Shown here: piece after piece, positions 1 through 64,000 of the stretch
Position numbering within the stretch: position 1 is the stretch's first letter
How the letters are laid out: every line of letters begins with the position of its first letter
NCBI GenBank assembly: GCA_963766885.1
Contig: CAVYBO010000001.1
Location: forward strand, 4,352 to 68,351
Length of the DNA: 64,000 bases
Source of the DNA: an uncultured bacterium
Lineage (GTDB): Bacteria; Patescibacteriota; Minisyncoccia; Phycocordibacterales; CAIRYW01
Direction: 5' to 3'
Notes under the pieces: generated by a model
The model's input: only the letters and a program-made list of their open reading frames with translations
Databases searched by the model: none
Told to the model about the DNA's origin: nothing
Program-made: the position numbers and the translations under genes

Positions 1-89
1 AGCTATTGATTAGATTACGTCTTTGCTATATATAAAAATTGGCCTCGAACTAAATCGAGACCATCTTGCGCGATCAAATGAGCACTCAG

Positions 90-599
90 CTAAACTTCAG
101 TGGTAGCCTCAGCCGGGTCTGGAATTTCTGCTCCGTTGGCTGCGATTGCAGTGATTTCAGCGGGTGCCGCAGTTTGTGCCGGAGCAACTTCGGCTTCAGT
201 TCCAGAAGCCTTGTGGCTAGCCAGCGCGGCCTCGATGAGTTTGAGGACGTTGGGAGACGAATCGGTCCCACCTTTGTTTCCGAAGTTTGCACCGTTGTTT
301 ATGAACCCCCCTGGCCCGGTGAAGAGCTTGTCCACAAGCACTGTGGCCCCTTGTTCAAAGACAACCTTGCCGGCCATAATTTGGGCACAGTCGGCTTTGG
401 CACCCTTCATGACAGTAAGGACTCCCCTGATGACGACGTTCCCCTCAAGGAGACCGCCTTCTTCGACGGTGACGTCGCTCAGGCTGATTGTATCGGCGCC
501 AAGCACCCCACCCTTTCGGACGATGAGAGGATGTTCGAGTGATACGCTACCCCCGATTTTCATTCCAGGGCTAACGATTCCATAATTTGCAATATCCAT
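90..599 (-). CDS. Bactofilin-like cytoskeletal protein (beta-helical G/V-rich repeats, Ala/Pro-rich tail); GC-rich relative to the rest of the window
   Basis: 169-aa ORF with repeated GxVxG-type hydrophobic pattern typical of bactofilin/CcmA; local GC about 60%. Confidence 0.55.
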   Translation of the reverse strand: MDIANYGIVSPGMKIGGSVSLEHPLIVRKGGVLGADTISLSDVTVEEGGLLEGNVVIRGVLTVMKGAKADCAQIMAGKVVFEQGATVLVDKLFTGPGGFINNGANFGNKGGTDSSPNVLKLIEAALASHKASGTEAEVAPAQTAAPAEITAIAANGAEIPDPAEATTEV

Positions 600-784
600 A
601 ACTGGCGTTGAATTTACTACTTATTTCGAAAATGTCAAGCAATTTTAGGGTTTTGGTAATTTAGGTGTCATTAGCACTTGCTTTTTTATTTATTATGTGA
701 TATAATAGGGTAAGGTTCATTGAAAGTCGTTTTTAATTTTGTTTGCGTAAGCGATCTGATTCTAACTAATATTTTGGAATTAGA

Positions 785-1480
785 TTGCTTATGCAAAACA
801 AAACCCTACATAACCGCGGCAACGCGGTACGCACGTCCATCGTGCAATTCGTTGTGATCGCGATCGCTTTGACCGCTTTCACCTTCAACACCAACTCCGC
901 ATTCGCCTCCGATCGTCGTCTGGTTCATCACCGCGTCGCCGATGGGATGCTTGCGGTCGGTGATCCCACCGAAGCGGGTTTGCCGCCCCTCACATGGACA
1001 CCGGCCACGCCGATTACTCTGGCCGAGAAGTATGCCGCGGCATACGTAATCCAGCATCAGTTGGACTACCGCGGGCTGCGGGCGGGCATCCATGTGGATG
1101 CGGAAGCAACGGACAAGAAACAGGCCGTTCTTGATTACAACCTTCTGATCAACTCAGCTACGGCTGCAATAGCTTCCTTATCCGGCACCAACGGAGACCC
1201 GGTGGCTTCCGCGGGGTATGCGATGGTTCTTCGCTCGGCGGCGAATGGCAATGAAAAAATGGCTCATCGGCTCAATGCTCAGGGCTGCCGTAATGGATCA
1301 GCGGCGATCGCGGTCAGCTACAGGATTGCTGCGGCCTCTCTGGCCGGTGTGTTGCATATCGAAGGTGAACCAACGGCCGACGCAAATCCAACTTCGGCAC
1401 CTACCGAACCGAACCCACCGGCGACCCCGGCGGCGCCTGCAACGGCAGACGGAGGCACGTTGCCACCGGCACCTCAATAG
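785..1480 (+). CDS. Hypothetical secreted/membrane protein with Pro/Thr/Ala-rich C-terminus; GC-rich
   Basis: 231-aa ORF, N-terminal hydrophobic segment, no recognisable domain. Confidence 0.4.
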   Translation: MLMQNKTLHNRGNAVRTSIVQFVVIAIALTAFTFNTNSAFASDRRLVHHRVADGMLAVGDPTEAGLPPLTWTPATPITLAEKYAAAYVIQHQLDYRGLRAGIHVDAEATDKKQAVLDYNLLINSATAAIASLSGTNGDPVASAGYAMVLRSAANGNEKMAHRLNAQGCRNGSAAIAVSYRIAAASLAGVLHIEGEPTADANPTSAPTEPNPPATPAAPATADGGTLPPAPQ

Positions 1481-1502
1481 GTGAAACGACTAAAACTCAT
1501 CA

Positions 1503-1546
1503 AAACGGCGCAGGTTCTACGGAACTTGCGCCGTTTAAGTTTTTTA
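1503..1546 (+). terminator. Rho-independent terminator after the GC-rich gene
   Basis: aacggcgcag...tgcgccgtt hairpin followed by a T-run. Confidence 0.6.
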
Positions 1547-1582
1547 TACATCTTGAAATTTTCGATATGCTAAAATTGTTTT

Positions 1583-2038
1583 ATGAGAATTATTTCCAAA
1601 AATCCTGAGCAGACCGAAGATGTTGCCATAAAAATTTTGCGTAAAATTATGGCCCTTCCAGAACCAAAAGAAGCAGTGGTGCTTGCGCTCTCTGGAGATT
1701 TGGGCGCGGGCAAAACTACATTCTCGCAATTTTTGGGCAAAAGACTCGGAGTAAAAAACACAATGCAGAGTCCGACTTTTCTTTTGATAAAGCGATACGA
1801 AACATTTAATCCTTTTTTTGAAAATTTTTTTCATATTGATGCGTACAGAATTGAGAAGGAAGACGAAATTGCAAAGTTGGGTTTTGATAAAATCACAAAA
1901 AATCACAAAAATATTGTTGTTATTGAATGGCCGGAAAAAATCCAAAATATTTTGCCCTCTGACGCACTTCAAATTAATTTTAGACACGGCAATGATGAAA
2001 ATGAGAGAATAATAGAAATTCCAGATGAGCTCTACTAA
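1583..2038 (+). CDS. tsaE: tRNA threonylcarbamoyladenosine biosynthesis ATPase TsaE
   Basis: Walker A GDLGAGKTT and SPTF motif; about 150 aa. Confidence 0.75.
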   Translation: MRIISKNPEQTEDVAIKILRKIMALPEPKEAVVLALSGDLGAGKTTFSQFLGKRLGVKNTMQSPTFLLIKRYETFNPFFENFFHIDAYRIEKEDEIAKLGFDKITKNHKNIVVIEWPEKIQNILPSDALQINFRHGNDENERIIEIPDELY

Positions 2039-4409
2039 AAATAAAAAAATATTAGTGCTTTTGGATGTTCACGCCATTATTCACCGCGCGTATCATGCGC
2101 TGCCGGATTTCTCTTCAAGTAGCGGCGAGCCGACAGGAGCTCTGTACGGGCTTTCAACAATGCTGCTTAGAATCATTGAAGAATTCAAGCCGGATTTTTT
2201 GGCTGCCTGTTATGATTTGCCGAAGCCGACATACAGGCATGAAGCTTACGCCGATTATAAAGGAGGTAGAAGAAAAACTGATGATGCTTTAATTGCCCAG
2301 ATAAAAAGAAGTAATGAAATTTTTGAAGCCTTTTCCATTCCAGAATATTCGCTAGAAGGATTTGAAGCTGACGATATGCTCGGCACTATTGTTGAAAAAA
2401 TGAAAAACAGAGATGATGTGGAAATTATTATTGCCTCCGGCGATATGGATACTTTGCAATTAGTTTCTCCAAAGGTAAAAGTTTTTACATTGCGCAAAGG
2501 AATCAAGGACACGATTTTGTATGGCGAAGAGCAGGTGGTGGAGCGTTACGGTTTTACACCGAAATTCGTACCGGATTTCAAAGGACTTTCTGGAGATCAG
2601 TCTGACAATATAATCGGTGTGCCGGGAATTGGAGAAAAAACAGCCACGAATTTAATTCAAAATTTTGGAACAGTGGAAGAAATTTATGCGGCGTTGGAAA
2701 GCGGGGAAGAAAAAAGATTTGCTAAAGCCGGAGTAAAAGAGCGAATCATAAATCTGCTCAAAGAAAATAAGGAAGAAGCCGAGTTTAGCAAAATGCTTGC
2801 AACCATTCGCAAGGACGCGCCGATTGATTTTGTTTTGCCAAAAAAAGATTGGAAAGAAAATGTTTCTCTTCCAGAAATAAAGAAAATATTTACCGAGCTT
2901 GAATTTAGAAGTCTTATACCAAGAATTGAAAAACTTTTTGGAGAACAGAATTCTGAACAAAGCGAAGAAGATAAAGAAGAAAAAGCTGCAGAGAGACCAA
3001 GCGATGAAGAATTAAAGAAAGCTGGCATAGCGCTCTGGCTTTTGGATTCTTCGATTATTGATCCGCAAGAATCGGATGTTATTGAATATGGAAGAAGAAA
3101 ACATCAGACAAATAATTTTTTCGATGCAGCAAAAAAAATTTTGGAGGATTTGAAAAAAGAAAATTTATGGAAAGTTTATGAAGAAATAGAATTACCGCTG
3201 ATTCCTATAATTGAAGAAATGGGTAAGTCTGGAGTATTGATTGATCAGAAATATTTGAATGAGCTATCGCAGAAATATAATAAAAAACTTAAAGATTTAG
3301 AAAAAGAAATCTGGAAATTATGCGGAGTAGAATTTAACCTTAATTCTCCAAAGCAGCTTTCTGAAGTGCTTTTTATGACACTTGGATTGAAATTAAAAAA
3401 TGGCAAAAAGACTGCGGGAGGCGTGGCATCAACCAAAGAGAGTGAGCTAGAAAAAATGAAAGACATGCACCCATCAATTCCGCTTATTCTTGAGTACCGC
3501 GAATTTGCAAAGCTTGTAGGCACGTACGTGGATGCGATTCCTAAACTTATTGCTTCCGATGGAAGACTGCACGCCAAATTTATTCAAACCGGTTCAGCAA
3601 CAGGCAGGTTTTCTTCCAAAGATCCAAATTTACAAAACATCCCAATCAAGACTGAAGCAGGATATGCAATCAGGCGCGCTTTTATTGCGGATAAAGGCAG
3701 AAAGCTTTTAGTTTTTGATTATTCACAGATTCAACTACGCATCGCAGCTTTTCTTTCTGGGGATGAAAAATTAATTGAAATTTTCAAAGCTGGCGAAGAT
3801 ATTCACACGGCTGTGGCATCACAGGTTTTTAAAGTACCGCTTAAAGATGTTGATAGGGAAATGAGACGCAAAGCCAAGGTGATAAATTTTGGAATTCTGT
3901 ATGGAATGGGAGTTAACGCTCTTAAAAAGAATTTAAATTCTACATTGGTTGAAGCCAAGAAATTTTATGAAGAATATTTTGTAACTTTCAAAACTCTGGC
4001 AAAGTATTTGGAAGATACAAAAATTAAAGCCGCAAGAACTGGCTACACAGAAACCTTTTTTGGCAGAAAAAGAAAATTTGAGAGTTTGAATTCTAAAATT
4101 CCATTTATTCGCGCAGCAGCAGAAAGAATGGCGATTAACGCGCCGATTCAGGGGACTGAAGCAGACATTGTAAAAATTGCTATGATTCGCGTGCATGAGT
4201 TTCTAAAAAAAGAAAAGCTTTTAGGCAAAGCGGAGCTTAATATGCAAGTTCACGACGAATTAGTTTATGAAGTAGACAAAGAGCAGGTAGATTATTTGAA
4301 AGAAAAAATAGAAAATATTATGGAAAGCATTTTGCCTTTGAGCGAAACTATGGGTGTGCCGATTTTGGCCACTGCAATTGAAGCGGATGATTTGGCAGAT
4401 GCTAAATAA
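2025..4409 (+). CDS. polA: DNA polymerase I (5'-3' exonuclease plus family A polymerase domain)
   Basis: 794 aa; motif A DYSQIQLR; motif C QVHDELVYEV; N-terminal FEN-like domain. Confidence 0.9.
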   Translation: MSSTKNKKILVLLDVHAIIHRAYHALPDFSSSSGEPTGALYGLSTMLLRIIEEFKPDFLAACYDLPKPTYRHEAYADYKGGRRKTDDALIAQIKRSNEIFEAFSIPEYSLEGFEADDMLGTIVEKMKNRDDVEIIIASGDMDTLQLVSPKVKVFTLRKGIKDTILYGEEQVVERYGFTPKFVPDFKGLSGDQSDNIIGVPGIGEKTATNLIQNFGTVEEIYAALESGEEKRFAKAGVKERIINLLKENKEEAEFSKMLATIRKDAPIDFVLPKKDWKENVSLPEIKKIFTELEFRSLIPRIEKLFGEQNSEQSEEDKEEKAAERPSDEELKKAGIALWLLDSSIIDPQESDVIEYGRRKHQTNNFFDAAKKILEDLKKENLWKVYEEIELPLIPIIEEMGKSGVLIDQKYLNELSQKYNKKLKDLEKEIWKLCGVEFNLNSPKQLSEVLFMTLGLKLKNGKKTAGGVASTKESELEKMKDMHPSIPLILEYREFAKLVGTYVDAIPKLIASDGRLHAKFIQTGSATGRFSSKDPNLQNIPIKTEAGYAIRRAFIADKGRKLLVFDYSQIQLRIAAFLSGDEKLIEIFKAGEDIHTAVASQVFKVPLKDVDREMRRKAKVINFGILYGMGVNALKKNLNSTLVEAKKFYEEYFVTFKTLAKYLEDTKIKAARTGYTETFFGRKRKFESLNSKIPFIRAAAERMAINAPIQGTEADIVKIAMIRVHEFLKKEKLLGKAELNMQVHDELVYEVDKEQVDYLKEKIENIMESILPLSETMGVPILATAIEADDLADAK

Positions 4410-4427
4410 AACAGATAAAATATAAAG

Positions 4428-5141
4428 ATGATTTATTTTTTTTCAGGAGAAAACAGCATAAAAAGTTTTGATAAGGGCACGGCGCTTTTTAAGAATTTGC
4501 AGGACAAAAAACCCGATGCTACTTTTCTGTCTTTTGATGCAGAAAGTATTTCAGAAGACACCCTTGGCGAGCTGATTGCATCCCAAGGCCTTTTTGAAAA
4601 AAAAGTCGTGGCACTGTTTAAAAATATTTTAGCCAAGACTGATTTGAAAAAAGAAATCCTAAAAAGAGTTTCTGATTTTAAGGATTCACAAAATATTTTT
4701 GTTTGGATTGAAAAAGATATTACACCAGCAGAAGAAAAAGCGCTTACAGAAGCTGCAGAAAAAAGCATAATTTCGCAATCTGAAAAGCAGACTAAACCGG
4801 AATTTAATATTTTTTCTTTAACAGAAAGTTTTGGTCAGAGAAACAAGATTAAACTTTGGACTCTGCTTTTGGATGCGCTTGCTCAAGGTAAAGCAGCTGA
4901 AGAAATTCACGGCACGCTTTTTTGGCAGGCCAAAGCAATATTGCTCGCAAAGCTTGAGAAAACAGCTGATGATGCAGGGCTTAAACCATTTTCATACACA
5001 AAAGCAAAAGGTTTCGGCAAAAACTTTTCTGATGAAGAAATAAAAATAGTGATAAAAAAATTAGTGCAAATGTATCACGAAGCGCATCTTGGAAATACAA
5101 ATTTTGAATTGGCTTTGGAAGATTTTGCGTTGTCAATTTGA
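4428..5141 (+). CDS. holA: Putative DNA polymerase III delta subunit
   Basis: 237 aa; N-terminus resembles delta subunits (MIYFFSGEN...). Confidence 0.4.
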   Translation: MIYFFSGENSIKSFDKGTALFKNLQDKKPDATFLSFDAESISEDTLGELIASQGLFEKKVVALFKNILAKTDLKKEILKRVSDFKDSQNIFVWIEKDITPAEEKALTEAAEKSIISQSEKQTKPEFNIFSLTESFGQRNKIKLWTLLLDALAQGKAAEEIHGTLFWQAKAILLAKLEKTADDAGLKPFSYTKAKGFGKNFSDEEIKIVIKKLVQMYHEAHLGNTNFELALEDFALSI

Positions 5142-5178
5142 TTTATTTTGAAATAAAAATTAGGAGCTTTGCTTGCTC

Positions 5179-5391
5179 CTATGCGAAATCGTTGGCCATT
5201 GCCGCAATCATAGATTGGTATAGATTATTTTCATCCAATCTCATTCTCTCGCAATCAGCTCGGGAGACATACACTATGTCATCTCCGACAAGCCTTTTAC
5301 TATGAAAGGCGGTAAATGGCCAAGCTTCAAAGTTAGGGTTTTGGAAGATTCCGAAGAGTACTTCCCCAGGGGAAAAAATATCACTAGGCAT
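5179..5391 (-). CDS. Small hypothetical protein (moderately GC-rich islet beside tRNA-Lys)
   Basis: 70-aa ORF only. Confidence 0.25.
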   Translation of the reverse strand: MPSDIFSPGEVLFGIFQNPNFEAWPFTAFHSKRLVGDDIVYVSRADCERMRLDENNLYQSMIAAMANDFA

Positions 5392-5472
5392 TCTAAAGTC
5401 TGATATTAACTCCGAATTATTTATTAAGCAAGTAAAAATTAAGTATAAAAATTGTCCTATTACTAGGACTTT

Positions 5473-5748
5473 CTATTCCACCAAGCACCACGTAGCGATG
5501 GGGAGGCTTTGAGTTACTTCACATTCCCATTCCGGATGTTGCCCAAAAAGCTCGAGGATTTCGTCTGTTCTTAGTCGGCGTTTCTCGTCGATGACTTCAA
5601 CACAGGCATCGGCGATTGTTTTGCGCATAGCGCTCCAGCTTATCTCGTCGTGAACACTTCCTTCACTAGGGGATACGACAACTGGACTATCATTGTCTGG
5701 CGGTTGCGAAGTTCCTGGTTGTATAAGAACAATTGGTTTCAGCTTCAT
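5473..5748 (-). CDS. Small hypothetical protein (moderately GC-rich islet beside tRNA-Lys)
   Basis: 91-aa ORF only. Confidence 0.3.
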   Translation of the reverse strand: MKLKPIVLIQPGTSQPPDNDSPVVVSPSEGSVHDEISWSAMRKTIADACVEVIDEKRRLRTDEILELFGQHPEWECEVTQSLPIATWCLVE

Positions 5749-5879
5749 TGTTTCTCATATTACACATACATAACTTTTTTTCAAGCTTCAGTAAAAATTT
5801 CTACTCAAAAGAAAAAGGTTTATTAAAAGTTTAACAAAATCAGTTTTTCTGATATATTTTGTTGCACGCGCTTAAGTGA

Positions 5880-5952
5880 CCGCCCATAGCTCAGCTGGTA
5901 GAGCAGATCCCTCTTAAGGATAAGGTCGTTGGTTCGATCCCAACTGGGCGGA
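5880..5952 (+). tRNA. tRNA-Lys (anticodon CTT)
   Basis: Manual cloverleaf: acceptor ccgccca/tgggcgg, T-loop ttcgatc, anticodon loop ctCTTaa; no encoded CCA. Confidence 0.8.
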
Positions 5953-5964
5953 TAAAATAAAAAA

Positions 5965-5992
5965 AACAGAAGGCCGAGCCCTCTGTTTTTTT
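5965..5992. terminator. Imperfect hairpin plus T-run between tRNA-Lys and the convergent secreted-protein gene
   Basis: acagaaggccgagccctctgttttttt. Confidence 0.4.
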
Positions 5993-6014
5993 GGTTAATA
6001 ATTTTTGGTTATGA

Positions 6015-7049
6015 TTAGAATCCGAAGAGATTTTTGAAGAAGTTGCCGATTGATCCAAAGAATCCTCCCATTCCTCCTGGTCTAGAACCATTACCATTTG
6101 AAGCGCTTGCGCTTCCTTGATCCATAACTGAAGTTGCAGTTACTGAAGTACCGTTCACTGTTCCTTGAACAATGACTTTGTCACCAGTTGAAACATTAGA
6201 AACTGTTGCGCTTGAATTGCCCTTGACTTGTATTTTGGCGTTTGTTGCATCAATAGCGTATGTAACATTGCCGCTGTTGGTAAGAGTGATTGTTGAACCG
6301 CTTACAGAAGATACTGTTCCGGCAAGAACTGGTTCGCCGTTTCCCTGAATTTGTGGACCAGAACCAGCTCCGTTTCCTTGCATAACTCCGTCTCGGATTT
6401 TTGTTGCGGTAACGGATGTTCCGCTAACAGTTCCCTGAACTGCAATTGTGTCGCCGACTGCGATACTTGCGACTGTAGTTGTTGCGCCGTTTTTCATAAC
6501 TGTTGCGTTTGTTGCATCAACTGTGTATGTGGTTGGCGTTGTGCTTTGATTTGGTCCCATACCGTTGCTTGTAACTGTAATAGTGTTGCCACTAACTGAA
6601 GCAACAGTTCCAACTACAGCTGGTCTCATTCCCATACCTCTTCCCATTCCGCCTTTGAATTGCCCGTCATTGATTTTTGTAGCAGTTACGCTTGTTCCGC
6701 TAACAGTTCCCTGAACCATCACAGTGTCGCCAACTGCAATTGCAGAAACAGAGCTTGCGCTTCCGCTTTTCATTACAGTAGCGTTTGTTGCATCTACTGT
6801 ATAAGTTGTTGCGGTTGTGTTTGTTCCAAAACCTTTGCTTGTAACTGTCAGAGTGTTGCCGCTAACTGATGCAACTGTTCCAAAAACCCCATTTCGAGGC
6901 GTGTTTGGTCCGCCCATCATACCGCTATGTCCTTGTCCACCTTGCCAAGGTCCGCCCTGAGTGCTCTGAGCAGAAGCTGGTGTTGCCGCTAATATAGCAA
7001 CAAGAGCCAAAGCTCCAGATATTCCGATAATATATTTTTTATTTAACAT
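6015..7049 (-). CDS. Secreted protein with three tandem ~85-aa repeats (GTVASVSGNT.TVTS...YTVDATNATVMK...AVGD...VQGTVSGTSVTATKI)
   Basis: Signal peptide ending in ASAQ; three near-identical internal repeats at protein and DNA level; Gly-rich ends. Confidence 0.6.
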   Translation of the reverse strand: MLNKKYIIGISGALALVAILAATPASAQSTQGGPWQGGQGHSGMMGGPNTPRNGVFGTVASVSGNTLTVTSKGFGTNTTATTYTVDATNATVMKSGSASSVSAIAVGDTVMVQGTVSGTSVTATKINDGQFKGGMGRGMGMRPAVVGTVASVSGNTITVTSNGMGPNQSTTPTTYTVDATNATVMKNGATTTVASIAVGDTIAVQGTVSGTSVTATKIRDGVMQGNGAGSGPQIQGNGEPVLAGTVSSVSGSTITLTNSGNVTYAIDATNAKIQVKGNSSATVSNVSTGDKVIVQGTVNGTSVTATSVMDQGSASASNGNGSRPGGMGGFFGSIGNFFKNLFGF

Positions 7050-7164
7050 AATTAATTATTTATTTTCCGATTTTCCTAATACTAACTGAATTAATCGACA
7101 TTAATTCTCGTAATAAGGTATACGGTCTTAGATGTAATAAAGTTTCAAAAATTTAAGGATTAAT

Positions 7165-7569
7165 TTAGAGAGGCAAATCCGCGCCACCAAATCCTGGTCC
7201 TGTGAAAATAAGAGAAATTAAAATTACAAGAAGCAAAACATAAGTATTTATATTTCGAGAAATCAGATCTGGCCTGAAGATTTTGATTATTATTGCCACA
7301 AGCATGAGTACAGCAAGTGAAAGAGCGGCTATTTGAGTCCATGCCCCGGCAATCAGAAGCACTCCGGCGGCAAGTTCAATTGCTGACATAAAATACAAAA
7401 ACCACTTTGCCGGTCGTAGTCTTGCCTCTGTAAATAATCTGATTCTTTCCTCACGTTTGTCTTCTAGGTTTTCGTATGCAAATATAAGAGTGTAAATTCC
7501 GGCCACAACACGAAGAATGGCTGGGGAAACTGTTTGAAAAGAAAGCAAGTATGGAAACGCGCTTAACAT
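7165..7569 (-). CDS. DoxX-family-like small membrane protein; start moved to the internal ATG at 7569
   Basis: Four predicted TM segments; the ORF-track start at 7689 would overlap the next gene. Confidence 0.45.
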   Translation of the reverse strand: MLSAFPYLLSFQTVSPAILRVVAGIYTLIFAYENLEDKREERIRLFTEARLRPAKWFLYFMSAIELAAGVLLIAGAWTQIAALSLAVLMLVAIIIKIFRPDLISRNINTYVLLLVILISLIFTGPGFGGADLPL

Positions 7570-7597
7570 AAAAACTATTATACACATATTACAAAAT

Positions 7598-8068
7598 ATG
7601 AAAACTTCATATTTAATTTTGCACAACGTCCGGAGCGAGTACAACGTCGGCTCAATTTTTCGTACGGCAGACGGCGTTGGCGTGTCCAAAATATTTTTAG
7701 CAGGCTACACGCCGGCGCCAATTGATAAATTTGGCAGGCCGGTGAAAGAAATTTCCAAAACTGCGCTTGGGGCAGAAAAGACAATTCCTTGGGAACAAGA
7801 AAAAAACATTTCCAAACTCCTCAAAAATTTAAAAAAACAAAAATTTCAAATCATTGCAATCGAACAAGCCAAAAATTCCGTTGATTACAAAAAAATCAAA
7901 CCCAAATTTCCAGTAGCTTTTATTTTGGGCAACGAAGTCAAAGGAATCTCCAAATCAGTTTTAAATCTCTGTGATGTTATTGCTGAGATTCCAATGAAGG
8001 GGAAGAAGGAATCTCTCAACGTTTCCGTTTCTGCAGGCGTGGCGCTGTTTAGGATTTTAAATGTATAA
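7598..8068 (+). CDS. SpoU/TrmH-family RNA 2'-O-methyltransferase
   Basis: 156 aa; SPOUT motifs FILGNEVKGIS and NVSVSAGVALF. Confidence 0.7.
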   Translation: MKTSYLILHNVRSEYNVGSIFRTADGVGVSKIFLAGYTPAPIDKFGRPVKEISKTALGAEKTIPWEQEKNISKLLKNLKKQKFQIIAIEQAKNSVDYKKIKPKFPVAFILGNEVKGISKSVLNLCDVIAEIPMKGKKESLNVSVSAGVALFRILNV

Positions 8069-8980
8069 CTTCTGATGAATATCGCAAAAGTGTGCGGAGC
8101 GAGTGGCAATGACTTTGCGGACGATTTTTCCTTTACATCCTTTGATTAAACATTTTTTTCCGGTGCGGCGGTAGGCAATATGCTTGTTTTGAAATTCTCC
8201 TCGCGTGCCTTCAATGTTTCTATAATCGCTCATTGAATCTCCGCCAAAATCAATCCCTTTTTTCAAAACATTTTGTGCCTCAAGAAAAAGTTTCTGCAAT
8301 ATTTTATCTGGAATTTTTGCAGGCGCGGATTCTGGATGAATTCCAGCTCGGCAAAGCGCTTCGTCAGAATAAATATTTCCAATTCCGGCGATGATGCTTT
8401 GGTCCATCAATACTTGCTTGATTTTGCCTCTGGATTTTTTCAAAAGTCTTTCTTTGAATTTTTGATAAGTGAGATTTTTATCCAATGCATCCGGACCGAT
8501 GTTTTCAAGATGGGATGTTTTTTCCAAATCAGATTTTTTGAAAAGCGTTACTTTAGCAAACCGGCGCATATCGGAGAGAGCCAAGCTTTTGCCATTTGAA
8601 AAAGTAAAAAGAAGCCGGATAAATCTATTGAACGGATCTTTCAGTGCCTCTGGAGAAATTGCTCTCCAAGGATCTTTTTTGCTTTTTGAATCAAATTCAT
8701 ATTTTCCATAAAGCAGGTGGCCTGTCATCTTCATATGAACAAGCACAACCAAATCTCCAGACAAGAAAATCAAAATATTTTTTGCCTGTCTTTTCGCCTC
8801 AATAATTTTTTTGCCTATAATTTGTTTTTTGAAATTAGCAAAAAACTTTGAGTCTTTGATGTTGTCTTTACCTGTGTGATACGCGCCTCCATAATTTGTC
8901 CAAACATCTTTTATAACAAGACCTTTTAGATACAGGTTTATCCCATTAACTGTGGTTTGTACTTCAGGCAGCTCGGGCAT
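8057..8980 (-). CDS. mutM: Formamidopyrimidine-DNA glycosylase (Fpg/Nei family)
   Basis: N-terminal MPELPEV; C-terminal zinc finger with CxxC pairs. Confidence 0.8.
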   Translation of the reverse strand: MPELPEVQTTVNGINLYLKGLVIKDVWTNYGGAYHTGKDNIKDSKFFANFKKQIIGKKIIEAKRQAKNILIFLSGDLVVLVHMKMTGHLLYGKYEFDSKSKKDPWRAISPEALKDPFNRFIRLLFTFSNGKSLALSDMRRFAKVTLFKKSDLEKTSHLENIGPDALDKNLTYQKFKERLLKKSRGKIKQVLMDQSIIAGIGNIYSDEALCRAGIHPESAPAKIPDKILQKLFLEAQNVLKKGIDFGGDSMSDYRNIEGTRGEFQNKHIAYRRTGKKCLIKGCKGKIVRKVIATRSAHFCDIHQKLYI

Positions 8981-8982
8981 AA

Positions 8983-9594
8983 TTATTCTTCAAAAATCGG
9001 TGGAGTGATCTGATATTTTTCCGGATGTCGAAAAATATCTTTCAGTTTTTTGATTTCTCCACGCATCAGGAATTCCTCAACAAATGTTGGTTTGAGATAA
9101 AGCTTTTTATTTTGGACCATGTCAATAAATTTATCAAAGCTCACTTTAAAAGGTTTGATTTTTTCTCCCGGCTCAAGACGTTGGCCGACTTTTTTGAGTG
9201 GATCTTTGGCAATAAATACATAATGAACTTTTTCAATATCTATTACTCTTTTTTCAAAATATACCAAATAATAATTTTTGTATGACCAGCCGATCTCTTC
9301 CTCCACTTCTCTTTGTACCGCTTCAAAAATATTTTCCCCTTCTTCAATTCCGCCTGCAGGGAGTGTCAGGTGTTCTTTTAGCCAATGAGGTTGCTTTTCC
9401 TTTATCAAAATAATTTTATCCTTTTCTACAATAATTGCGCTCAAAGAGTCTCTTCTTTTTATCATTTCAAAAGTCGCAACTTCACCGTTAAAAAGTCTTT
9501 GTTCCCATTGATAGACATGAAATCTTTCTCCATGGAAGACTTTTTTGGCGTGTTTAGGGATTATGTTTTTTATTTTTTTTGTTTTGTTTTTCAT
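8983..9594 (-). CDS. NUDIX hydrolase
   Basis: Nudix box GGIEEGENIFEAVQREVEEEIG. Confidence 0.7.
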   Translation of the reverse strand: MKNKTKKIKNIIPKHAKKVFHGERFHVYQWEQRLFNGEVATFEMIKRRDSLSAIIVEKDKIILIKEKQPHWLKEHLTLPAGGIEEGENIFEAVQREVEEEIGWSYKNYYLVYFEKRVIDIEKVHYVFIAKDPLKKVGQRLEPGEKIKPFKVSFDKFIDMVQNKKLYLKPTFVEEFLMRGEIKKLKDIFRHPEKYQITPPIFEE

Positions 9595-10158
9595 TTATTT
9601 GCCAAGAATTTTAAGTGCGGCTTTGATTCTGTCTTCTGTGCTCGTTAGGGAATCAGGTATTGCTTTGAGGGCATCGCGGGATTCTTTTTGGCTGTAGCCC
9701 AAACTTTTAAGCGCTTCCACGGCTTCCACTTCGCTTTTTAGCGACACGCTTTCTTCTTCATTATTGAATTTGCCTTTCAGTTCCAAAACAATTTTCTCGG
9801 CGATTTTTCTTCCAATTCCGGAAACTTTTGTCAGGTGCGAAATGTCTCCGCTTGAAGCCGCTTTTTTAAGTGATTCAATTGAAGCAATATTTAAAATATT
9901 CATAGCGCTCTTTGGTCCAACGCCGGAAATGGAAATCAAAAGTCCAAAAAAATCCCTCTCGTCGCGTGTTTCAAATCCATACAAGTCATGCGCGTCTTCC
10001 CGAATGTGCTCATGAATCCAAAACTCTAATTCTTGATCAAGTCTGCTCTTTTCAATTAGGCTCGAGAGAGCGAAAATTTTGTATCCTATGCCATTAAGCA
10101 GAATAATTAAATTTTTTTCTTCTTTGCTCCAAACCTTTCCTTGGATGTAGGCAATCAT
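9595..10158 (-). CDS. ruvA: Holliday junction branch-migration protein RuvA
   Basis: MIAYIQGKV N-terminus, HhH GVGPKSAMNIL, C-terminal domain III. Confidence 0.8.
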   Translation of the reverse strand: MIAYIQGKVWSKEEKNLIILLNGIGYKIFALSSLIEKSRLDQELEFWIHEHIREDAHDLYGFETRDERDFFGLLISISGVGPKSAMNILNIASIESLKKAASSGDISHLTKVSGIGRKIAEKIVLELKGKFNNEEESVSLKSEVEAVEALKSLGYSQKESRDALKAIPDSLTSTEDRIKAALKILGK

Positions 10159-10228
10159 AGTCGTTCTAGTATACCCAAAATTATTTTATTGCCAAAATCC
10201 CTGCTTTTTGCTAGGATAAGCGCCACAT

Positions 10229-10492
10229 ATGCCAATTACATCATCAGCAAAAAAAGCCATCCGAAACTCTGCAAAGAAGCAGGTTTTTAACATTCGCCGG
10301 AAAAAGGCTGTTGAAAGCACTCTTAAAGAAATCCGAATTCTCATCAAAGAAGGCAAAAAAGAAGAAGCTAAAAAAGCCTTTGTTAAGTTTCAAAAAGCCA
10401 TAGACAAAGCTGCCAAGGAGCATACTCTTTCCAAAAACACTGCATCCAGAAAGAAATCCAGAGTTTCTGCGATGATCAAAAAGGCTAAATAA
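10229..10492 (+). CDS. rpsT: 30S ribosomal protein S20
   Basis: 87 aa basic protein with SAKKAIR/KKAVES... S20 pattern. Confidence 0.8.
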   Translation: MPITSSAKKAIRNSAKKQVFNIRRKKAVESTLKEIRILIKEGKKEEAKKAFVKFQKAIDKAAKEHTLSKNTASRKKSRVSAMIKKAK

Positions 10493-10502
10493 TCTCTTTG
10501 CC

Positions 10503-10574
10503 GCTCCCATCGTTCAATGGATAGGACGCATCCTTGCGGAGGATGCGATGTAGGTTCGATTCCTACTGGGAGCA
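10503..10574 (+). tRNA. tRNA-Arg (anticodon GCG)
   Basis: Manual cloverleaf: acceptor gctccca/tgggagc, anticodon arm catcc-ttGCGga-ggatg, T-arm gtagg-ttcgatt-cctac. Confidence 0.65.
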
Positions 10575-10639
10575 AAATTAAGCGAAGCTTTATTTTCCCC
10601 CAAGTAAAGACACTCACGTGTCTTTCGGGTAGGAATCGA

Positions 10640-10710
10640 AGACCTTTTGAGCATATTTTATGAGCTTGCGAAATAAAATATCCAAAAGGTGTACTGATCC
10701 TGTAAGGATC
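10640..10710 (+). ncRNA. Copy A of a conserved structured intergenic element (long hairpin accttttg...caaaaggt, then gtactg plus small hairpin with tgtaa loop)
   Basis: Three copies in the window (10640, 18565, 58238) with compensatory changes in two stems. Confidence 0.45.
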
Positions 10711-10755
10711 GATATTCCTGCTAGGAAGATTGATTTATTTTGATATAATAAACGA

Positions 10756-11055
10756 ATGAAAAATGGTAGAAAAATTTTTGATACGATTACAAAATCTTGT
10801 TCGGTATTAATGCTTTTAATTGGAATTTCTTATTTTGCAATTACTATAATAGCTCTGTCTATGGTTATTCCTTCATATGGTGATGATGGAGCCAATGCAA
10901 TAATTGCTGCTGTTATTATTTTCTGGGGTTTGGTAGCGGTTGCTCTTAGTTTTACTAAAAAAACAGAAGCAGCTGCTGTGATTATTTTAGGCACTTTAAT
11001 TATTCTAGGTATTAATTATGGGAATAAATATGAAATAATCCCTAATTTATGGTAA
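10756..11055 (+). CDS. Small integral membrane protein
   Basis: 99 aa, three hydrophobic segments. Confidence 0.4.
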   Translation: MKNGRKIFDTITKSCSVLMLLIGISYFAITIIALSMVIPSYGDDGANAIIAAVIIFWGLVAVALSFTKKTEAAAVIILGTLIILGINYGNKYEIIPNLW

Positions 11056-11079
11056 TTAAGTTTGTTATATAATTAACTC

Positions 11080-11676
11080 ATGATCGCGTTGAGTACAGAC
11101 TACAGATTAGGTAAAAGAGCTTTTGTTGTTTTGGCTTGCAGGAGCACCATCATCGCTATATTTTTATTTATCATCGCGGTTATCTTGCTTTTGTCAGGTC
11201 CAGCTTTGATTGAAATAGTAAATAAAATTATTATAGCTGCTTCCGGTCAAAATGATGCTACGGTGAATTCTTCACATTTGGTATTTTTTGCGATAGCTGT
11301 TGTTTTTCTCCTGTCGTTTTTGATTTTTGCAATCGGGGTTTTTATTAATTATCTGCAGTATAATTTTTTCACATTCAGGTTTGAGGAATTTGATATAAAG
11401 CTAAAAAAAGGAATTTTCAATATTTCTGAAACTTCAATTCCATATCGCCAGATTCAGGATGTGGACGTTACGCGCGATATTTTTTATAGAATGTTTGGTG
11501 TTAGCAGGTTGGTTTTGCTTACCGCGGGACATGATGATCCGGGTGATGATGATAATTCAGATACGGTGTTTGATCCAATTGATAATTCCTTAGCAGAAGA
11601 TATACGCCTATTGCTTCAGCAAAAAATCGGCGTGCAGATTGTGGAGAGCCAAGCAGATGCCAAACAATCGCAATAA
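11080..11676 (+). CDS. Membrane protein with bacterial PH (bPH_2/YdbT-like) domain
   Basis: Two N-terminal TM segments followed by a DUF304-like region. Confidence 0.45.
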   Translation: MIALSTDYRLGKRAFVVLACRSTIIAIFLFIIAVILLLSGPALIEIVNKIIIAASGQNDATVNSSHLVFFAIAVVFLLSFLIFAIGVFINYLQYNFFTFRFEEFDIKLKKGIFNISETSIPYRQIQDVDVTRDIFYRMFGVSRLVLLTAGHDDPGDDDNSDTVFDPIDNSLAEDIRLLLQQKIGVQIVESQADAKQSQ

Positions 11677-11677
11677 T

Positions 11678-12145
11678 TTAGAAACCCAGAGACTCCATTA
11701 TTTTGTGGGAAAATGGTTCAACGTTTTTTTCTTCTACCACATGATTTAACAGATGACTTCTGATTTCGGTTGAATTGTAATAATCAGTTTCAATCGGAAT
11801 GACAAGCAGGGAACTGATTGCTTTGTCTATTTTTAAAATTAATTTTGGAGCGGAGTATTTGTTATCCTCAACCCAAAAGGTTTTTATATTTTGAAACGGA
11901 TATGTGGTGTCATTCAGATGAATTCCTTTTTCATCAATTTTGACTTCAAGGATTTTTGGCTCTTTGTTGCCAAGAAAGCCCACCATAAATCCTGCGATGA
12001 TTATAAAAATGGCGAAAAGAGCGTCACTGTATATTATTGATATTATTGCAATTGAAACAGTGATAATGCCAACAGCCCAAAACCAGTCTGCCGTCTTTTT
12101 TTTGTATTGAAACTCGTATGTTTCCCAAGAAATATTCTCTTTCAT
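11678..12145 (-). CDS. Membrane protein with bPH_2 (YdbS-like) domain
   Basis: 155 aa, two TM segments plus a PH-like C-terminal region. Confidence 0.4.
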   Translation of the reverse strand: MKENISWETYEFQYKKKTADWFWAVGIITVSIAIISIIYSDALFAIFIIIAGFMVGFLGNKEPKILEVKIDEKGIHLNDTTYPFQNIKTFWVEDNKYSAPKLILKIDKAISSLLVIPIETDYYNSTEIRSHLLNHVVEEKNVEPFSHKIMESLGF

Positions 12146-12194
12146 TAAAAAAATTATATCATAAAATTATTTGCTTTTAGGATAAAGGGGAGTA

Positions 12195-12665
12195 ATGTGT
12201 ATGTTAGTTATGAGTATCCTTGAAAGATTAGGTCTGACAGCAGAAGATGTGAAGGCTGCTACCACTAAATACATTCCAAAATCCTCCCCAACAGATAAAG
12301 AGACTTATCCAAAGTCTCCGGTAAAGCCCAAGAAATCACAAGAGTCTCAAGAAGTTAAGCAACCAAAACCTCAGACTGCTGTAAAGGAGTCGCTTCCCCC
12401 TCTCAGCTCAGAAAGGGTCGAATACGATGTCATTTTGGTGATCGAAGGACGAGGGCACATACCGCTTCGCCAAGTTGGCAGCAATGAGGAGTCAGTCTAT
12501 TCTCTGAGTGAGGGGACTCACAAGTTCCGTCGAGTATTTATTGATAAAGTTCCTTGGCTCGCGGTAAAGGGCTTATCAATTCCTGGTGAATGGGGACTGA
12601 CCATTGCTGAACTTCAAAAGCTGAAGTCTCATCTGCCGGAAGGTATTGAGGATATCACATTTTAA
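12195..12665 (+). CDS. Hypothetical protein (Lys/Pro-rich linker)
   Basis: 156-aa ORF; GC higher than neighbours. Confidence 0.35.
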   Translation: MCMLVMSILERLGLTAEDVKAATTKYIPKSSPTDKETYPKSPVKPKKSQESQEVKQPKPQTAVKESLPPLSSERVEYDVILVIEGRGHIPLRQVGSNEESVYSLSEGTHKFRRVFIDKVPWLAVKGLSIPGEWGLTIAELQKLKSHLPEGIEDITF

Positions 12666-12715
12666 CCACCTCGCACACTGATGCGGGGAATTTTTTATAT
12701 AAATAAAAAGCAAAA

Positions 12716-12740
12716 GCCGCTCGGCCGGAGGCCGAGCGGC
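12716..12740. terminator. Strong bidirectional hairpin between convergent genes
   Basis: gccgctcggcc-gga-ggccgagcggc. Confidence 0.6.
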
Positions 12741-12753
12741 TCTGTCCAAATGA

Positions 12754-13011
12754 CTACTTTGTCATTGGTCTTGCTATGTTGACGACAAGCTTTCTGCCAT
12801 CCATCTCCTGTCCGTTGAACATTTCAATGGCTTTGTTTGCAGAATCCTCATCAGCCATTTCAACGAAACCGAAGCCCTTGCTTCTTCCGCTGTCTCGGTC
12901 AGTTATGACCTTGGCAGAAGTTACAGAACCAGCGGCTGCGAAATAAGCTTTGAGAGCGTTATCATCAGCTTTGTAGGAAAGATTTCCTACATAGAGTCTA
13001 TTGCCTTGCAT
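12754..13011 (-). CDS. RRM-type RNA-binding protein
   Basis: RNP motifs LYVGNL and KGFGFVEM; start set at MQGNRLYVGNL (the ORF-track start at 13053 is possible). Confidence 0.7.
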   Translation of the reverse strand: MQGNRLYVGNLSYKADDNALKAYFAAAGSVTSAKVITDRDSGRSKGFGFVEMADEDSANKAIEMFNGQEMDGRKLVVNIARPMTK

Positions 13012-13192
13012 ATTTTTCAATTTTTGAAATTGATTTCGACCCCTGAAACTCACACGACCTGGGCGAAGCCAAAATTCGTAGATAATTTAGGATATTTAAA
13101 TATTAACATCCAAATTAAATCAAAACAACAGAGTGGTATAAACAGGTTATTTTCTGTAGAATAAGCCTTAATTACAGGTTAATTTAAAAATT

Positions 13193-13591
13193 ATGTTAAA
13201 AGGATTTCAACAGTTTATCTTGAGGGGGAATGTGGTGGATTTGGCGGTCGGTGTTGTGATGGGCGCGGCTTTTGGCACAGTGGTTACGGCTATGGTAAAA
13301 GATTTGCTTACGCCTCTTATCGGCGCCATTGCCAGAGTGCCGGATTTTTCTGGACTTGTTTTTACTCTAAACGGCAGCAAGTTTAATTACGGAGATTTTA
13401 TTAATGCAACAATCTCTTTTATTCTTATCGCGGCTTCAATTTACTTTTTTGTCATTATGCCGATGAACGCGCTCTTAAAAAAATTAAAGCGAGACGAACC
13501 GCTGGTTGTGACAACCAAAAAGTGTAAAGAATGCTTAAGTGAAATTCCTCTTGAGGCAAAACGCTGCGCGTTTTGTACAGAGCCTCAATAA
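13193..13591 (+). CDS. mscL: Large-conductance mechanosensitive channel MscL with an extra C-terminal Cys4 zinc-ribbon-like tail
   Basis: NVVDLAVGVVMGAAFG signature; C-terminus CKECLSEIPLEAKRCAFC. Confidence 0.8.
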   Translation: MLKGFQQFILRGNVVDLAVGVVMGAAFGTVVTAMVKDLLTPLIGAIARVPDFSGLVFTLNGSKFNYGDFINATISFILIAASIYFFVIMPMNALLKKLKRDEPLVVTTKKCKECLSEIPLEAKRCAFCTEPQ

Positions 13592-13846
13592 TTTCAGTAT
13601 TTTTTAGAATATTAATTTATTGATCGGACAAATAGACTTTAATTTAGTTTATTGATAACTTACAATCAGAAAAATACTCTACCTGAAAGCAATGAAATCT
13701 ATAAGATTTTGGTACAGAGACGTGCCAGGATTTGAAAATGCTCGGCACGCATCAGTTTCTAATCACGCGATCAAATTTTTTCGAAAAATGCCTTTCGAAA
13801 ATAATTCTAAACATGCGGTTCTGACACCTGTTTATACTTTAATTAC

Positions 13847-13933
13847 TGGGCGGAGGAGGTGGGACTCGAACCCACAAACGCTTTCGCGTTCCAGTTTTCA
13901 AGACTGGTGGAATAACCGTTATCCGACTCCTCC
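13847..13933 (-). tRNA. tRNA-Ser (anticodon TGA), type II with long variable arm, encoded CCA
   Basis: Reverse complement folds: acceptor ggaggag/ctcctcc, anticodon arm ccagt-ctTGAaa-actgg, T-arm gggttcgagtccc, 3' gcca. Confidence 0.8.
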
Positions 13934-14404
13934 ATTTTTATTTTTCAACCAACTTTTTTCCAAAAAATGTTCTTCGTAATGGCAATTGGGACAGATGAGC
14001 TCCAAGTTTTCAAGAATATTATTGTTCCTGTTCTTGTCTTTGTGGTGAATTTGTAATATCTCAAATTTGGCATAATCGCATCTTTCACATCGCTTACCTC
14101 TATCTTCTAGAAGTCTAAGTTTGAGGGCCCTTTGGGATTTTACTTTATCCTTCGGACTATTGATTTTATACTTTATGCCGTCCCTATGAATATTTGCGCA
14201 ACTTCTACCGCATGTCTTTTTGTTGAATTGAGACAAAATCAATTTACCACAGACTAAACAAGGATGTTCCTTTCTGTTTGATTTGCCATAACAAGTCACG
14301 CTACAAAATATGCGACCTTTTTCTATTTCACACGGTCTTCTGTAAATGAGCTTACCACAAACTTGGCAATTTGCATTCGGTTTTCTGGTGTAACTCTCAG
14401 CCAC
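13919..14404 (-). CDS. HNH endonuclease with N-terminal Cys-rich zinc-finger repeats; 3' end overlaps the 5' end of tRNA-Ser
   Basis: HNH motif ...QIHHKDKNRNNNILENLELICPNCH; multiple CxxC pairs. Confidence 0.65.
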   Translation of the reverse strand: MAESYTRKPNANCQVCGKLIYRRPCEIEKGRIFCSVTCYGKSNRKEHPCLVCGKLILSQFNKKTCGRSCANIHRDGIKYKINSPKDKVKSQRALKLRLLEDRGKRCERCDYAKFEILQIHHKDKNRNNNILENLELICPNCHYEEHFLEKSWLKNKNGGVG

Positions 14405-14479
14405 CAGTCCAGTCTACCACAAAATCTCGAAAATATATAATCATTTTTGCTTTCTTTTCAATTGTTGTATGCTTTGGCT

Positions 14480-14863
14480 ATGAAATATTTAGGCATAGAT
14501 TTTGGATCCAAAAGAGTGGGAATTGCCATGTCTGACGACGACGGCAAGATGGCTTTTCCAAAAACTGTTCTTGCAAACGATAAGAATTTAATTGAAAGTA
14601 TTAAAAAAATCTGCATCGAAGAAAAAATCGGTGCGATTGTTTTGGGAGAATCAAAAGATTTTGATATGAAAGATAATATGATTATGGAAGAAATCAGGAA
14701 GTTTAAAACAGAAATTGAATCAGAAACTTTTCTTGAAGTTATTTTTGAACCAGAATTCCTGACTTCAGCAGAAGCTGAGAGACTGCAAGGCAAAACCAAG
14801 CTTTTGGACGCTTCCGCCGCAGCCCTTATATTAAAAAGCTATTTGGACAAAAGGGCTGGTTAA
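14480..14863 (+). CDS. ruvX: Putative pre-16S rRNA nuclease / Holliday-junction-resolvase-like YqgF (RuvX)
   Basis: MKYLGIDFGSKRVGIAMSD N-terminus; start moved to the internal ATG. Confidence 0.75.
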   Translation: MKYLGIDFGSKRVGIAMSDDDGKMAFPKTVLANDKNLIESIKKICIEEKIGAIVLGESKDFDMKDNMIMEEIRKFKTEIESETFLEVIFEPEFLTSAEAERLQGKTKLLDASAAALILKSYLDKRAG

Positions 14864-15085
14864 TTATAAAAGACAGTTATACCCAAGGGTGGAACAGTAT
14901 GCACAAATGATCCAGTAATTTCACTAGCTCCTTCATTTACATTAAATAGTGCAAGTATTGCAGAATCAGGGAACAACCAAAGCGGTTCAACTCAGTCAAC
15001 CTCCACAATTACAGCCATATTTAGCTTTGGAATAGCGGCAAATGGCAAGAATACATACTTCGCTACACAAGCTTCAACTAGCCCG

Positions 15086-15478
15086 ATGTTTGTGTTCCAG
15101 GTGTTTAACAGTGCTGGTCAAGATATTACATCCAATATTGTAGGAAAAAGCTCTGGTTTTGTTGTCCCAACCGGAACTGCGTTTGTAAACCAAGGGACAA
15201 ATGGTTTTTATCTGCCAGGCGGACAATCAGGAACACTAAGTAACATTACTTTTAGTTTTGCTGGAAGAGGCGCAAATGGGCAACCATTAAATAATGGTTA
15301 TTACTCTGTTGCAATCAAACAGATTAATTACAATGGAAATCAGTCTGTACAAGGACAATCTTCATGGAAGACTCCAATGGTTACTGTTTCTTATGCGCCA
15401 ACAAATTCCACAAACCTTGCTTCCGCAGAACAAGCGCTCAATGAAATAATTGCCGAGTTTGAAGCAATAATTAAATAA
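15086..15478 (+). CDS. Ser/Thr/Asn-rich hypothetical protein; the reading frame is open from 14864 with no ATG, so the true start may be upstream or non-canonical
   Basis: 130-aa ORF; in-frame upstream extension of about 74 codons without a stop. Confidence 0.35.
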   Translation: MFVFQVFNSAGQDITSNIVGKSSGFVVPTGTAFVNQGTNGFYLPGGQSGTLSNITFSFAGRGANGQPLNNGYYSVAIKQINYNGNQSVQGQSSWKTPMVTVSYAPTNSTNLASAEQALNEIIAEFEAIIK

Positions 15479-15499
15479 ATTTTCAAGCTCTGCTTCCAA

Positions 15500-15527
15500 A
15501 CCCTCCGCTTAGGCGGAGGGTTTTTTT
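15500..15527 (+). terminator. Rho-independent terminator
   Basis: ccctccgcttaggcggaggg plus T-run. Confidence 0.65.
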
Positions 15528-15563
15528 GTTTTTAAATTACTGATTTTGTAGTACAGTTTATGT

Positions 15564-15890
15564 ATGATCACATATGATGAATTCAAAAAAGTGGAAATGA
15601 AAGTCGGCAAAATTATTTCTGCAGAAATTATTCCTGATACTGATAAACTGCTTAAACTTTCAGTTGATTTTGGGGAAGAGGCGCCTCGTCAGATTGTTTC
15701 AGGTATTGCCACACACTTTCCTGATTGCCAAACACTCATTGGCAGAAAGGTGATGTTTGTGACAAATTTGGAACCAAGGACAATCAGGGGATTTGAAAGC
15801 CGAGCGATGATTTTGGGGGTTGGTGAAAACGAAACTTTTTCCCTGCTTTACCCAAAAGACGAAACTCCGCAAGGATCCGCCGCAAGGTAA
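15564..15890 (+). CDS. tRNA-binding protein (CsaA/Trbp111-like OB-fold)
   Basis: EMKVGKIISAE...SVDFGEE...QIVSGIATHF. Confidence 0.65.
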   Translation: MITYDEFKKVEMKVGKIISAEIIPDTDKLLKLSVDFGEEAPRQIVSGIATHFPDCQTLIGRKVMFVTNLEPRTIRGFESRAMILGVGENETFSLLYPKDETPQGSAAR

Positions 15891-15925
15891 TTTGAAATAG
15901 TTGATTTCAAGATATAATAATAGAG

Positions 15926-16984
15926 ATGAAATTGCTTAATGGTTTTTCACATAGTTCAATCGGCCGTATTTTAAAGGTTTCGCCATCGCCGTTTTTTTTG
16001 AATATTTCTTATGCTGGCATCGACTTTTCTTCGGAATCCATCAAGTACGTGGATTTTGTGGTTGATACCAAAGGATTAAAGCTCAAAAAATTTGGAGCTA
16101 AGGAGATTACGGAGAAAGATTTTTTTGCTTCAGAGGAGGCAAAGAATTTTTTGAAGGAAATATCCAAAAAAAGCATCAAATTCGCCAAAGTCGTGGTCCC
16201 AGAACAGCTTTCGTACATCTTTACCATTCCTTTGGAAGGGGAGATTGACTCGGCGCGAGAAGAAATCGAATTTCATATCGAAGAAAATGTTCCTATTTCG
16301 CTGAAAGATGCGGTTTTTGATTATGTTGCCTATTTTGAGGCTGGTAAAAAATGGGCGGCTGTAACCGTCATTGCCTCAGATGTCATAAATAATTTTGAAA
16401 ATTTTCTTAATCAAGCGGGGATTGAGCCGATATCCTTTTTGTCCGAATCGGCAGCAATCTCCAGAAATTTGATTCTTAAAAATCAAAAAGGCATTTCACT
16501 GATCGCTCATATCTGCAGAGATAAAACTGTTGTCATTATAAGCAAAGACGGCATTGTAAAGTTCAGTTCAGTCATTCAATCTGGAGGAGAGATTCTTTCT
16601 GAAGCAATTTCCAAATATTTAAATGTCGGGATGGATCAGGCGGAAAAAATCAAAAACGAACAGGGATTCAACATGAACACCGAAGATCACAACAGCTTTA
16701 TGGCTTTGGGCAATGCCATTTCAATTATCCGAGATGAAATTGAGAGAGTGATAATTTATTGGCAGACTCATAACGCAAGCGACGGCGCCATCGAAAAAGT
16801 CATTCTCTCGGGTTCAAACGCACTGATGCCGGGCTTGCCGGAATATTTGAGCGAAAGTTTGCGGATAAAAGTCGAAAAGGGAGAAGCTTGGATTAATTTT
16901 CCAAGATACAAAGACGAAGTGCCGGTTATTCCTTTTAAAGATTCGCTCAGCTTTACTCCGTCGCTCGGGCTTTTTGTGGAATAA
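15926..16984 (+). CDS. pilM: Type IV pilus assembly protein PilM-like (actin-like ATPase fold)
   Basis: 352 aa; followed by two single-TM proteins in PilN/PilO positions. Confidence 0.5.
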   Translation: MKLLNGFSHSSIGRILKVSPSPFFLNISYAGIDFSSESIKYVDFVVDTKGLKLKKFGAKEITEKDFFASEEAKNFLKEISKKSIKFAKVVVPEQLSYIFTIPLEGEIDSAREEIEFHIEENVPISLKDAVFDYVAYFEAGKKWAAVTVIASDVINNFENFLNQAGIEPISFLSESAAISRNLILKNQKGISLIAHICRDKTVVIISKDGIVKFSSVIQSGGEILSEAISKYLNVGMDQAEKIKNEQGFNMNTEDHNSFMALGNAISIIRDEIERVIIYWQTHNASDGAIEKVILSGSNALMPGLPEYLSESLRIKVEKGEAWINFPRYKDEVPVIPFKDSLSFTPSLGLFVE

Positions 16985-16999
16985 ATATTTTGAAAAAAT

Positions 17000-17530
17000 A
17001 TGTTTTGGCTTTTACCAGAAAATCATAGAAAAAAGTTAATCAGGGAATATCGCCTGCGCTTGGCGATCATGTTTTTTCTTTCGCTTAATATTCTGGCTGT
17101 ATGTGCGCTAATATTTTTTATCCCTGTTTATACCAAAGTGCATTGGCTTCAGAAAAATGCTTCTTTTGTTGAAAATAATTTGGAATCAAACATAAAATCA
17201 GAAAATAACCCAAGCGTTTCCAAAGCCGTAGAGGATATAAAATCAAACATGAATATTGCGGCTTTAGATAATCGGAGCGCCGTTTCTCCGATTATTGCGG
17301 TGATACAAGTCAAAAACAGCGGCATAGCGATTACAAGTTTTGTTTATTCATACAATTCAAGCGGCAGTTCGCTGGCTGTTTCTGGTGTTGCTACTGACAG
17401 GCAAGCTCTGACAGATTTCAAAAACAATCTTGAATCGCAAAAAATATTTGAAACAGTGGACTTGCCGATTTCCAATTTTGCCAAGGATTCAGATCTTCCT
17501 TTTTCTTTAACCGTAACAGGAACATTTTGA
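17000..17530 (+). CDS. PilN-like single-pass membrane protein
   Basis: N-terminal TM, position after the pilM-like gene. Confidence 0.4.
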   Translation: MFWLLPENHRKKLIREYRLRLAIMFFLSLNILAVCALIFFIPVYTKVHWLQKNASFVENNLESNIKSENNPSVSKAVEDIKSNMNIAALDNRSAVSPIIAVIQVKNSGIAITSFVYSYNSSGSSLAVSGVATDRQALTDFKNNLESQKIFETVDLPISNFAKDSDLPFSLTVTGTF

Positions 17531-17531
17531 T

Positions 17532-18110
17532 ATGAAAAAAAAGATAACCATATTAATATTTTTGATAATAACCTTCTGTATTTTGGTTGGCCTGTATGTT
17601 TGGCTTGTTTTAAAGATTCAAAACACACTTGCTTCAGTTGAAGGATTCTATTCGGATATTGCCCTTAGCCAGACAAAAGACACCAGCCTCCAAAATTTAA
17701 ATAGGAATAGCCGGACAATTATCAAGGAAGACGCGGAAATCCAATCTCTCTTTGTCCAAGATCAGTCTGCGCCGGATTTTATCCAGTCAATTGAGACTAT
17801 GATGCAAGACTTAAAAATTGATGGGGCTATAAAATCAGTTTCAAATGAACAGGAGCCTGAGCTGACGCCGCTTTCCAAAGACGAGCTTGAGGTGTCCATA
17901 GAAGCCGACTCGTCATATTCCAATCTGCTTAATTTCGTTTCTCTCTTGGAAAATTTGCCTTATAAATCCTATGTTACTTCTGTTTCATTGCAAAAGAACA
18001 CAGAAACAGACCAAAAAACCGGCGCTGTTATTATAACTAAAAATGCTCCTTGGATACTAGACGTTACTTTGAATGTGGATGAAACAATTACTTCTCAAAA
18101 CCAAGTCTAA
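17532..18110 (+). CDS. PilO-like single-pass membrane protein
   Basis: N-terminal TM, operon context. Confidence 0.35.
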   Translation: MKKKITILIFLIITFCILVGLYVWLVLKIQNTLASVEGFYSDIALSQTKDTSLQNLNRNSRTIIKEDAEIQSLFVQDQSAPDFIQSIETMMQDLKIDGAIKSVSNEQEPELTPLSKDELEVSIEADSSYSNLLNFVSLLENLPYKSYVTSVSLQKNTETDQKTGAVIITKNAPWILDVTLNVDETITSQNQV

Positions 18111-18123
18111 ATCAAATTAAAAT

Positions 18124-18444
18124 ATGAAATCAGGTAAATTTAAAAATAAATTAGAAAAAATCAAAAGGACATTCAGGTCTTTGACAGAGCCTGATGCTGA
18201 CCGCGATTGGGTAATAATTTTATCTGTTTTTTTTGTGCTGTTTATCGCCGTGGCTTGCTGGAGCGCTGCGGCATATTACTTTTTATTTCAGCCGTCAAAT
18301 GATGCGGGCAATTCCATGGTTGCTTCATATCAAATCTTTAACAACAAAAAAGTGGAGGATATTTTAAATTCCTATCAAAAAAGGCAAAATGATTTTCAAA
18401 ATTTATCGGCGACAGCAACGCCTTTTGTTGACCCATCGCTCTAA
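18124..18444 (+). CDS. Small membrane protein
   Basis: 106 aa, one TM. Confidence 0.3.
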   Translation: MKSGKFKNKLEKIKRTFRSLTEPDADRDWVIILSVFFVLFIAVACWSAAAYYFLFQPSNDAGNSMVASYQIFNNKKVEDILNSYQKRQNDFQNLSATATPFVDPSL

Positions 18445-18466
18445 ATCTGGCAATATAGTTTGCATC

Positions 18467-18538
18467 GCTTCCGTAGTTCAATGGATAGAACAGAGCTCTT
18501 CTAAGGCTTTGATGTAGGTTCGATTCCTACCGGAAGCA
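18467..18538 (+). tRNA. tRNA-Arg (anticodon TCT)
   Basis: Cloverleaf: acceptor gcttccg/cggaagc, anticodon loop ctTCTaa, T-arm gtagg-ttcgatt-cctac; backbone near-identical to tRNA-Arg(GCG) at 10503. Confidence 0.8.
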
Positions 18539-18564
18539 AAATTAAGCGAAGCTGTATTTTGCGA

Positions 18565-18634
18565 AGACCCTTTGAGCCTAAAATTGAGTTTATGAAAATT
18601 TTAGCCAAAAGGTGTACTGAAACTGTAAGTTTCG
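18565..18634 (+). ncRNA. Copy B of the conserved structured intergenic element
   Basis: accctttg...caaaaggt outer stem, ctaaaatt/aattttag inner stem, gtactg, gaaac-tgtaa-gtttc hairpin. Confidence 0.45.
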
Positions 18635-18746
18635 AATTTTCTACCGGAAACATCTGTTGATGAGATTTTGAGATACAAAAAATTATACTAAATTCCTACT
18701 TTAAGCTAAAATTTAGCTAATAATAACTAAACATTTATATAAATAA

Positions 18747-19358
18747 ATGAGAAAAATTTTACTATCAATAGTTTCTATTCTCCTAATAATTGTAATTGTT
18801 GAGTTTCAATCCTGTAGTTTTATATCAACTTTTTGGTCAAATTTGCTATCGAGCGCTACAATTACGATTCTATTTGGAATCTTCATCGATCAATTTACTG
18901 AACTTACAAAGAAACCTTCATTAAGAATGGTAATAAAACAAGGTAGGTCTTATTCAGATAGAATAGTTCTTACTTGTAGAGAGGATGGAAATTACGAGAC
19001 ATCTTTTAGAATAGCAATCAGAAATGATGGAAATAAAATGCTGAAACCAGCAGAAGGATATTGGCATTTTTACTTACCAAATGCTCAAGACGTTAAACCT
19101 GATGGTGAAGCAGCTAAATTTGTTAGTTCTGATAATGACCATATTCGTAACTGCATTGATTTACCCATTTTTCCGAAATCATTTTTGGATGTAGGACCAG
19201 AATTTAAAATTACTATTCCCAAAGCCGACGTTGAAACATTTAAGGTTTACTATTTTTTTGAGACTAACTACGGTTACTTTCCTAAGACTATATCAATGGA
19301 CCAAAATACAGGTCTTATTGAATTCAATAGAATGACAAAGATTCCTATTAAGTATTAA
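18747..19358 (+). CDS. Membrane-anchored hypothetical protein (first gene of the R-M islet)
   Basis: 203 aa, two N-terminal TM segments. Confidence 0.4.
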   Translation: MRKILLSIVSILLIIVIVEFQSCSFISTFWSNLLSSATITILFGIFIDQFTELTKKPSLRMVIKQGRSYSDRIVLTCREDGNYETSFRIAIRNDGNKMLKPAEGYWHFYLPNAQDVKPDGEAAKFVSSDNDHIRNCIDLPIFPKSFLDVGPEFKITIPKADVETFKVYYFFETNYGYFPKTISMDQNTGLIEFNRMTKIPIKY

Positions 19359-19464
19359 CTAATCAGGAGAAGTATTTCAGCCAATATATAAATTGGTATA
19401 ATGAAAACTGCTTACAATAAGCTCCCTCGCTTTTTTCTGACCTAAAAAATGATAAAATAATATT

Positions 19465-21039
19465 ATGCCTTTAGTATCAATCCCAGAAGCATCTAAATGG
19501 GCAACTGATTATCTTGCCAAAGAAGTGTCGCCAACAAACATTTCTTATCTTGTTCAATATGGCAAGGTTAAAAAGCATGGTGAAAATGGTTCAACTCTTG
19601 TTGATTTGGGTGATCTAAAAAAATATTATGAATCGTATAATGGAAAGCGTGAAATAAGCTGGAAAAAAAATCTTGGTGATGATTTAAACTGGACATTATC
19701 TTTTGATAATCTTCGGGAAAAAGATACAACGAAACATGTTCATAGGCTCCATCCTTACAAAGGAAAATATATTCCTCAACTTGTTGAATATTTTATAGAT
19801 AAACACATTGACGATTTTAAAAAAGAAAAATATTTTAATCCTGGAGACATTATCCTTGATCCATTTTTAGGTTCTGGAACAACAATCATTCAATCACTAG
19901 AAACCGGTCTTCATGCAATTGGTGTTGATGTTTCAGAATTTAATTGCATGATTTCTAGTTGTAAGGCATCGGTTTATGACAATAAATATTTAGAAAATAC
20001 AATCAAGAAAATGCTATTTTCACTTGATACATTCGAGCAGGACAACAAAATTGAAGATTTTGAAAATGAGCTTTTAGCAGAGCTAGCAAAATTTAATGGA
20101 GTACATTTTCCTGGTTATGATTTTAAATACAAAGTTAATCAAGGAAACTTCAATGAAAATAAATTTGCAGTAGAAAAAGAAAAAGAATTTTTACCCGTAT
20201 ATAAAAAATTACTTAAAAAATATTCAATTAAACTGAAACAAGAAAAATCTAATTCTTTTTTAGATATCTGGTTTATGGATAATGTTCGTAAGGAGATAGA
20301 CTATGTATTTGAATCTATTAAGCAAGAAAAAGATGTCAAAACTAGAAAAATCCTTGCTCTTATTTTAAGTCGAACAATTAGATCGTGTCGTGCAACAACT
20401 CATAGCGATTTAGCCACACTAAAAGAACCACAACTTACAACTTATTATTGCTATAAACATAAAAAAATTTGTAAACCTCTTTTTTCAATAAAAACAATGC
20501 TGAATCGTTATGCGTTTGATACTTTAAATCGTATTAAAGAATTTAATAGCTTACGTAAGCCAGTACACTACTCTGTTCTAACTGGAGACTCGAGAACAGT
20601 AAACATCTTTGATAAAATAGAAAAGCAAAATCCAGAATTATCTAAAATTCTTAAGAAGCAAAAAATCGCGGGCATTTTCTGCTCTCCTCCATATGTTGGA
20701 CAGATTGATTATCACGAACAGCACGCTTATGCTTACGATCTTCTAGGATTCAAGCGAAAGGATGAATTAGAAATAGGTCCTCTATATAAAGGACAAGGAT
20801 TAGAAGCAAGACGATCATATGTTCAAGGAATTGCAGATGTATTAAACAACTGTAAGAATTACCTCAAGGATGATTTTGACGTTTTTCTTGTTGCAAATGA
20901 TAAATATAATCTTTATCCAGAAATTGCAGAAAAGTCTGGAATGAAAATTGTAAATAAATTCAAGCGGCCAGTGTTGAATAGAACGGAAAGAGATCGAAAT
21001 CCTTATTCAGAAATAATTTTTCATTTCAAATCAAAATAA
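19465..21039 (+). CDS. DNA methyltransferase (N6-adenine or N4-cytosine family)
   Basis: Motif I ILDPFLGSGTT and motif IV CSPPYVGQIDY separated by a putative TRD. Confidence 0.8.
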   Translation: MPLVSIPEASKWATDYLAKEVSPTNISYLVQYGKVKKHGENGSTLVDLGDLKKYYESYNGKREISWKKNLGDDLNWTLSFDNLREKDTTKHVHRLHPYKGKYIPQLVEYFIDKHIDDFKKEKYFNPGDIILDPFLGSGTTIIQSLETGLHAIGVDVSEFNCMISSCKASVYDNKYLENTIKKMLFSLDTFEQDNKIEDFENELLAELAKFNGVHFPGYDFKYKVNQGNFNENKFAVEKEKEFLPVYKKLLKKYSIKLKQEKSNSFLDIWFMDNVRKEIDYVFESIKQEKDVKTRKILALILSRTIRSCRATTHSDLATLKEPQLTTYYCYKHKKICKPLFSIKTMLNRYAFDTLNRIKEFNSLRKPVHYSVLTGDSRTVNIFDKIEKQNPELSKILKKQKIAGIFCSPPYVGQIDYHEQHAYAYDLLGFKRKDELEIGPLYKGQGLEARRSYVQGIADVLNNCKNYLKDDFDVFLVANDKYNLYPEIAEKSGMKIVNKFKRPVLNRTERDRNPYSEIIFHFKSK

Positions 21040-21042
21040 TTT

Positions 21043-21822
21043 ATGGCTTTATCTAAAGAACAAACAAAAAGTGTAGAAGAAGTTTTGAAGGCAAGTTTGC
21101 GTAATAAGTTTCAAAACTATAAACCTGAACCAGCATCAATGCCTTTTCATACTCGTTTGCTTGGCAAAGACAGACTTGCTTTGTATTCTTTTATCCATTC
21201 ATTAAATACAAATTTTGGTACAAGTATATTTGAGCCAGTTGGCTTAGCGTTAGCACAAAAGAATTTTAAAATGGCAGCTTCACAAGCTACAGCTGGAGAT
21301 CAAATTAGTACAGAGGCACAGGTTGAAATTCAAAAAATTATTGATGGTCTTATTACCGCGACAAATTCTCCAAGCAAAACAGAAGAAATTGAAAGGATAC
21401 GCAAAGTTTGTCAAACGGGTGAAATGATTAAGGTTAAGCCGACAAAAGTTGATTTGATGTTTGAATCAAAGGACGGCGCATATTTTTTATTTGATATCAA
21501 AACAGCAAAACCAAATGCTGGCGGCTTTAAAGAATTTAAGCGCACACTTCTTGAATGGGTTGCTGTCGTTTTGGCAAATAAACCAGATGCGAAAATAAAT
21601 ACTTTTATTGCAATTCCTTATAATCCTTATGAGCCAGAACCATATACTCGTTGGACAATGCGAGGAATGCTTGATCTGGAAAATGAACTTAAAGTCGCAG
21701 ATGAGTTTTGGGATTTTCTTGGTGGTAAAAATACTTATAAAGATTTACTCGACTGTTTTGAAAGAGTTGGTATTGAGTTGAGAGATGAAATTGATACTTA
21801 CTTTAAGCGCTTCAATAAATAA
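21043..21822 (+). CDS. Putative cognate type II restriction endonuclease (by position only)
   Basis: 259-aa ORF 4 nt downstream of the MTase; no motif I can name confidently. Confidence 0.35.
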   Translation: MALSKEQTKSVEEVLKASLRNKFQNYKPEPASMPFHTRLLGKDRLALYSFIHSLNTNFGTSIFEPVGLALAQKNFKMAASQATAGDQISTEAQVEIQKIIDGLITATNSPSKTEEIERIRKVCQTGEMIKVKPTKVDLMFESKDGAYFLFDIKTAKPNAGGFKEFKRTLLEWVAVVLANKPDAKINTFIAIPYNPYEPEPYTRWTMRGMLDLENELKVADEFWDFLGGKNTYKDLLDCFERVGIELRDEIDTYFKRFNK

Positions 21823-21972
21823 ACCACATGACCGAAGAATTATTTGAATTCGCAAAAGACAATGATTTGAGTTTTGATGAAGCGATTGAGGTGCAGGAGG
21901 TTGCTGACGACCAAAGCTTGGATTTGGATGAGGCATATGAGATTTGGCAAGGAAATCAATAGAGAATCAATA

Positions 21973-22392
21973 ATGAGGAAACGCATAGCACTTTATAAAC
22001 TCAAATTTCCGCGTATTTTTAAGGTGCGCAGGCGAAAGGTGAGAAGCAAAAAACCAAGCGCCAAGTATCTGAAGTTCAAAGACGCTGCTCAACAACTAGC
22101 AGAGGAGAAAATTGAAAAGTTTAATAAAATTTACAATTTTAAGTTGGGTAAAATAAGTATCAAAAATCAAAAGACTCGTTGGGGCAGCTGTTCGAGCAAA
22201 GGGAATATAAATTTTAATTACAAGATCGCGCTTTTGCCCGAGAGAATTTGCGACTATATTGTGGTTCACGAGCTTTGTCATCTGGGAGAATTTAATCACT
22301 CTAGAAAATTTTGGAATTTGGTGGCTGTAGCCGTGCCCGATTATGCAGATATTAGGGCGCAATTGAAAAGAAGTGACTTAAGGTTTTATTAG
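21973..22392 (+). CDS. YgjP/DUF45-like metal-dependent hydrolase (HExxH)
   Basis: VVHELCHLGEFNHS motif; start moved to the internal ATG. Confidence 0.5.
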   Translation: MRKRIALYKLKFPRIFKVRRRKVRSKKPSAKYLKFKDAAQQLAEEKIEKFNKIYNFKLGKISIKNQKTRWGSCSSKGNINFNYKIALLPERICDYIVVHELCHLGEFNHSRKFWNLVAVAVPDYADIRAQLKRSDLRFY

Positions 22393-22472
22393 TATGTAAA
22401 GAAAGTGGCAGACAATCGTCTTCACTTATAAGTAGCAAAGGTCGATTTATAAGCCATAAATCGCACAAATAT

Positions 22473-22652
22473 ATGACATGGCAAGGATGGATAAATTTTG
22501 TCGTGGGTCTTTGGGTTATTATTACTCCTTTTCTCGGTATGTCCATGAGTTCTCTAGCCACTAATCTTGTAGTTTCTGGAATCATCGTTGCAGTACTATC
22601 ACTTTGGGAGGAATTCCAATACAAAGACATCAGAATGCACGTTCACGGATAA
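22473..22652 (+). CDS. Small two-TM membrane protein, not in the ORF track (59 aa)
   Basis: MTWQGWINFVVGLWVIITPF...; more plausible than the antisense 92-aa ORF 22352..22630. Confidence 0.35.
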   Translation: MTWQGWINFVVGLWVIITPFLGMSMSSLATNLVVSGIIVAVLSLWEEFQYKDIRMHVHG

Positions 22653-22721
22653 TTCTGCTGTTCCAAAAAGCCGCCTCCAAAAAGAGAGGCAGCTTTTTGG
22701 TGCGCGGATTTAGAATAATTT

Positions 22722-23327
22722 TTAAGCCGCTTCGATACTGGCGAATTTAGTAAAAACTATAAGACGATGATCATACGTTGATTTGTCAGCAGTCAATTTA
22801 CCGGCGCAAGTGATCAAGTTTAGTTCACGTATATTTCCGTTTTGGCCAAAAAGTGTTGATGCCGAAAGGGAAGCAAGCGCATAGGTGTTTGCAGCGGACA
22901 CTTTAAAATCAAGTTTCTGATTTTGGTCGGTGATGACGAATATATCATCGCCAGGTTTCAAATCTTTAAGACTATTAAATGCGGCAAATACGTGGGCGTC
23001 AAAAACAGAAGTGCCGATATTGCCTGGAACCGTGCCGTATTTGTACCAGCCGACATTTTTGGTTTTTCCGTTCGGAACAGCCATGTTACCGTTTTGGTCT
23101 TTTCCAACAGCCTGCACGGGTGAATTCAAATTTAATGAAGGAATAATGACTCTTACAGGATTGCCTAAATTGGCGGCAATATTTTTTGCCAAAGGAAGAG
23201 CTATTTTTTGCAAAGTGGGCAAAGTTGAAGCTGTAGCGGTTTCTTTGATGGGAAAAACAGCAAAAAACAGCACTGTTATTATAAAAAAAAGGCCCCATCG
23301 GGCGATCTTTGATACCTTCGTGTACAT
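22722..23327 (-). CDS. Sortase family transpeptidase
   Basis: N-terminal TM; catalytic LITCAG (TLxTC) motif near the C-terminus. Confidence 0.7.
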   Translation of the reverse strand: MYTKVSKIARWGLFFIITVLFFAVFPIKETATASTLPTLQKIALPLAKNIAANLGNPVRVIIPSLNLNSPVQAVGKDQNGNMAVPNGKTKNVGWYKYGTVPGNIGTSVFDAHVFAAFNSLKDLKPGDDIFVITDQNQKLDFKVSAANTYALASLSASTLFGQNGNIRELNLITCAGKLTADKSTYDHRLIVFTKFASIEAA

Positions 23328-23435
23328 ATTTGTATCGAATATTATAAACCACCTGTGGGTTTTGTATAGCTGTAATTATTAGTTTTTTGGAGCGTCTATA
23401 AGGGTGATAAAGGTCGTATTAATAGCTTAATTAAC

Positions 23436-23885
23436 ATGACCATGAAATTCACATCAATACTTTCTATCACGCTGATTGCTTCTGTTCTAGCTTTTGCTGG
23501 ATTAGCAAGTGCGCAAACCACAACAACTGTTACTATGCCTATTCTCTATAATGCTGATGGACAAGCGGTAAATACTTCAGGCGGAACATTGCCAGCAGGA
23601 ACTTACTATCTAGCATCTGGAGAAGTCGGTCCTGTAACTTATTATGGAGACGGTACTTACTATAACTCTGCAGCAGGAGTGTTCGGCGGCAGTGTCTATA
23701 ATGCAACCGGAGAAGCGGGTACGTTCACTGTGCCAGCAATGACCTCAACTGCAAGCGTCGGTATTCCAAACACTGGAGCAGGGGGTGATGCAATAGGCGT
23801 GTGGGTAACACTTGCTATTTCGGCTCTAGCTAGTATCGCAGGGGCTCTATATTTATCTCGCTCTCGTTATGAATTCACAAAGTAG
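23436..23885 (+). CDS. Sortase substrate: secreted protein with C-terminal IPNTG sorting signal, TM and basic tail
   Basis: Signal peptide; ...IPNTGAGG...hydrophobic...SRSRYEFTK. Confidence 0.65.
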   Translation: MTMKFTSILSITLIASVLAFAGLASAQTTTTVTMPILYNADGQAVNTSGGTLPAGTYYLASGEVGPVTYYGDGTYYNSAAGVFGGSVYNATGEAGTFTVPAMTSTASVGIPNTGAGGDAIGVWVTLAISALASIAGALYLSRSRYEFTK

Positions 23886-24567
23886 AGTTAAATATATCCT
23901 AGCAAGCGTGATCACGATCACCGGAGTGGTCGTGTTTGCGTTTGTATTTGTGAACGCAGCTATTTATACGCCAAATGGAGACACTGACGGACTTCAAGTC
24001 CCAACAACCACAACAGAAACTGCAAAAAATGATCCACTGTTGGCAATTCAGAATGTTAATAATAATGTCGCTGCTGTTGAAAGTGCTTCTGTAGCGCCTG
24101 CTGTCCCATCTGCTCCAAGTAATTTTCCTGATAAAATTTTAATACCTAAAATTTCTGTTGACGCCAGCATACAATATGTCGGTTTGACTACTAAAAACAA
24201 TTTGGCAGTGCCAAGCAATTTCATAGACACTGCCTGGTACGAGGACGGTCCGGTTCCAGGTCAAAATGGTACTGCAATTATTGATGGTCATCTTGACGAT
24301 GGTCTCGGCTTTCCTGCTGTCTTTTGGAATCTTTCTAAGCTTAGTGTGGGCGATGAAATTGATATTACTACAAACGGAGGGAGGACTTTGCGTTTTGCTG
24401 TTACCCAAACCGATACATACAATTACAATGATCCGAATGCTTCGGCGGAAATATTTGCTCAAAGCAATGCGCCGACCATTCGCTTAATTACCTGTGCCGG
24501 AAGCTGGGTAGAATCGGCAAAAATGTACAACGAGCGAACAGTTGTTACTGCGCAGTTAATAAATTAA
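23869..24567 (+). CDS. Sortase family transpeptidase (second copy)
   Basis: N-terminal TM; IRLITCAG motif. Confidence 0.7.
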   Translation: MNSQSRVKYILASVITITGVVVFAFVFVNAAIYTPNGDTDGLQVPTTTTETAKNDPLLAIQNVNNNVAAVESASVAPAVPSAPSNFPDKILIPKISVDASIQYVGLTTKNNLAVPSNFIDTAWYEDGPVPGQNGTAIIDGHLDDGLGFPAVFWNLSKLSVGDEIDITTNGGRTLRFAVTQTDTYNYNDPNASAEIFAQSNAPTIRLITCAGSWVESAKMYNERTVVTAQLIN

Positions 24568-24595
24568 ATTTTTTAAAAAATATTAAATAAGCTAT

Positions 24596-24626
24596 AAAAA
24601 GCATCCCGCATCCGGGGTGCTTTTTA
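24596..24626 (+). terminator. Rho-independent terminator
   Basis: aagcatcccg...cggggtgcttttt. Confidence 0.6.
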
Positions 24627-24901
24627 GGAGGTTATTCTACCTTAGTCTATGCCACACGTGGGTGCTTAAGGAATAGTCCAAGGACTACTGCGATATAATG
24701 CTCCCTTTTGTATTAAAGCAACAAAGGCGAATAGCTCTCCTACTTGTATATACGTACAGGAAGAGGATTTTTTACATTAACAAGAGAATATTTTGTGTTC
24801 TAATTTCAAGAATTTTTTATGCTAAAATTATACTACAAGCAATTTCTAGAATTGGTACCACATAACTTTGCGGTAAGAGATGATATTTTTATTCGTCTAC
24901 C

Positions 24902-25417
24902 ATGAAAGAGAAAAATAAAAAGAGATTCGAAAGCCTTTATGCAAAACAGTCTGATGCGATATATCGTTTCTGTCTCTTTCGTGTGTCGGATAAAGAAAAG
25001 GCTCTTGAGATAATGCAAGAATGTTTTTTAAAGTTTTGGGTTTTGCTCTCTGAAAACAAAAAAGATATTAATAGCGATAAAACCATGCTCTTTACGATAG
25101 CTAGAAATATGGTTATAGACTGGTACAGAAAGAAAAAAGCTGTTTCTCTGGAAGCTATGGCTGAGCAAGACGACGGAATTGTTGAAATCTTGGATGATCA
25201 CTTTTACGCGGATGTTTCGATGCAGGTGGAAGGAAAGTTTGCATTGGATAAAATAAATGAGCTTTCTCCATCCTACAGAAGTGCGGTTTACTTGCGATTT
25301 GTTGAAGGAATCGGACCCAGTGAAATTGCTGAAATAATGGGAGAAAGTTCAAACTCTGTGTCTGTAAAAATAAACAGGGGGATAAATGAATTGAGAAAAA
25401 AGCTCGGATATCAATAA
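24902..25417 (+). CDS. ECF-type RNA polymerase sigma-70 factor
   Basis: Region 2 IARNMVIDWYRKKK; region 4 HTH EIAEIMGESSNSVSVKINRG. Confidence 0.75.
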   Translation: MKEKNKKRFESLYAKQSDAIYRFCLFRVSDKEKALEIMQECFLKFWVLLSENKKDINSDKTMLFTIARNMVIDWYRKKKAVSLEAMAEQDDGIVEILDDHFYADVSMQVEGKFALDKINELSPSYRSAVYLRFVEGIGPSEIAEIMGESSNSVSVKINRGINELRKKLGYQ

Positions 25418-25426
25418 ATTAAGAAA

Positions 25427-26470
25427 ATGACCAACGATAATAATTTTAAAAAAAGAATAGAAGCGATAAAGTCCGTTAAATTGACGACTTCTGAAAAGGA
25501 GCAGGCGCTTAAAAGTATAATGAGCCAGATTGACGAGATGAAACTCGTGGAAAGCCCATATTTAGAGTTTTTTCAATACTTAAATAAAAAACCTGCGTAT
25601 GCCTATGTTGCGGCTTTGGTTTTGATTGCACTAATAGGTGGAAGTACTTCCTATGCCTCAGAAGCCGCATTGCCTGGAGATATTTTGTATCCAGTAAAAG
25701 TAGATGTCACTGAACCAATAGAAGGAGTGTTTACTTTGGGAGCTGCTGCCCAGGCTAATTGGCATGAAGAATTGGTAGAAAAAAGGCTTCAAGAATCGGA
25801 AACTCTTGCTCAAAATAATATGCTAAGTGCAAGCAACACGGATTCTATAAATATAAATGTTCAAACCTCAATAAAATCATTTGATAACGACATATCTAAT
25901 CTGGATAAAACTGATCCTGTAGAAGCCGACCAAGTAAAGATAAATTTTTTGACTAAAGCGGATATTTATTCAAAAATCTTACAAAAACTGAACTCAAATG
26001 AAAAACAGGTCTCCAATATTCAATCAATAAGAAATAATTTAAACCAAGCTATAGAAAACACATTTTTAGTTTCTTTGGAAGGAGATTCAACAAATACACC
26101 TATTGTTTCAGAGAGGGTAAATTATAATACTGAGTCGAAAGGAGACTATTACAAGCCGGCAAATAATATTGGCAATATAGAAAAAACTCAAATTACAACA
26201 GATGAATATAGTGCTAAATCCCCGATTGTTAGCACTACCACGAACCTAAATGCGTCTACTTCGACTTTTAATGCGGCGAGTTCTTCCCTGCAGATGTCTA
26301 ATACAAATATCCAAAGTAATGTTTCTGCGGGGATTTCTGGAACAGCGAGTAATTCCAGTTCAGTAACAAACTCGCCAATTCTAAGCACTCCACTCGGTAA
26401 TTCCTCTCCAGGCGCTGTAACCAGGCCCGCTCAGGCTACAACAAACTTAGTCAACAGTATTCTAAAATAA
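25427..26470 (+). CDS. Putative anti-sigma factor / single-pass membrane protein with Ser/Thr/Asn-rich extracytoplasmic region
   Basis: Immediately downstream of the ECF sigma gene; TM near residue 60. Confidence 0.4.
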   Translation: MTNDNNFKKRIEAIKSVKLTTSEKEQALKSIMSQIDEMKLVESPYLEFFQYLNKKPAYAYVAALVLIALIGGSTSYASEAALPGDILYPVKVDVTEPIEGVFTLGAAAQANWHEELVEKRLQESETLAQNNMLSASNTDSININVQTSIKSFDNDISNLDKTDPVEADQVKINFLTKADIYSKILQKLNSNEKQVSNIQSIRNNLNQAIENTFLVSLEGDSTNTPIVSERVNYNTESKGDYYKPANNIGNIEKTQITTDEYSAKSPIVSTTTNLNASTSTFNAASSSLQMSNTNIQSNVSAGISGTASNSSSVTNSPILSTPLGNSSPGAVTRPAQATTNLVNSILK

Positions 26471-26479
26471 TTTTTTTAA

Positions 26480-26605
26480 TTATTTAGACTTTTTAGCAGT
26501 CTTTTTCTCAAGCATTAGCTTCTTAGCAGCATGTCTTTTGGCTGTCTTGTGGCTATGCTTGAAGGCTTTCTTTGAGCTAACTCCGTGATTTATTCTTTTT
26601 ACCAT
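26480..26605 (-). CDS. Small highly basic protein (41 aa), possibly ribosomal; not in the ORF track
   Basis: MVKRINHGVSSKKAFKHSHKTAKRHAAKKLMLEKKTAKKSK. Confidence 0.3.
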   Translation of the reverse strand: MVKRINHGVSSKKAFKHSHKTAKRHAAKKLMLEKKTAKKSK

Positions 26606-26694
26606 ATGAATTTATTTGTTAATTGTAAATGCTAATTATACTACGCAATTGGAAAAAAAATTTATAAAAAATTCCATCTTTGCATTCGATGGAC

Positions 26695-26937
26695 TTAATC
26701 GAAGAACTGATGGCTGAAATACAAGCCGTCATCCCTAGAAGCGTCTAGGAAGAAGTGTCCAAGTATCTCAGCTTCTTCGTAAAGATGTAATTCAGGGAAT
26801 TTTCTGTGGAAGAAATCAAGCAAGAATTTGTGAAGCGGATAATCAGTTTCCAATTCATAGAATCCAAAACCTGATATATTGACCTTGGTCCCAGCTTTCA
26901 ACACTAGCTTGTGGTCTTCAAGAACAGTTTTGTACAT
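26695..26937 (-). CDS. Hypothetical protein
   Basis: 80-aa ORF. Confidence 0.3.
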   Translation of the reverse strand: MYKTVLEDHKLVLKAGTKVNISGFGFYELETDYPLHKFLLDFFHRKFPELHLYEEAEILGHFFLDASRDDGLYFSHQFFD

Positions 26938-27035
26938 AAAAATTTAATCTATTTATATCACAATAAGTTAAATATGTAAAGTTAAAATTGATAAATTCCA
27001 CTCCGTATAGTAATCTTTACTTGTTCATTATTTTC

Positions 27036-27108
27036 GGGCGATTAGCTCAGTTGGTAGAGCAGCTCATTTACACTGAGAAGGTCACAGGTTCAAGTCCTGT
27101 ATCGCCCA
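27036..27108 (+). tRNA. tRNA-Val (anticodon TAC)
   Basis: gggcgattagctcagttggtagagc...; anticodon loop ttTACac; T-arm acagg-ttcaagt-cctgt. Confidence 0.8.
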
Positions 27109-27111
27109 CAC

Positions 27112-28053
27112 ATGCAAATAGCTACATTAGTTATAACAATTATAGGCCTAGCGTTTTTTGAAGTTGTCTCAAGTATTGATAACGCCGTGGTCAATGCCGA
27201 AGTGCTGCAAACAATGTCCAAAAAAGCCAAGAGATGGTTTCTGGTTTGGGGTGTTGTTTTTGCCGTGTTTGTTGTCCGAGGAATTCTACCTTGGGCAATT
27301 ATCTGGCTTTCAAATCCAAGTCTTGGAATTTGGGGCGCTTTTAGTGCATCTTTTTCAAATAATCCAAGCATTTTGGAATCAATAGAAAAAACTGCGCCAA
27401 CGCTTTTGGTTGCCGGCGGAATATTTTTGCTCTTCCTATTTTTTTCCTGGCTTTTTTTGGAGCCAAAGCACTACGGGCTTTTTGGGGAGAAGTTTTTTAG
27501 AGCAAAATCAGTTTGGTTTTATGGAGTTGTTTCAATAATTTTGACTGTAATTGTTTATCTGTCGCTTGAAATAAATCCAATGATGGCCTTTGGAGCAGTG
27601 GTTGGATCAACAGCATTTTTTATTACAAATGGTTTCAAACAAAATGCTGAAAAAAGCGAAAAGAAACTTTTGAGCGGCTCATACAAACGTTCGGATTTGA
27701 GTAAAATACTTTATCTTGAAATTATTGATGCAACATTCTCAATTGACGGCGTGCTCGGAGCTTTTGCCTTTACACTTTCTGTGCCGCTTATAATTATCGG
27801 CAACGGCATCGGGGCGATAATTCTGCGCAACCTGACTGTTTCAAATATAGACAGTGTCAAAAAATATATTTTTCTAAAAAACGGCGCGATGTATTCTATT
27901 TTTTTCTTGAGCGTTGTTATGCTTTTGGATTCGTTTGGGTTTGCAATGCCGCAGTGGATTTCGCCTTTGATTACAGTTACGGTGGTTGGATACTTTTTTA
28001 TCAAATCGCACAGGCATTTGAAGCGTGGCAATAAGGGAGTTTATCTGTCATAA
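27112..28053 (+). CDS. TerC/DUF475-family integral membrane protein
   Basis: 313 aa, about 8 TM; N-terminal FEVVSSIDNAVV motif. Confidence 0.45.
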   Translation: MQIATLVITIIGLAFFEVVSSIDNAVVNAEVLQTMSKKAKRWFLVWGVVFAVFVVRGILPWAIIWLSNPSLGIWGAFSASFSNNPSILESIEKTAPTLLVAGGIFLLFLFFSWLFLEPKHYGLFGEKFFRAKSVWFYGVVSIILTVIVYLSLEINPMMAFGAVVGSTAFFITNGFKQNAEKSEKKLLSGSYKRSDLSKILYLEIIDATFSIDGVLGAFAFTLSVPLIIIGNGIGAIILRNLTVSNIDSVKKYIFLKNGAMYSIFFLSVVMLLDSFGFAMPQWISPLITVTVVGYFFIKSHRHLKRGNKGVYLS

Positions 28054-28071
28054 ATATTCTGCTTAAAATAA

Positions 28072-28836
28072 ATGAACAAAATAAAAAAAGAGCCAGGAAA
28101 GAATAAAAAGATAGAAATAATTTATGAAGATAGAGACGTGGCGGTAATAAACAAGCCAGCTGGAATTTCTGTGCATTCGGACGGCAAAAATTCAGAAGAG
28201 ACTTTGGTGGACTGGATAAAAAAAGATATTCCAAAGGCAAAAAAAGTTGGAGAGAATATGTTTACTGAGGAAGGCAAGGAAATTGAACGGCCGGGAATTG
28301 TCCACAGGCTTGATAAACAGACTTCTGGGGCGCTGATTATTGCCAAAAGTCAGGAGAGCTACGAATTTCTGAAAGATCAATTCAAAGCGAGAATTATTTC
28401 CAAAATGTATATTGCCTTTGCGGATGGCGCAATCAAAACTGAGCGGGGAATCATACGCAAGCCAATTGGCAGAAGCCGAAGCGATGCTCGCAAAAGATCA
28501 ACCAAAGCGGACGAAGACAAGTTAAAAGATGCCGAGACTGTGTATAGAAATATCAAAATATCAGACGGAGTAACTCTGCTTGCCTTGTGGCCAAAAACCG
28601 GCAGAACGCATCAAATCAGGGTGCATCTCAAAAGCATTGGACATCCGGTGGTTGCAGATGCTTTGTATGGCAAAAGGCAGAATAAACTCGGATTTAAAAG
28701 GCTGGCACTTCATGCCAGAAGCATTGCTTTCCAGACTGTTTCGGGTAAAAAAATGACAATAAAAGCGCCATTTGCAGCTGATTTCCAAAAGGTTATTGCG
28801 GATTTTGATGCTTCAGAAAATGAGTTGCTAAAATAA
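28072..28836 (+). CDS. RluA-family pseudouridine synthase
   Basis: Catalytic HRLDKQTSG motif. Confidence 0.8.
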   Translation: MNKIKKEPGKNKKIEIIYEDRDVAVINKPAGISVHSDGKNSEETLVDWIKKDIPKAKKVGENMFTEEGKEIERPGIVHRLDKQTSGALIIAKSQESYEFLKDQFKARIISKMYIAFADGAIKTERGIIRKPIGRSRSDARKRSTKADEDKLKDAETVYRNIKISDGVTLLALWPKTGRTHQIRVHLKSIGHPVVADALYGKRQNKLGFKRLALHARSIAFQTVSGKKMTIKAPFAADFQKVIADFDASENELLK

Positions 28837-28893
28837 AGTCCTGTATGTTAAAGTCTTTGTCACGCTAAGTAAATTAGGCAGCAGATTAATCAG

Positions 28894-29310
28894 ATGAAAA
28901 TTATTTCACCAGTTAACATAGAAGAGAGAAAAAACCTTGATATCAGATCAGGCGACACTGTTCGCGTGTCTCAAAAAGTTCCAGACAAGGAAGGTAAATT
29001 CCGAACTCAGGTTTTTGAAGGGCTTATTATCGCAAAGAAGCACGGCACAGAGGCTGGAGGCACTTTTACTGTTCGCAGAACCGCTGGCGGATACGGAGTA
29101 GAAAAAATTTACCCCATCTATTCTCCAATGATTGAAAAAATTGAAGTCACAAAGCGCGGAAAGGTGCGCCGAGGAAAATTGTATTTCATTCGCAGAAAGG
29201 CTGTTAAAGAAATGAACAAGAGAATGAAAATGGAAATGGTAAGACCAGATAAAGCCGAGAAGGCGGCAGTGGCAGGAGTTTCGGAATCAGAAGAACCTTC
29301 GGCAGAATAA
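28894..29310 (+). CDS. rplS: 50S ribosomal protein L19
   Basis: RSGDTVRV...FEG..I....G....FTVRR...G.GVE...P..SP.I..IEV..RGKVRR.KLY. Confidence 0.85.
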   Translation: MKIISPVNIEERKNLDIRSGDTVRVSQKVPDKEGKFRTQVFEGLIIAKKHGTEAGGTFTVRRTAGGYGVEKIYPIYSPMIEKIEVTKRGKVRRGKLYFIRRKAVKEMNKRMKMEMVRPDKAEKAAVAGVSESEEPSAE

Positions 29311-29333
29311 TATTTTTCTAATTTGAATGAATC

Positions 29334-29361
29334 AAAAAGGCTCCTTTAAAGGAGCCTTTTT
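29334..29361. terminator. Bidirectional terminator hairpin overlapping the stop of the convergent transporter gene
   Basis: aaaaaggctcctttaaaggagccttttt. Confidence 0.65.
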
Positions 29362-30275
29362 GTTACAGATGACGTCAGGCTTGCAAACGATTTGATGAAT
29401 ACCAAACAAAGAGCCGCTGTTGCAATGTTAAAAATAAATTGAGCGTTAACAATTTGCTGAGAGATATTTGGTGTAATAACTCCTAGAAGTTTTTCAAAAG
29501 GCATTGCAAGCGGCAAGAAAATCAAAATTCCAAGCAAGTTAAAAATCATCTGCGCCACTGCAACTTTTTTTGCTTCGGGCTTGGCGTGCATACTTGCAAC
29601 AAGAGAAGCAGTCGGACCGCCGATAGAAGTGCCGAACATAAATCCAAGCGCTTGGGTGATGCCAAGAAGTCCGCCGGAAGCCATAATCATCACGAGGCCC
29701 ATAAGTACGGAACCCGATTGAAGTGTGGCTGTGGCAATTGCCCCGATGATGACTGTTGCGTACAAACCGTTTGAATTTTTAAGAATTGATACAACGAACG
29801 GATCGCTTTTGAGCGGAGCAATCAAGAAAGAAATAATCAAAAGACTCAAGAACATCACGCCAAAATAAAATACCGCTCGGCCGTATTTTCGAAGCCTCGA
29901 ATGCGTGTGAGAGAGAATGAAGCCGATAATCACAACCACCGGCGCGATGTATGTCATATTTAGGGCAATTAATTCTGAAGTTACAGTTGTGCCCAGGTTT
30001 ATGCCAATGACAATTCCCAAAGCATTCATAAAAGAAATAATTCCAGAGTTTACTAGGCCGACAGTTATGATTGTTGCTGCGGTACCAGATTGGATGATTG
30101 CCGCAAAAATTGCGCCGGTGATTGTGCCTTTGATGGGGGTGTTGGTCCAACCGTTGAGAATTTCTTTGAGGCGAGAACCCGCTATTTCTTCAATATGAGC
30201 GCTGAATTTTTGGATGGCAAAAATAAAAATCAGCACAAAAGCAAGAACAGTGATTATTGTGTTTGTTAAATCCAT
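29346..30275 (-). CDS. Polytopic membrane transporter (Na/Pi-cotransporter-like)
   Basis: 309 aa, about 8 TM, internal repeat of Gly/Thr/Ser-rich helices. Confidence 0.35.
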   Translation of the reverse strand: MDLTNTIITVLAFVLIFIFAIQKFSAHIEEIAGSRLKEILNGWTNTPIKGTITGAIFAAIIQSGTAATIITVGLVNSGIISFMNALGIVIGINLGTTVTSELIALNMTYIAPVVVIIGFILSHTHSRLRKYGRAVFYFGVMFLSLLIISFLIAPLKSDPFVVSILKNSNGLYATVIIGAIATATLQSGSVLMGLVMIMASGGLLGITQALGFMFGTSIGGPTASLVASMHAKPEAKKVAVAQMIFNLLGILIFLPLAMPFEKLLGVITPNISQQIVNAQFIFNIATAALCLVFIKSFASLTSSVTKRLL

Positions 30276-30353
30276 TTCGCTATTATATCAAATTTACTGT
30301 CTATCAGAATTTTAATTGAAAATATTTTGAAATTTAAGTATGATTCTTGCCAT

Positions 30354-30435
30354 GCGCCGGTGTTGAAATTGGTAGACATTTGCCCTTGAGGTGGGTAAGC
30401 CGTAAGGCGTGGAGGTTCGAGTCCTCTCCGGCGCA
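30354..30435 (+). tRNA. tRNA-Leu (anticodon GAG), type II
   Basis: Acceptor gcgccgg/ccggcgc, anticodon loop ttGAGgt, variable arm, T-arm ggagg-ttcgagt-cctct. Confidence 0.75.
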
Positions 30436-30438
30436 TCA

Positions 30439-30972
30439 TCAATTCTCCAAAACAAATCTGTATTTTTTGTTGGCCCAGATAACGCCTGCGTAATCCACTC
30501 CGATTCTCGGAGTCTTTTTTACCCGCCTGCCGGCGAGGCAGGTTTTCAATTTTGCATCTTTGCTTTTTTCAAACCACAAACCATTTTTTGGAATTGCAAT
30601 TTTGCCATTTAGTTTTTTATCAATCTTAAGTTTTTTGGTTAGACGAGCGGGGCCAGAGATTCCTTCAATTCCTCGAATCAAAACCGCTGACGGAAAATTT
30701 TTTTGTTCTGTCACAACATTGAGCATCCAATGCATTCCATAAACAAGATAAACATAAATTGTTCCTGCTTCTTCAAACATCGGGGAATTTCGCAAAGTTT
30801 TGCCTTTGGAAGAATGGCAGGCCAAATCGTGCGCGCCAACATAGGCTTCGGTTTCTGTGATTTTGAATTTCAAAACTTTTCCATTGATTTTTCGGCACAA
30901 AAAACAGCCGATAAGTTGCTCGGCAACCTTCAAGGTTTTTTGTTCAAAGAATTTTTGTGTCAGATGAGCCAT
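30439..30972 (-). CDS. mpg: 3-methyladenine DNA glycosylase (AAG/Mpg family)
   Basis: FF....L.VA..LIGC.L......G...I.ETEAY....D.A.H...G.T.RN..MF..G..YVY..YGMH..LNVV. Confidence 0.8.
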   Translation of the reverse strand: MAHLTQKFFEQKTLKVAEQLIGCFLCRKINGKVLKFKITETEAYVGAHDLACHSSKGKTLRNSPMFEEAGTIYVYLVYGMHWMLNVVTEQKNFPSAVLIRGIEGISGPARLTKKLKIDKKLNGKIAIPKNGLWFEKSKDAKLKTCLAGRRVKKTPRIGVDYAGVIWANKKYRFVLEN

Positions 30973-31059
30973 GAGGATATTCTAATCGGTTTTGGATTTA
31001 ATTAAAAATCTGCTATAAATTACAGCACTTCAAGTTATAATTAGCTTGAAAGAGTATAT

Positions 31060-31133
31060 GGCGACTATAGTTTAGTGGTAAAACTCCGGTTTGTGGAACC
31101 GGTATCGAGAGTCCGATTCTCTCTAGTCGCCCA
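31060..31133 (+). tRNA. tRNA-His (anticodon GTG) with encoded G-1; its 3' end is the anchor and core sequence of the downstream cassette array
   Basis: G-1 plus gcgacta acceptor, anticodon arm ccggt-ttGTGga-accgg, T-arm gagag-tccgatt-ctctc, 3' tagtcgc-c-ca. Confidence 0.85.
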
Positions 31134-31199
31134 TCAATGATTTTCTCCAATAAAGCCTTATACCGCTTAGACTTTTCAGTTCTAACCTGTTAGAGTTTT
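31134..31199 (+). repeat. Head type a' (copy 1 of 3): native-like flank directly after the tRNA-His 3' end
   Basis: tcaatgattttc...cttagacttttcagttctaacctgttagag; recurs at 41620 and 50035 right after a GTCGCCCA core. Confidence 0.6.
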
Positions 31200-31202
31200 G
31201 GT

Positions 31203-31898
31203 ATGGAAAGACCAGAAACAACTTTATTTATGCTGATGTCAGTGGACGGCAAAATTTCTACTGGTGATACAGATGAAATGGATGTAGATAAAGACTATCC
31301 TAAAATCACTGGTCTCAAGGAAGGACTCAAGCAGTATTACGATTTAGAGCAACAGACGGATTTGTTTTCTCTCAATACTGGTCGTGTGTTTGCAAAAATT
31401 GGTGTAAACGAAAAAACTGACGAGCCTGTTAAGTTACCAGTAAGTTTTGTAGTGATAGATAATCAACCTCATCTTACCGAGCAAGGAGTTTCATATTTAG
31501 CGAAGAAAGCAAAAAGCCTTATTATCGTAACAACAAATAAAGCTCATCCAGCATTTTCAGTAAAGGGGGGTTATAGAAATATTGAAATAATTTTTTACGA
31601 AAAAGAAATCAATTTTAGTGATTTGTTCCAAAAATTGAGAAAAGAATATAAAGTTGAAAAACTTACTATTCAATCTGGAGGAACTTTAAATACAACTCTT
31701 GTTAGGGAGGGGTTGGTAGATAGAGTTTTGTTGATAGTTGCTCCTGCATTTGTCGGAGGAAGAAATACATCTACTTTATTGGATGGCGAATCGCTCCATA
31801 CAAAGCGAGAATTGTTTAAAATAAAATCAATGGAACTTATACAAGCGAAACCACTTGAAAATAACTATTTGCTTTTGGAGTATAAGCTTAATAAATAG
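31203..31898 (+). CDS. Dihydrofolate-reductase-like (RibD C-terminal domain family) protein; unit 1 cargo
   Basis: FMLMSVDGKIS...IIVTTNKA...QSGGTLNTTLVREGLVDRVLLIVAP. Confidence 0.6.
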   Translation: MERPETTLFMLMSVDGKISTGDTDEMDVDKDYPKITGLKEGLKQYYDLEQQTDLFSLNTGRVFAKIGVNEKTDEPVKLPVSFVVIDNQPHLTEQGVSYLAKKAKSLIIVTTNKAHPAFSVKGGYRNIEIIFYEKEINFSDLFQKLRKEYKVEKLTIQSGGTLNTTLVREGLVDRVLLIVAPAFVGGRNTSTLLDGESLHTKRELFKIKSMELIQAKPLENNYLLLEYKLNK

Positions 31899-31924
31899 TG
31901 GATTGAGGTGTAGGGTAAAATACA

Positions 31925-31991
31925 GGAATATAAATACTTGCATCATTTAACCTCTCAAAAACAGTTCTAACATCCTCTACTACGTCGCCCA
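31925..31991 (+). repeat. Tail repeat L (unit 1)
   Basis: ggaatataaata...cagttctaacatcctctactacgtcgccca. Confidence 0.7.
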
Positions 31992-32042
31992 GAAAATAAA
32001 ATGTTGTGTTATTATTTTATATTATAATTATCAAATAAAATT

Positions 32043-32339
32043 ATGACTGAAAACAAAACAGAAATTGCTGAAGACAAAATTGAATGGCAAGGACAAGTAG
32101 AAAATGTTAATGCTTCAGAATTAAAAGCTGGGGTCATATACATTGATAGGAATAAAGCTAATTTTTCAGGTCCAGAAACAGAACGAAAACTAAAAATTGT
32201 GGAAATGAATTTACTGAGTGAAGAGAATGGTTATAAGTATTATGAGTTAGTTGCTGAGACCGAAGATGGTAAAACTGTTCATCCAAAAATTGGCTTCAAC
32301 GCAGAGACTTCTTTTGATGTAATTAGAAAAACTGATTAA
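32043..32339 (+). CDS. Hypothetical protein; unit 2 cargo
   Basis: 98-aa ORF. Confidence 0.4.
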   Translation: MTENKTEIAEDKIEWQGQVENVNASELKAGVIYIDRNKANFSGPETERKLKIVEMNLLSEENGYKYYELVAETEDGKTVHPKIGFNAETSFDVIRKTD

Positions 32340-32376
32340 CTGGGAAGTAGTGAATTATAGAGTAGGGTAAAAGCTC

Positions 32377-32504
32377 GGAATATAAATACTCGTATCACCC
32401 AATCTCTCAAAAACAGTTCTAACATCCTCTACTACGTCGCCCAGAATTTTTAGCCTTATATTTTAATAATATTTTCGGATGGGTCTAAAGAGAATCGGAC
32501 TTTT
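32377..32504 (+). repeat. Tail L (unit 2) plus spacer plus head R (unit 3)
   Basis: ...ctactacgtcgccca-gaatttttagccttatattttaataatattttcggat-gggtctaaagagaatcggactttt. Confidence 0.7.
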
Positions 32505-32520
32505 GATATACTTTTGTTAT

Positions 32521-33303
32521 ATGAATGAAAATATAAAAAAAGAAAAAACAACTGAAAAAACTGGTGAAGAGATTTTTTTTGAAATCCATAAAGATATTCC
32601 AAGACAAGGTCCTGGAAACGAAGAGTCAACAAAAAAGGCATTTTCTTTGCTTTCAGGTTTACCTTCAGAACCTGCTATTTTAGATGTGGGGTCTGGACCA
32701 GGATTGCAGACAATAGAATTAGCAAGGTTGAGCGGTGGAAATATAACGGCTTTGGATTACCATCAGGAATTTTTGGATGAGTTAAATTTGAACGCATCCA
32801 AAGCTGGTTTAGGAGAACATATTAAGGAAACCAAAGGTTCAATGTTTGAAATGCCATTTGGTGAAAATAATTTTGATGTTATCTGGTCAGAAGGAGCAAT
32901 CTACATTATTGGTTTTGAGAAAGGATTAAAAGAATGGAAGCCTTTTATTAAAGATGGCGGTTATATGGTCGCATCTCATATTTCTTGGCTTAAAAAAGAT
33001 GTGTCTGAAAAACCGAGAGCTTTTTGGGAAAAAAACTATCCAGCAATAGACACAGTTGAGAACAATCTACAAATTGCACAAAGTGTAGGTTATAACAACA
33101 TCGGACACTTCACCTTGCCAGAAGCGGGATGGTGGGACGGCTACTACGGACCTATGGAAGAAAATCTGAAAAGATTAAGAGTAGAACATCAGGGTAATGA
33201 ATCGGCTTTGGCAAAGATTGCGAGCACCCAAGAAGAAATTGACCTGTATAGAAATTTTGCTGATTGCTACGGATATGTTTTTTATGTTTTGCAAAAGAAC
33301 TAG
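32521..33303 (+). CDS. Class I SAM-dependent methyltransferase; unit 3 cargo. Start placed at MNEN; the ORF-track start at 32479 lies inside the repeat
   Basis: Motif I ILDVGSGPG; post-I acidic residue; methyltransferase type 11/12 pattern. Confidence 0.7.
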   Translation: MNENIKKEKTTEKTGEEIFFEIHKDIPRQGPGNEESTKKAFSLLSGLPSEPAILDVGSGPGLQTIELARLSGGNITALDYHQEFLDELNLNASKAGLGEHIKETKGSMFEMPFGENNFDVIWSEGAIYIIGFEKGLKEWKPFIKDGGYMVASHISWLKKDVSEKPRAFWEKNYPAIDTVENNLQIAQSVGYNNIGHFTLPEAGWWDGYYGPMEENLKRLRVEHQGNESALAKIASTQEEIDLYRNFADCYGYVFYVLQKN

Positions 33304-33333
33304 ACCAAAGACTCAAGGTTGGGGTAAAAGCTC

Positions 33334-33462
33334 GGAATATAGATTGTTGCATCACCCAATCTCTCAAAAACAGTTCTAACATCCTCTACTACGTCGCCCA
33401 GCATTTTTTGAGCCCTATTTTTAAGTGTATTTTCTTATGGGTCTAAAGAGAATCGGACTTTT
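33334..33462 (+). repeat. Tail L (unit 3) plus spacer plus head R (unit 4)
   Basis: Spacer identical to the copy at 34461-34522. Confidence 0.7.
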
Positions 33463-33477
33463 GGTATACTTTAGGCT

Positions 33478-33726
33478 ATGAAAAAATATTTAACTCTAAA
33501 CAATGTTTTTCAAGTCTGTTTGGTTTTCTTTACTGTATTAGGATTTTTGCTTACAGGACTAAAAAACCCTAAATGGGGTTTGATTTTTAATCTTATAGCA
33601 GAAGTCTTTTGGGTATACTCTTCTTATAGAGCTTGGAAAGAAGCCAAACAGATAGGAATATTTATTACTACTATAATCATTACAGCCGTATTGCTTTATG
33701 GAGTATTTAATTACTGGTTTCTTTAA
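33478..33726 (+). CDS. Small two-TM protein; unit 4
   Basis: 82-aa ORF. Confidence 0.3.
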   Translation: MKKYLTLNNVFQVCLVFFTVLGFLLTGLKNPKWGLIFNLIAEVFWVYSSYRAWKEAKQIGIFITTIIITAVLLYGVFNYWFL

Positions 33727-33741
33727 AAACCAATTTATTTC

Positions 33742-34332
33742 CTACAAAGAAAACAATAGCTTGGTAGCCTCATATTGTGGTCTTACTTCTTCTCTAATAT
33801 CATCAAAGAATATTTTTCTGTTGAAATCTTTTTCTATTTTAGATAAGACCCATTTTTTGAAAGCATAATAATTTCCATCATCATTTTTACCCCAGTGTTG
33901 CCAGCAAAAGAAAGTATAGAAATCTGATTGAAAATGAGCAATTGAATCTGCTGTTGCAAGAACCTTGCCTTCAAGTGTTGTTGGTAAAATTTCCTTACAG
34001 CTGTGCGGAAGAATAATTTCATAAATTATGAAATCAGTTTCCTTCTGACTAAATTTTGTCTTTTCAAGAAGTTCACGGGCAATTCCAATACTTCTTTTCT
34101 CGTGATTTTCTTCAGAGCGTAGCATAACTGCGTCGGCTATATCGTGAAGCAGAGCACCAGCAACAACTTGTTCCACATCAGCATTCTTTTCTTTAGCAAT
34201 TCTTTCAGCGTTTTTTACCACGACTAAAAGATGATTCGGATAGCCCCAGAAATTCCAATAATCAGCACTTTCAAGATTAGACTTGTAGAGCTTTTCTACT
34301 TCTTGTTTTAGATTGTTTAATCTTGCTGTCAT
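33742..34332 (-). CDS. HD-domain phosphohydrolase; unit 4, antisense to the array
   Basis: H...HD motif LLHDIADAV; 196 aa. Confidence 0.65.
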   Translation of the reverse strand: MTARLNNLKQEVEKLYKSNLESADYWNFWGYPNHLLVVVKNAERIAKEKNADVEQVVAGALLHDIADAVMLRSEENHEKRSIGIARELLEKTKFSQKETDFIIYEIILPHSCKEILPTTLEGKVLATADSIAHFQSDFYTFFCWQHWGKNDDGNYYAFKKWVLSKIEKDFNRKIFFDDIREEVRPQYEATKLLFSL

Positions 34333-34393
34333 CTATTCATTTTATCGTAAATGTTGCTATCAAGCATTATATTCAGAGATGTGATGAAATGTT

Positions 34394-34522
34394 GGAATAT
34401 AGATTGTCGCATCATTTAACCCTTCAAAAACAGTTCTAACATCCTCTACTACGTCGCCCAGCATTTTTTGAGCCCTATTTTTAAGTGTATTTTCTTATGG
34501 GTCTAAAGAGAATCGGACTTTT
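34394..34522 (+). repeat. Tail L (unit 4) plus spacer plus head R (unit 5)
   Basis: ggaatatagattgtcgcatcatttaacccttcaaaaacagttctaacatcctctactacgtcgccca ... gggtctaaagagaatcggactttt. Confidence 0.7.
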
Positions 34523-34610
34523 AAAATAATCCTTTTGTTTATATCTATGTGTAATTGGATTAAACATAACTCAAACCTAGTTGTGATTTTATTGTTATAA
34601 TTCTAACTAT

Positions 34611-36443
34611 ATGAAAAATTATAATCCTGAATTATTAGAAGGAAATAATGGAGAAAGGACCGAAGAAAAACCTGAAGAAATCACTAATAATGAAACCCTA
34701 GAACCACAAGATAATCACTCGGAATTAGTAGATTTCAGTAAAAGATATTCTCGTGCTGGACGCAAAGAAATTGCTGATGAGATTCGGGAATTACGCTTTC
34801 AATATTTCAAAAAAGAAAAGGGAAATCCAGAACGCCAGGAGACTATTGCTGGCCAAGAAAAAAGCATCGAGGCACTTCAAAAAGAAAAGGATTTGATAGA
34901 AGAAGAAATCAGAGCCTTAGAAGATGAGGTAGAGCAGCAAAAGGCTAGCCTGTGGCATAAGATTTCATCTATGTTCCGCAAGAACGAGATAGAGCAAGAA
35001 TTACAGCTTGACCCCAAGAAAAAGAAACTTGAAGATTTAAAAAAAGATATTGAAGGCAGACTTAAAATAATTGGAGAGACGGAGAGCGTAATTTTAGATA
35101 TATCTTCTCTTGATGAAGCTAAGACTAAATTGGCGGAATTTTACAAAGAACAATCGGATTTAAAATCTTCTTTTGAAAGCGAAGAAAAAGAGCGTGATAT
35201 TGAAACCCTGTCAAAAGATAAAGGATATATTTTTCTACACGGCATTCCTACAAAAAATAGGAATATGAACAACACTGCTGAAAACAATCCAGCAATGAAA
35301 ACTAGCGGAATGAGCACTGAAGATAAACTCTCTTTGCTGATGGGATTAGAGCCAACTGTTTCAGCTTCAGTATTAAAAGAGGGTCAACAAGACGCACAAA
35401 CGTATTATACTTTCGGTGTCATTCTTGGTGGAGGTAAAGTATTAAGTGCATATAAAGAAGATTCAGGCACATTGGCTGAGAGTTTGTACAGTCGAAGGTC
35501 AAAATATGATAGAGAAACTAAACAAACAAGCATTCAACCAAATATTACTGCTCATTTAGATGAAGCTGTAAACGCACCTGTAGAATCAAGAAATTGGGGA
35601 AAATACAATGAAATTGTTGTAGAGCAACCAAAAGTGGCTGGATTATATATTAATTTATCCCAACTTAATAATAATTATGACCGAATTGGGATTGGCGAAC
35701 TGAAAAGATATTCTGAGATAATGAATTTGCCAATATACGCCTTAAAAGACGGAGAAATATATCCATTTGATATTGATAGCAAAATTGGTGTGATGGATGA
35801 CGGCAGAAAATATCAAAAAGAAAATGCATTTGAGGCAGAGGGAAATAAACTTTCGCTTGATAATGTAATTGATAGCCGAAGAGAAATTGGTCAGGAAGAA
35901 AAGCTGAAGTTGGCAACTTCAGTTATAGAGAAAAATCCTTTTCAGATTAGCACCGATGGAGAATATGAACTTTATAACGCTTACTCAAGAGGAACTTACG
36001 GTATATATAATTACAGAAAAGGATACGATAATCTTTTAATGGAACAAGAGCTTCATAAGAAAAGAATAGCAGCTGGTATTGAAGAAAGTGACCCAGGAAC
36101 ACCAGAGGATGTTCTCAAAAAAATGGAAGAGCGGTTGGAAGAATTAAAACAAAGAATTGCAGATGCTACCTCCAATGAAGGTAAAAATTTTACCAATAGA
36201 GACCTTAAAAAAGAACTGATTTCTTTATATGGTTTTGCACTTAACGCACAAGAAAACGGAGATGCAAAAACTTTTGATGCAGCCAAAAATATGATTGAAA
36301 AATACGGCTCGTTTGATGAATGTGCGAATTTAATTAAAAAACGAGTAGACGAAAAAGGAGATTTCAAAACATTAGATACAGATGTGCCGATTGAGATAAG
36401 AAAAAAGATGTCAGAATTAGAAGGGGTTAGTTCTGTTACTTAA
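34611..36443 (+). CDS. Large hypothetical protein with N-terminal coiled coil; unit 5 cargo
   Basis: 610-aa ORF, no recognisable catalytic motif. Confidence 0.5.
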   Translation: MKNYNPELLEGNNGERTEEKPEEITNNETLEPQDNHSELVDFSKRYSRAGRKEIADEIRELRFQYFKKEKGNPERQETIAGQEKSIEALQKEKDLIEEEIRALEDEVEQQKASLWHKISSMFRKNEIEQELQLDPKKKKLEDLKKDIEGRLKIIGETESVILDISSLDEAKTKLAEFYKEQSDLKSSFESEEKERDIETLSKDKGYIFLHGIPTKNRNMNNTAENNPAMKTSGMSTEDKLSLLMGLEPTVSASVLKEGQQDAQTYYTFGVILGGGKVLSAYKEDSGTLAESLYSRRSKYDRETKQTSIQPNITAHLDEAVNAPVESRNWGKYNEIVVEQPKVAGLYINLSQLNNNYDRIGIGELKRYSEIMNLPIYALKDGEIYPFDIDSKIGVMDDGRKYQKENAFEAEGNKLSLDNVIDSRREIGQEEKLKLATSVIEKNPFQISTDGEYELYNAYSRGTYGIYNYRKGYDNLLMEQELHKKRIAAGIEESDPGTPEDVLKKMEERLEELKQRIADATSNEGKNFTNRDLKKELISLYGFALNAQENGDAKTFDAAKNMIEKYGSFDECANLIKKRVDEKGDFKTLDTDVPIEIRKKMSELEGVSSVT

Positions 36444-36477
36444 TTTTATGAGATTTGTCCTTTAGGAAAGAATGTCG

Positions 36478-36606
36478 GAATATAGATTGTCGCATCATTT
36501 AATCTCTCAAAAATAGTTCTAACATCCTCTACTACGTCGCCCACGGTTTTTAAGCCTTATAAAATAGGTGTGATTTGGGTGGGGGTCTAAAGAGAATCGG
36601 ACTTTG
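36478..36606 (+). repeat. Tail L (unit 5) plus variant spacer plus head R (unit 6)
   Basis: ...cgtcgccca-cggtttttaagccttataaaataggtgtgatttgggtgg-gggtctaaagagaatcggacttt. Confidence 0.7.
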
Positions 36607-36619
36607 TTATACTAAATGA

Positions 36620-37174
36620 ATGTATGAAGTAGAATCCAAAGTTGAGATTACAGATAAAGAAAAGGAAAATCTTATTACCTTATTTAAGGAGAAAAATTTT
36701 CCATTTAAAGGTACTACTCCACAGAACGATTTTTATACTGAAGCCAGAGAATCACCACACGGTAGTTATGACGTGAAAAGATACAGGGAAGAAGGCGACA
36801 AATTTATATACACAGAAAAAATATGGGAAGTGGTAGATAATAATCCAGTAAGAAAAGAAACTGAACACGAAGTTTCTAAGAATGAATTTGCATCAGCGAT
36901 TGCTCAATTTCCTAATGCCGTAAAGATAAAGAAGCAAAGAGACTGGTTTGCCGCTAATTACCAAAATACTGACATAAGTCTAACTATAGACACTGTAAAA
37001 TTTGACCACTCTCCAAACACGAGATATTTTATTGAAGCAGAAATAGATGTTCAAGACAAGAAAGATGTCAAGAAATTCAAAGACATCATTATCCAATTCC
37101 TCAAAGAATTATTGAACAAATCGGAAATCATTGAAGCTCCAGGGATGTTTACGATGGCGTTTAAAAAACAATAA
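36620..37174 (+). CDS. CYTH-domain (triphosphate tunnel metalloenzyme; CyaB/ThTPase-like) protein; unit 6
   Basis: N-terminal ExExK signature MYEVESK; size and acidic residues consistent with CYTH. Confidence 0.55.
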   Translation: MYEVESKVEITDKEKENLITLFKEKNFPFKGTTPQNDFYTEARESPHGSYDVKRYREEGDKFIYTEKIWEVVDNNPVRKETEHEVSKNEFASAIAQFPNAVKIKKQRDWFAANYQNTDISLTIDTVKFDHSPNTRYFIEAEIDVQDKKDVKKFKDIIIQFLKELLNKSEIIEAPGMFTMAFKKQ

Positions 37175-37177
37175 ATT

Positions 37178-37633
37178 ATGCGAACCATAGAAAGAAAAAT
37201 TGCTACAGCTGTAATATTTTCAGCAGACGGAAAAATATTTCAAGGCCAGAAAGACCCATCAAAAGGAGGTGTATATAGAGATGGTTATTGGCACATTCCT
37301 GGAGGTGGAATAGAAGAAGGAGAAACGGTAGAACAAGCTTTAATAAGAGAAATAAAAGAAGAAACTGGTATTGATGTATCAAATATTAAAGCTATCTTGA
37401 TTGACGATAAAGGTGAAGGGGAATCAGAAAGAACTTTGGCAAACGGAGAAAAAGTAATTGCCAAAATGAAATTCTACGTATACAAAATTGTCTTGCCAAC
37501 AAACACGGAAGATACAGAAATTCACCTTAACGATGATTTGGTTAAATATAGATGGACTGACCCAAAAGAACTTAAAAACATAAAGCTAACTCCTCCTTCT
37601 GTAGAGTTGTTTACAAAGATGGGGTACCTTTAA
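37178..37633 (+). CDS. NUDIX hydrolase; unit 6, 4 nt after the CYTH gene
   Basis: Nudix box GGGIEEGETVEQALIREIKEETGI. Confidence 0.7.
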   Translation: MRTIERKIATAVIFSADGKIFQGQKDPSKGGVYRDGYWHIPGGGIEEGETVEQALIREIKEETGIDVSNIKAILIDDKGEGESERTLANGEKVIAKMKFYVYKIVLPTNTEDTEIHLNDDLVKYRWTDPKELKNIKLTPPSVELFTKMGYL

Positions 37634-37650
37634 TGGTTGTGCAAAATGTC

Positions 37651-37762
37651 GGAATATAAATTGTCGCATCATTCAAACTCTCAAAAATAGTCCTAACATC
37701 CTCTACTACGTCGCCCACTGTTATATTAAGCTAACGTTAGTGGGCAGTAATATTTCTTTTTC
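37651..37762 (+). repeat. Tail L (unit 6) followed by head type H (hairpin gcccact-N19-agtgggc)
   Basis: Same L+H junction recurs at 47884-48080. Confidence 0.65.
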
Positions 37763-37945
37763 TGACTTTGGTATCTGCTGTTAGCCTGATTCATAACCAG
37801 CAGATATTGACTAAATAAAATATTTCAGTAAGCTATACATACAAATGAAAACAACATTTTCAATTGCAAATAACCATCATACAGCTCTTACTTCAAGAGC
37901 TGGTGTTTGCCGTTGTTAATTTCTCTCTAAGAATTTCACAAAAGT

Positions 37946-37974
37946 AAAAACGAGCTCTTGTAAGAGCTCGTTTT
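37946..37974. terminator. Palindromic hairpin plus T-run upstream of hisG
   Basis: aaaaacgagctcttgtaagagctcgtttt. Confidence 0.5.
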
Positions 37975-38021
37975 GCTATGTAGCAAAATCAGTACATTCA
38001 ACAACAAATGAAAGGATAAGT

Positions 38022-38921
38022 ATGAAACAGATACCAATAAGCGTAGTAGTACCAGACGGTTCAATGCAACCAGTTGTAATGGACCTTCTTGCAAAAGCGG
38101 GTATGCCAGTGAAAGTGAGTAAACGGAGCAAAGAGGGAAAAATCGAAGGTGGTTGGATAGACAAGTTTTTCTTCCAACGGCCACAGGAAATTCCTCTCTA
38201 TCTCAACGCTGGCAATTTCGATTTAGCAATTGTCGGCGAAGATTGGATTGCCAACTGGGGATTCAAGTTTCCGGTTCTGCTTAAACTTCCGATTGGACAA
38301 AGTGGCAACAGAAAACCTGTGAAAATTGTTCTGGCAGTAAGTCAGGACAGCGGTCTCACACTGCTTCAGAATTTTCCACAGGGCTCTGAAGTTGCAACTG
38401 AATATGTCGAGTTGGCGAAGAGGTATTTCGCCAACAGATGTAGGTCAGATATTCGCGTCATGCCATCATATGGCAACACGGAACAAAAAATCCGATTCGG
38501 AGCAACAGCAATCATTGATGTAACTGAGACGGGAGAATCGCTTCGGGAAAACAATCTTGTAATTATTGACGAGATTATGGAATCAAACACCGTTCTGGTG
38601 GCCAATCCTGCGTCTCTCAACAATGAATACATTAAGCCAAACATGGATCTCTTCACCGAACTTGTCAAAGGAGCCTTTGAGGCTTCCGGATATGTTCTGG
38701 TGGTGTCGAATGTGCCCGAAAAAGTGCTCAAGAAGGTAAGTCGCATCCTTGGCGGCTTAAAAGGTCCTTCATGCTCGCCTCTTATCGGAAAAGGAAAAGG
38801 TCGTTTTGCACTGCAGTCCGTTATTCCAAGGGAGAAAGAACAGGAGGTTGTTCGCAACCTACGGCAAATTGGAGTGACAGACATCTTTGTGATCCGAGAC
38901 ATTCCTCTCATCATGAGTTAA
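38022..38921 (+). CDS. hisG: ATP phosphoribosyltransferase, long form (HisG) with C-terminal regulatory domain; unit 7 cargo, GC-rich
   Basis: DLAIVGEDWI and ATAIIDVTETGESLRENNL segments align with HisG signature regions; 299 aa equals long-form length. Confidence 0.6.
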   Translation: MKQIPISVVVPDGSMQPVVMDLLAKAGMPVKVSKRSKEGKIEGGWIDKFFFQRPQEIPLYLNAGNFDLAIVGEDWIANWGFKFPVLLKLPIGQSGNRKPVKIVLAVSQDSGLTLLQNFPQGSEVATEYVELAKRYFANRCRSDIRVMPSYGNTEQKIRFGATAIIDVTETGESLRENNLVIIDEIMESNTVLVANPASLNNEYIKPNMDLFTELVKGAFEASGYVLVVSNVPEKVLKKVSRILGGLKGPSCSPLIGKGKGRFALQSVIPREKEQEVVRNLRQIGVTDIFVIRDIPLIMS

Positions 38922-38949
38922 TTGTTTATTTGTGCTATGACACACAAAC

Positions 38950-39139
38950 CCACCTCGTTAAAACGAAGCGGGTATTTTTTTATTTAAAACTTTTTATCAA
39001 CTTCAACTTCTCTCTAACACCTGCCATATACTCCTGATCAGAAAGTATTGTTATAAAAGGGTAACCGTAGTCGCCCAGCATTTTTAAAGCCTTATTTTTA
39101 AGTATATTTTCGGAATGGGTCTAGAGAGAATCGGACTTT
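38950..39139 (+). repeat. Tail type B (unit 7: terminator hairpin, tatttttttatttaaaac..., ...ggtaaccgtagtcgccca) plus spacer plus head R variant (gggtctagagagaatcggacttt)
   Basis: Second copy of tail B at 49905-50034. Confidence 0.65.
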
Positions 39140-39143
39140 ATTT

Positions 39144-39518
39144 CTAATGGGAATGTCCTTCCTCTCTATTCAACTCATGCACCTGATAATGCACAAGTTC
39201 TTGCAAAGCGACATATCCGAAACGAATAATTACAGCTCCGATACCTACAGTCATCCATGAACATAAAATATTCAATAGAAATGAATAAGGAATATAAAAT
39301 CTGAAAGGTGGCAGCCAATCGTGCAGAGGATTGAAAATAATCACAAAAAATAAACTAATCCAGAAAGTAAAACAAAAACCGCAGTTCAATGCTTTCCTGA
39401 AAAACCATGGAAGGGAATGTGTAAACTGTTTTAGTTTGGGTAAATCGTGTAAAAGATTTCTCCAGAGCACTGCAATTCCTGCTATCGTTAAAATTGAAAA
39501 AATATAATCTGTGAACAT
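39144..39518 (-). CDS. Hypothetical integral membrane protein; unit 8, antisense
   Basis: 124 aa, about 4 TM. Confidence 0.4.
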   Translation of the reverse strand: MFTDYIFSILTIAGIAVLWRNLLHDLPKLKQFTHSLPWFFRKALNCGFCFTFWISLFFVIIFNPLHDWLPPFRFYIPYSFLLNILCSWMTVGIGAVIIRFGYVALQELVHYQVHELNREEGHSH

Positions 39519-39612
39519 TTAATTTTGCTTTTAATAATAAATTTTTAGATTCGTATAAAAATTGCGTTCGGAATTTCTTCCAAGAACGCAGTGTATTCGT
39601 GAGGTGTGATAT

Positions 39613-40263
39613 TTACACCAAACCGATTGCTTCGCCAGCTTCAGGTGAGATGCCCATGTTGAAAGGCATCCGCAAGCCGATGAGCAACATTGACTCCGAG
39701 AGTAGGTGTGACAGGAACGCTTGCGATGCTTCACCAATTGCGGTGTCATGCAAACGAACCATGATTCCACCGATGCCTTCCGCCGTCGCAGGCGCCACAT
39801 CACATCCGCAGTCGCAGTTGTGGTTGAGCACCATGCCAGTGTTGGCGTGGATGACGGATTGGATGTGCATGAACAACCGAAACACTTTGCCGATGGCGTG
39901 CAGGTGGGTATCAACCACAAACCATGGAAACGGCAGCTTGTCCTTCTGGCTGATGATGGTCGCATGCTGCTGCGGGTTCTCACGGGTGCCGAGATAACAG
40001 AGCGAATACCAGAGCGTGGAAGGAATCCGAGCTCCGAATTGTTCCGACAACTCGGCAATTGCCCTGACCATCGCTTGCTTCAGCTTGAAATCGGGGTCAT
40101 CGTGCCTGAAGGCGAAGTGATTCGGGTCAAAGGAGTTTGTGAACCCCAGTCCGACATAGTTGAGCATCACTTCGGCGACTTCGTGCATGTCCACGGTTTC
40201 GCCTTGAATGGTGACCCTGATGCCTTCGGCCGCGAGCATGAAGCCGCGAGCACGCAGAAGCAA
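39613..40263 (-). CDS. Hypothetical protein, GC-rich; unit 8, antisense
   Basis: 216-aa ORF; overlapping + strand ORFs judged antisense artefacts. Confidence 0.4.
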   Translation of the reverse strand: MLLRARGFMLAAEGIRVTIQGETVDMHEVAEVMLNYVGLGFTNSFDPNHFAFRHDDPDFKLKQAMVRAIAELSEQFGARIPSTLWYSLCYLGTRENPQQHATIISQKDKLPFPWFVVDTHLHAIGKVFRLFMHIQSVIHANTGMVLNHNCDCGCDVAPATAEGIGGIMVRLHDTAIGEASQAFLSHLLSESMLLIGLRMPFNMGISPEAGEAIGLV

Positions 40264-40541
40264 ATCGGGGTCAATGGTTTTCTCAAGACTCGGCCATGGT
40301 TCGGGAAGCCGAACGGGTTGACGCAGGTCAACGGGACGTAATCGCTGGACGGTAGTTTGGATGTAGTGGTAGTGACGGTAGTGTAGCAGTCATTGGATTG
40401 GTTGTTTGTGTTTTTGCCTCAAGATTCAAAGACCTTGTTTTGTAAATGCAAACGATTTGCAAATACCTTGCAATACTATACACAAACAAAAATGTTAATG
40501 CAAATGGTTTGCGTTAAGAATGAGTATCGGTTACAAACGCG

Positions 40542-40670
40542 GGAATGTAGATTGTTGCATCATTTAACCTCTCAAAAACAGTTCTAACATCCTCTACTAC
40601 GTCGCCCAGCATTTTTAAAGCCTTATTTTTAAGTATATTTTCGGATAGGTCTAAAGAGAATCGGACTTTT
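40542..40670 (+). repeat. Tail L (unit 8) plus spacer plus head R (unit 9)
   Basis: gggaatgtagattgttgcatcatttaacctctcaaaaacagttctaacatcctctactacgtcgccca...aggtctaaagagaatcggactttt. Confidence 0.7.
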
Positions 40671-40729
40671 CGTGAATTTCAACTAAAAAAGTTTCAACAT
40701 CGTATCAAACACCCAGTTCATTATAGAAA

Positions 40730-41074
40730 TTGCAAAAGCAATCTATATATGTAATATGGTGGTCAGATATGATTTATTATCCAACACCAGACAAGGCCGA
40801 GAGAACCGCTCTCCAGGTTGGGGATGTTATTTCAGTAACACTGAAAGGTGATGTGTCGGTATTAAGAGATAAGAACCCTCTAAAACTCGTCGAAGACGAG
40901 GAAAGTTGTGCTGGCTACTCGTTTCTCAGTACCCTACCTGCTAAAACGAAAATCACACACGATTTTGCTTTGTTTCTAGCAAGGCAGGTGGCTTCAATTG
41001 CCAATCTCGACGTTTCTGATGACATCCAGTTCACTGACGAAGGTTACTTTGCCTTCAATGTGATTCAAAGGTGA
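40730..41074 (+). CDS. Hypothetical protein; unit 9
   Basis: 114-aa ORF. Confidence 0.35.
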   Translation: MQKQSIYVIWWSDMIYYPTPDKAERTALQVGDVISVTLKGDVSVLRDKNPLKLVEDEESCAGYSFLSTLPAKTKITHDFALFLARQVASIANLDVSDDIQFTDEGYFAFNVIQR

Positions 41075-41181
41075 GTTTACGACTCACTATTTTTTATATA
41101 TGGATTTCACAATCTTCGTTCCAACATTGTCCCAAACCTCTCGTTTGACAGAAAGAATTTTTACGTATAGAAATAGGTTAA

Positions 41182-41484
41182 ATGCGCATTGTTTATTTCA
41201 CTTACGTGGTATCCATGGGAAGCCACGGTGGAGGTTATCGTCAGGGAGGAAGCAAACTGAAACACGGTTTGTTGAATTTGAAGAAAGGGGAATTGAGCAC
41301 ATTCTCACACTGCCAACCTCAAATTGAGCAGGAGTTGCAGAGACTGAACATTCAGTTCAGTGATATCGTCTCTCCGGATAGCAAACAGTTCAACGGTTCT
41401 CTGTGTTACCAATACATCACCGATGAAGCTGAAATTCGAGAACTTCAAGAGGACACCTCCATTGAAGTCCGTATTGGCTTCTGA
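41182..41484 (+). CDS. Hypothetical protein; unit 9
   Basis: 100-aa ORF. Confidence 0.3.
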   Translation: MRIVYFTYVVSMGSHGGGYRQGGSKLKHGLLNLKKGELSTFSHCQPQIEQELQRLNIQFSDIVSPDSKQFNGSLCYQYITDEAEIRELQEDTSIEVRIGF

Positions 41485-41552
41485 CTATCGTCACAATTTG
41501 TGGCGAATTTTTTTTATTTAAATCTTACTCAACTTTAATTGTATAAAAGCTC

Positions 41553-41690
41553 GGAATATAGATTGTTGCATCATTTAACCTCTCAAAAATAGTTCTAACA
41601 TCCTCTACTACGTCGCCCATCAGTGGATTTTTCTAAAATATCCTTACTGGGCTTAGACTTTTCAGTTCTAACCAACAGGTTGTTTTTAAT
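41553..41690 (+). repeat. Tail L (unit 9) followed by head type a' (copy 2 of 3)
   Basis: ...cgtcgccca-tcagtggatttttctaaaatatccttactgggcttagacttttcagttctaacc. Confidence 0.65.
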
Positions 41691-41767
41691 TATGGGGGAA
41701 ATGTCAGATACTATTTACTTTAAAATAAGTTATACTTTTTATTATTACGAGCTTAAAAAATAATCGT

Positions 41768-42355
41768 ATGAACAATTTTGAAGGTGCTTCCACACCACCT
41801 GAAGATGAAGAAATTACCGAGAGTGAAAAAATAGAAGCAACTGATGGTTCTGAAAAACCTTTAACGTATAAAGAGAAAACAGAAAGGTTTGAAAAATTGA
41901 TGGAGGAATTAAGGGCAAGTGTTAATGGTTATGAAGAAAAATTTGAGGGTGTGTTAAATTCTATACCTTCGCCCGAAGAGTTGAGCGAACGATATACATC
42001 CCAAGTAAACAGCCCAACTGATGCACTTTCGGGAGCCAAGCTAACTGCCCAGCTTATGTTGCTAAAAGTTGATATGTTGTATCAATACAAAGAATTTGCA
42101 CGCCGTAAGAGTAATCTAATTGATAACAGCAGTAGGAGTAAGCAGGACGCTTTTACTTTTTTCAATGTTCTACCATCCGAAGGTTCAATATCAAAAATTT
42201 TAGAAGGGATGCCACACTCTATTAAAAATGAGGGTATACTGGGCAACAATCTCAATGCCTTGATAGCAGATGAAGCATCAATTTTTTCTAAATTAAAAGA
42301 ATTGAAAGATTTAGACATCTCACCTCGCATTGCTGATATGGCTTATGAATCATAG
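41768..42355 (+). CDS. Hypothetical acidic/coiled-coil protein; unit 10
   Basis: 195-aa ORF. Confidence 0.4.
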   Translation: MNNFEGASTPPEDEEITESEKIEATDGSEKPLTYKEKTERFEKLMEELRASVNGYEEKFEGVLNSIPSPEELSERYTSQVNSPTDALSGAKLTAQLMLLKVDMLYQYKEFARRKSNLIDNSSRSKQDAFTFFNVLPSEGSISKILEGMPHSIKNEGILGNNLNALIADEASIFSKLKELKDLDISPRIADMAYES

Positions 42356-42381
42356 TTAAAAATAAATCAGAATTTACTACA

Positions 42382-43050
42382 ATGAGTATGGAAATGCCGA
42401 CAACAGAAGAATCAAGCGAAGAAGAGGGCGTAATAGACTCTAATCCAGAAAATCAACCAGAAGAAACACCCGAAGTAATTGAACCAGAAGATGAAGCCAA
42501 GAAATCTGAAGTGGTAGAATCAAATCTTGATTCTAAAAAAGAAAGAGTAAGAGAAGAAGAGTTGAAGGAGGGTATCATCACTGTTAAAACTAACTTATCA
42601 AGAATTTCTGAATTATTAGGAAACCTTGCTGGTGAATTTCGTCGCAGAGATAGTGATAGATACACCAAAATAGCAAACTCAACAGACTTTGCTAGGTGCG
42701 GAGAGCAAATAACAGAATTTCTCCATACTCTTTCTGCTGACCAAGTTGATGAATCTGTGGGCAAACTAAAAAACCTTGGCACTATTGCCGATTCATTTAG
42801 TAAAACAGTTTTAAGTATGAATACAGATAATTACCGAGGCACTATAAAGGAGGATGCCGCAAGTCTTTTTAGACTTAAAAGTATTTTTGAGCAAATGCCA
42901 GAATTTATTGGTCGCCTTAAAGATTTAAGTTTCAAGTCAAATCAAAAAGAATTTACTTCTCTGTTTGATTCCTTTAGGAAAATAGGTGAAGGAACTGAAC
43001 GGGCAAAAAATTTCCTAACTAGACTTGGAAATGCAGTTAAAAGAAGATGA
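42382..43050 (+). CDS. Hypothetical acidic protein; unit 10
   Basis: 222-aa ORF. Confidence 0.4.
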   Translation: MSMEMPTTEESSEEEGVIDSNPENQPEETPEVIEPEDEAKKSEVVESNLDSKKERVREEELKEGIITVKTNLSRISELLGNLAGEFRRRDSDRYTKIANSTDFARCGEQITEFLHTLSADQVDESVGKLKNLGTIADSFSKTVLSMNTDNYRGTIKEDAASLFRLKSIFEQMPEFIGRLKDLSFKSNQKEFTSLFDSFRKIGEGTERAKNFLTRLGNAVKRR

Positions 43051-43103
43051 GTCATATTTGGGATTGCATCATATAGTGAGTTGAGAGGTGGGGTAAAACG
43101 CAG

Positions 43104-43183
43104 GAATATAGATTGTCGCATCATTCCTCCTCTCAAAAACAGTTCTAACATCCTCTACTACGTCGCCCCCAAGAGAGAATTAG
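43104..43183 (+). repeat. Tail L (unit 10, core variant GTCGCCCC) plus degenerate head R remnant (aagagagaattag)
   Basis: caggaatatagattgtcgcatcattcctcctctcaaaaacagttctaacatcctctactacgtcgccccc. Confidence 0.6.
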
Positions 43184-43251
43184 TTGAGATAAACACTCCT
43201 TCTAGGAAACTATTTCGCTTTTTTATTTTTACCTTATAATGTAATGTAAAT

Positions 43252-43698
43252 ATGAATAAGTTTTCAATCACGTCTATAATTTTTTCAGTGGTATTTTTCC
43301 TGACTATGGCTTTTCTTACAACTTACGCGATTGCTGCGTCTATCGTGAGTTCCCATATCCATGTGATCAATAGAAATACTCTTAGTAAACCTTTTTCTGG
43401 TATAGTCGAAGGAACAGTCATTGCTACATCTACAACAAGTATAACAATTGATAAAAATATATATCTTGGTAGAACTGCTTCTTCTACAGAAATGACTTTT
43501 GTTTTGATGCCAAATGTCAGGGTACACGAGTATCACGGTGAAAGTGCATCCACAGGTATATCTATAGGATCATCTGTTTCTCTTGTTTTGGAACATCTGG
43601 GTAAAGATGAGGGGAAAGTTTTTGAGATACGGGTTTTGTGGAACGGAGAACATAGAAATGTTTTTACTCATACTGGCAAGAAAGCGAATACTATATGA
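43252..43698 (+). CDS. Hypothetical secreted/membrane-anchored protein; unit 11
   Basis: 148 aa with N-terminal TM; stop overlaps the start of the next gene. Confidence 0.4.
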   Translation: MNKFSITSIIFSVVFFLTMAFLTTYAIAASIVSSHIHVINRNTLSKPFSGIVEGTVIATSTTSITIDKNIYLGRTASSTEMTFVLMPNVRVHEYHGESASTGISIGSSVSLVLEHLGKDEGKVFEIRVLWNGEHRNVFTHTGKKANTI

Positions 43699-46600
43699 GA
43701 TATATAAAGAGTTTAAAATCGATAGTAGTATTTTATTTTCTTTTTATACTACTTGTTTCTTTTGGGTGTATTTTACAACCTTCGACAGCTCATGCTGATA
43801 CGGGACTGGTTGCAGAATGGACTATGGATGATGGGTCAGGAAATATTGCATCTGATTCGTCTGGAAACGGAAATGATCTTGATATAAACGGCAGCGCCAC
43901 ATGGGTGGCAGGTAAAATTCTTGGCGCACTTTCTTTTGATGGCAGTAGTAATTACGCGCACGACGATTCAACATTTAATACTACGCCATCTTCTACCATG
44001 AGCTTGTGTGGCTGGATAAAGACCTCGTCTCCTACAGCTCAGACTATTCTCAGTTTCGGGCGTAATCCAGGTAATTTTACCAACGAGGGTATTTTTAGTG
44101 TTTTGGCCAGCGGGTCAATTCAATTTTGGGACTACAGTAATGGCGGTGGTGGTTTAGGTTTTTCGAGCAGCGCTTCTGGCAGTACGGGCATAGTCGATGA
44201 TGGAAACTGGCATTCGGTATGTTTTGTCAAAAATAATACCGCAGGCACCTATTATATTGATGGAGTAGAAAGTGGTATCACGACTGCAGCAACGAACGTA
44301 GCTTATGACAATACCGACTGGACATTAGGAAAAGATTATCGCGACAACGATAACTATTTCGATGGTCTCATGGACGATATGCGCGTCTACGACATCGCAT
44401 TATCATCCAGTCAGGTCTACTTGCTTTATGGAATAGAGGGCTATTGGAAGTTTGATGAGGGGTCAGGTACGGTAGCCAATGATTCTTCAGGAAATAATAA
44501 TACAGGCACAATTGTAGGTGATCCTACGTGGACAACAGGAAAAGTAGGATATGCTCTTAATTTTGGAAATAATCAATATGTGAGCATTGCTGGTACGCCA
44601 ATTTCTACAGCGATTGCTTCTAGTAGTCAGATGACAGCGACCGCATGGGTATATGCAAATTCTGCCACACCGTGGGGTACCATCATAAAAGATTGGCCAG
44701 ATTATTCGGGCAATGACCAGTTCCATCTGGGCTTTGAAGGAACTACGACTAAAATTTCTGCATATATTGAACAAAGCAATGGCACTATTATTGGTCCTGT
44801 GGAAAGCACGAGCACCTTACCGCTCAATAGTTGGCACCTCGTTGCTATGACTGCAAACGGAAGTTCAACTCTTCTTTATATAGACGGAACGGTGGTTGCT
44901 TCGAGTACGTATGATGGAACCTTGCACCAAGGTGGAAATTATATCGGCATTGGTGCAAAGCTCGATGACACAGGTTTACCAAATGCAGATAACCCAGGTT
45001 ATTTTGATGGAAAGATAGATGATGTTCATCTGTATGATAAAGGACTTTTGCCTGATGATATTCTCACTCTTATGGAAGCTCCACCTGCTCAAGTATCGAA
45101 CCTTCAGGCAACAGGAACATATGCGGGCGGTTTCTCTCTGACGTGGGATCCAAACCCTGTGGGCGATAATGTCACGAATTATGTAATCCAATATTCTACA
45201 GATGGGGGTAATTCTTGGACTCCCGTCGATACTAATTCTAACAGCACAAGCTATGAGTTGAGCGGTATTGGTCCCGGGGACTATCTTTTTCAAGTCAAAG
45301 CCGTCAATACTGTAGGACAGGGTCTACCGTCTACTCAAGTGGAGATCAATTCACCAGCCATTACTTACACGCTGGGTAATGATTGTCTTGCTTTGGAACA
45401 TATTACGACTAATCCGGGCGATGCATATGGGCACTACATTATGTCCTCGAACATTGACTGCTCAGTTGTTCCGAATTTTTCACCGATCAATTTTTCTGTC
45501 TCAGGTTTTGGCGGCACATTTGATGGTGCGGGTCATACGATCACCAATCTCACCATCAGCACCTCAACTATTCAGAATGTTGGATTGTTTAGCCAAATTC
45601 AAAATAGCGGTACTGTAGAAAATCTAACACTTACGAATACCAATGTCACGAGCGGCGAAGCATATTCTGGAATTTTGGCTGGCTATAACAATGGTACTCT
45701 CCAAAATATCTCGGTCTCGGGCACCTCAACTGGTGTGTATGCTGTCGGAGGTCTTGTGGGACAAAACGATGCGCTTGGGGTTATTTCTACCTCAAGTGCT
45801 GATGTGTACGTCATTGCTGATAATAATAGTGGAAATGGAAATGTGGAAGAAGTTGGAGGCTTTGCTGGAGAGAGCGAGGGATCGATCAATGGTTCCCATT
45901 CATTAGGGACAGTTACCAATGCGACGGGTTCTGAAGATTTTTATTATGTGGGAGGCTTTGCTGGCTTTCAGGGTGGTGACTTCACCGATGACTATGCTAC
46001 AGGGCCGATTATCGTAAACGCTGACTCTTCAGGAGAGTCGGATTATATCGGAGGTTTTGTGGGGTATGCCGGCAGTGCCGGATCCATAGATCATTCTTAT
46101 GCTACTGGAAATATCACTGATCCAGATGATTATGTTTATGAGATCGGTGGTTTTGTGGGGGAGTCGAGGGCTCCTCTTAGTGATGATTATGCGACGGGTA
46201 ATATATACGACGATAATGATAGTAACGTCGGCGATTCCTTCTATCTCGGTGGCTTTGCCGGTGGGAGCGATGCGGGTGCGATAAGTAATTGTTATGAGAC
46301 AGGCTCCATCACCATAGCTTTTCCTCAAGATTTTTATTATGTGGGAGGCTTTGCAGGATATACTGAGAATGACGAAATCAGCCAGTCCTACAGCACTGGC
46401 AATGCAGAAGGCAACGAAGCTGTCGCTGGTTTTTCAGGATATAATGAGGCCCTACTTTCTCAGGTCTATTCAAGTGGTAATGTCGTTATGTTTGGAAGTG
46501 GTCCGACATATGCTGGTGGTCTTGTGGCCGACAATGAGGGTGATATAAACGATGCTTTTTCCACAGGCAATATAAGTCTAGATAGCGGAGTGACGGGTAG

Positions 46601-47801
46601 TCCGACAGCGATTGGCGGACTGATCGGTAACAATTCTGATGCAAATATAAATCGAGCATATGCTTCTGGTGATATATCTGCTGGAACAAATAGTTCTTAT
46701 GTTGGTGGCCTCGTCGGGGCAGACTATCAGAATGGTAATGGTATAACAAATTCATATTCAGTCGGTACGGTAAGTGGAGGTACTGACGTTGGAGGATTGA
46801 TTGGCTTTGAATCTATTCAAAGTGCCGGCAATCCTTCATATACCGATTTGGCTTGGTACACTGGGTCGGCTAGCGATGTTGTCGGAGATTTTCTGAGTAA
46901 TAACGGCTCTACGGACAACGGTCCTATATTAAATCTTACTACTGGCGGCTATGGTACCGATGAGAATATAATATCGAATTTCTATGACACCACTGAACCA
47001 GTTTATGCGCAGGGTCAGATGGGTGCATGGGATTTCAGCTCGATTTGGGAATCCCATAAGAATACTTTTCCAACCTTTCAGTGGTTTAGCGCAGCCACTT
47101 ACACTATAACTGCAAGTGCAGGAACTGGTGGTGTCATAAGCAATGAGGGGAGTCTGTCGGTTTTAGATGGTTCAAACCAAAGTTACAATATTACTACGGA
47201 TAACGGTTACACCATTGCAGACGTACTTGTGGACGGTTTGTCTGTTGGTGCTGTTTCTAGTTATACATTCTCAAATATTAGTGCATCACACACCATCTCA
47301 GTAACTTTCTCTGCGATTTTGTCACCGAATGTTTCTCGAAGTGGAGGAAGCGTGCAAAGCCAAGTAAATAATTTAAACTCTTTTGGTGATATAGCAGCTG
47401 CTCAGGTTTTGATAAATCAGTACCCGTATCTTTTCAAAGATTCCACAGCGAGTTCTGGTACAGTTAGTTCAATCCAAGCTCAAATCGCACAACTTCAACA
47501 AGAACTAGTTTCTTTTGGAGACAGTACAACAACCACTGCAACCACAACAGAACTTTTAAGCAATGGCCCTGATTTATATTTTGGTTTAAGTAATCACAAG
47601 GTTAATCTACTACAGCAGTTTTTGGTTCTGGAAGATAAGGGGCAAGAAGCCAATGCTCTGGAGAAAAACGGTTTAACAAATTATTTCGGTAAGCTAACAA
47701 GAGCTGCTTTGGCAGAGTTTCAAAAATCAGTAAGTATAAAACCTGCCGCTGGATATTTTGGTCTGAAGACAAAGGCTTACTTGAAATTGTTAGGATATTA
47801 A
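43695..47801 (+). CDS. Giant (1368 aa) secreted surface protein: two LamG/concanavalin-like domains, an FN3 domain, about 15 GLUG-motif repeats, C-terminal peptidoglycan-binding-like domain
   Basis: Signal peptide; ...LSFDGSSNYA/NFGNNQYV (LamG-like); PPAQVSNL...YVIQYSTDGGNSWTPV (FN3); repeated VGGFAG/IGGFVG/VGGLVG; C-terminus resembles PG_binding_1. Confidence 0.6.
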   Translation: MRYIKSLKSIVVFYFLFILLVSFGCILQPSTAHADTGLVAEWTMDDGSGNIASDSSGNGNDLDINGSATWVAGKILGALSFDGSSNYAHDDSTFNTTPSSTMSLCGWIKTSSPTAQTILSFGRNPGNFTNEGIFSVLASGSIQFWDYSNGGGGLGFSSSASGSTGIVDDGNWHSVCFVKNNTAGTYYIDGVESGITTAATNVAYDNTDWTLGKDYRDNDNYFDGLMDDMRVYDIALSSSQVYLLYGIEGYWKFDEGSGTVANDSSGNNNTGTIVGDPTWTTGKVGYALNFGNNQYVSIAGTPISTAIASSSQMTATAWVYANSATPWGTIIKDWPDYSGNDQFHLGFEGTTTKISAYIEQSNGTIIGPVESTSTLPLNSWHLVAMTANGSSTLLYIDGTVVASSTYDGTLHQGGNYIGIGAKLDDTGLPNADNPGYFDGKIDDVHLYDKGLLPDDILTLMEAPPAQVSNLQATGTYAGGFSLTWDPNPVGDNVTNYVIQYSTDGGNSWTPVDTNSNSTSYELSGIGPGDYLFQVKAVNTVGQGLPSTQVEINSPAITYTLGNDCLALEHITTNPGDAYGHYIMSSNIDCSVVPNFSPINFSVSGFGGTFDGAGHTITNLTISTSTIQNVGLFSQIQNSGTVENLTLTNTNVTSGEAYSGILAGYNNGTLQNISVSGTSTGVYAVGGLVGQNDALGVISTSSADVYVIADNNSGNGNVEEVGGFAGESEGSINGSHSLGTVTNATGSEDFYYVGGFAGFQGGDFTDDYATGPIIVNADSSGESDYIGGFVGYAGSAGSIDHSYATGNITDPDDYVYEIGGFVGESRAPLSDDYATGNIYDDNDSNVGDSFYLGGFAGGSDAGAISNCYETGSITIAFPQDFYYVGGFAGYTENDEISQSYSTGNAEGNEAVAGFSGYNEALLSQVYSSGNVVMFGSGPTYAGGLVADNEGDINDAFSTGNISLDSGVTGSPTAIGGLIGNNSDANINRAYASGDISAGTNSSYVGGLVGADYQNGNGITNSYSVGTVSGGTDVGGLIGFESIQSAGNPSYTDLAWYTGSASDVVGDFLSNNGSTDNGPILNLTTGGYGTDENIISNFYDTTEPVYAQGQMGAWDFSSIWESHKNTFPTFQWFSAATYTITASAGTGGVISNEGSLSVLDGSNQSYNITTDNGYTIADVLVDGLSVGAVSSYTFSNISASHTISVTFSAILSPNVSRSGGSVQSQVNNLNSFGDIAAAQVLINQYPYLFKDSTASSGTVSSIQAQIAQLQQELVSFGDSTTTTATTTELLSNGPDLYFGLSNHKVNLLQQFLVLEDKGQEANALEKNGLTNYFGKLTRAALAEFQKSVSIKPAAGYFGLKTKAYLKLLGY

Positions 47802-47883
47802 ACTTTTTAAAATAATGTAATTACTTTCCGGATTACCTGGTTACTGGAGACGAGAAAGGGATTAAACAACACTTGCTATAGTT

Positions 47884-48080
47884 GGAATGTAAATCGTTGT
47901 ATCATCTAACCTCTCAAAAACAGTTCTAACATCCTATCACAAGGGCACTTCTTGCTTACGGCAGTAGCTGATACCCGAGAGCGGTACTAATTCACTATGT
48001 TCATAAGTAAACAAAGTCGTCTACTACGTCGCCCACTGTTATATTAAGCTAACGTTAGTGGGCAGTAATATTTCTTTTTC
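47884..48080 (+). repeat. Tail L (unit 11) interrupted by an 85-nt insertion (47936-48020), followed by head type H (copy 2)
   Basis: cagttctaacatcct | atcacaagggcac...aaagtcgt | ctactacgtcgccca-ctgttatattaagctaacgttagtgggcagtaatatttctttttc. Confidence 0.65.
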
Positions 48081-48167
48081 TAACAATTTTCTATAGAAAT
48101 CTTTAATAATTTTTTTTGTTGATTCTCAATTTACCTGGTGGTAGTATGGCCGAGGTAAATTTGAACT

Positions 48168-49514
48168 ATGAAAAAAATAACCTATCGATATCACCACCGA
48201 GGGGTCGTTACCGGAGGTATTTACCCACCGGACCGATTTCTCTACACGGATCCAAAGACAGGAGAGATCTTGCTTGTGGAAAGGGATGAAACCTACATCA
48301 AGCGGAAAATTGGCACTGGGCGCGACGCACAAAATCATTTCGACGGACTTCGGTTTGGACCGCAGCGTCGGAATTATCCGAACAACTCGGGTGTCTGGCT
48401 CTGGAGGCAATTCATTCTCCCAGGTTTTCCGAAAGAGGCAATTGTCTCCTTGAACGAAGGTCAGACGGATCTTTTCGAGGTTCCCGGCTGGCTGAAAAAG
48501 GAGATTGGTCTCAACAACCTCTTCATCAAGATGGAGGGGCGGTCGCCGAGCGAGAGCTTCAAAGACAGGGGAATGCCTGTGGCGGTGTCGGACGCACTCC
48601 GACTCCAGCTTCTCAATCCGGAACATCCGATCGTCGGAGTGTGTTGTGCTTCCACCGGGGATACTTCGGCTGCGGCGGCAATATATGCTGCTTACTGTCG
48701 GGACAAACTTTCCTGCGTGGTCTTACTTCCGTTTGAGAATATTTCAGACTCGCAACTCTTTCAGGCTATTGCTCACCGCGCCAATGTCATTGCGGTAAAG
48801 CACCCTGACGGTTTTGATGGCTGTATGTATCTCATCAGGGAGTTTCAAAGAGACCATCCGGAATATGTTCTCGTCAACAGCGCGAATGACATGCGCGTCG
48901 TGGGACAGGAGACTATCGGACTCGAGATCATTCAGGACTTGGAGTGGAAGGCTCCGGACTGGATTGCGATTCCCGTCGGTAACGGCGGTAATCTCACTGC
49001 ACTCATGATCGGCCTGCTCCGGGCAAAAGAGTTCGGTCTGATTGATCGTCTGCCGGGCATCATCGCGGCCCAAACCGAATCTGCCGATACTCTGGTGCGC
49101 TGGCAAGGAAGCGGCTATCAGCAGTATCAACCGGGAAAGTTGCAAAAGTCCGTGGCAACCGCCATGAACATCAACGATCCGGTTTCCTTTCCGCGCATCA
49201 AATCTCTTCACGATCAATTCAACATCCACTTCATTGCGGCTGGCGAATTTCAGATCAAGAAAACATGGGCGCGGTTCATGGGAGCGGGTGCAAACATCTG
49301 TCCACAGAGCGCTGTTGCTCTTTCGGCGGTGTTGCAAGCGCGAGCAGTCGGAGTGGTCAAAGAGGACGACATGATCGTTTCAATTTCTACGGCGTCTGGG
49401 ATTAAGTTTTCGGAGGCTGGAATAGCGTGGCACAAGTCTGCTGTTGACGATTCTTGTAACCCATACAAGGTGGTCTCCGGCAATCTGCACGAAATTGAAG
49501 CGGCGCTAAAGTAG
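48168..49514 (+). CDS. Threonine-synthase-like PLP-dependent (fold type II) enzyme; unit 12 cargo, GC about 55%
   Basis: SFKDRG lysine motif at about residue 110; 448 aa; Gly-rich PLP-phosphate loop. Confidence 0.6.
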   Translation: MKKITYRYHHRGVVTGGIYPPDRFLYTDPKTGEILLVERDETYIKRKIGTGRDAQNHFDGLRFGPQRRNYPNNSGVWLWRQFILPGFPKEAIVSLNEGQTDLFEVPGWLKKEIGLNNLFIKMEGRSPSESFKDRGMPVAVSDALRLQLLNPEHPIVGVCCASTGDTSAAAAIYAAYCRDKLSCVVLLPFENISDSQLFQAIAHRANVIAVKHPDGFDGCMYLIREFQRDHPEYVLVNSANDMRVVGQETIGLEIIQDLEWKAPDWIAIPVGNGGNLTALMIGLLRAKEFGLIDRLPGIIAAQTESADTLVRWQGSGYQQYQPGKLQKSVATAMNINDPVSFPRIKSLHDQFNIHFIAAGEFQIKKTWARFMGAGANICPQSAVALSAVLQARAVGVVKEDDMIVSISTASGIKFSEAGIAWHKSAVDDSCNPYKVVSGNLHEIEAALK

Positions 49515-49618
49515 GTAATTGCAAACTCGGTTTGCTGCGCAGATTAAACGCTGCGCAATTTTTATTATTTGAATATTCCTTGTAATTTTAAATGTAAAAT
49601 GTATAGTTTTGTCTGAAT

Positions 49619-49885
49619 ATGAATATAAGCCTTGGAGCACTTTTACGTTCATCCACGGAGGGAAAAGAATCCGTCGAAGTGGCGGGCGGCACTGTCAAGG
49701 AAGCAATCGCCGATCTTAATCGCCAGTTTCCTGGCTTGCAAGATCGCATTTGCAAGGAGGGCAAGATCAGCCGGCACGTCATTTTCTACGTCAATGATGA
49801 GGACATTCGTTTTCTCGATGGCGAGGATACCGTTCTCAAGGAAAGTGACGAGCTTTCCCTTATGGCAGCCGCCGCTGGTGGCTAA
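49619..49885 (+). CDS. ThiS/MoaD-like ubiquitin-fold sulfur-carrier protein ending in Gly-Gly; unit 12
   Basis: 88 aa, C-terminus ...AAAGG; beta-grasp-like pattern. Confidence 0.5.
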   Translation: MNISLGALLRSSTEGKESVEVAGGTVKEAIADLNRQFPGLQDRICKEGKISRHVIFYVNDEDIRFLDGEDTVLKESDELSLMAAAAGG

Positions 49886-49904
49886 AACAATTCTTTATTT
49901 CGAA

Positions 49905-50100
49905 CGAACAACTCGCGATGCAAAGCGAGTATTTTTTTATTTAAAACCCGCAATCAATTTTAATTTTTCTCTCACGCCAGCCATATATTCTTGATCTGAA
50001 AGAATTGTTATAAAAGGGTAACCGTAGTCGCCCATCAATGATTTTTCCTGAAATATCCTTACTAGACTTAGACTTTTCAGTTCTAACCTGTTAGGCTTTT
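49905..50100 (+). repeat. Tail type B (unit 12) followed by head type a' (copy 3 of 3)
   Basis: actcgcgatgcaaagcgagtattttttt...ttataaaagggtaaccgtagtcgccca-tcaatgatttttcc...cttagacttttcagttctaacctgttaggc. Confidence 0.65.
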
Positions 50101-50103
50101 GGT

Positions 50104-50622
50104 ATGAAAAAGATTTACATAACAGGAGTTTCTGGAACTGGTAAAACAACCCTAGCAAAAGAGCTAGAGAAAAAAGGATTTTACACTATCAGCATTGATG
50201 AGGTTGATAATTTATGTTCGTGGGTCAATCAAGAGACTGGTAAGAAGGACGGAGGAAAGAACACAGAACTGACATTGGAGTTCGTAGATAAGCACGACTG
50301 GATTTGTGATATTGAATACTTAAATAAGCTTTTAGATAAAGATGTTGATACGGCATTCGTCTTAGGTATGGCAGGAAATCAAAATGATTTTTTGCATATC
50401 TTTGACAAAATTTTACTCCTACAATGTAGTCCAGAAACTTTTTGTAAAAGAATTGAAAACAGAACTGATAATGAATTTGGTAAAGACCCGAAAATTCAAC
50501 AACAAATTTTAGCTCGTTATAAACCATATGCAGAGGAGATGATAGCAAAGGGTGCGATTTCAATTAACACCGAAAATTCTGTGGATGAGGTTGTTGAGGA
50601 TGTTCTTAAACAAACTATATAA
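50104..50622 (+). CDS. P-loop NTPase / nucleotide-kinase-like protein; unit 13
   Basis: Walker A GVSGTGKTT within the first 20 residues; 172 aa. Confidence 0.5.
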   Translation: MKKIYITGVSGTGKTTLAKELEKKGFYTISIDEVDNLCSWVNQETGKKDGGKNTELTLEFVDKHDWICDIEYLNKLLDKDVDTAFVLGMAGNQNDFLHIFDKILLLQCSPETFCKRIENRTDNEFGKDPKIQQQILARYKPYAEEMIAKGAISINTENSVDEVVEDVLKQTI

Positions 50623-50652
50623 AAGAAAGATTACAAAGATTCGGAAAAAGCT

Positions 50653-50719
50653 GGAATATAAATTGTCGCATCATCTAACCTCTCAAAAACAGTTCTAACA
50701 TCCTCTACTACGTCGCCCA
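50653..50719 (+). repeat. Tail L (unit 13); last repeat of the array
   Basis: ctggaatataaattgtcgcatcatctaacctctcaaaaacagttctaacatcctctactacgtcgccca. Confidence 0.7.
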
Positions 50720-50730
50720 GTAAAAAATAA

Positions 50731-51087
50731 TTAATTTTTTCCAAGATCTTCGGGATTTTCTGTGTCTGGCGGAAGCATCTTATCCCTTAGGCCCCAGGAC
50801 TTGTCTTCTACGATTTCAGATTCGTTTGAAAGTCCCTTAATTGTGTTTGTACAAGCATGAAGTTGCTTCATAATCTCCTGAAGTTTTTCGTTTGCTCCTG
50901 GAATTCTACCTCCAGAATCTGCCAGCTCCATTTGAAGAACATTAAATTCTTCTAAAGCTTTTTGAAATTGTTCTGATTTTTCTGACAAGCCTGCGTTTAT
51001 TTGCTGGAGCAAAGAAGCTAAATCGGCTAATCTTTTTTCAAAAGAGTTTGTTACTATTTCTTCAAATTTGTTTTCTTCTTGATTCAT
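50731..51087 (-). CDS. Hypothetical coiled-coil protein
   Basis: 118-aa ORF. Confidence 0.35.
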   Translation of the reverse strand: MNQEENKFEEIVTNSFEKRLADLASLLQQINAGLSEKSEQFQKALEEFNVLQMELADSGGRIPGANEKLQEIMKQLHACTNTIKGLSNESEIVEDKSWGLRDKMLPPDTENPEDLGKN

Positions 51088-51122
51088 ATTATTTTAATTA
51101 TACACATCTATAAAAAATTCGC

Positions 51123-51347
51123 TCAGGCCTTAGGCTTGAGCGACAGAGCTTTGAGATTCTCATAGATTTTCCTTCGAAAGTTCATGTATTTGATAGTTGC
51201 CTGAAGCAGAGAGATATTTTCACTCATTGCAATAGACAGTATCTGCGTCATTATTACAATCTCACCATCTTTCAATCCCATACACTCCAAATCCTTGGCG
51301 AATTCCAAAATGTCGGAGTAAGTCATCGTTTTTAGATCTAGACTCAT
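51123..51347 (-). CDS. Hypothetical small protein
   Basis: 74-aa ORF. Confidence 0.3.
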   Translation of the reverse strand: MSLDLKTMTYSDILEFAKDLECMGLKDGEIVIMTQILSIAMSENISLLQATIKYMNFRRKIYENLKALSLKPKA

Positions 51348-51402
51348 TCTATAAAAACCTTATTAAAAAAACACAATCTTAGCAATCTGCTATAATAATT
51401 TT

Positions 51403-51633
51403 ATGAATATAATAATTTATACAAAAACAGGATGTCCTTGGTGCAAAGGGGCTTTGGATTTTTTAAAAGAAAAAAATATTCCATTTGAGGAAAGAGAAGT
51501 GAGAGGAAACAAGGAATATTTTGATGAATTAGTTGCAAAGTCTGGACAGGACAAAACACCTACGCTTGATATTGACGGATTTATTTTGGCAGATTCAGAC
51601 AAAGATCAGATCGAAAAATACTTAAAAACTTAG
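51403..51633 (+). CDS. Glutaredoxin/NrdH-like thiol-disulfide oxidoreductase
   Basis: CPWC active site near the N-terminus; 76 aa. Confidence 0.7.
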   Translation: MNIIIYTKTGCPWCKGALDFLKEKNIPFEEREVRGNKEYFDELVAKSGQDKTPTLDIDGFILADSDKDQIEKYLKT

Positions 51634-51735
51634 ACCCAAACTGAGTTTGGGTCTTTTGTGGGGGATGAGAATAATGAAAAATGTGCTTCTCACCATTGTA
51701 GACGTAAGTATAAACAAAATCTTACAGAGAAGAAA

Positions 51736-52806
51736 TCAAAGAATCGGTTCGTACTCTTTTTTTCTGAAAAAGTATCCTTCTACTGAATTATTGTCGTAGC
51801 CATACATCACCAAAGCAATTGGAATGCCAATAAGGATTATGTGAGGCCACACGACTTCACCAAAGAAATAAAGTGAGAGCATCAGCCAGAATTCAAAGAA
51901 AAGTGCAGCAAAGCGGATTTCAATTCCTAAAATAATAAATGTGCCGATTAGTATTTCTATAATTGCCGCGCCAAGGACAAGAAAATGAGGTTCAAATCCC
52001 AAAATCTTATCCAGGTGATATTTCTCAACTGTAAAAAGGCCGAGATTGTTGTAAACCACTTTGGCATATGCAGAAGCAAAAATAAGCGAGATGCCAAAAC
52101 AGACGCGCAGTATTGCAAAGCTTTTTGGCGCTACAAAGTCAGAAATTTTCTGGAATAGAGAATTTGGATCCCTGTTAATAACTTTATTTTTTGAAAAATA
52201 ATTATCAAGACTCCAATTGTGCGCGCCAAGCACAAGAAGCACGATAATCTCACCTAGATAGTTTATGTAGGTTAGCATATACCATCCGTGGAACCAGACG
52301 GCAACGCAGTACATGCAAAGAGCGATAAGCGCTGCCAGCCTGGCAAAAAATCCGGTAATTGTCAGGATGCCGATTATGACAAGAATGGCAGTAATAATAG
52401 GTGCAAGCGATCCATAGGTATTTACCAGAGGCAGTTCAGGTCCGTAGCTTGCCTGATAATATGCAGCAGCCAAAAAAGAAAGGCCGACAGTCACTCTGGC
52501 AACAAACGGCGCATAAGGGCGCAGCTTAATAAAAATTGGATCAATAATACGCTCAAGAAATCGCATGATTGAGATAAAAAAGACACAGAAGATCGCGAGA
52601 ATACAAATGAATGCCCAGAAAATAAATTCGTGCAAATTTTTAAGAGCCACTGCAAGCATATTGAAAGGCGGCATGCCGACAGCTTTGGCAATTTCAGCGG
52701 AACTCAAAACATAGACTTCATGTGCGGAAACAAGAATTGGAAAAAGCATAGTAAAAAAGCTTGCAAAGAAAACTATGATTTTTTTCTTGCTGGCAGAAAA
52801 TTTCAT
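51736..52806 (-). CDS. Polytopic integral membrane protein, function unknown
   Basis: 356 aa, at least 9 TM. Confidence 0.4.
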   Translation of the reverse strand: MKFSASKKKIIVFFASFFTMLFPILVSAHEVYVLSSAEIAKAVGMPPFNMLAVALKNLHEFIFWAFICILAIFCVFFISIMRFLERIIDPIFIKLRPYAPFVARVTVGLSFLAAAYYQASYGPELPLVNTYGSLAPIITAILVIIGILTITGFFARLAALIALCMYCVAVWFHGWYMLTYINYLGEIIVLLVLGAHNWSLDNYFSKNKVINRDPNSLFQKISDFVAPKSFAILRVCFGISLIFASAYAKVVYNNLGLFTVEKYHLDKILGFEPHFLVLGAAIIEILIGTFIILGIEIRFAALFFEFWLMLSLYFFGEVVWPHIILIGIPIALVMYGYDNNSVEGYFFRKKEYEPIL

Positions 52807-52875
52807 TGGCTTAATTCTACATTAGTGCGAGGTTTAATAAAAGATTGGAATTTTTAAATTTGATATACTTTCCTT

Positions 52876-53310
52876 ATGAAATATTCAGATTTTTTAGAAC
52901 AAAACAAGGACCGAACCTGTCCATTTTGTAGTATCAAACCAGATGAAAAATTTTTGGAAAACGAATCTGCTTTTTTGACATACGCTCTGGCTCCGTACCA
53001 CAAAGATCATTTGCTTGTCGTTACAAAACGACACTTTGACCAGCTTTTGGATGCTACACCGGAAGAAGCCAAAGATATTGATGAACTTGAAAGCAAAGGC
53101 ATAAAAATCCTGCACAATTTGGGGTACAAGAATATTTCAATAATTGTCAGAGAGGGAGAAGACACGGGTAAAAGTGTTGAGCACATTCACTATCACATTA
53201 TTCCAGACACTCGGATTGGGGACTTGGATCACGACAATGATGCGCGGCCAATTCTTAGCAGCGAGGAAATTGAAGCACTTGGGAAGCGAATCAGATCTGT
53301 AATTTCTTAA
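52876..53310 (+). CDS. HIT-family nucleotide hydrolase/transferase
   Basis: Histidine triad HIHYHIIP. Confidence 0.65.
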   Translation: MKYSDFLEQNKDRTCPFCSIKPDEKFLENESAFLTYALAPYHKDHLLVVTKRHFDQLLDATPEEAKDIDELESKGIKILHNLGYKNISIIVREGEDTGKSVEHIHYHIIPDTRIGDLDHDNDARPILSSEEIEALGKRIRSVIS

Positions 53311-53318
53311 ATAGATTT

Positions 53319-54413
53319 ATGAATAGATACTTTATTTTCATCGCGCTGTTTATTATCTTGTACATTCTTGCGGTAATGCATTTTGTTGTATTTGAGGGAA
53401 TTATTCTTGGCTTTTTGATAAAAAATTCGACTGTGGTTTTAGGAGTCAAAATATTTTTTTCTGTTATGACATTGAGTTTTGTTTTAGCTTCGGTTTTGAC
53501 CAGGAATTTTAATAATCTTTTTACTCGTTGGCTTTATAGGGTTTCTGCAGTATGGCTCGGATTTCTTTTCTATTTTTTTCTGGCTTCTGTAATCTATATT
53601 TTGTATTTGGCAGCATTTCCAGTTTCCATCTATTTTGCAGGTATTCTTTTTGTCATAGCGTTTTTGATAAGCATTTACGGATTGGTTCATGCCAATTCAA
53701 TCAAAATCAAAGGGGTGAATATCACACTTCAAAATCTGCCGGAAAATTGGATTGGAAGAAAAGCTATGTTTGTGAGCGATGTCCATTTAGGTCAGGTGCG
53801 AGGCAGAAACTTTGCCGTAAAAGTTTGCAAGGAAATAGGAAAAATAAATCCAGATATTGTTTTTATCGGCGGAGATATGTTTGACGGAGTGAAAGTTGAT
53901 GAAGAAAAAATTGTGGAACCTTTTTCGCAAACCCATCCTCCTCTTGGAATTTATTTTGTTTCCGGAAACCATGAAGAATTTGAAGATAATTCAAAATATC
54001 TTTCAGCGCTTGGCAACGCTGGAATAAAAGTTCTGGAAAATGAAGCGGTTGATGTGGAGGGTGTACAAATTATTGGTGCTGACTATCAGACTACCGATTC
54101 TAGAGAAAAATTTGAAAATGTTTTAAATAAAATACAAATTGATTATTCCATTCCAAGCATTCTTTTGAAGCACGTGCCGATGCATATTGATGTTGCGGAG
54201 AAAAAAGGAATTTCACTTCAGCTTTCTGGACATACTCACAAGGCTCAAGTTTTTCCCTTTAGTCTGCTTACACCTTTTATTTTTAAAGGCTTTGATTATG
54301 GGCTTAAAAACTCTGGTAATTTGCAAGTTTACACTTCAAGCGGGGCGGGCACTTGGGGTCCGCCTCTTCGAGTTGGCACGGATTCGGAAATTGTCAGTAT
54401 CATTTTTAATTAA
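53319..54413 (+). CDS. Membrane-anchored calcineurin-like metallophosphoesterase
   Basis: Four N-terminal TM segments; GDMFDG and GNHE motifs. Confidence 0.65.
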   Translation: MNRYFIFIALFIILYILAVMHFVVFEGIILGFLIKNSTVVLGVKIFFSVMTLSFVLASVLTRNFNNLFTRWLYRVSAVWLGFLFYFFLASVIYILYLAAFPVSIYFAGILFVIAFLISIYGLVHANSIKIKGVNITLQNLPENWIGRKAMFVSDVHLGQVRGRNFAVKVCKEIGKINPDIVFIGGDMFDGVKVDEEKIVEPFSQTHPPLGIYFVSGNHEEFEDNSKYLSALGNAGIKVLENEAVDVEGVQIIGADYQTTDSREKFENVLNKIQIDYSIPSILLKHVPMHIDVAEKKGISLQLSGHTHKAQVFPFSLLTPFIFKGFDYGLKNSGNLQVYTSSGAGTWGPPLRVGTDSEIVSIIFN

Positions 54414-54507
54414 TCTATCCAAAGTTTCTTCTTGTGTTTTCTTAGTTTTGTTGTATAAATTGAAAGCAAATGCCAAGCAATATGTTTGGCAAACAGTTTT
54501 TTAACTT

Positions 54508-54987
54508 ATGAATAAAAATAAGATTGCAAATATCTTAGGACAATTGCTGTTGATGACGGAAAGAACCAGAGAATTCGGGTGTGAACTAGATGATCTGGTT
54601 GTGGCAATTTGTTGGGCGGAACTGATCCACGAAAAAACTTTTACAATAGAAGGTTATTGCGAAAGCAAGGAGTGGAGAGTCTGTCAGGGGTGCGCCGGTG
54701 TGCATCCTATAACGGTTGGGTTTGACGTTGTAGCTCTTTATCCTGGAGGTAAAGAGAGATCTTCGACTGCAAGTGTGATGAGAACGCTTGGAGTGAATCA
54801 TGGTGTTGGTCACTATAGGCCTCCGTTTTCGTGGATAATCGCTGAGAAATCTTACTACATTGAATGGCTTACTTTTGATTCGAGCATTGGTTTGGGAAAT
54901 GTGCTCGGTGCCCTGGATCTGGAATTAAACTGCAGGAAGGTTTTCATCGGATATCCGGAGCACGCCGTTCATTATGTTGGTTTGTAG
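54508..54987 (+). CDS. Hypothetical Cys/His-containing protein, GC higher than surroundings
   Basis: 159-aa ORF. Confidence 0.3.
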   Translation: MNKNKIANILGQLLLMTERTREFGCELDDLVVAICWAELIHEKTFTIEGYCESKEWRVCQGCAGVHPITVGFDVVALYPGGKERSSTASVMRTLGVNHGVGHYRPPFSWIIAEKSYYIEWLTFDSSIGLGNVLGALDLELNCRKVFIGYPEHAVHYVGL

Positions 54988-55043
54988 GAGCTGGCGCATT
55001 AGCGCCAATTTTTTTTGTCCAAAATATGTGATAAAGTTTCAAT

Positions 55044-55958
55044 ATGGTAAAAAGCAGTCCAAAAATACTTGACGGCAAAAAGCTTTCCGAAGAAATAGCC
55101 AAATCGCTAAAGAAAAAAATATCTTTATTAAAGGGCCTGCCAACACTTGCGATTATTCAAGTTGCCGACGAAAAGGCTTCAAATTCATATATTGCAAGAA
55201 AAAAGAGTTTTGCAGACAAAATTGGCGCCAAAGTCCATCATATTGTCTTGTCAAAAAACATTTCAAATCAGGCGCTTATCGATTTGATTAAAGAATTGAA
55301 TGCAAGAGAGGATATTCACGGAATTATTGTCCAGTTGCCGATTCCAAAACAGCTAAATAGATATGAGATTATGGAATCAATTGATCCTCTCAAAGACGTG
55401 GATGGATTAAATTCCAAAAACGCCGGACTCCTTTACGAATCTGCTTTTGGCGGACAAGATCCTCGCAAAGTTCCGCAAGGTTTGCTTCCGGCTACAGCCA
55501 AAGGAGTTTTAACGCTTCTGAAAAAAAATAAAATTCAATTGGAAGGAAAACGCGCTCTTGTAATTGGCAGGTCACTTTTGGTTGGCAAGCCAGTTGCGAT
55601 GCTTTTGATTCGTGAAAATGCAACAGTTACAATTGCTCACAGAAAGACTAAAAATTTGAAAGAGCTTTGTAAAGAAAGCGATATTATTATTGCTGCGGCA
55701 GGAAAAGCAGGGCTTATTGGAAAAGATAGTTTGAAGAAAGGGCAGGTGGTTGTGGATGTTGGCACAAACGCTGTAAAAGGCCCAAAGACAATTGAAGAAG
55801 TGGCCAAGACAAAAATGGTTGGAGATGTGAATTTTGAAGAAGCCAAGAAGATCGTGGCGGCAATTTCTCCTGTGCCTGGAGGAGTAGGGCCAATGACTGT
55901 AGTGTCGCTTTTTGAAAATTTAGTTGAAGCGTATAATTTAAATGCTCGGAGCCAGTAA
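55044..55958 (+). CDS. folD: Bifunctional methylenetetrahydrofolate dehydrogenase/cyclohydrolase
   Basis: FolD-length 304 aa; Rossmann VIGRSLLVGKP and catalytic N-terminal lysine region. Confidence 0.85.
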   Translation: MVKSSPKILDGKKLSEEIAKSLKKKISLLKGLPTLAIIQVADEKASNSYIARKKSFADKIGAKVHHIVLSKNISNQALIDLIKELNAREDIHGIIVQLPIPKQLNRYEIMESIDPLKDVDGLNSKNAGLLYESAFGGQDPRKVPQGLLPATAKGVLTLLKKNKIQLEGKRALVIGRSLLVGKPVAMLLIRENATVTIAHRKTKNLKELCKESDIIIAAAGKAGLIGKDSLKKGQVVVDVGTNAVKGPKTIEEVAKTKMVGDVNFEEAKKIVAAISPVPGGVGPMTVVSLFENLVEAYNLNARSQ

Positions 55959-56104
55959 AACTGAGGGAATACGCGCGACTTTTGCGGAGCAAAACGAAGT
56001 GCGTGTTTCCGAAGTTTGGTAGCCTTGGGATCACAGTCTTCGTTCGCCTACGGCGAAGTCGTCTGTAATCCCTCGGCTAATTATCAACTAAACAAATTAA
56101 ATAT

Positions 56105-56905
56105 ATGAACGACAATATTTTACATTCAAAAAAGTTTGAAAAAGTAGTTATCGGATTACTTGCAATTATTACTGTATTTTTTATTTTTGAAATTATTTCA
56201 ATTGCTTGGGGATTTTTTCAAACAAATCCTGCATCACCCGTTAACACTATTTCAGTTTCTGGTACTGGCAAAGTTTACGCAGTTGCAGACATTGCAGAGT
56301 TTACTTTTTCTGTTGATGAAACTGCGGATACTGTGGCAGACGCGCAGTCAAAGGCTACGGACATCGGCAACAAAGCAATTGATTATTTGAAACAGCAAGG
56401 AATTGCAGCAACAGATATTCAAGCAAGCGGTTACAATGTTAATCCACAATATTCTGATGACACTGCAGTGCCTTGCCCAGCGATTTATCCTTCAAATTGC
56501 CCCCCATCAACTGGTGGAAAATTGATCGGCTATGAAGTCACAGAATCTGTGAATGTAAAAGTTCGCGACATTTCCAAAGCCGGAAGCATTCTTTCTGGAA
56601 TCGGCTCAATTGGCGTGACAAATATTTCTGGACTTTCATTTACTATTGATAATGATGAGACACTGAAAGAACAAGCTCGTGAGGCAGCAATCACAGATGC
56701 CAAAGCGCAAGCGCAAAAGTTGGCAAGCGATCTTGGTGTTCGTTTGGGTAAAGTGACAAGTTATTCAGAAAACGGCAACGGACAAATTTATACTCCTCAA
56801 GCAATGGCAGTTGGCGCTGTATCATCAGCAGCATCTGCTCCAGAACTTCCTGCAGGCCAAAATCAAATTGAAGTTGATGTGCAGGTGATATATCAGATTA
56901 AGTAA
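56105..56905 (+). CDS. SIMPL-domain (DUF541) secreted protein
   Basis: N-terminal TM; ISVSGTGKVYAVADIAEFTFSV...AQSKAT... pattern of SIMPL proteins. Confidence 0.6.
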   Translation: MNDNILHSKKFEKVVIGLLAIITVFFIFEIISIAWGFFQTNPASPVNTISVSGTGKVYAVADIAEFTFSVDETADTVADAQSKATDIGNKAIDYLKQQGIAATDIQASGYNVNPQYSDDTAVPCPAIYPSNCPPSTGGKLIGYEVTESVNVKVRDISKAGSILSGIGSIGVTNISGLSFTIDNDETLKEQAREAAITDAKAQAQKLASDLGVRLGKVTSYSENGNGQIYTPQAMAVGAVSSAASAPELPAGQNQIEVDVQVIYQIK

Positions 56906-56935
56906 CTAGTTCTATTAAAAGCGCTTGTTTTTTCT

Positions 56936-56978
56936 AGAAAAGGGGGTATATTTGTATATACCCCAGCAGGGGTTTTTT
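56936..56978 (+). terminator. Rho-independent terminator
   Basis: gggggtatatttgtatatacccc plus T-run. Confidence 0.55.
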
Positions 56979-56997
56979 AGTTAGAATTTAAGTAAAA

Positions 56998-57183
56998 ATG
57001 AGCAAAATAGGCGATTATATAAAGGAATCAAAGACTGAATTGAGCCATGTAAACTGGCCAACGCGGAACCAAACAATGATGTTTTCGGCGTTGGTTATCG
57101 TAATATCTGTTGTTGGGGGGCTTTATCTTGGATTTTTCGATTCAACATTCAAATTACTTATTGAAAAAATCTTAAGCATCTAA
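56998..57183 (+). CDS. secE: Preprotein translocase subunit SecE
   Basis: 61 aa, single C-terminal TM, directly upstream of nusG. Confidence 0.6.
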   Translation: MSKIGDYIKESKTELSHVNWPTRNQTMMFSALVIVISVVGGLYLGFFDSTFKLLIEKILSI

Positions 57184-57186
57184 ATT

Positions 57187-57729
57187 ATGTCAAAACAAGC
57201 AGAAGGAGAAAGAAATTGGTACGCGATCCACACCTACGCAGGTTATGAAAACGCCGTTGCCAAAAACTTGAAGCAAAGAATAGAATCTCTAGGAATGGAA
57301 GACAAAATTTTTAATGTTATCGTGCCTACAGAAAAAAAGATCAAAGTTAAAGCAAACAAAAGAGTGGAGGAAGAAGAAAAAATTTATCCTGGATACGTTT
57401 TGGTGGATATGATTGTGACTGATGATTCTTGGTATGTGGTCAGAAACACTCCGCGCGTTACAGGATTTGTTGGATCAGGAGTTTTTCCAGTGCCGCTTGA
57501 TAAATCAGAAGTAGATGAATTGTTCCGCAGAATGGAAAATTCAACTCCAAAACACAATATTGATTTGGACGTTGATGATGCTGTAACGATTGTTGACGGG
57601 CCTTTCAAGGACTTGGAGGGCAAAGTTGGCGATGTGGACCAAGAAAGAGGCAAGATCAAAGTGCTTGTTTCGATGTTCGGCAGAGAGACGCCAGTTGAAT
57701 TGGACTTTTTGCAAGTCAAAAAGATTTAA
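57187..57729 (+). CDS. nusG: Transcription termination/antitermination factor NusG
   Basis: NGN domain WYAIHTYAGYE; C-terminal KOW GPFKDLEGKV. Confidence 0.85.
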   Translation: MSKQAEGERNWYAIHTYAGYENAVAKNLKQRIESLGMEDKIFNVIVPTEKKIKVKANKRVEEEEKIYPGYVLVDMIVTDDSWYVVRNTPRVTGFVGSGVFPVPLDKSEVDELFRRMENSTPKHNIDLDVDDAVTIVDGPFKDLEGKVGDVDQERGKIKVLVSMFGRETPVELDFLQVKKI

Positions 57730-57802
57730 GATACATTAGTAACGCCCGTCCGTAATAAGGAGCTTCTCGGGCCAGAAAATAAAATAGAATAAACAGAATA
57801 AA

Positions 57803-58225
57803 ATGGCAAAAAAAATAACAAAACAATTAAAACTGATGATTCCTGGAGGCAAAGCCGTGCCTGGACAGCAGCTTGGTCCTGCGCTAGGAAGTGCTGGAAT
57901 CAACATCGGAGAATTCGTAAAAAGATTTAACGACGAAACCAAAACTCGCGTAGGAGAGACTGTACCGACAATCGTAAATGTTTTTGAAGATAGAACTTAC
58001 GCCATGGTCTACAAGACAGAGCCTGCAAGCCAGATGGTCATCAAAGCAATCGGCATTGAAAAAGGCTCTGGAGAAAATACAAAGAAGAAAGTCGGTAAAA
58101 TTTCCAAATTAAAGATCAAAGAAATCGCAGAAAAGAAAATGGTAGACCTGAATGCAAAAGACCTAGCTGGCGCAATAAAGATTATTGAAGGAACTTGTAG
58201 GAGTATGGGCGTCGAAGTGATATAG
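57803..58225 (+). CDS. rplK: 50S ribosomal protein L11
   Basis: L11 N-terminal PGGKA.PGQQLGPALG plus C-terminal domain; 140 aa. Confidence 0.9.
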   Translation: MAKKITKQLKLMIPGGKAVPGQQLGPALGSAGINIGEFVKRFNDETKTRVGETVPTIVNVFEDRTYAMVYKTEPASQMVIKAIGIEKGSGENTKKKVGKISKLKIKEIAEKKMVDLNAKDLAGAIKIIEGTCRSMGVEVI

Positions 58226-58237
58226 ATCACTTTGGCG

Positions 58238-58307
58238 GACCTTTTGAGATATTTTGGAGAACTTTGTTCGAACAAAATATCCAAAAGGTGTACTGCTCCT
58301 GTAAGGA
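58238..58307 (+). ncRNA. Copy C of the conserved structured intergenic element, in the slot where rplA would be expected
   Basis: accttttg/caaaaggt outer stem, atatttt/aaaatat inner stem, gtactg, ctcc-tgtaa-ggag hairpin. Confidence 0.45.
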
Positions 58308-58340
58308 GTTGAGGTGGTAGCGTAAATAAAAAATTGAAAT

Positions 58341-58369
58341 TAAGCCGCGCCCTTCGGGCGCGGCTTTTT
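58341..58369 (+). terminator. Strong rho-independent terminator
   Basis: aagccgcgcccttcgggcgcggctttttt. Confidence 0.75.
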
Positions 58370-58421
58370 TGTTTGACAATTTTTATTTTACAGAATAACC
58401 TGTAAACAAGGAGAATGAATA

Positions 58422-58811
58422 ATGAACATTAAAGATGTCCTTTTAAAACAGGCTCAACCGTCAGATTCTGAAGTCGTTTCCAAAGCTTTGGAACATCATC
58501 CTCAACTCAAAGGCCACAAGGTCTTTTTGCAACTGGAAGACCTCCGGAAGTTTTTGGACACTCACAACCAAAACAAGCATTCGTGGAAGACTCTCGATGA
58601 GCTTGCCGAAAAGGCAAAGGGTCTTTGGCGTCTGATAAGCGTTTGGTCCAAGCAAGGTCCTCCCGAAAACGAAATGAGATTTTGGTCAGTTCGTGAGGAA
58701 GAGGACTCCCCATCCAACGATTGGTGGGGGAGTTACCATCTCTACTTTTGTCTCGCGATTTCTATGGACGAAGACGTCGAGATATTCAAAGTGAAGGTTG
58801 AAGAGTTCTAA
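58422..58811 (+). CDS. Hypothetical protein (GC higher than surroundings)
   Basis: 129-aa ORF. Confidence 0.3.
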   Translation: MNIKDVLLKQAQPSDSEVVSKALEHHPQLKGHKVFLQLEDLRKFLDTHNQNKHSWKTLDELAEKAKGLWRLISVWSKQGPPENEMRFWSVREEEDSPSNDWWGSYHLYFCLAISMDEDVEIFKVKVEEF

Positions 58812-58844
58812 GCTAGTACCACTTAATAAAATAGGTGGGATTTT

Positions 58845-59342
58845 TTATTTCAAAACTTTATACTCCAAAAATATTGTGCCAGTTGGAGTTGTGGATTCGG
58901 AAACCAGTTCTAATTTTGTGGGAATATTTTCATTAAACAATTTTATTCCCTCGCCAAAAATTACAGGCTCAATTGTCAGATAAATTGTGTCCACTGTTCC
59001 TGACTTTATAAACTTTGTATAAATTGAAGATCCTCCGCAGATTGCAACTTCTTTAAATCCTCGAGTTTCTAATTTTTCAATCAAATCTTTTGGTTCATCA
59101 TCTGTGGATTCTGTGCCTTCAAATTTTTTGGACCTAGAATAAATAATATTGAGCCTATCTTTTAGCGGACGGTTAAAAGTCTCGTATGTTGTGGCGCCCA
59201 TCACCACAACTCCGGCACGTTTGGTAATTTCCATAAAGCGTTTTTTGTCCTCAGGACTGCTCCAGCTTGTGGAAACCTGCTCTTTGCTTTGAGCAATAAA
59301 TCCGTCAGCGGTAATCGCTGCGATAATAAAAGTTTTAATCAT
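58845..59342 (-). CDS. folA: Dihydrofolate reductase
   Basis: IAAITADGFIAQ...VVVMGATTYETF...ICGGSSIY; 165 aa; beside dut-dcd-thyA. Confidence 0.65.
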   Translation of the reverse strand: MIKTFIIAAITADGFIAQSKEQVSTSWSSPEDKKRFMEITKRAGVVVMGATTYETFNRPLKDRLNIIYSRSKKFEGTESTDDEPKDLIEKLETRGFKEVAICGGSSIYTKFIKSGTVDTIYLTIEPVIFGEGIKLFNENIPTKLELVSESTTPTGTIFLEYKVLK

Positions 59343-59387
59343 ATTTTCATAATAGCAAATTTACTCGAAATTTTCTTGTGATATCAT

Positions 59388-61106
59388 TTGGAAATTATGA
59401 CGCAAGAAGAAGCACTCTCAATCCTAAAAACTGGCGCAAATGTTTTCCTGACGGGAGAACCTGGCTCTGGAAAGACGCATACGATAAATCAGTATTCGGA
59501 GTATCTCAAAGCTCACAACGTTGAACCTGCTATTACAGCTTCTACAGGAATTGCTGCCACGCACATTGGAGGACTTACAATTCACTCGTGGAGCGGGATA
59601 GGCATCAAAAACCAACTAACAGAATATGATTTGGATAAAATCGCTTCAAGTGAATATATTTCCAAGCGGGTCCGCAAAGCCAAGGTTTTGATTATTGATG
59701 AAATTTCAATGCTTGCTCCAGACACGCTTTTGATGGTTGATGCAGTTTGCAGGGAGGTAAAGCAAACTAGCGAACCGTTTGGCGGACTGCAGATTATTTT
59801 TGTCGGAGATTTTTTTCAGCTTCCACCAATTGTCAGAAGGAATTTTGACGATGATCACAATCAAGAAATATTTCCAGACCAAGACAGAGGCAGGTTTGCT
59901 TTTGAATCTAGCGCCTGGAAAAGGGCCAATCCTGCAGTTTGCTATCTTTCAGAACAACATAGGCAGGAAGATAAAGTTTTTTTGGAATTGCTGACTTCTA
60001 TCCGAAAAAATTTATGGAAAGACGCGCATAAGGAAATTCTTGAAAGAAGAAAAATCAGTCTTAAAGAAGTTTCTCTAAACACACCAAAACTCTTTTCACA
60101 CAATATTGATGTTGATAAGGTCAACTATGATGAGCTTACAAAAATTTCCGGCGACTCTGAGGTTTTTACAATGCTTGAGGAGGGAAACGGGGTATTGGTT
60201 TCAATTCTGAAGAAAGGATGTCTTTCGCCGGAAAGGCTGTCTCTCAAAGTTGGTGCTTCGGTAATGTTTACTAAAAATAATCACAAGGAAGGCTATATGA
60301 ACGGCACGCTTGGCAATATTGAAAGTTTTTCTCCATTTACAAACAATCCAATTGTCAAAATAAGAAACGGAAAACTGATTGAAGTTGAAAGAGCTGACTG
60401 GAATATAGAAGACAACGGAAAGATAAGGGCAAAAATAAGCCAGCTTCCACTTCGTCTCGCCTGGGCTATAACTGTCCACAAGAGCCAAGGTATGAGCCTG
60501 GATGAAGCTGTGATGGATTTGAGCCGGGTTTTTGAATACGGTCAAGGTTATGTAGCCCTTTCTAGAGTGCGGTCGCTTTCAGGACTCTATCTTTTAGGTT
60601 TGAATGAAAAGGCGCTCAAAGTGCATCCGGACGTTTTCGAGCAAGATGTTTTGTTTAGGGAGAGCTCGAAAGAGGCCAAAGAAGCATTTGAAAAAATGCC
60701 AAAAGATGACTTAGAAATAATCCAAAAAAATTTTATTCTTTTTTGCGGAGGCACAGTCGGAGTTTCTAGTGCGGAAGATTTAAAAAATAAAAAGGAGAAA
60801 ATTAGCACGTATAAAATTACTTTGAGTTTATGGATGGAAGACAAGACTATCAAAGAAATCGCCAAGATAAGAAAATTAAAAGAAAGAACAATTTTTGATC
60901 ATATCGAATATCTTTTTGAAAGAAAAGAAATTGAAAGGCATCAAATTCTGCGTTTAGTTACTCCGAAGCTCAAAAAAGCTTTGCCTGAGATAAATAAAAT
61001 TTTTGAAGAGATGGGAAAAGAAAAACTTACTCCTGTTTTTGAAAAAATGAATGGAGAGATTTCCTATGAAGAACTTAGAATTGCGAGAATGCTTTCTAAT
61101 ATTTAA
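59388..61106 (+). CDS. PIF1/RecD-family ATP-dependent DNA helicase with C-terminal HTH-like extension
   Basis: Walker A GEPGSGKTHT; motifs VLIIDEISML and TVHKSQGMSLD. Confidence 0.7.
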   Translation: MEIMTQEEALSILKTGANVFLTGEPGSGKTHTINQYSEYLKAHNVEPAITASTGIAATHIGGLTIHSWSGIGIKNQLTEYDLDKIASSEYISKRVRKAKVLIIDEISMLAPDTLLMVDAVCREVKQTSEPFGGLQIIFVGDFFQLPPIVRRNFDDDHNQEIFPDQDRGRFAFESSAWKRANPAVCYLSEQHRQEDKVFLELLTSIRKNLWKDAHKEILERRKISLKEVSLNTPKLFSHNIDVDKVNYDELTKISGDSEVFTMLEEGNGVLVSILKKGCLSPERLSLKVGASVMFTKNNHKEGYMNGTLGNIESFSPFTNNPIVKIRNGKLIEVERADWNIEDNGKIRAKISQLPLRLAWAITVHKSQGMSLDEAVMDLSRVFEYGQGYVALSRVRSLSGLYLLGLNEKALKVHPDVFEQDVLFRESSKEAKEAFEKMPKDDLEIIQKNFILFCGGTVGVSSAEDLKNKKEKISTYKITLSLWMEDKTIKEIAKIRKLKERTIFDHIEYLFERKEIERHQILRLVTPKLKKALPEINKIFEEMGKEKLTPVFEKMNGEISYEELRIARMLSNI

Positions 61107-61107
61107 A

Positions 61108-61527
61108 TTATTTTCCTGTACTGCCAAAAGCCCCTGTGCCTCGCGCAGAATCTGAAAGCTCGGTAACTTCTTCAAGCTCTGCGATTGCAACAGGAAAGAT
61201 TACAAGTTGAGCTATTTTGTGTCCTTTTTCAACTGTGTATGGCTTGTCGCTTAAATTTACCAGATGCACATTGTATTCGCCTCTGTATCCAGCGTCAAAA
61301 ACTCCGCCCATGGTATGAAGTCCGGCTTTTGAAATTGAAGATTTGTCTTTAACAATCGCTGCAAATCCTTCAGGGAATTCCAAAGCAAAGCCATTAAAAA
61401 ATCGTGCGTGCTCTCCCGGTTGAATCGTCTGAGTTTCCAAAGCATACAAATCCAAACCCACATCTCCAGGCAGCGCGTACGAAGGAAGCTTGGCTTCAGG
61501 ATTGAGTTTTTTGATCTTGATTTTCAT
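61108..61527 (-). CDS. dut: dUTP diphosphatase
   Basis: Motifs GVFDAGYRGE and RGTGAFGSTG. Confidence 0.85.
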   Translation of the reverse strand: MKIKIKKLNPEAKLPSYALPGDVGLDLYALETQTIQPGEHARFFNGFALEFPEGFAAIVKDKSSISKAGLHTMGGVFDAGYRGEYNVHLVNLSDKPYTVEKGHKIAQLVIFPVAIAELEEVTELSDSARGTGAFGSTGK

Positions 61528-61539
61528 TAGTTGAAAACT

Positions 61540-62223
61540 TTACTTAACTGGTTTTTTCTTGATGTCACGATCAGAGTAGAGTTTTGGGAGCATCATTTCT
61601 GGTTTCCAGCTTTTTTTCATCTTGTTAACATCAGTTGAAGAATTGTATTTGCCACTGACGTTGTAATCCTTACCCAGGATTTCTCCTGTTTCAAAAAACA
61701 CAATCTGCGCGATTCGTCTGCCAACAACCAAAGGGATTGAATAGTGCTTTGAATTATTGGTAATTTCCATTGTCCATCTGTTGGTATAGCCAACATCACC
61801 CCATCCTGCGCATTTGCAGACTTCTATAAAGCTTCTACCCAAAGATGATCGTGCTTTCATCATTGTGGTGATGTGATTTTTACCTCCGATAAATTCGTTG
61901 GTATGTGCCAGAATCGTTTCTCCAGGTTCAAGTACGATTACTTTTTCTTCAGGATTTATTCCAGTGAAATCAAATTTATATTTACTGAATATTTCTTTTG
62001 CAGTTGCAGCTTTTTTGGGTTTTGTGCCCCATACTCGGTCAACGTGGGATTTGTCGTATATATTGTAGATAGTTTGAAAATGTTTTGGTGGCTGCTGCGG
62101 AAAAAAATATTCACCAAGCGTCACATCATAGCTTGAAGTGGCAAGATTTTCTTTGACGAAAGGAAAAATTACCACGTTTCCATTTTTCATTTCTTCTAGA
62201 ATTTTTTTGTCTGAAAGCGCCAT
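61540..62223 (-). CDS. dcd: dCTP deaminase-like protein (dUTPase superfamily)
   Basis: N-terminal ILSDKKILEEMKNG and dUTPase-fold pattern; 227 aa; adjacent to dut. Confidence 0.6.
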   Translation of the reverse strand: MALSDKKILEEMKNGNVVIFPFVKENLATSSYDVTLGEYFFPQQPPKHFQTIYNIYDKSHVDRVWGTKPKKAATAKEIFSKYKFDFTGINPEEKVIVLEPGETILAHTNEFIGGKNHITTMMKARSSLGRSFIEVCKCAGWGDVGYTNRWTMEITNNSKHYSIPLVVGRRIAQIVFFETGEILGKDYNVSGKYNSSTDVNKMKKSWKPEMMLPKLYSDRDIKKKPVK

Positions 62224-62260
62224 AGGCTACTATTGTTGCAGAACTCAATTTAAAACACAA

Positions 62261-63193
62261 CTACACAGCAATCGGAGCTTTTATGGCAGGATGCGGATCG
62301 TAATTTAGGAGTTCGATGTCTTCAAGTTTGAAGTCAAAAAGGCTTTTTACATTTGGATTTAGTTTTACTGTTGGAGCTGCTTTCGGCTCTCTCTGAAGCT
62401 GTTCGTTCACTTGATCAATGTGGTTTAAATAAATATGCGTGTCACCTCCAGTCCAAATAAAATCTCCCGGCTGTAATCCTGATACGTGAGCAATCATAAT
62501 TGTAAGCAAAGCGTAGGAAGCGATATTAAAAGGAACACCAAGAAAAGTATCACAGCTTCGCTGGTAGAGGTGACACGAAAGTTTTCCATCAGAAACAAAA
62601 AATTGAAACAAACAATGGCAGGGAGGCAAGCCCGCTTTTGCCATCTCATCAATTTCTGCAGGATTCCATGCGCTGATAATAATTCTTCTAGAGTCTGGAT
62701 TTTTTTTGAGAGTTTCCAAAACTTCTGTTAGCTGATCAATTTCTTTGCCATCGGGAGTCTGCCATCTTCTCCATTGTTTGCCGTAAACAGGGCCCAAATC
62801 TCCCCACTTTTTGGAAAATTCTTCATTATTTAGAATTTTGTCGGTGAATTCTTTTTTCTGAGCTTTCCAGTCTTCGCTATTAACTTCTGGAATCGGCATA
62901 TTGTTTGCTTTGAGATACCACTTGAAAGGCCATTCATCCCAAATGTGATTATTATTTTCAAGCAGAGTTTTGAGTTTTGTATCTCCTGCTATAAACCATA
63001 AAAGCTCAGAAACAACTAATCTAAAAGCAATTTTTTTTGTAGTAAGCAAAGGAAAGTTTTTGCTTAAATCAAATCTCATTTGTGTACCAAAAAGAGCGAT
63101 AGTTCCTGTGCCCGTACGGTCACCTTTTTTTTCTCCCTCGGAAAGTATACGTTTTAAGAGGTTGTGATATTCAATATCGTGTGGATTATTCAT
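62261..63193 (-). CDS. thyA: Thymidylate synthase
   Basis: Catalytic PPCH motif ([12 protein letters not shown]); 310 aa. Confidence 0.9.
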
Positions 63194-63363
63194 GTATTTA
63201 TTTTATCACTAAACATTCTTTACAAAAAACTTCCAAAACACTTTTATTTTTTAGTCAATGTAATCTGGTTTTAATCGAAACGTATTATGACCTTAGTGCC
63301 CTTTAAAAAACACAAAGTTTTGTAACATTCACACACATCAAATTTCAATACTGTACCGCCAAA

Positions 63364-63843
63364 ATGAAAAAACAGACTCACAACTTATGCTTCGATCAAA
63401 GAAGAATCGAAGAGGTGGAAAATATTTCCAAAAGAAAGAAGGTTTCAAGGAAACTAAAGAACTACCTGATAGAAATGGTTTCCAAACCAGCGTGGCCTAG
63501 GGAAATAATGCTCCCATCTACCCACGACAATGTCGCAGCTCTACTGATATGTGAACCCGGAGGCGAAATCGGGAATCTGACAATTTCAGATGAACTCCAT
63601 CTATTTTTTGATGGAATGATCATAATTGAAAGATGGCCGTATATTGCCAATGGTGGTTTAGAACGGACGGCTTTTAAGCTCTTGAAAATCCGGAAGGTCA
63701 AGGTTAGTGGGCAATTAGTGGAAGTGCTGCTTGAGGAACCAGAGAGTGGATGTCAAAGCGCTGGGTTGCGCAGGAGGTTTGATTTTTCAGACCATACCGG
63801 GGAACCGGTTATTAAAGAGGTTAGTCATCCACTGCTTGAGTAA
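63364..63843 (+). CDS. Hypothetical protein
   Basis: 159-aa ORF. Confidence 0.3.
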   Translation: MKKQTHNLCFDQRRIEEVENISKRKKVSRKLKNYLIEMVSKPAWPREIMLPSTHDNVAALLICEPGGEIGNLTISDELHLFFDGMIIIERWPYIANGGLERTAFKLLKIRKVKVSGQLVEVLLEEPESGCQSAGLRRRFDFSDHTGEPVIKEVSHPLLE

Positions 63844-64000
63844 GAGCCGTTTACGGCTCATTTTTTATTTATGTTAAAATTCAAGTATGATTTAAGTGCT
63901 TAAAATTCGGATTTGCGATATTTACAGGAAGCGAATTTTTAACTAAATAAAATATTATGAAAGACAAACAAATTGAATCACTCATAAAAAAGGAAAAAGC

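Follow-up and report, generated by a model that had tools for sequence, protein, structure and literature searches.

What is the structured sequence that recurs downstream of two tRNA genes and a ribosomal protein gene in this genome? The preliminary description of the DNA, a stretch of 64 kb that we refer to as the window, placed three structured copies on the + strand, after both tRNA-Arg genes and after rplK. We found the copies at these sites (10641-10710, 18566-18633 and 58238-58309), all on the + strand and all with an invariant core and the described fold. The density is 3 copies per 64 kb. Copies 1, 2 and 3 begin 66 nt after tRNA-Arg(GCG), 27 nt after tRNA-Arg(TCT) and 12 nt after the rplK stop codon, respectively. 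Neighbours of the copies are rpsT and genes for a bPH_2-domain protein, a methylase, DHFR and a PIF1 helicase. The genome-wide pattern check, run here on the window, found the 15-mer CCAAAAGGTGTACTG at three places only (exact matches at 10682, 18605 and 58281). Every other site in the window was at least 3 mismatches away. A covariance model, trained on 101 distinct copies, also returned exactly the three expected sites (82.3, 76.5 and 68.8 bits; E ~1e-17 to 1e-14). The next matches were the antisense strands of the copies themselves (19.7 and 17.5 bits), followed by noise (11.5 bits or less).

The sequence had not been recognised as any known RNA family, and our searches agree. Across the whole window, Rfam 15 at gathering threshold detected tRNA only. 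With E up to 10, positions 10480-10780 gave only chance-level C/D-snoRNA matches (15 bits, compared with thresholds of 43-50). For seven further loci, searched with E up to 1, nothing overlapped the elements. Taken together, these Rfam searches yielded tRNA, rRNA and chance matches only. Literature searches found no description of the element. A two-part pattern scan located the core at a minimum of 119 loci, all from Patescibacteria/Paceibacteria genomes. The three window copies belong to a widespread, previously undescribed family of ORF-less elements of Paceibacteria (Parcubacteria/OD1). Approximately half of the copies are 27-300 nt 3' of a co-oriented tRNA, which can be of any identity. 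The same layout occurs at the ends of protein genes (rplK at 9 loci, and rplL, rpsI, ftsZ, lepA, topA, ddl, hisS and others), and the element is always co-oriented with the upstream gene. An rplK layout like that of copy 3 is found at L005, L010, L011, L026, L047, L062, L101, L114, L212 and L236. Four genomes (the window, L004, L037 and L072) have a copy at tRNA-Arg(GCG). The 15-mer alone was present at 51 loci in viral contigs, which is within estimated chance for an exact 15-mer at this collection size. None of the 51 has the full two-part pattern, and a link to phage was rejected.

Each window copy folds as a long hairpin and a short hairpin. For copies 1, 2 and 3, the fold energies are -22.5, -16.0 and -30.7 kcal/mol, with z-scores against shuffles of -4.75, -2.74 and -5.39. 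The long hairpin, P2, has the outer stem ACCTTTTG/CAAAAGGT and the inner stems (atattttat/ataaaatat, ctaaaatt/aattttag and atatttt/aaaatat) originally quoted. The same is true of the stems of the 3' hairpin, P3 (gatcc/ggatc, gaaac/gtttc and ctcc/ggag). Two details required adjustment. The outer stem is present in all three copies, as proposed, but copy 2 has a C.A mismatch (ACCCTTTG compared with CAAAAGGT). A second copy in L069 has the compensated form (CCCTTTG/CAAAGGG). The loop of P3, given as tgtaa, is more accurately a GUA triloop whose closing pair covaries; the loop is GUA in 104 of 117 copies.

The 101 distinct copies were compared with shuffles. Paired cells amounted to 91.2%, compared with 75.0 +/- 0.6%, and there were 343 two-sided changes compared with 95 +/- 8. 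The covariation score was 0.386, compared with 0.104 in shuffles and at most 0.123 in slid controls. Strong covariation in both helices supports the original argument for selection on secondary structure, in either an RNA or a structured DNA. All copies have GACCTTTTG ... CAAAAGGTG at the base of P2, although the collection scan demanded an exact outer stem and GTACTG, so the invariance of both in the alignment is partly by construction. The 3' junction strand is RUACU. The 5' junction, AA, is variable, and protein-gene loci do not conserve it. In 104 of 118 copies the + strand, which is the sense strand of the upstream gene, was the more stable (p = 3e-18). It has 76 G.U pairs, compared with 25 on the - strand. 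Among P3 pairs, there were 38 G.U and 5 A.C.

The 70-nt hairpin pair is the conserved core of a larger unit of ~100-230 nt. Hence, the reading as a structured element was right but incomplete; it covered the core and missed both a locus-specific closing helix and the insertion behaviour. Every copy is flanked on one side by an intact gene end, S(up), and on the other by its displaced duplicate, S(down). The duplicated gene end is either the tRNA from T-loop to 3' end or the final codons and stop of a protein gene. At tRNA loci, the sequence 3' of P3 repeats the upstream tRNA from T-loop to discriminator. This tRNA duplicate is exact over 18-47 nt at L025, L031, L036, L037, L052, L066, L074, L083 and L094. 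Duplications vary in length (12-47 nt), and their 3' limit is the tRNA discriminator or the stop codon. In a test of duplication, 27 of 109 loci were above the 99th percentile of a mismatched-partner control. On either side of its core, the element carries sequence antisense to the duplicate, and a three-way junction is predicted. The antisense arms match 9-21 nt of their own gene end and are specific to the locus. The closing helix, P1, has a median of 9 bp, compared with 5 bp when arms and duplicates were swapped between loci (p = 1.6e-10). At protein genes, S(up) and the 5' antisense arm, S', form a near-perfect 7-12 bp hairpin across the stop codon, and this dominates the predicted fold. 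In 68 of 114 cases, a distinct core is nested inside a larger composite element (the 230-nt form).

Copy 1 illustrates the full unit; all features described here and below are on the + strand. The host tRNA-Arg(GCG) is at 10503-10574 (ARAGORN and Rfam tRNA matches). S(up), the tRNA T-arm to 3' end, occupies ~10549-10574, of which 10549-10571 aligns with 10701-10726. A purine-rich trailer of 22 nt, AAATTAAGCGAAGCTTTATTTT, follows at 10575-10596 and is identical to the copy 2 trailer at 21 of 22 positions. Similar trailers are found 3' of tRNAs in L004, L015, L037, L074, L084 and L093. In the predicted fold of 10596-10732, an extra 8-bp hairpin (AAAGACAC-TCAC-GTGTCTTT, 10606-10625) lies 5' of the antisense arm, and equivalent hairpins are present in L004, L015, L036, L053 and L074. 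The arm S', GGGTAGGAATCG, and the junction AA are at 10627-10640. S' is complementary to the T-loop and T-stem 3' strand of the tRNA. In the predicted minimum-energy fold, S' pairs with 10711-10724 and closes the three-way junction. P2 (10641-10690) consists of the outer stem ACCUUUUG/CAAAAGGU, a bulged A10650, and a variable inner stem and loop. The junction GUACU (10691-10695) leads into P3 (10696-10710; GUA triloop 10702-10704). S(down), at 10706-10728, is a degenerate sense duplicate of tRNA-Arg(GCG) from T-loop to acceptor 3' end. Its opening bases double as the 3' strand of P3, and S' clamps it in the predicted fold. In local alignment of S(down) with the 3' part of the tRNA, 20 of 500 shuffles scored as well.

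At copy 2, the duplicate is clear and the antisense arm is essentially lost. The host tRNA-Arg(TCT) (18467-18538; ARAGORN and Rfam) is followed by the conserved trailer (18539-18560) and a short junction, GCGAA, ending at 18565. No stable closing helix is predicted; the best P1 is 5 bp. P2, with its one outer-stem C.A mismatch, is at 18566-18613. The junction GUACU and P3 occupy 18614-18633 (P3 18619-18633; GUA triloop 18625-18627). S(down), GTTTCGAATTTTCTACCGGAAACA at 18629-18652, duplicates tRNA-Arg(TCT) from T-loop to 3' end. It aligns with 18513-18538, and 0 of 500 shuffles scored as well.

Copy 3 follows the rplK ORF (57803-58225; Ribosomal_L11 match). S(up) is the final five codons and stop of rplK (GGC GTC GAA GTG ATA TAG, 58208-58225). 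S', ATCACTTTGGCG, is at 58226-58237 and has two alternative pairings: with S(up) as a hairpin of 12 bp, or with S(down) as a helix of 11 bp (5 G.U). In the minimum-energy fold, 58210-58221 is paired with 58226-58237. P2 is at 58238-58289, and the junction GUACU and P3 are at 58290-58309 (P3 58295-58309; GUA triloop 58301-58303). S(down) (GGA GTT GAG GTG GTA GCG TAA, 58305-58325) encodes G V E V V A stop and is a diverged duplicate of the rplK end. Simple local alignment of the flanks was not significant (122 of 500 shuffles scored as well); the direct repeat is clear only by codon reading and by comparison with other rplK loci. The intrinsic terminator of the secE-nusG-rplK unit (58342-58372), an 11-bp GC-rich stem followed by a T run, lies after the element. 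Hence, copy 3 is inside the rplK 3' UTR.

The element is present at some gene ends and absent from their counterparts. Only 2 of 78 metagenomic rplK relatives (L212 and L236) contain the core. A second type of core (type B) occurs at the rplK relatives L234 and L226; no type B core was found in the window. In the remaining relatives, the stop codon leads directly to a terminator or to the next gene. Within the window, 5 of 7 tRNA genes lack the element. For tRNA-His-GTG, Val-TAC, Leu-GAG and Ser-TGA, the element is found in other genomes but not in the window. Elsewhere, units occur as tandem arrays of 2-4, with successive copies of the gene end (L212, L101, L117, L026, L069 and L010). At L021, L036 and L102, one terminator precedes S' and a different terminator follows S(down). 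A strong terminator separates the tRNA and the element at many tRNA loci, which makes co-transcription there doubtful. In another sample, the copy 2 locus is followed by Vsr and a C5-methylase, compared with a hypothetical protein and an N4/N6-methylase in the window. A search for strain variants by exact-protein matching returned only fragments of the same genome. Two contigs, L252 and L253, end within or next to units.

We found no protein gene linked to the element. From 119 flanks of up to 8 kb, 820 ORFs were clustered, and the largest cluster spanned 11 loci. The clusters contained housekeeping functions only. No transposase, integrase or reverse transcriptase recurred in these flanks, and there were no mobile-element genes beside the window copies. 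Autonomous copies, with the halves of the core separated by an ORF, were not found. Candidate 3' orphan half-cores proved to be sequence variants of complete cores, and 5' orphan half-cores were noise of an 11-mer allowed 2 mismatches.

Several known classes were compared with the element. REP/BIME, ERIC and Correia elements, Rickettsia palindromic elements and MITEs are likewise short, ORF-less, multi-copy and hairpin-forming. Repeats of the REP/MITE type also resemble the element in their gene-end sites, probable co-transcription and variable presence between genomes; for the element, this variation is seen among the rplK relatives and at least 119 loci are occupied. In REP/MITE-type families, however, the terminal inverted repeats are fixed, as are the short target duplications. 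The element has neither. Its flanking inverted repeat is not conserved but differs at each locus and is built from the host gene, as the shorter helices formed by swapped arms indicate. The gene-end-restoring duplication is 12-47 nt rather than short and of fixed length. A match to a known REP/MITE family with terminal inverted repeats had been named in advance as the result that would overturn the structural interpretation; no known family matches. The element is also not a tRNA or tRNA-like gene, because ARAGORN and RF00005 call the upstream tRNAs and not the element, and P3 has a GUA triloop rather than a 7-nt T-loop. A terminator scan called no intrinsic terminator inside the three copies and a separate one 3' of copy 3. 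The tigRNA of TIGR-Tas systems (bioRxiv 10.64898/2026.09.09.750476) was rejected: the element lacks a box C, each of its variable segments is base-paired and no neighbouring gene recurs. CUGA occurs in the element only where the variable base after CUG is A. A retron non-coding RNA was rejected since no recurrent ORF, such as a reverse transcriptase, adjoins the copies.

Our tentative best explanation, which we regard as plausible, is a selfish, non-autonomous mobile element that inserts at T-loop-like targets and leaves the host gene intact. Mobility is suggested by the distribution of the copies. The selected form would be a single + strand, most likely an RNA co-transcribed with the upstream gene. 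Read on the gene strand, the order of the unit is S(up), a short or long spacer, S', P2, RUACU, P3 with its GUA triloop, S(down) and the original downstream sequence. The 5' strand of P3 is also antisense to the gene end. Thus, the single-stranded + form is predicted to adopt a three-way junction, in which two arms of the element clamp the duplicate. Alternatively, S' can pair back onto the real gene end. The presumed targets are 3'-terminal, T-loop-like stretches (GGTTCGA) of strongly conserved genes, and they may be chosen by base pairing. Insertions would be tolerated because the host gene, its end having been duplicated, stays intact. Together, the conserved gene and S(down) could provide homology for entry into the same gene elsewhere, and for growth of tandem arrays, by recombination. 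The invariant base of P2, the bulged A, RUACU and the GUA loop are putative recognition features of a mobilising activity, which might be a trans-acting protein or the RNA itself. We rejected target-primed reverse transcription, hairpin-capped breaks, fold-back synthesis and tRNA-primer-like copying as insertion mechanisms; none is claimed, because the order S, S', core, short antisense, GUA, S needs extra assumptions in each case.

The element could instead be a cis-acting RNA module of the host, used for 3'-end formation or stability of tRNA or mRNA. It might be a gene-end hairpin, or a tRNA-like junction, that is cut by RNase P, Z or III or that blocks exonucleases. Viewed as a tRNA, P1 would resemble the acceptor stem and P3 the T arm, with one long arm between them, joined by linkers of 2 nt on the P1 side and 5 nt on the P3 side; these dimensions resemble a D-arm-less tRNA. 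The constant orientation, the place of copy 3 before a terminator, the G.U and + strand bias, and the dominance of the stop-codon hairpin at protein genes are all consistent with such a module. A vertically kept host function also fits the near-invariant core in a class-level clade and the tRNA-Arg(GCG) copies in four genomes. However, ~95% of related rplK loci and most window tRNAs do without the element, which often lies behind a strong terminator. Arrays and decaying duplicates are unexpected for a processing signal, and neither ARAGORN nor the Rfam tRNA model recognises the structure. We consider a host module unlikely. A DNA-level recombination site, with single-stranded DNA and a hairpin used by an unlinked recombinase (integron-integrase-like, Xer-like or HUH), is distinctly unlikely. 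P2 does parallel attC in its conserved outer stem, extrahelical base, inner stem of variable length conserved only in structure, and strand bias. Accretion at a single site, and the different restriction-modification genes 3' of the copy 2 locus in another sample, also accord with a DNA site. Conversely, the P2 base does not fit the attC R-box consensus (RYYYAAC ... GTTRRRY), there are no R'/R'' boxes, cassette arrays or integron integrase, and the target-built helices P1 and P3 are additional to attC. The hosts are tRNA and housekeeping genes, no recombinase recurs nearby, and 5 G.U pairs in P1 of copy 3 fit RNA better than DNA.

An insert bracketed by direct repeats of the gene 3' end is also what integrative elements leave at tRNA, tmRNA and conserved genes. 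Tyrosine integrases are known from the ICE/IME literature to prefer sites such as rplL, rpsI and tRNA genes. The units share with integrative elements the sites (T-loop to 3' end, and the 3' ends of rplL, rpsI and rplK), a direct repeat that keeps the gene intact and tandem, accretion-like arrays. They could be attL/attR remnants or tiny cis-mobilisable elements left after loss of cargo, with hairpins that were formerly binding regions for integrase or accessory proteins. We think this very improbable. The units are 100-230 nt and have no integrase or cargo. In the 119 flanks, no integrase gene, remnant or other ORF family recurs beside them, and the search for core halves around an ORF gave no full-length relative. 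A covarying core of 55-70 nt at more than 100 loci in many genera is unlike independent deletion scars, and an antisense copy of the target is not expected under integrase models. A small catalytic RNA is another candidate, and a distinctly improbable one: a self-cleaving, self-ligating or self-splicing mini-intron, whose arms bind the gene end and which cuts or joins at the P3/P1 junction. The unit would then be excised, or reverse-inserted into T-loop-like sites. Its three-way junction is similar in size and topology to hammerhead-type ribozymes and mascRNA-like 3' structures, with two arms holding one strand at RNA 3' ends, and no protein is linked. S' can pair with either copy of S, as a guide does with two exons (group I P1/P10, group II EBS/IBS), and the hosts are tRNA and housekeeping genes in an intron-rich phylum. 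Against this, the unit is far smaller than self-splicing introns and lacks a recognisable catalytic core. RF00028 gave no match at E up to 1 in loci with the 230-nt composite form, and no other Rfam ribozyme or intron model matched. The hammerhead core CUGANGA...GAAA is absent, as are a T-loop and a D-loop; the junction strands are AA (variable) and RUACU. The strongest conservation is in a helix rather than in junction nucleotides, and the 5' AA is not kept at protein genes. Splicing would be superfluous, because the gene is already complete through S(up). In a related scheme, to which we give little credence, the units are protein-independent, RNA-guided mobile elements (mini-introns or ribozymes). 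The two antisense arms flanking a 55-nt core, catalytic or for recognition, would choose T-loop-like sites, and a templated step would copy the target in both orientations. Guide and target would then be regenerated at every insertion.

Few uncultured bacteria are as abundant as Paceibacteria, a class of the candidate-phyla-radiation, whose genomes are minimal. A multi-copy, structured, ORF-less family, absent from Rfam and from the literature searched, is unexpected in such streamlined genomes. Pseudo-tRNA 3' halves and pseudo-gene ends arise through the units, which probably break short-read assemblies. The units are also markers of sites at which adjacent gene content varies from strain to strain. 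Arms that are antisense to the 3' end of the host gene, and that clamp its duplicate, point to base pairing as the means of recognising a target, with no linked protein. If demonstrated, such targeting would be a new route for the harmless movement of a small element.

Three copies of the element core are present in the window, all on the + strand (10641–10710, 18566–18633 and 58238–58309), as the preliminary description had placed them, and they do lie after both tRNA-Arg genes and rplK. Copy 1 has tRNA-Arg(GCG) upstream and copy 2 has tRNA-Arg(TCT). Copy 3 begins 12 nt past the rplK stop codon, in the gene row secE-nusG-rplK, between that codon and an intrinsic terminator. Just three perfect matches to the 15-mer CCAAAAGGTGTACTG are present in the window, and every other site differs from it at 3 or more positions. 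In all three copies, the fold comprises a long hairpin (P2) and a short 3' hairpin (P3), at −22.5, −16.0 and −30.7 kcal/mol for copies 1, 2 and 3 (z-scores against dinucleotide shuffles: −4.75, −2.74 and −5.39). The neighbours are ordinary: rpsT, a bPH_2-domain protein, a methylase, DHFR and a PIF1-like helicase. No rplA follows secE-nusG-rplK (56998–58372); a terminator and unrelated genes are there instead, which we take to fit L1-lacking Parcubacteria lineages.

When 185,579 species genomes were searched for the two-part pattern GACCYTTTG-N(22-52)-CAAAAGGTGTACTG, at least 119 loci matched. Every one of the matches listed is from Patescibacteria, the named hosts being Kaiser-, Taylor-, Nomura-, Zambryski-, Vogel- and Yonathbacteria and Paceibacterota. 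We aligned 101 distinct copies and built a covariance model. In this alignment, P2 and P3 were paired in 91.2% of cells, compared with 75.0 ± 0.6% in column shuffles, and two-sided changes numbered 343 versus 95 ± 8. The covariation score was 0.386 versus 0.104, with slid controls at or below 0.123. Hence, the compensatory stem changes described from three copies, and the selection on secondary structure proposed from them, hold over the family. Applied to the window, the model recovered exactly the three sites (82.3, 76.5 and 68.8 bits), the remainder being their own antisense strands or noise. P3 has a 5–6 bp stem and, in 104 of 117 copies, a GUA triloop. The search pattern itself fixed the outer stem and GTACTG, which in part accounts for their invariance. 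Pairing was retained in variants encountered incidentally: CCCTTTG/CAAAGGG (L069; L-numbers denote loci or contigs found in the searches), ACCTTG/CAAGGT (L024, L069) and CTTTTC/GAAAAG with ATACTG (L101). The ATACTG variant is also in L212. Many P2 inner-stem tips read UGAGC-loop-GCGAA (e.g. window 10661–10673; L014, L052, L086), a tandem G.A/A.G motif closing a 2-bp stem; it is optional and missing from short versions.

The element had not been recognised as a known RNA family, and Rfam 15 holds none for it, at gathering thresholds or at E-values up to 10. A full-text literature search found no description of it. The nearest paper concerns group I introns in the anticodon loop of Patescibacteria tRNA genes (PMC13011429), which differ from the element in size and class. 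We have filed the element as a small structured, non-autonomous repeat.

The ~70-nt core and its fold stand; the preliminary description had missed a gene-end duplicate and an antisense arm. Approximately half of the copies sit 27–300 nt past a co-oriented tRNA gene of any identity. At these loci, the T-loop-to-discriminator part of the upstream tRNA is repeated directly 3' of P3. This duplicate, S(down), is often exact over 18–47 nt (L025, L031, L036, L037, L052, L066, L074, L083, L094). The window repeats are decayed; shuffles scored equally in 0 of 500 cases for copy 2 and 20 of 500 for copy 1. Directly upstream of the core lies S', which reads as the reverse complement of that part of the tRNA (e.g. 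...GGGAATCGAA), and the 3' strand of P3 is the first bases of the duplicate. The duplicate is thus held by two antisense arms. The closing helix S':S(down), P1, has a median of 9 bp (46 loci), compared with 5 bp when arms and duplicates were swapped between loci (p = 1.6e-10). P1, P2 and P3 are predicted to form a three-way junction, as in the modelled fold of copy 1. Arms match up to 19–21 nt of their particular tRNA (L116, L021), and one inner-stem subfamily (CCUAAAAUUGA...) was found at different tRNA genes in different genomes.

Protein-gene hosts have the same layout: rplK (nine loci including the window), rplL, rpsI, ftsZ, lepA, topA, ddl and hisS. Here, the duplicate is the final 4–12 codons plus the stop codon, and the arm begins 0–10 nt past the stop codon. 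For copy 3, the intact gene end S(up) is GGC GTC GAA GTG ATA TAG, S' is ATCACTTTGGCG and S(down) is GGA GTT GAG GTG GTA GCG TAA. S' is predicted to be able to pair with either gene-end copy, nearly all Watson-Crick upstream and G.U-rich downstream (2 versus 5 G.U in copy 3). The consensus 3' of P3 at tRNA loci is GGTTC|GA(T)TCC, the T-loop; read by eye, the rplK, rplL and topA ends hold similar GGTCGA or GTCAAGA strings. Several insertion mechanisms were worked on paper, and none yields the observed sense/antisense order without extra assumptions.

Of 118 copies, 104 fold better as the + strand than as the complementary strand (Wilcoxon p = 3e-18). G.U pairs numbered 76 on the + strand versus 25 on the − strand, and P3 had 38 G.U pairs versus 5 A.C. 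The element has the orientation of the upstream gene. These biases, with the 3' UTR position at rplK, argue that the single-stranded + form is under selection, most simply as a trailer or 3' UTR RNA. Strong covariation and the G.U-rich P1 likewise indicate selection on a folded single-stranded form, most likely a co-transcribed RNA.

A 22-nt trailer, AAATTAAGCGAAGCT[T/G]TATTTT, is nearly identical after both window tRNA-Arg genes (10575–10596 and 18539–18560), and comparable purine-rich trailers (GAACGnAGTGA, GCGAAG) separate tRNA and element in other genomes. From this resemblance, the trailer may belong to the unit. The tRNA-Arg anticodon GCG, not ACG, recurs in L004, L037 and L072. CCA is not encoded in six of the seven window tRNA genes, both tRNA-Arg included; tRNA-Ser (13847–13934, − strand) encodes it, the ARAGORN call ending ...CCGCCCA. 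At L087, L118 and L017, an intact tRNA (Arg-CCT or Glu) follows the element. A duplicated, truncated 5' part of this tRNA, ending within the anticodon loop, precedes the element, and the direct repeats are 35–70 nt long. Thus, insertions with 5' duplication exist too.

As an empty-site test, 78 metagenomic rplK relatives (54–83% identity) were scanned with the covariance model. L212, with two copies, and L236 were the only relatives in which the model detected the core. A different core is present at rplK in L234 and L226; in the rest, a terminator or the next gene follows the stop codon. The element is missing from five of the seven window tRNA genes, and the same tRNA identities bear one in other genomes. 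L212 contains the array rplK - S1 - S1' - core - S2 - S2' - core - S3 - S3' - second core type - S4 - terminator, and similar arrays occur in L101, L117, L026, L069 and L010. For 68 of the 114 distinct copies, the core makes up one domain within a larger element with GGUGAG-hairpin-GCAA upstream, an extra hairpin and GUGAC downstream, and its own distant S'/S flanks. Several tRNA loci have two different terminators, one 5' of S' and one 3' of S(down), which suggests inserted DNA carried in a gene end plus terminator. Clustering of ORFs in the flanks of the 119 loci listed revealed no recurrent protein family (the largest cluster, at 11 loci, resembles a translation factor), and no ORF-carrying copy was found among those examined. 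High copy number, arrays and nesting, orthologous sites at which the element has been gained or lost, and duplications that spare the host gene all favour a non-autonomous mobile element over a conserved component of the host genes.

The second core type (type B) is unrelated to the main core (type A) and has the same antisense/sense gene-end flanks (L117, L026, L114, L212 at about 2085–2200, L234, L226). Type B is made up of two hairpins, of which one has a CAGCAG-type loop, and terminates in GUGAC; it often shares arrays with type A. In L173, L175 and L210, reverse-oriented type-B-like cores lie within long perfect hairpins (15–22 bp arms) just past the rplK terminator, with inverted flanks and no obvious upstream direct copy. 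Of the short-read contigs from the genome of the window, L252 (window ~10683 onward) begins inside copy 1 and L253 (to near 18493) ends inside tRNA-Arg(TCT), which suggests that element repeats break assemblies. In a Logan contig from sample ERR11571140, the upstream proteins (192 and 106 aa) are identical to those of the window. Compared with window 18653–21039 at the protein level, Vsr and C5-methylases follow the tRNA-Arg(TCT) locus in place of a hypothetical protein and an N4/N6-methylase. This is a strain-variable restriction-modification region, starting ~240 nt past the 106-aa gene and, in the window, just beyond the element.

Orientation, 3' UTR position and a hairpin over the stop codon would suit a host 3'-end processing or stability module, possibly tRNA-like; sporadic presence, arrays and location behind terminators make this unlikely. 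A single-stranded DNA recombination site of the attC kind would account for the shape of P2 and for the different genes past copy 2, but consensus boxes, cassettes and a recombinase are all missing, and we consider it rather improbable. The direct repeats could be integrase scars. However, scars leave the covarying conserved core and the antisense copy unexplained, and we give them very little credence. The topology, and the lack of a linked protein, are compatible with a small ribozyme or mini-intron; nothing in the present analysis speaks positively for one, and it seems very unlikely.

We give slightly less than an even chance to a selfish element that recognises T-loop-like sequences, found where highly conserved genes end, by base-pairing with them. 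Duplication of the gene end would explain why it is tolerated, and homology arms supplied by the conserved gene and S(down) would let it spread between genomes. That mobility is RNA-guided and protein-independent is decidedly doubtful; if true, it would be categorically new.

Follow-up and report, generated by a model that had tools for sequence, protein, structure and literature searches.

A number of described systems invite comparison with the small element that we report here from CPR bacteria. One example is presented by the tRNA-targeting integrative elements that rely on tyrosine integrases. In these, a repeat of the tRNA 3' end brackets the insert and starts in the T-loop, a classic crossover position for tRNA-targeting integrases, the tRNA is regenerated, and the ends of other conserved genes also serve as targets, all features with counterparts in the CPR element. 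Unlike them, the CPR element has no integrase or ORF, carries an antisense copy of its target along with a three-way-junction module (M), occurs in tandem arrays of 139-nt units, and is not found on phage contigs. Another example is the attC site of integrons and the attP(+) site of CTXphi (XerCD), with which the element appears to have in common the conservation of stem structure over sequence, a strand-specific orientation, a hairpin that is imperfect, with one extrahelical base conserved and the apex variable, a self-complementary fold that would recreate a duplex partner, and the possibility of tandem integration. The differences are these: the M consensus lacks the GTTRRRY/RYYYAAC core of attC, there are no cassette ORFs and no IntI, M possesses long invariant junction and loop sequences and an extra hairpin (P3), and the duplex arm copies a host gene end, differing from locus to locus.

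Further examples come from smaller repeats and from RNAs. Tandem repeats, each with the 3' terminal ~19 nt of the tRNA, are located downstream of the tyrT tRNA gene of E. coli, and tandem units with a tRNA 3' copy downstream of a tRNA gene are seen here as well; however, the tyrT repeats are confined to one locus and have neither a structured core that is conserved nor an antisense arm, while the CPR family spans many tRNA identities, the ends of protein genes and more than 100 species. The REP/REPIN sequences, MITEs and Rickettsia palindromic elements are likewise small, multi-copy, non-coding and hairpin-forming, residing harmlessly at gene ends or inside genes, but they possess inverted repeats of their own and target duplications of 0-10 bp, whereas the repeats of the CPR element copy the local gene end (15-72 nt), with only the central module in common. 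Finally, as in viral tRNA-like structures, mascRNA, the tRNA-like domain of tmRNA, and YrlA, two predicted helices of tRNA-linked copies of the element (X':X and T5':T3') can stack in a manner resembling the acceptor and T arms, with a side hairpin. Unlike these, the element has no equivalent of the D or anticodon arm, no T-loop (M stands in its place) and no CCA, its helix is copied from the 3' strand of the adjacent tRNA only, and its core also occurs with non-tRNA stems.

The window analyzed here, a stretch of DNA of 64,000 nt, contains three copies of M, all on the + strand, one after each of two tRNA-Arg genes (copy A, GCG; copy B, TCT) and one directly after the rplK stop codon (copy C). 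These stretches are copies of a CPR-wide, multi-copy, protein-less family. Their features are listed in Table 1.

Table 1. Features of the three copies of the element in the 64,000-nt window.
Feature	Position	Strand	Basis or remark
tRNA-Arg(GCG)	10503-10574	+	ARAGORN; Rfam; R1 = 10555-10574
Trailer mini-hairpin s, copy A	10575-10596	+	shared 22-mer
5' arm of copy A: X' + H0 + T5'/R'	10592-10640	+	minimum-free-energy fold
Hairpin H0, copy A	10606-10625	+	
T5'/R' of copy A, GGGTAGGAATCGAA	10627-10640	+	
Core module M, copy A	10637-10713	+	covariance model R1, 87 bits, E 8e-21
R2 of copy A, GATCGATATTCCTGCTAGGAAGAT, degenerate repeat of tRNA-Arg(GCG) 3' end	10707-10730	+	
tRNA-Arg(TCT), no encoded CCA	18467-18538	+	ARAGORN; Rfam tRNA 71 bits
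R1 of locus B = last 20 nt of tRNA-Arg(TCT), T54 to A73	18519-18538	+	
Trailer mini-hairpin s, copy B: AAAUUAAGC-GAA-GCUGUAUUUU	18539-18560	+	22-mer common only to locus A
Core module M, copy B	18562-18636	+	covariance model R1, 72.9 bits, E 4e-17
Stem P1/P2 with bulged A, copy B	18567-18614	+	followed by junction GUGUACUG
Hairpin P3, copy B, loop C-UGUAA-G	18619-18633	+	
R2 of copy B, TTTCGAATTTTCTACCGGAAACA, degenerate direct repeat of tRNA-Arg(TCT) 3' end	18630-18652	+	
Decayed fragment of a further unit: ATTCCTAC then CTTTAAGCTAAAATTT	18688-18716	+	repeats I8, D12; sequence reading
rplK end (GTCGAAGTGATATAG = R1 of copy C), then directly antisense arm X' (ATCACTTTGG)	58211-58235	+	L11 by Pfam
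Core module M, copy C, rplK 3' UTR	58234-58312	+	covariance model R1, 66.1 bits
R2 of copy C, GTTGAGGTGGTAG, degenerate rplK-end repeat including a stop codon	58308-58320	+	

A sequence-only reading of the window had recognized a duplicate of the tRNA-Arg(TCT) 3' end downstream of this gene and an analogous one at tRNA-Arg(GCG), and both are borne out, the second less strongly. At locus B, TTTCGAATTTTCTACCGGAAACA and the tRNA end, TTCGATTCCTACCGGAAGCA, agree at 18 aligned positions, an exact CTACCGGAA included, and differ at 2, with a single gap of 2 nt; the local score of 13 compares with 4.8±1.15 for the null of all 32-nt windows of the 64 kb; a fraction of 7e-4 of these windows score as high or higher, none of 5000 shuffles reach 13, and a separate repeat search recovers the same pair (D11, 13/15). 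The repeat at locus A (10707-10729) scores 9 (fraction 6e-3). Chance resemblance of AT-rich sequence to a tRNA end could be argued from locus A, which by itself is moderately significant (p about 6e-3), but it is contradicted by locus B (p about 7e-4) and by the family as a whole. When the tRNA-specific last 15 nt were compared with the 45 nt after the element at 44 loci, the own-locus score was 10.3 versus a cross-locus score of 4.8±1.4, with 28 of the 44 loci above the 99th percentile and 14 matching at all 15 positions. Chance resemblance is refuted. Flanking direct repeats scoring at least 14 are found at 22 of 94 loci versus none of 94 shuffled controls.

The sequence shared by the two loci immediately 3' of the tRNA, also pointed out earlier, is confirmed as a 22-mer, AAATTAAGCGAAGCTKTATTTT, that occurs exactly twice in the window (expected 0.01), each time directly 3' of a tRNA-Arg. 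It forms the mini-hairpin s (UUAAGC-GAA-GCUUUA plus UUUU), which falls below the calling level of the terminator scan; the same position holds A-run/hairpin/T-run terminators in other genomes, and a canonical terminator follows the tRNA-Lys of the window. As to the extra 40-nt insert ascribed to copy A, its gacac-tcac-gtgtc hairpin is indeed present (10606-10625), but the insert itself is the standard arm of the family, which has been deleted from copy B: the alignment (A5) reveals a block of ~50 columns, corresponding to the X'-H0-T5' arm, that is found in copy A and in loci L011, L080 and L129 and is missing from copy B. Copy B is old and 5'-deleted, and copy A is old and complete. The fold of copy A comprises an outer stem, H0, P0, P1/P2 and P3 (z = -4.1), with X' (AUUUUCC, 10592-10598) predicted to pair with GGAAGAU at 10724-10730 and with R2 doubling as the 3' strand of the closing stems. 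Its GTAGGAATCGAA (10629-10640) is the exact antisense of TTCGATTCCTAC of tRNA-Arg(GCG), within a reverse-strand match to the tRNA end at 10621-10640. In copy B, the start of R2 overlaps the 3' strand of P3, and the decayed fragment farther downstream consists of a segment resembling the tRNA T-stem (ATTCCTAC) followed by one resembling the 5' strand of P1/P2 (CTTTAAGCTAAAATTT). No plausible ORF is present in the bracketed DNA of either copy (91 nt in B, 132 nt in A).

The same reading interpreted these repeats as an attL/attR signature, left by either a tiny element or the remnant of a larger island. A direct repeat starting at T54 does bracket the insert, but the signature does not explain the antisense arm, there is no integrase, and of the two origins the tiny element fits far better. 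According to the other, an island or a prophage bearing an integrase once resided in tRNA-Arg and was deleted to ~130 nt, the R-M islet being its leftover. The start of the repeat in the T-loop would be as expected, and the islet, located just beyond copy B as previously described and encoding an N6_N4 methylase and the TdeIII endonuclease, does vary between strains, Vsr plus Dcm methylases being encoded in its place on a contig with an identical 106-aa ORF. However, the islet lies outside the tRNA-Arg(TCT) repeat pair, with no third tRNA-end repeat bounding its far side, no integrase is present, the antisense arm remains unaccounted for, and the ~75-nt core, together with the size of the element, is seen again in many genomes, at more than 50 tRNA loci as well as at the ends of protein genes. 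Moreover, the motif is essentially absent from viral contigs: among the 2.9 million in IMG/VR there is a single match, inside a coding sequence and without the P1 partner, which we consider a chance match, rejecting a phage origin. A conventional island scar is highly improbable and close to refuted.

The organization of the family is best seen across loci. In the chromosomal order, the gene end (R1) is followed by s, R', M and R2, the unit being [s-R'-M-R] and the element overall measuring ~100-250 nt. R duplicates the final ~15-45 nt of the gene next to it, at tRNAs spanning T54 in the T-loop to the discriminator and sometimes continuing through the terminator; s is the trailer or terminator hairpin that belongs to the gene; R' is the Watson-Crick antisense of R, often split by the small conserved hairpin H0, and it pairs with the repeat, closing a conserved three-way junction. 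The flanking inverted and direct repeats are thus locus-specific copies of host gene ends, 15-72 nt in length, with exact examples of 35 nt at the ftsZ end and of 41 nt at a tRNA-Val gene plus its terminator, while in many loci R2 has decayed. Other tRNA genes, at which the earlier reading advised looking for the same element, do harbor it: in many CPR genomes this arrangement of ~100-150 nt follows tRNAs, of no fewer than 14 identities, with 60 of the 61 tRNA-adjacent copies on the tRNA's own strand. The element is, on the other hand, not specific to tRNAs, as non-tRNA targets include the rplK stop codon (copy C and three other genomes), the ftsZ end and the 5' end of a kinase gene, where the two repeat copies differ at 7 sites, all 7 of them synonymous third positions.

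The origin of the antisense arm can be specified further. At all 20 informative positions R' is the complement of the acceptor 3' strand of the tRNA and never of the 5' strand, and a disrupted duplicate of a whole tRNA gene is rejected on these grounds, X' being the 3'-strand complement at G·U and mismatch positions by 20:0. Copy A had at first suggested that R' coevolves with R2, an idea rejected by the diverged loci (n = 32), in 30 of which, even with R2 decayed, R' is still complementary to the real tRNA end, R1, versus 1 of the 32. A primer-binding site for mature tRNA does not fit either, as R' complements the genomic trailer and not CCA.

The core, M, is ~75 nt long and forms a conserved three-way junction in which covariation is strong. 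Stems P1 and P3 covary, P3 being 99.5% paired with four pair types, and P1/P2 combines a covarying stem with a bulged A and a variable apex; compensatory evolution is seen in P1, P2 and P3, while the junction and loop bases are conserved, UACUG and UGUAA being invariant. The covariation score is 0.452 versus 0.133 in shuffles (none of 500 reach the observed value), and shifting the partners by 1-3 columns lowers it. RNA and single-stranded DNA folds are computationally indistinguishable (PMC5737381), and the ratio of G·U to A·C counts, 66:40, is a weak pointer to the folding strand that does not separate the two. A peptide-coding role (frame KVYCxCK) is disfavored by the stem covariation and the variable length of P2, and no ORF is found inside the unit.

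A scan with an 18-base motif of M detected it in at least 120 genome stretches, and among the matches listed every title is that of a CPR taxon, a Patescibacteria-group MAG or an unclassified MAG; additional, diverged copies are located in the same loci. Many of the matches are from Saccharibacteria, for which a genetic system is available (PMC10633639). Within the CPR, lineages as far apart as Saccharibacteria and Parcubacteria have M in conserved form, and some CPR genomes carry about one copy per 3-20 kb. There are 5 copies in 8 kb at L049, 5 in 13 kb at L129 and 3 in the 64 kb of the window. Rfam 15, with its tRNA, tmRNA, RNase P, T-box and small-ribozyme models, contains nothing that matches M in the whole window, in both tRNA loci to E = 10, or in 18 loci with a larger form of the element, one of them in detail: gathering scores are reached only by true tRNAs and one tmRNA, and below gathering, to E = 10, the tRNA itself has a Plastid-ycf2 match on its reverse strand, and the other matches are weak and at the level of chance, with a best E of 0.9. 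No cloverleaf with D, anticodon and T arms is detected in the elements by ARAGORN or by the Rfam tRNA model. A full-text search of the literature, sequence strings included, returned no description of the M family, which is apparently undescribed. The larger form (GGGUGAG-hairpin-GCAAGACC...AAGGU...GUACUGAACC) is, as we take it, reminiscent of E. coli M1 RNA, but RNase P RNA is rejected, as no RNase P model matches and the element is multi-copy. A self-splicing mini-intron (GUGAG...AG with a bulged A) was also considered; the duplication of the gene end makes splicing needless, and the geometry of group II introns does not fit.

Could the element serve the host as an RNA? In copy C, the rplK stop codon lies within the loop of the R1:X' hairpin, R2 forms the 3' strand of the closing stem, and a terminator follows at 58342-58366 (terminator scan), placing copy C inside the rplK transcript, so that at least this copy is made as RNA; the same layout recurs in loci L024, L052 and L087. 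The element would then act within a tRNA trailer or an mRNA 3' UTR, the stacked X':X and T5':T3' helices mimicking the acceptor and T arms and M replacing the T-loop, with putative roles as a processing signal ('punctuation') for RNase P or RNase Z, a 3'-end stabilizer, or a decoy or platform for a tRNA-binding factor, and with repeats arising by local duplication and kept by selection or gene conversion. Such an acceptor/T-arm minihelix is predicted for copy A and many tRNA-linked copies; it is absent from copy B. This is a serious rival explanation, possible in our view if doubtful. Consistent with it, copy A folds exactly so, copy C is stem-closed (z = -5.1) and has the rplK stop codon before it and a strong terminator behind it, the stems show compensatory changes with conserved junction and loop bases, and the co-orientation with the neighboring gene is strict. 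The loops of H0 (CUGGGAG) and P3 (CUGUAAG) share a CUG..AG form, and both presumably fit the UGNRA T-loop pattern. Also in its favor, distant lineages carry the element at the same sites (at rplK in 4 genomes, and at tRNA-Arg, Val, Tyr and Ser in several genomes each), the junction and loop bases of M being kept per locus at shared sites such as rplK and tRNA-Arg. Such conservation has the look of purifying selection acting on every copy over long periods, and this favors host function.

Against a host RNA, many units, including each unit of the tandem arrays, lie downstream of a good A-run/hairpin/T-run terminator, which makes the transcription of those copies doubtful. The element is missing from most tRNAs (from 5 of the 7 that the window contains) and from orthologous tRNA-Arg loci; an RNA fold needs neither exact repeats of 35-72 nt, nor near-complete tRNA copies, nor tandem arrays; R' follows R1 and not its supposed partner R2 in all but two of the diverged loci; and neither ARAGORN nor Rfam detects a tRNA-like gene in the element.

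The arrays, which in one genome include two identical 139-nt units [s-R'-M-R], contain no ORFs. In a further explanation, the unit [R-s-R'-M] stands in the genome for a circular molecule shaped like a rod, either a catalytic or rolling-circle RNA or a single-stranded DNA, its R:R' helix capped by s at one end and M at the other. In this case M would be a putative small ribozyme that cleaves itself or ligates, or an origin of replication or recombination, and the arrays would be integrated multimers. Identical head-to-tail units are in line with this proposal, a closed-rod fold is possible for every unit, R-s-R'-M-R is a circular permutation of one unit with one extra R, and invariant junction and loop nucleotides such as those of M are typical of small ribozymes, no known family being matched. 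However, the hammerhead, twister, pistol, hatchet and HDV models show no similarity to the elements even at E = 10, and most loci contain a single unit. Both the circular origin and the rod with its integrated multimers appear quite unlikely.

The empty sites that the sequence-only reading advised looking for do exist, 8 of the 9 metagenome contigs with an identical 28-nt tRNA-Arg end being empty and the remaining one filled, with an exact repeat, but these contigs represent different species, not strains or alleles of one; a protein-based metagenome scan found no filled and empty alleles of the same species. The element shows no link to a recombinase, a transposase or a reverse transcriptase, nor is there a recurrent neighboring protein. 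Against integration also stands the age of the three copies in the window, which are old, at ~20-25% divergence, and show compensatory changes.

Overall, the explanation that we place first, and to which we give an even chance, is a small non-autonomous element that integrates and duplicates at gene ends, its mobility being deduced from the locus-specific repeats, the empty sites, the arrays and the target copies carried by the element at the kinase 5' end. Such an element might enter by recombination at R, leaving R on both sides as attL and attR do, so that the host gene end would be regenerated and the insertion harmless; the recombinase would presumably act in trans. With R', a single strand may fold so as to recreate the target as a duplex with M as its cap, much as the attC and CTXphi sites fold, a mechanism that we infer from the architecture. 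In transcripts, the pairing of R' with R2 may also leave the real gene end free of the antisense arm. Tandem multiplication could follow from unequal recombination between copies of R. A bolder proposal, which we regard as unlikely, is that of a protein-less, self-targeting single-stranded rod of ~140 nt, in which R' would act as the guide selecting a conserved gene end and M would be catalytic or would recruit a recombinase, which would make this site-specific integrating or rolling-circle element the smallest known, with CPR bacteria as its only hosts.

The M motif is a specific marker for the CPR lineages that carry the element, and the covariance model from the present analysis is directly usable for genome annotation. 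The element also misleads annotation, as it gives rise to pseudo-tRNA ends and to duplicate starts of genes. The CPR bacteria make up a large share of bacterial diversity, with tiny genomes and little non-coding DNA, and yet some of them carry M in multiple copies. If the element is mobile, then DNA without a protein gene enters essential genes (tRNAs, rplK, ftsZ) harmlessly, by means of direct and antisense copies of the target, and this would represent a new principle of target choice. Should the element instead be a host RNA, it would represent a new and widespread class of acceptor/T-arm mimics on the 3' ends of tRNAs and mRNAs, in organisms whose RNA processing is almost unstudied.

Downstream of tRNA-Arg(TCT), the order is a 22-mer (AAATTAAGCGAAGCTGTATTTT), a structured stretch (copy B) and then TTTCGAATTTTCTACCGGAAACA, which aligns to the end of this tRNA with a local score of 13. 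The null, taken over every 32-nt window in the 64 kb, is 4.8±1.15, and 13 is reached by a fraction 7e-4 of these windows and by 0/5000 shuffles. The counterpart after tRNA-Arg(GCG), behind copy A, scores 9 (fraction 6e-3). The 22-mer occurs only twice in the window, after both tRNA-Arg genes, with 0.01 expected. As the scores beat the null and the 22-mer is unique to the two loci, the degenerate repeat of the tRNA 3' end, and the sequence common to both loci, that the sequence-only reading had described are confirmed, and chance resemblance, of the level given by random AT-rich sequence, is excluded. That reading had also taken a 40-nt block of copy A for an extra insert. We aligned five loci, the two of the window, L080 and L129 (tRNA-Arg(TCT)) and L011 (tRNA-Arg(GCG)), the L-handles denoting stretches from other genomes or contigs; the block (X'-H0-T5', ~50 columns) is present in four of the five and missing from copy B, so that copy A represents the norm and copy B a deleted form. 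The anticodon GCG, found in tRNA-Arg of the window and of the CPR stretches L011, L100, L107, L127, and L128, instead of the usual bacterial ACG, which is read as inosine, may be tied to loss of the TadA deaminase.

Coordinates of the features in the window and in stretches from other genomes
Feature	Position	Strand	Remarks
tRNA-Arg(GCG)	10503-10574		ARAGORN + Rfam; no encoded CCA
GCGAAGC, locus A	10582-10588		within the s hairpin
T-loop/T-stem complement, copy A	10629-10640		GTAGGAATCGAA
tRNA-end repeat, locus A	10707-10729
161-aa ORF	13847-14404	-	Cys-rich + HNH-like motifs (CPNCHYEEH)
tRNA-Arg(TCT)	18467-18538		ARAGORN + Rfam; no encoded CCA
GCGAAGC, locus B	18546-18552		within the s hairpin
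tRNA-end repeat, locus B	18630-18652		TTTCGAATTTTCTACCGGAAACA
Fragment of a further unit	18688-18716		downstream of copy B
R-M islet	18747-21822		203-aa ORF, N6_N4 methylase, TdeIII endonuclease
rplK region	57803-58811		rplK, element, terminator, unrelated 129-aa ORF; no rplA next
Copy C	58234-58312	+	abuts rplK stop codon
Strong terminator	58342-58366		after copy C
Larger form	L042:3950-4175
Second tRNA-Leu(CAA) copy	L048:2620-2915		72 nt, 2 mismatches
Kinase locus	L089:7330-7560
Kinase locus	L016, ~2680-2900	-
Tandem duplication	L130:237-460		after tRNA-Arg(TCT)

Aligned with each other, as had been proposed, the two tRNA-Arg loci share a core, GACCYTTTGAG...CCAAAAGGTGTACTG-NNN-CTGTAAG-NNN, and motif search located a third copy (C), with no tRNA nearby. 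All three window copies fold into a three-way junction (module M, ~75 nt; fold z-score -4.1 in copy A, -5.1 in copy C), to which no family of Rfam 15 corresponds, even at E = 10. The junction is closed by stem P0; its long hairpin, P1/P2, has a bulged A and an apex that varies, and its short hairpin, P3, has the loop C-UGUAA-G. Stem covariation is strong in an alignment of 79 sequences: pairing in P3 is 99.5%, with four types of pair seen at three positions, covariation scores 0.452 versus 0.133 in shuffles (0/500 reach 0.452), and every slid register scores lower. The invariance of the 18 scanned bases is a product of how the copies were found; diverged copies in the same loci, with GGGAUACUG, GUACCG, or AUGUAAU, recovered by a covariance model (also named R1), show which bases vary. 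Over the window, this model detects copies A, B, and C only, all on the + strand. The ratio of G·U to A·C in family stems, 66:40, does not separate an RNA from a single-stranded DNA fold, which computation cannot tell apart (PMC5737381).

A scan of one genome per prokaryotic species with the motif AAGGTGTACTGNNNCTGTAAG gave at least 120 genome stretches. By their titles, the matches listed are all CPR taxa, Patescibacteria-group MAGs or unclassified MAGs; Parcubacteria/Paceibacterota, Saccharibacteria, Nomura-, Kaiser-, Zambryski-, and Taylorbacteria are among the groups named, and within this listing the exact motif is confined to CPR genomes. The same motif matched once in 2.9 million viral contigs, a match attributed to chance because it lies within a coding region and has no P1 partner.

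The tRNAs linked to the element are of 14 identities (Val, Ser, Arg, Tyr, Gln, Leu, Glu, Lys, Ala, Cys, Ile, Asp, Trp, and Thr). The element is co-oriented with its neighbouring gene: 52 of the 126 exact-motif copies lie 70-260 nt downstream of a same-strand tRNA, eight lie upstream of one, and one lies beside an opposite-strand tRNA. At tRNA loci, P3 is followed by a repeat, often exact, of the 3' part of the upstream tRNA, starting at T54 in the T-loop and reaching the discriminator; at times it extends through the terminator (41 nt in L082). For the last 15 nt, which are tRNA-specific, the own-locus score is 10.3 versus 4.8±1.4 cross-locus, above the 99th percentile in 28/44 loci, with a perfect match in 14. 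Protein-coding genes are targeted as well. Four genomes, the window included, have the element directly against the stop codon of rplK, with the final codons and a stop codon repeated behind it; in L056, 35 nt from the end of ftsZ are repeated exactly on its flanks; and 11 of the 74 copies without a tRNA link start ≤32 nt from a same-strand stop codon. In L089 and L016, the element lies within a gene for a P-loop kinase, at its 5' end, and the first ~30-45 nt of the gene are present twice. The two repeat copies differ at seven sites, each of them a synonymous third position, which fits an element carrying its own target copy from another lineage. The place of insertion in the P-loop-coding 5' end is the same in these two genomes, and the truncated upstream kinase copy keeps the frame open through the element, ending at or beside the real start codon; translational coupling is possible. 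In L048, a near-complete second tRNA-Leu(CAA) stands upstream of the intact gene, with the module interrupting its T-loop and the 3' side rearranged (palindrome TCAAGTCC/GGACTTGA). With rplA not next to rplK in the window, L1 is either encoded elsewhere or absent; its absence is reported for some Parcubacteria.

The direct repeat (R2) has an inverted counterpart (R'). In tRNA-linked copies, M is preceded by a stretch complementary to the 3' strand of T-loop and T-stem and, further 5', by X', the complement of the acceptor 3' strand, with a small hairpin H0 (conserved loop CUGGGAG or ACUGCU) usually separating the two. Across 18 loci, at acceptor positions with a G·U or a mismatch, X' is the Watson-Crick complement of the 3' strand 20:0 and never carries the tRNA 5'-strand base, so that the unit is built from the gene 3' end alone, in one inverted and one direct copy; a duplicated tRNA gene as its source is ruled out by the same count. 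With R2 decayed, the antisense arm keeps its fit to the real tRNA end in 30 of 32 diverged loci, the opposite case being seen once. Duplex energies in L063 are -40.7 and -16.8 kcal/mol. The element is a conserved, covarying, protein-less module; the stems around it are locus-specific and consist of the end of the neighbouring gene, copied once in inverted and once in direct orientation.

The general order is gene...R1 – s – R' – M – R2, in which R1 is the gene end and s its trailer/terminator hairpin, in the window a mini-hairpin within the common 22-mer; at the element-free tRNA-Lys of the window, an ordinary terminator occupies this position. The s hairpin of both window loci contains GCGAAGC, a heptamer that forms an exceptionally stable DNA mini-hairpin and that is found again at the apex of P2 in many members of the family. 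L034 has its core reversed with respect to the tRNA, with the order R1-s-R'-core-R2 unchanged. Both arrays and empty sites exist. In L049, one tRNA is followed by four tandem units, of which three are complete (s – R' – M – R) and finish with 23 nt that match the tRNA end exactly; two of the three are identical (139 nt, R' without H0), and the fourth unit continues into masked sequence. When metagenomes were searched for the exact 28-nt tRNA-Arg 3' end, nine contigs were returned, eight of them element-free after the tRNA, also by the covariance model. The site is filled in the ninth, L129, where the unit is complete and its repeat exact, and which has five M copies in 13 kb. Variant forms are found too. 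One, of ~190-260 nt, is represented by L042 and ~35 other loci (e.g., L001, L005, L060, L068, L097), has a fold z-score of -10 and no Rfam match, and is closed by a locus-specific perfect stem of up to ~31 bp around GGAG-hairpin-GGGUGAG-hairpin (loop GAAUACUUGGA or UGGGAC)-CGCAAGACC-M-hairpin (loop UCAGCAG)-CCGUGCUCC. Another has one more small hairpin (AGCGUACUCGCG), placed between UCGAUA and the R2 T-stem 3' strand, making the junction four-way (L029, L033, L035, L054, L061, L065, L066, L079, L090, L095, L096). In L130, the last 12 nt of the tRNA plus terminator are tandemly duplicated (52 nt, duplicates 24 nt apart) with M absent; this may be a unit that has collapsed, or a precursor of one.

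The bracketing repeat and T-loop boundary are shared with tRNA-targeting integrative elements, but the element has no integrase; like MITEs and REPs it is small and multi-copy, but what it repeats are the ends of host genes, not element termini; its hairpin logic recalls attC, but core sites and cassettes are missing; and it resembles a tRNA minihelix, but no tRNA model recognises it. As each of these families has one or more defining features that the element was tested for and lacks, it is filed under none of them. The R-M islet beside copy B is strain-variable, an ERR11571140 Logan contig with an identical 106-aa upstream protein having Vsr and two Dcm-type methylases instead. The 161-aa ORF, which ends within the 5' end of tRNA-Ser(TGA), may be a homing-endonuclease-like gene abutting a tRNA.

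There is about an even chance, in our judgment, that the unit integrates by recombination at R, with R' folding as a single strand, and that arrays arise by unequal recombination. Recombination at R would regenerate the gene end and leave R on both sides, and R' would let one strand, capped by M, fold back into a duplex version of its target, by analogy with integron attC sites and CTXphi attP(+); R':R2 pairing would neutralise the antisense arm in transcripts, and unequal recombination would let arrays grow. No partner enzyme for integration was identified, and the copies are old, distant lineages having retained them in the same places with compensatory changes; both count against integration. 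These points, along with the position of copy C within the rplK transcript, between stop codon and terminator, make a host RNA, either mimicking the acceptor/T-arm helix of a tRNA or acting as a trailer/3'-UTR element, a serious rival, if a less likely one; a ribozyme or rolling-circle reading is improbable. Between the two interpretations first offered, a tiny element in its own right is favoured, extended to non-tRNA targets and the antisense arm, and the remnant of a larger island is not, an island scar being very improbable. No description was found in the literature, sequence strings included, and the feature appears to represent an undescribed, CPR-wide class of elements.

Follow-up and report, generated by a model that had tools for sequence, protein, structure and literature searches.

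A tandem cassette array at a tRNA-His gene of a Paceibacterota bacterium points to a large serine recombinase family, rather than an integron, as its builder

The window analysed here, a 64-kb stretch of DNA belonging to a 283,896-nt source contig of an uncultivated, ultra-small Paceibacterota bacterium, carries a tRNA-His(GTG) gene from whose 3' end a 19.6-kb array, cut into 13 units (U1 to U13), extends to position 50719. An octamer search located 13 copies of GTCGCCCA from 31126 to 50719, all on the plus strand; 0.69 copies would be expected by chance, and none of 100 shuffles reached 13. One copy is the 3' end of the tRNA itself, so that exact octamers bound 12 units; the thirteenth boundary (43162-43169) has a full tail but a degenerate core, GTCGCCCC. 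Units are 0.45-4.9 kb long and follow a plan of a head, one or two genes and a convergent tail, the cassettes having their own leaders. Three head types were distinguished, namely H1 (six copies), the hairpin H2 (GCCCACT-N19-AGTGGGC, two copies) and H3 (three copies, one of them directly 3' of tRNA-His), while two units have no recognisable head. Within the H1 head, the last ~24 nt of tRNA-His recur in inverted and degenerate form. Tail A is present in ten intact copies and one interrupted by an insert of ~80 nt; the two copies of tail B close the GC-rich hisG and thrC-like/thiS-like units. Most tails contain a minus-strand mini-ORF, as listed below.

About 31061-31133, plus: tRNA-His(GTG) (ARAGORN; Rfam tRNA, 64.7 bits)
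31126-31133, plus: GTCGCCCA, last bases of tRNA-His; shared core, proposed left half of attB
31134-31991, plus: U1; H3 head 31134-31190; RibD_C protein 31203-31898 (plus); tail A 31918-31991, mini-ORF 31888-31992 (minus)
31992-32443, plus: U2; head not recognisable; 98-aa hypothetical 32043-32339 (plus); tail A 32370-32443, mini-ORF 32355-32444 (minus)
32444-33400, plus: U3; H1 head 32444-32506 with inverted tRNA-His 3' fragment 32484-32502; SAM methyltransferase 32479/32523-33303 (plus); tail A 33327-33400, mini-ORF 33300-33404 (minus)
33401-34460, plus: U4; H1 head; 82-aa membrane-like ORF 33478-33726 (plus); HD-domain protein 33742-34332 (minus); tail A 34387-34460, mini-ORF 34360-34464 (minus; annotated in the source record as P0253, 34 aa)
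34461-36543, plus: U5; H1 head; 610-aa hypothetical 34611-36443 (plus); tail A 36470-36543, mini-ORF 36446-36544 (minus, GTG start)
36544-37717, plus: U6; variant H1 head; CYTH 36620-37174 (plus); NUDIX 37178-37633 (plus); tail A 37644-37717, mini-ORF 37611-37718 (minus)
37718-39077, plus: U7; H2 hairpin head 37718-37766; structured leader of ~300 nt; HisG 38022-38921 (plus); terminator; tail B ending TAGTCGCCCA, mini-ORF 38980-39081 (minus, peptide MLGDYGYPFITILSDQEYMAGVREKLKLIKSFK)
39078-40608, plus: U8; H1 head, in which the inverted tRNA fragment matches best (17/17 nt); hypotheticals 39144-39518 and 39613-40263 (both minus); tail A 40535-40608, mini-ORF 40514-40612 (minus; 32-aa gene P0252)
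40609-41619, plus: U9; H1 head; hypotheticals 40730-41074 and 41182-41484 (plus); tail A 41546-41619, mini-ORF 41525-41620 (minus, ATG start)
41620-43169, plus: U10; H3 head 41620-41676; hypotheticals 41768-42355 and 42382-43050 (plus); tail A 43096-43169, ending in GTCGCCCC
43170-48035, plus: U11; starts with CAAGAGAGAATTAGTTGAG (43170-43188); 148-aa ORF; 1368-aa LamG/GLUG/fn3 surface protein 43695-47801 (plus); split tail A, 47880-47935 and about 48014-48035, with the ~80-nt insert (about 47936-48016) between
48036-50034, plus: U12; H2 hairpin head 48036-48084; PALP/ThrC-like protein 48168-49514 (plus); ThiS-like protein 49619-49885 (plus); terminator; tail B, mini-ORF 49937-50035 (minus)
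50035-50719, plus: U13; H3 head 50035-50091; AAA_18 P-loop kinase 50104-50622 (plus); tail A 50646-50719 with the last core; unique flank from 50720

The preliminary description of this DNA had reported small cassettes in tandem, most of them co-oriented and all with unrelated cargo, anchored exactly at the tRNA-His 3' end, with a tRNA-derived core common to the junctions, and all of this was borne out, as were the head and tail types and their counts. Its statement that the same octamer closes every unit holds for 12 of the 13 and fails at the boundary with the degenerate core; its account of the H1 head was correct in itself and had missed the inverted tRNA-His copy inside.

Pfam searches confirmed the miscellaneous nature of the cargo, identifying RibD_C, SAM methyltransferase, HD, CYTH, NUDIX, HisG, PALP/ThrC-like, ThiS and AAA_18 kinase domains together with the 1368-aa LamG/GLUG/fn3 protein; the remaining cargo ORFs had no Pfam match. 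The GC content of the units lies at 0.32-0.39 except in U7 (0.41), U8 (0.45), U11 (0.42) and U12 (0.48), and that of the flanks is 0.383. Clustered at 90% identity, every protein of the window is a singleton. An independent short-read assembly (Logan ERR11630394, L004) contains a contig identical to window positions 34493-36533, with no mismatches, and breaking within the repeats; this match indicates that the array is not an assembly artefact.

The comparison with relatives that the preliminary description had proposed revealed both empty sites and different arrays. Four further Paceibacterota lineages (L007, L008, L023-L028 and L032) have tail arrays immediately downstream of tRNA-His, which brings the array lineages to five, that of the window included; these arrays differ in content and have the tail in common. 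In two relatives, L005 and L010, the tRNA-His site is empty, and L010 is colinear with the window on both sides of it. The tRNA-His 3' end is identical in relatives L005-L010, only CGCCCA of the core is common to the tRNA in all array lineages, and tRNA identity at the junctions spans only 6-10 nt. Copies of the tail are confined to the arrays, none being found elsewhere in the window or at other loci.

That the array is devoid of a recombinase, as first noted, agrees with the domain scans. No recombinase domain was detected in the main cassette ORFs and flanking ORFs from 27112 to 63193, nor in any ORF of at least 170 aa in positions 1-27000, and PHROGs and PADLOC returned none either for the 17 cargo ORFs, out of 20, that they covered. 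No large serine recombinase (LSR) or other recombinase was found in the 64-kb window, within 10 kb on either side of the L023 and L032 arrays, or in the shorter stretches examined for L007 and L008.

The tail itself had been described as a conserved repeat, and its coding nature had been missed. The ~75 nt form an open minus-strand frame that starts at the core and encodes (M/L/V)GDVVEDVRTVFERLNDATIYIPxF and reaches a stop a few residues later; the consensus across copies is G[DA]VVE[DE]VRT[VI]FE..ND[AT][TS]IYIPxF. This frame was open in all 15 tail copies first examined. Diversity at the three codon positions was 3.32/2.59/7.30 (22 codons, 21 distinct tails), the third position varying most, and codon differences among tails comprised 1072 synonymous versus 1055 non-synonymous ones. 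The family of sequences with the tail motif includes at least 160 ORFs and 292 representative protein clusters, and in every one of these clusters the motif closes the called ORF at its C-terminus.

In unsplit ORFs the tail peptide directly follows ...NEWFVPIEKAYP..LE.EY.R.EL....RN..FA.LIL.WG, the C-terminal region of LSRs; judged by sequence, this peptide is how large serine recombinases naturally end, and the tail is the displaced 3' end of an LSR gene. The link is based on one integrated element (L029) and two short read-through ORFs, P0292 and P0313. The L029 gene at 17703-19325 has Resolvase, Recombinase and Zn_ribbon_recom domains (Pfam) and belongs to an integrated element of ~9 kb, at one end of which the LSR body is cut right after ...LILRWG, while the tail lies at the other end, 7.6 kb away on the same strand; TGGGGT is present at both element junctions. 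Residues 482-530 of this LSR match residues 6-54 of P0313 with 65% identity (E = 2e-20) and the same WG end, past which P0313 continues with the tail peptide and the L029 gene diverges and stops. The split LSR and the repeated TGGGGT suggest that attP lies within the 3' end of the LSR gene, in which case integration would place the last ~30 codons at the opposite end of the element. In the array, U11 starts with CAAGAGAGAATTAGTTGAG; joined to the four C that end the core before it, this stretch agrees at 21 of 23 positions with the LSR codons ..ELILSW in reverse complement, with an in-frame stop, and may be read as a P' remnant. Other observations fit less well: the L029 target is a degenerate tRNA-like fragment and not an intact tRNA-His, which counts against the LSR reading; P0405 aligns weakly (E = 0.007); H3 and the LSR 3' region gave no BLAST alignment, their homology being visible by eye only; and the H1 head, the H2 head and tail B are not accounted for by LSR sequence. 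By eye, P0369 and P0342 have a similar read-through appearance.

We consider it fairly probable that the island consists of non-autonomous cassettes serially integrated at the tRNA-His 3' end, the proposed catalyst being an LSR family whose genes contain attP within their own 3' ends. The overall pattern is, as had been said earlier, the one predicted by repeated site-specific integration. Such an LSR would recombine tail-core-(P') sites either with the end of the tRNA gene (3') or with junctions already in place, and units would accumulate in this way. The 13 units would have kept only the attP part, and could be satellites that depend on an LSR acting in trans from a helper element or from another part of the genome, or else relics that lost their LSR. 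The tRNA/H3 junction is probably attL, tail/H3 and U10/U11 would be attP-like and tail/H1 attR-like, and H1 may be what is left of the native structured element found after tRNA-His in relatives. Canonical LSRs recombine attP with attB only; serial insertion beside existing junctions would need a Ccr-like permissiveness. Neither circles nor single-cassette polymorphism was seen as direct evidence of excision, which counts against this reading, as does the lack of an LSR in the window and in the surroundings examined for the other arrays.

Several alternatives were weighed against serial LSR-catalysed integration. Pure decay, in which the units are eroded LSR-carrying elements that accreted at tRNA-His, immobile and never mobilised as cassettes, would fit tails that are literally recombinase-gene 3' ends, the few LSR codons and in-frame stop at the U10/U11 junction, the tail broken by an insert, the degenerate core and the inverted partial tRNA fragments strewn through the heads; remnant-filled tRNA islands of this sort are described for tycheposons (10.1101/2020.12.28.424599). 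We nevertheless regard it as unlikely, given that none of about 27 tail-bounded units from five lineages contains an LSR body or a recognisable LSR pseudogene, that units are uniformly small (0.45-2 kb in 10 of 13) with a tight plan, and that ten tails here are nearly identical in their last 32 nt and unlike those of other genomes, which is unexpected for relics of differing age. Less probable still is RecA-dependent shuffling, for example after natural transformation, with the tail-core-head segment (130-170 nt) as portable homology and site-specific recombination limited to a founding event. The tails are indeed mosaic and evolve in concert within each genome, the neighbours U4/U5 and U8/U9 have identical head subtypes, PilM/PilN type IV pilus genes occur in the window and a ComEC-type Competence domain in L013; against this, similarity ends sharply at the core where adjoining head or tail types differ, the left side of tRNA/H3 has only 8 nt in common with the tail junctions, and tails A and B join freely with heads H1, H2 and H3 at the core.

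It is very improbable that the mini-ORF is an independent small gene (antitoxin-like or a regulatory peptide) lying between genes, and the arrays not products of recombination at the core. Its codon-level conservation is clear, nine of the 21 distinct tails have a start codon (ATG, GTG or TTG) lying across the core, in four cases the codon is CTG with ATG as the next codon upstream, and in L023 a PemK toxin gene begins within the mini-ORF, the two sharing 4 nt; but the peptide is colinear and continuous with LSR C-termini, a start codon is absent from one tail (TAG, L032) and replaced by GGG in another, and neither the common core nor the location at the 3' end of the tRNA is explained. The overall look, with cassettes of one or two genes and homogeneous 3' repeats, is all that recommends a true integron or CALIN, in which an IntI-type tyrosine recombinase acts on folded attC sites. 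The tail has neither hairpin nor covariation (alifold -0.76 kcal/mol, 0 covarying pairs), and single-strand junctions fold no better than shuffles (A/H1 z = +0.95 to +1.6; only H2 reaches z = -1.5). The R''/R' GTTRRRY-type core is absent, there is no IntI in the 64 kb and the tail codes for part of a serine recombinase. An attC/IntI identity was rejected on these grounds, and as far as sequence analysis goes this explanation is already refuted, with hardly any probability left to it. The integron analogy of the preliminary description is not supported at the level of machinery, where there is no attC-like fold, no IntI beside the tRNA, and leaders belong to the cassettes themselves. Taken together, the evidence points to an LSR family, and not an integron, as builder of this gene-capture array.

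No description of such an array was found in the literature searched; partial likenesses exist to four known systems. SSV1-type (fusellovirus) integrases of Archaea offer a parallel to the gene split proposed here, as their attP is contained in the recombinase ORF, which is divided between both ends of the element once it has entered a tRNA gene; those are tyrosine recombinases of archaeal viruses that leave a short N-terminal fragment, whereas here a bacterial serine recombinase would lose its last ~30 codons. Sedentary chromosomal integrons and CALINs resemble the array in product, being small one- or two-gene cassette arrays without their own recombinase, with miscellaneous or unknown cargo and 3' repeats that are uniform inside one genome but not from one genome to another. 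They differ in their IntI/attI platform, folded attC sites and recombinase superfamily, and the cassettes here have leaders of their own in an array anchored at a tRNA. SCC units are bounded by short direct repeats that copy the end of the target gene, and many of them (psiSCC) lack a recombinase and rely on one in trans. The SCC islands at rlmH/orfX (CcrAB/CcrC) arise, as is proposed for the present array, through large serine recombinases and serial insertion at a single site, where a conserved gene has its 3' end; short-repeat boundaries, recombinase-less units and miscellaneous cargo are further likenesses (examples of composite islands: 10.1101/336396, PMC3900703). Their target is rlmH and their units measure about 10-60 kb, whereas here the target is a tRNA gene in a Paceibacterota (CPR) host, units measure 0.45-4.9 kb, the recombinase was not located in the 64-kb window, and the att site would lie within the recombinase gene, which integration truncates. 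Tycheposons of Prochlorococcus carry cargo into tRNA 3' ends by tyrosine or large serine recombinases, and in their islands newcomers push older elements inward, so that remnants between partial tRNA copies pile up (10.1101/2020.12.28.424599). They have their own integrase, usually replication genes, and flanking partial tRNAs of about 40 nt, in contrast to the recombinase-less units here, with 6-10 nt of tRNA identity and a repeat that is a recombinase gene 3' end. Because the tail corresponds to the 3' end of an LSR gene, the system stands nearer to SCC-type and tycheposon-type composite islands than to integrons, and these two are, on the best reading, its closest analogues.

The array begins at tRNA-His(GTG), located at 31061-31132 of the window and ending in the octamer GTCGCCCA, which is also the core found at the unit boundaries. 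Twelve further copies of this octamer, all on the plus strand, were found out to position 50719, against a chance expectation of 0.69. The preliminary description had every unit ending in the same octamer; this holds for twelve of the 13 units, but not for the boundary at 43162-43169, where a full tail is followed by a core that reads GTCGCCCC instead. The resulting 13 units (U1-U13) range in size from 452 to 4866 nt. An intact tail of ~75 nt (tail A) closes ten of the 13, a further, eleventh tail A is interrupted by an insert of ~80 nt, and two GC-rich units are closed by a different tail of ~115 nt (tail B). The three head classes proposed earlier were recovered, with H1 present six times, H2 twice and H3 three times; no head was recognised in two units. 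H2 and tail B were always paired within one unit, whereas, across the core, tails are joined freely to the heads that come next. A unit is therefore read from head to tail, with the core as its boundary. One window unit was found exactly in an independent short-read assembly, the contig of which is broken within the repeats. By-eye inspection revealed no dif-like dyad at the junctions, and a sigma-70 promoter scan displayed no enrichment compared to shuffled sequences.

The Pfam search agreed with the cargo annotation proposed earlier and also bore out the absence of an integrase: neither Phage_integrase nor any other recombinase was detected among the scanned ORFs of the 64-kb window, namely the main cassette ORFs, the flanking ORFs in 27112-63193 and, within 1-27000, every ORF of 170 aa or more. 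PHROGs and PADLOC searches of the cargo likewise yielded no recombinase and only generic domain similarities. The gene adjoining tRNA-His encodes a methylpurine-DNA glycosylase. To judge from the organisms named for its homologues and from its CPR-typical genes, the window comes from a Candidatus Paceibacterota bacterium.

Relatives were found by scanning metagenomes with the tRNA-His 3' end and then looking up homologues of the flanking genes. Two loci (L005 and L010) contain the same tRNA-His with no repeats after it. In L010, gene order matches that of the window on either side (RluA-L19-NaPi ... FolD-SIMPL-SecE-NusG-L11), and the window array is therefore an insertion. In two other loci, L007 and L008, the tRNA is followed by different cargo and then by tail A homologues ending in CTCTACTACGGCGCCCA. 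Tails are ~80% identical across genomes, as compared to only ~50% for the RluA proteins of the same genomes, and their last 32 nt are nearly invariant inside a genome and different between genomes. The tail profile matched only the window, L007 and L008 arrays and nothing elsewhere. More distant relatives at syntenic loci (L002, L003 and L013-L022) possess a different tRNA-His and no array; a 118-aa presence/absence difference among them proved to be a gene-calling artefact.

Look-ups of tail-peptide homologues led to two more array lineages. In loci L023-L028, three cassettes (encoding a 249-aa protein; a dCMP deaminase; and Ham1p with PemK) lie immediately 3' of tRNA-His, with an H3-like head after each junction; here the tRNA ends in GCCGCCCA and the tails in GTCGCCCA. 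Locus L032 carries at least six tails across 7 kb, again 3' of tRNA-His. A short direct repeat, GTCGCCCA or CGCCCA, was present at all boundaries in the window, L007, L008, L023 and L032, and in five lineages the array begins at the last base of tRNA-His, which is left intact in the window. Across the array lineages, the tRNA and the tails have only CGCCCA in common, which fits a crossover inside these six bases. No recombinase was found within 10 kb of the L023 and L032 arrays or in the shorter L007 and L008 stretches. There were no cargo families common to different arrays, and thus no cassette could be traced between genomes. An exact-match scan with the window tail, too strict a query, returned nothing from metagenome and viral collections; its single match among genome contigs (L001) was a chance one to a GC-rich coding region. 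Phage and plasmid collections gave no match.

The array had been likened to an integron. This likeness stands insofar as the cassettes each possess a single 3' site (tail plus core) and no recombinase in their cargo, but it does not extend to the integrase or to the folding of the site. No IntI-type tyrosine recombinase was identified by Pfam beside the primary site among the scanned ORFs of the window. RNAalifold analysis of ten tails yielded -0.76 kcal/mol and 0 compensatory pairs, i.e. no conserved secondary structure, and single-strand DNA folds of the tail-core-H1 junctions were no better than those of shuffled sequences (z = +0.95 to +1.6); z = -1.5 was attained by the small H2 hairpin alone. 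The attC model was rejected on these folding and covariation results; the tail is conserved at the sequence level, as a coding sequence. The possibility that the tail is a decayed copy of tRNA-His was also considered, as the two ends look alike by eye; an alignment without the octamer was not significant (p about 0.11), and the direct identity to the tRNA at the boundaries amounts to 8-10 nt. A T-box, suggested by UGGG and by complementarity to the acceptor strand, was rejected for want of an Rfam match; at E <= 1, the strong Rfam matches to heads, tails and the structured element 3' of tRNA-His in relatives (module M) were tRNAs only, with a few weak chance matches below gathering thresholds.

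A minus-strand frame opening with the codon N-TG is open in every tail copy examined, its TG being complementary to the CA at the end of the core. In tail A it encodes the peptide [M/L/V]G[DA]VVE[DE]VRT[VI]FE[RK]xND[AV][TS]IYIPxF, followed by 5-12 variable residues and a stop. Seven sources (the window plus six other loci) supplied 21 distinct tails; over 22 codons of these, nucleotide diversity at the first, second and third codon positions was 3.32/2.59/7.30, and half of the codon differences were synonymous. A profile of the peptide matched at least 160 short called ORFs, and an exhaustive search returned 292 representative clusters, the motif always being located at the C-terminal end of the ORF; Pfam had no match to the mini-peptides, and one protein with 14 'matches' (P0371, 698 aa) was discarded as an unrelated tandem-repeat protein. 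Tail B is also coding, with eight synonymous changes in MAGVREKLKLI separating one copy from the other. On the minus strand of 38980-39081 and 49937-50035 it specifies the peptide (M/ML)GDYGYPFITILSDQEYMAGVREKLKLI(KS/AG)FK, which had no Pfam match and no link to the C-terminus of large serine recombinases (LSRs); tail B may have its source in the 3' end of a recombinase gene of a second type. The interrupted tail A is split at 47936-48016 by a structured insert (~75-95 nt) between ..AACATCCT and CTACNACG, inside the mini-ORF codons between VVE and D. Inserts at the same position occur twice in the unrelated lineage L032 (~12896-12970 and ~14092-14190, tRNA orientation), and may be either intron-like or a small mobile element that inserts site-specifically.

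The origin of the tail peptide was indicated by longer proteins. Two search matches, P0292 and P0313, bear an N-terminal extension, ...NEWFVPIEKAYP.LE.EY.R.EL....RN..FA.LILSWG, with the tail peptide directly after it; P0369 and P0342 have a more divergent version of the same extension. On a 790-kb contig (L029) we found a 540-aa protein with Resolvase, Recombinase and Zn_ribbon_recom domains, which ends in ...NDWFVPIEKAYPELEAEYRRLELQKYLSAEARNAAFASLILRWG and then LCRNFVIPII and a stop. Its residues 482-530 are 65% identical to residues 6-54 of P0313 (E = 2e-20), and the match ends at the same WG. The missing continuation, (W)GAVVEDVRTIFEKRNDATIYIPDMQSIAVLG (AVVEDVRT...), is found on the same strand 7.6 kb off, at the opposite end of an element that contains genes for Fic, TrmB, two methyltransferases and an HTH protein. 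TGGGGT is present at both junctions of this element, and joining them restores a full-length LSR gene. Taken together, the split gene in L029 and the unsplit P0292 and P0313 place the attachment site ~30 codons before the stop of the element's own recombinase gene. The tail is thus very probably the 3' end of an LSR gene family, as judged from sequence identity to LSRs of lineages other than that of the window. Within the window, the U10-U11 junction still reads CCCCAAGAGAGAATTAGTTGAG, which agrees at 21/23 positions with ...ELILSWG in reverse complement. H3 heads, read in the frame of the tail peptide, give ...PNRLELKSLSLVRIFQEKSL-MGD, which resembles the LSR segment ...YRRLELQKYLS...LILRWG by eye only; BLAST gave no alignment between H3 and the LSR C-terminus. 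An AlphaFold model of the 85-aa unsplit fragment displayed a helical hairpin (pTM 0.34), too weak for a fold search. The unsplit LSR 3' fragment of P0292 (L031, 723-2359, on a 2.4-kb contig) adjoins an RVT_1 reverse transcriptase gene; an RVT_1 gene is also inserted between rplK and nusG in the relative L003.

The explanation we favour for the array is that an LSR of this family recombines an attP composed of tail, core and P' with the 3' end of tRNA-His, and that repeats of this event stack the units. Each integration would leave the last ~30 codons, i.e. the tail, at the distal end. The window units would have lost, or never had, the LSR body and kept only the att-bearing gene end, and would therefore be either satellites moved in trans or relics. 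The tRNA-H3 junction would then correspond to attL, the tail-H3 and U10-U11 junctions to attP-like internal junctions, and tail-H1 to an attR-like one, the latter because H1 shares the inverted tRNA copy that starts module M. With the anatomy, the coding nature of the tails, their identity with LSR C-termini, one split LSR element and both occupied and empty tRNA-His sites all directly seen, we regard the stacking of LSR-less units at tRNA-His by an LSR family as the probable, though by no means assured, explanation as a whole. Whether units are mobile in trans at the present day is a separate matter, on which we lean slightly to the negative. The model accounts only in part for H1, H2, tail B and module M.

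Within H1, the last 17-24 nt of tRNA-His recur in inverted and degenerate form. In relatives L006-L009, tRNA-His is followed by a terminator hairpin and by the 135-200-nt module M, which starts with an inverted copy of the tRNA end and finishes with a direct one. H1 looks like a truncated left end of module M. Similar structured elements occur directly 3' of, and on the same strand as, tRNA genes for Arg-gcg, Arg-tct, Val, Leu and His, and one copy lies after rplK without a tRNA.

Structured elements 3' of tRNA genes
Window: 10575-10745, 18539-18665 and about 58240-58340
Locus L013: 8949-9130; about 9860-9700 (minus strand)
Locus L011: after tRNA-Val, minus strand
Locus L010: 12489-12700; 9251 onward
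Loci L006-L009: module M

They are made up of a terminator-like hairpin, the acceptor 3' strand in inverted copy, a variable hairpin that shows compensatory changes, the T-arm (likewise inverted), a conserved core (GACCYTTTGAG..CCAAAAGGTGTACWG and NNNCTGTAAGNNN) and, in degenerate form, a direct repeat of the tRNA 3' end, with ends matched to the neighbouring tRNA. The folds are strong, the plus strand always being the more stable, and had no Rfam match. Directly 3' of tRNA-Arg(tct), a low-GC block (18747-21822; 0.30-0.33) encodes a DNA methylase (N6_N4_Mtase) and a TdeIII-type restriction endonuclease, and may be a further insertion linked to a tRNA.

The cargo is miscellaneous and its GC content often foreign. 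It is rich in nucleotide and folate enzymes (RibD_C/DHFR-like, HD, CYTH with NUDIX, and a dNK-like kinase, in U1, U4, U6 and U13), as are the relatives' cassettes in L023 and L032 (Ham1p, dCMP deaminase); the chromosome near the array (58845-63193) already possesses DHFR, thyA, dUTPase and dCTP deaminase genes. Weak PADLOC similarities were seen to mad2, PDC-S07 and VakA, a hint of a defence or nucleotide-pool role. In L023 (10001-10479), a PemK/MazF-family toxin gene with no other antitoxin candidate upstream shares 4 nt at its start with the tail mini-ORF (P0310, 33 aa). The cassette-borne hisG stands alone, with no other his genes in the window; its ~250-nt leader (37767-38021) contains two strong hairpins, one of them terminator-like (AAACGAGCTCTTGTAAGAGCTCGTTT), and had no Rfam match. 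In many cassettes the ATG of the first cargo gene is preceded, at a distance of 6-10 nt, by an extended -10-like motif (TGnTAnnnT).

Extended -10-like motifs in the window
31185-31205
32507-32525
33465-33480
36600-36622
50086-50106

The motif is also present in the H3-like heads of L007 and L008. If these were functional -10 elements, mRNAs driven from the heads would be leaderless or nearly so.

The manner in which CPR/Patescibacteria, with their very small genomes, acquire genes is poorly understood. The data describe tRNA-His as a conserved site of gene capture in five or more lineages, with 292 protein clusters carrying the tail motif, and provide a concrete, testable enzyme candidate, an LSR whose own gene harbours the attachment site in its 3' end. 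The peptide G[DA]VVEDVRTVFE..NDATIYIP may serve as a sequence handle for spotting islands of this kind in metagenomes. As tools for genome integration, LSRs that use short, defined sites are of practical interest, and a family aimed at a conserved tRNA end and tolerating tandem insertion would be worth characterising. A bolder proposal, which we hold to be rather doubtful, is that Paceibacterota carry a serine-recombinase counterpart of the integron, in which a helper LSR acts in trans to move minimal gene cassettes, left with no more than an attP of ~130-170 bp, in and out of the tRNA-His 3' end. If true, the cassette attP would be nothing but the last ~55 codons of a recombinase gene, integration and excision would cut and restore the recombinase C-terminus of the autonomous element as a built-in switch, and the platform would be a main gene-gain route in these tiny genomes.

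No description of this system was found in the literature searched. In machinery it is closest to SCC composite islands, which combine Ccr LSRs, units stacked in tandem at a single gene's 3' end and psiSCC elements devoid of a recombinase. In target it is closest to tycheposon islands, which integrate at a tRNA 3' end and keep the tRNA intact; tycheposons, however, have their own integrase, usually replication genes, and partial tRNA flanks of tens of nt, whereas none of the window units has a recombinase. Sedentary chromosomal integrons are alike in the look of the product. SSV-type integrases share an attP inside the recombinase gene, which is partitioned on integration, but differ from L029 in recombinase class (tyrosine vs. 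serine), so that the resemblance is one of mechanism and not of membership. The array system is not a member of any of these four groups, and we rate it as a variant form of an established kind of element.
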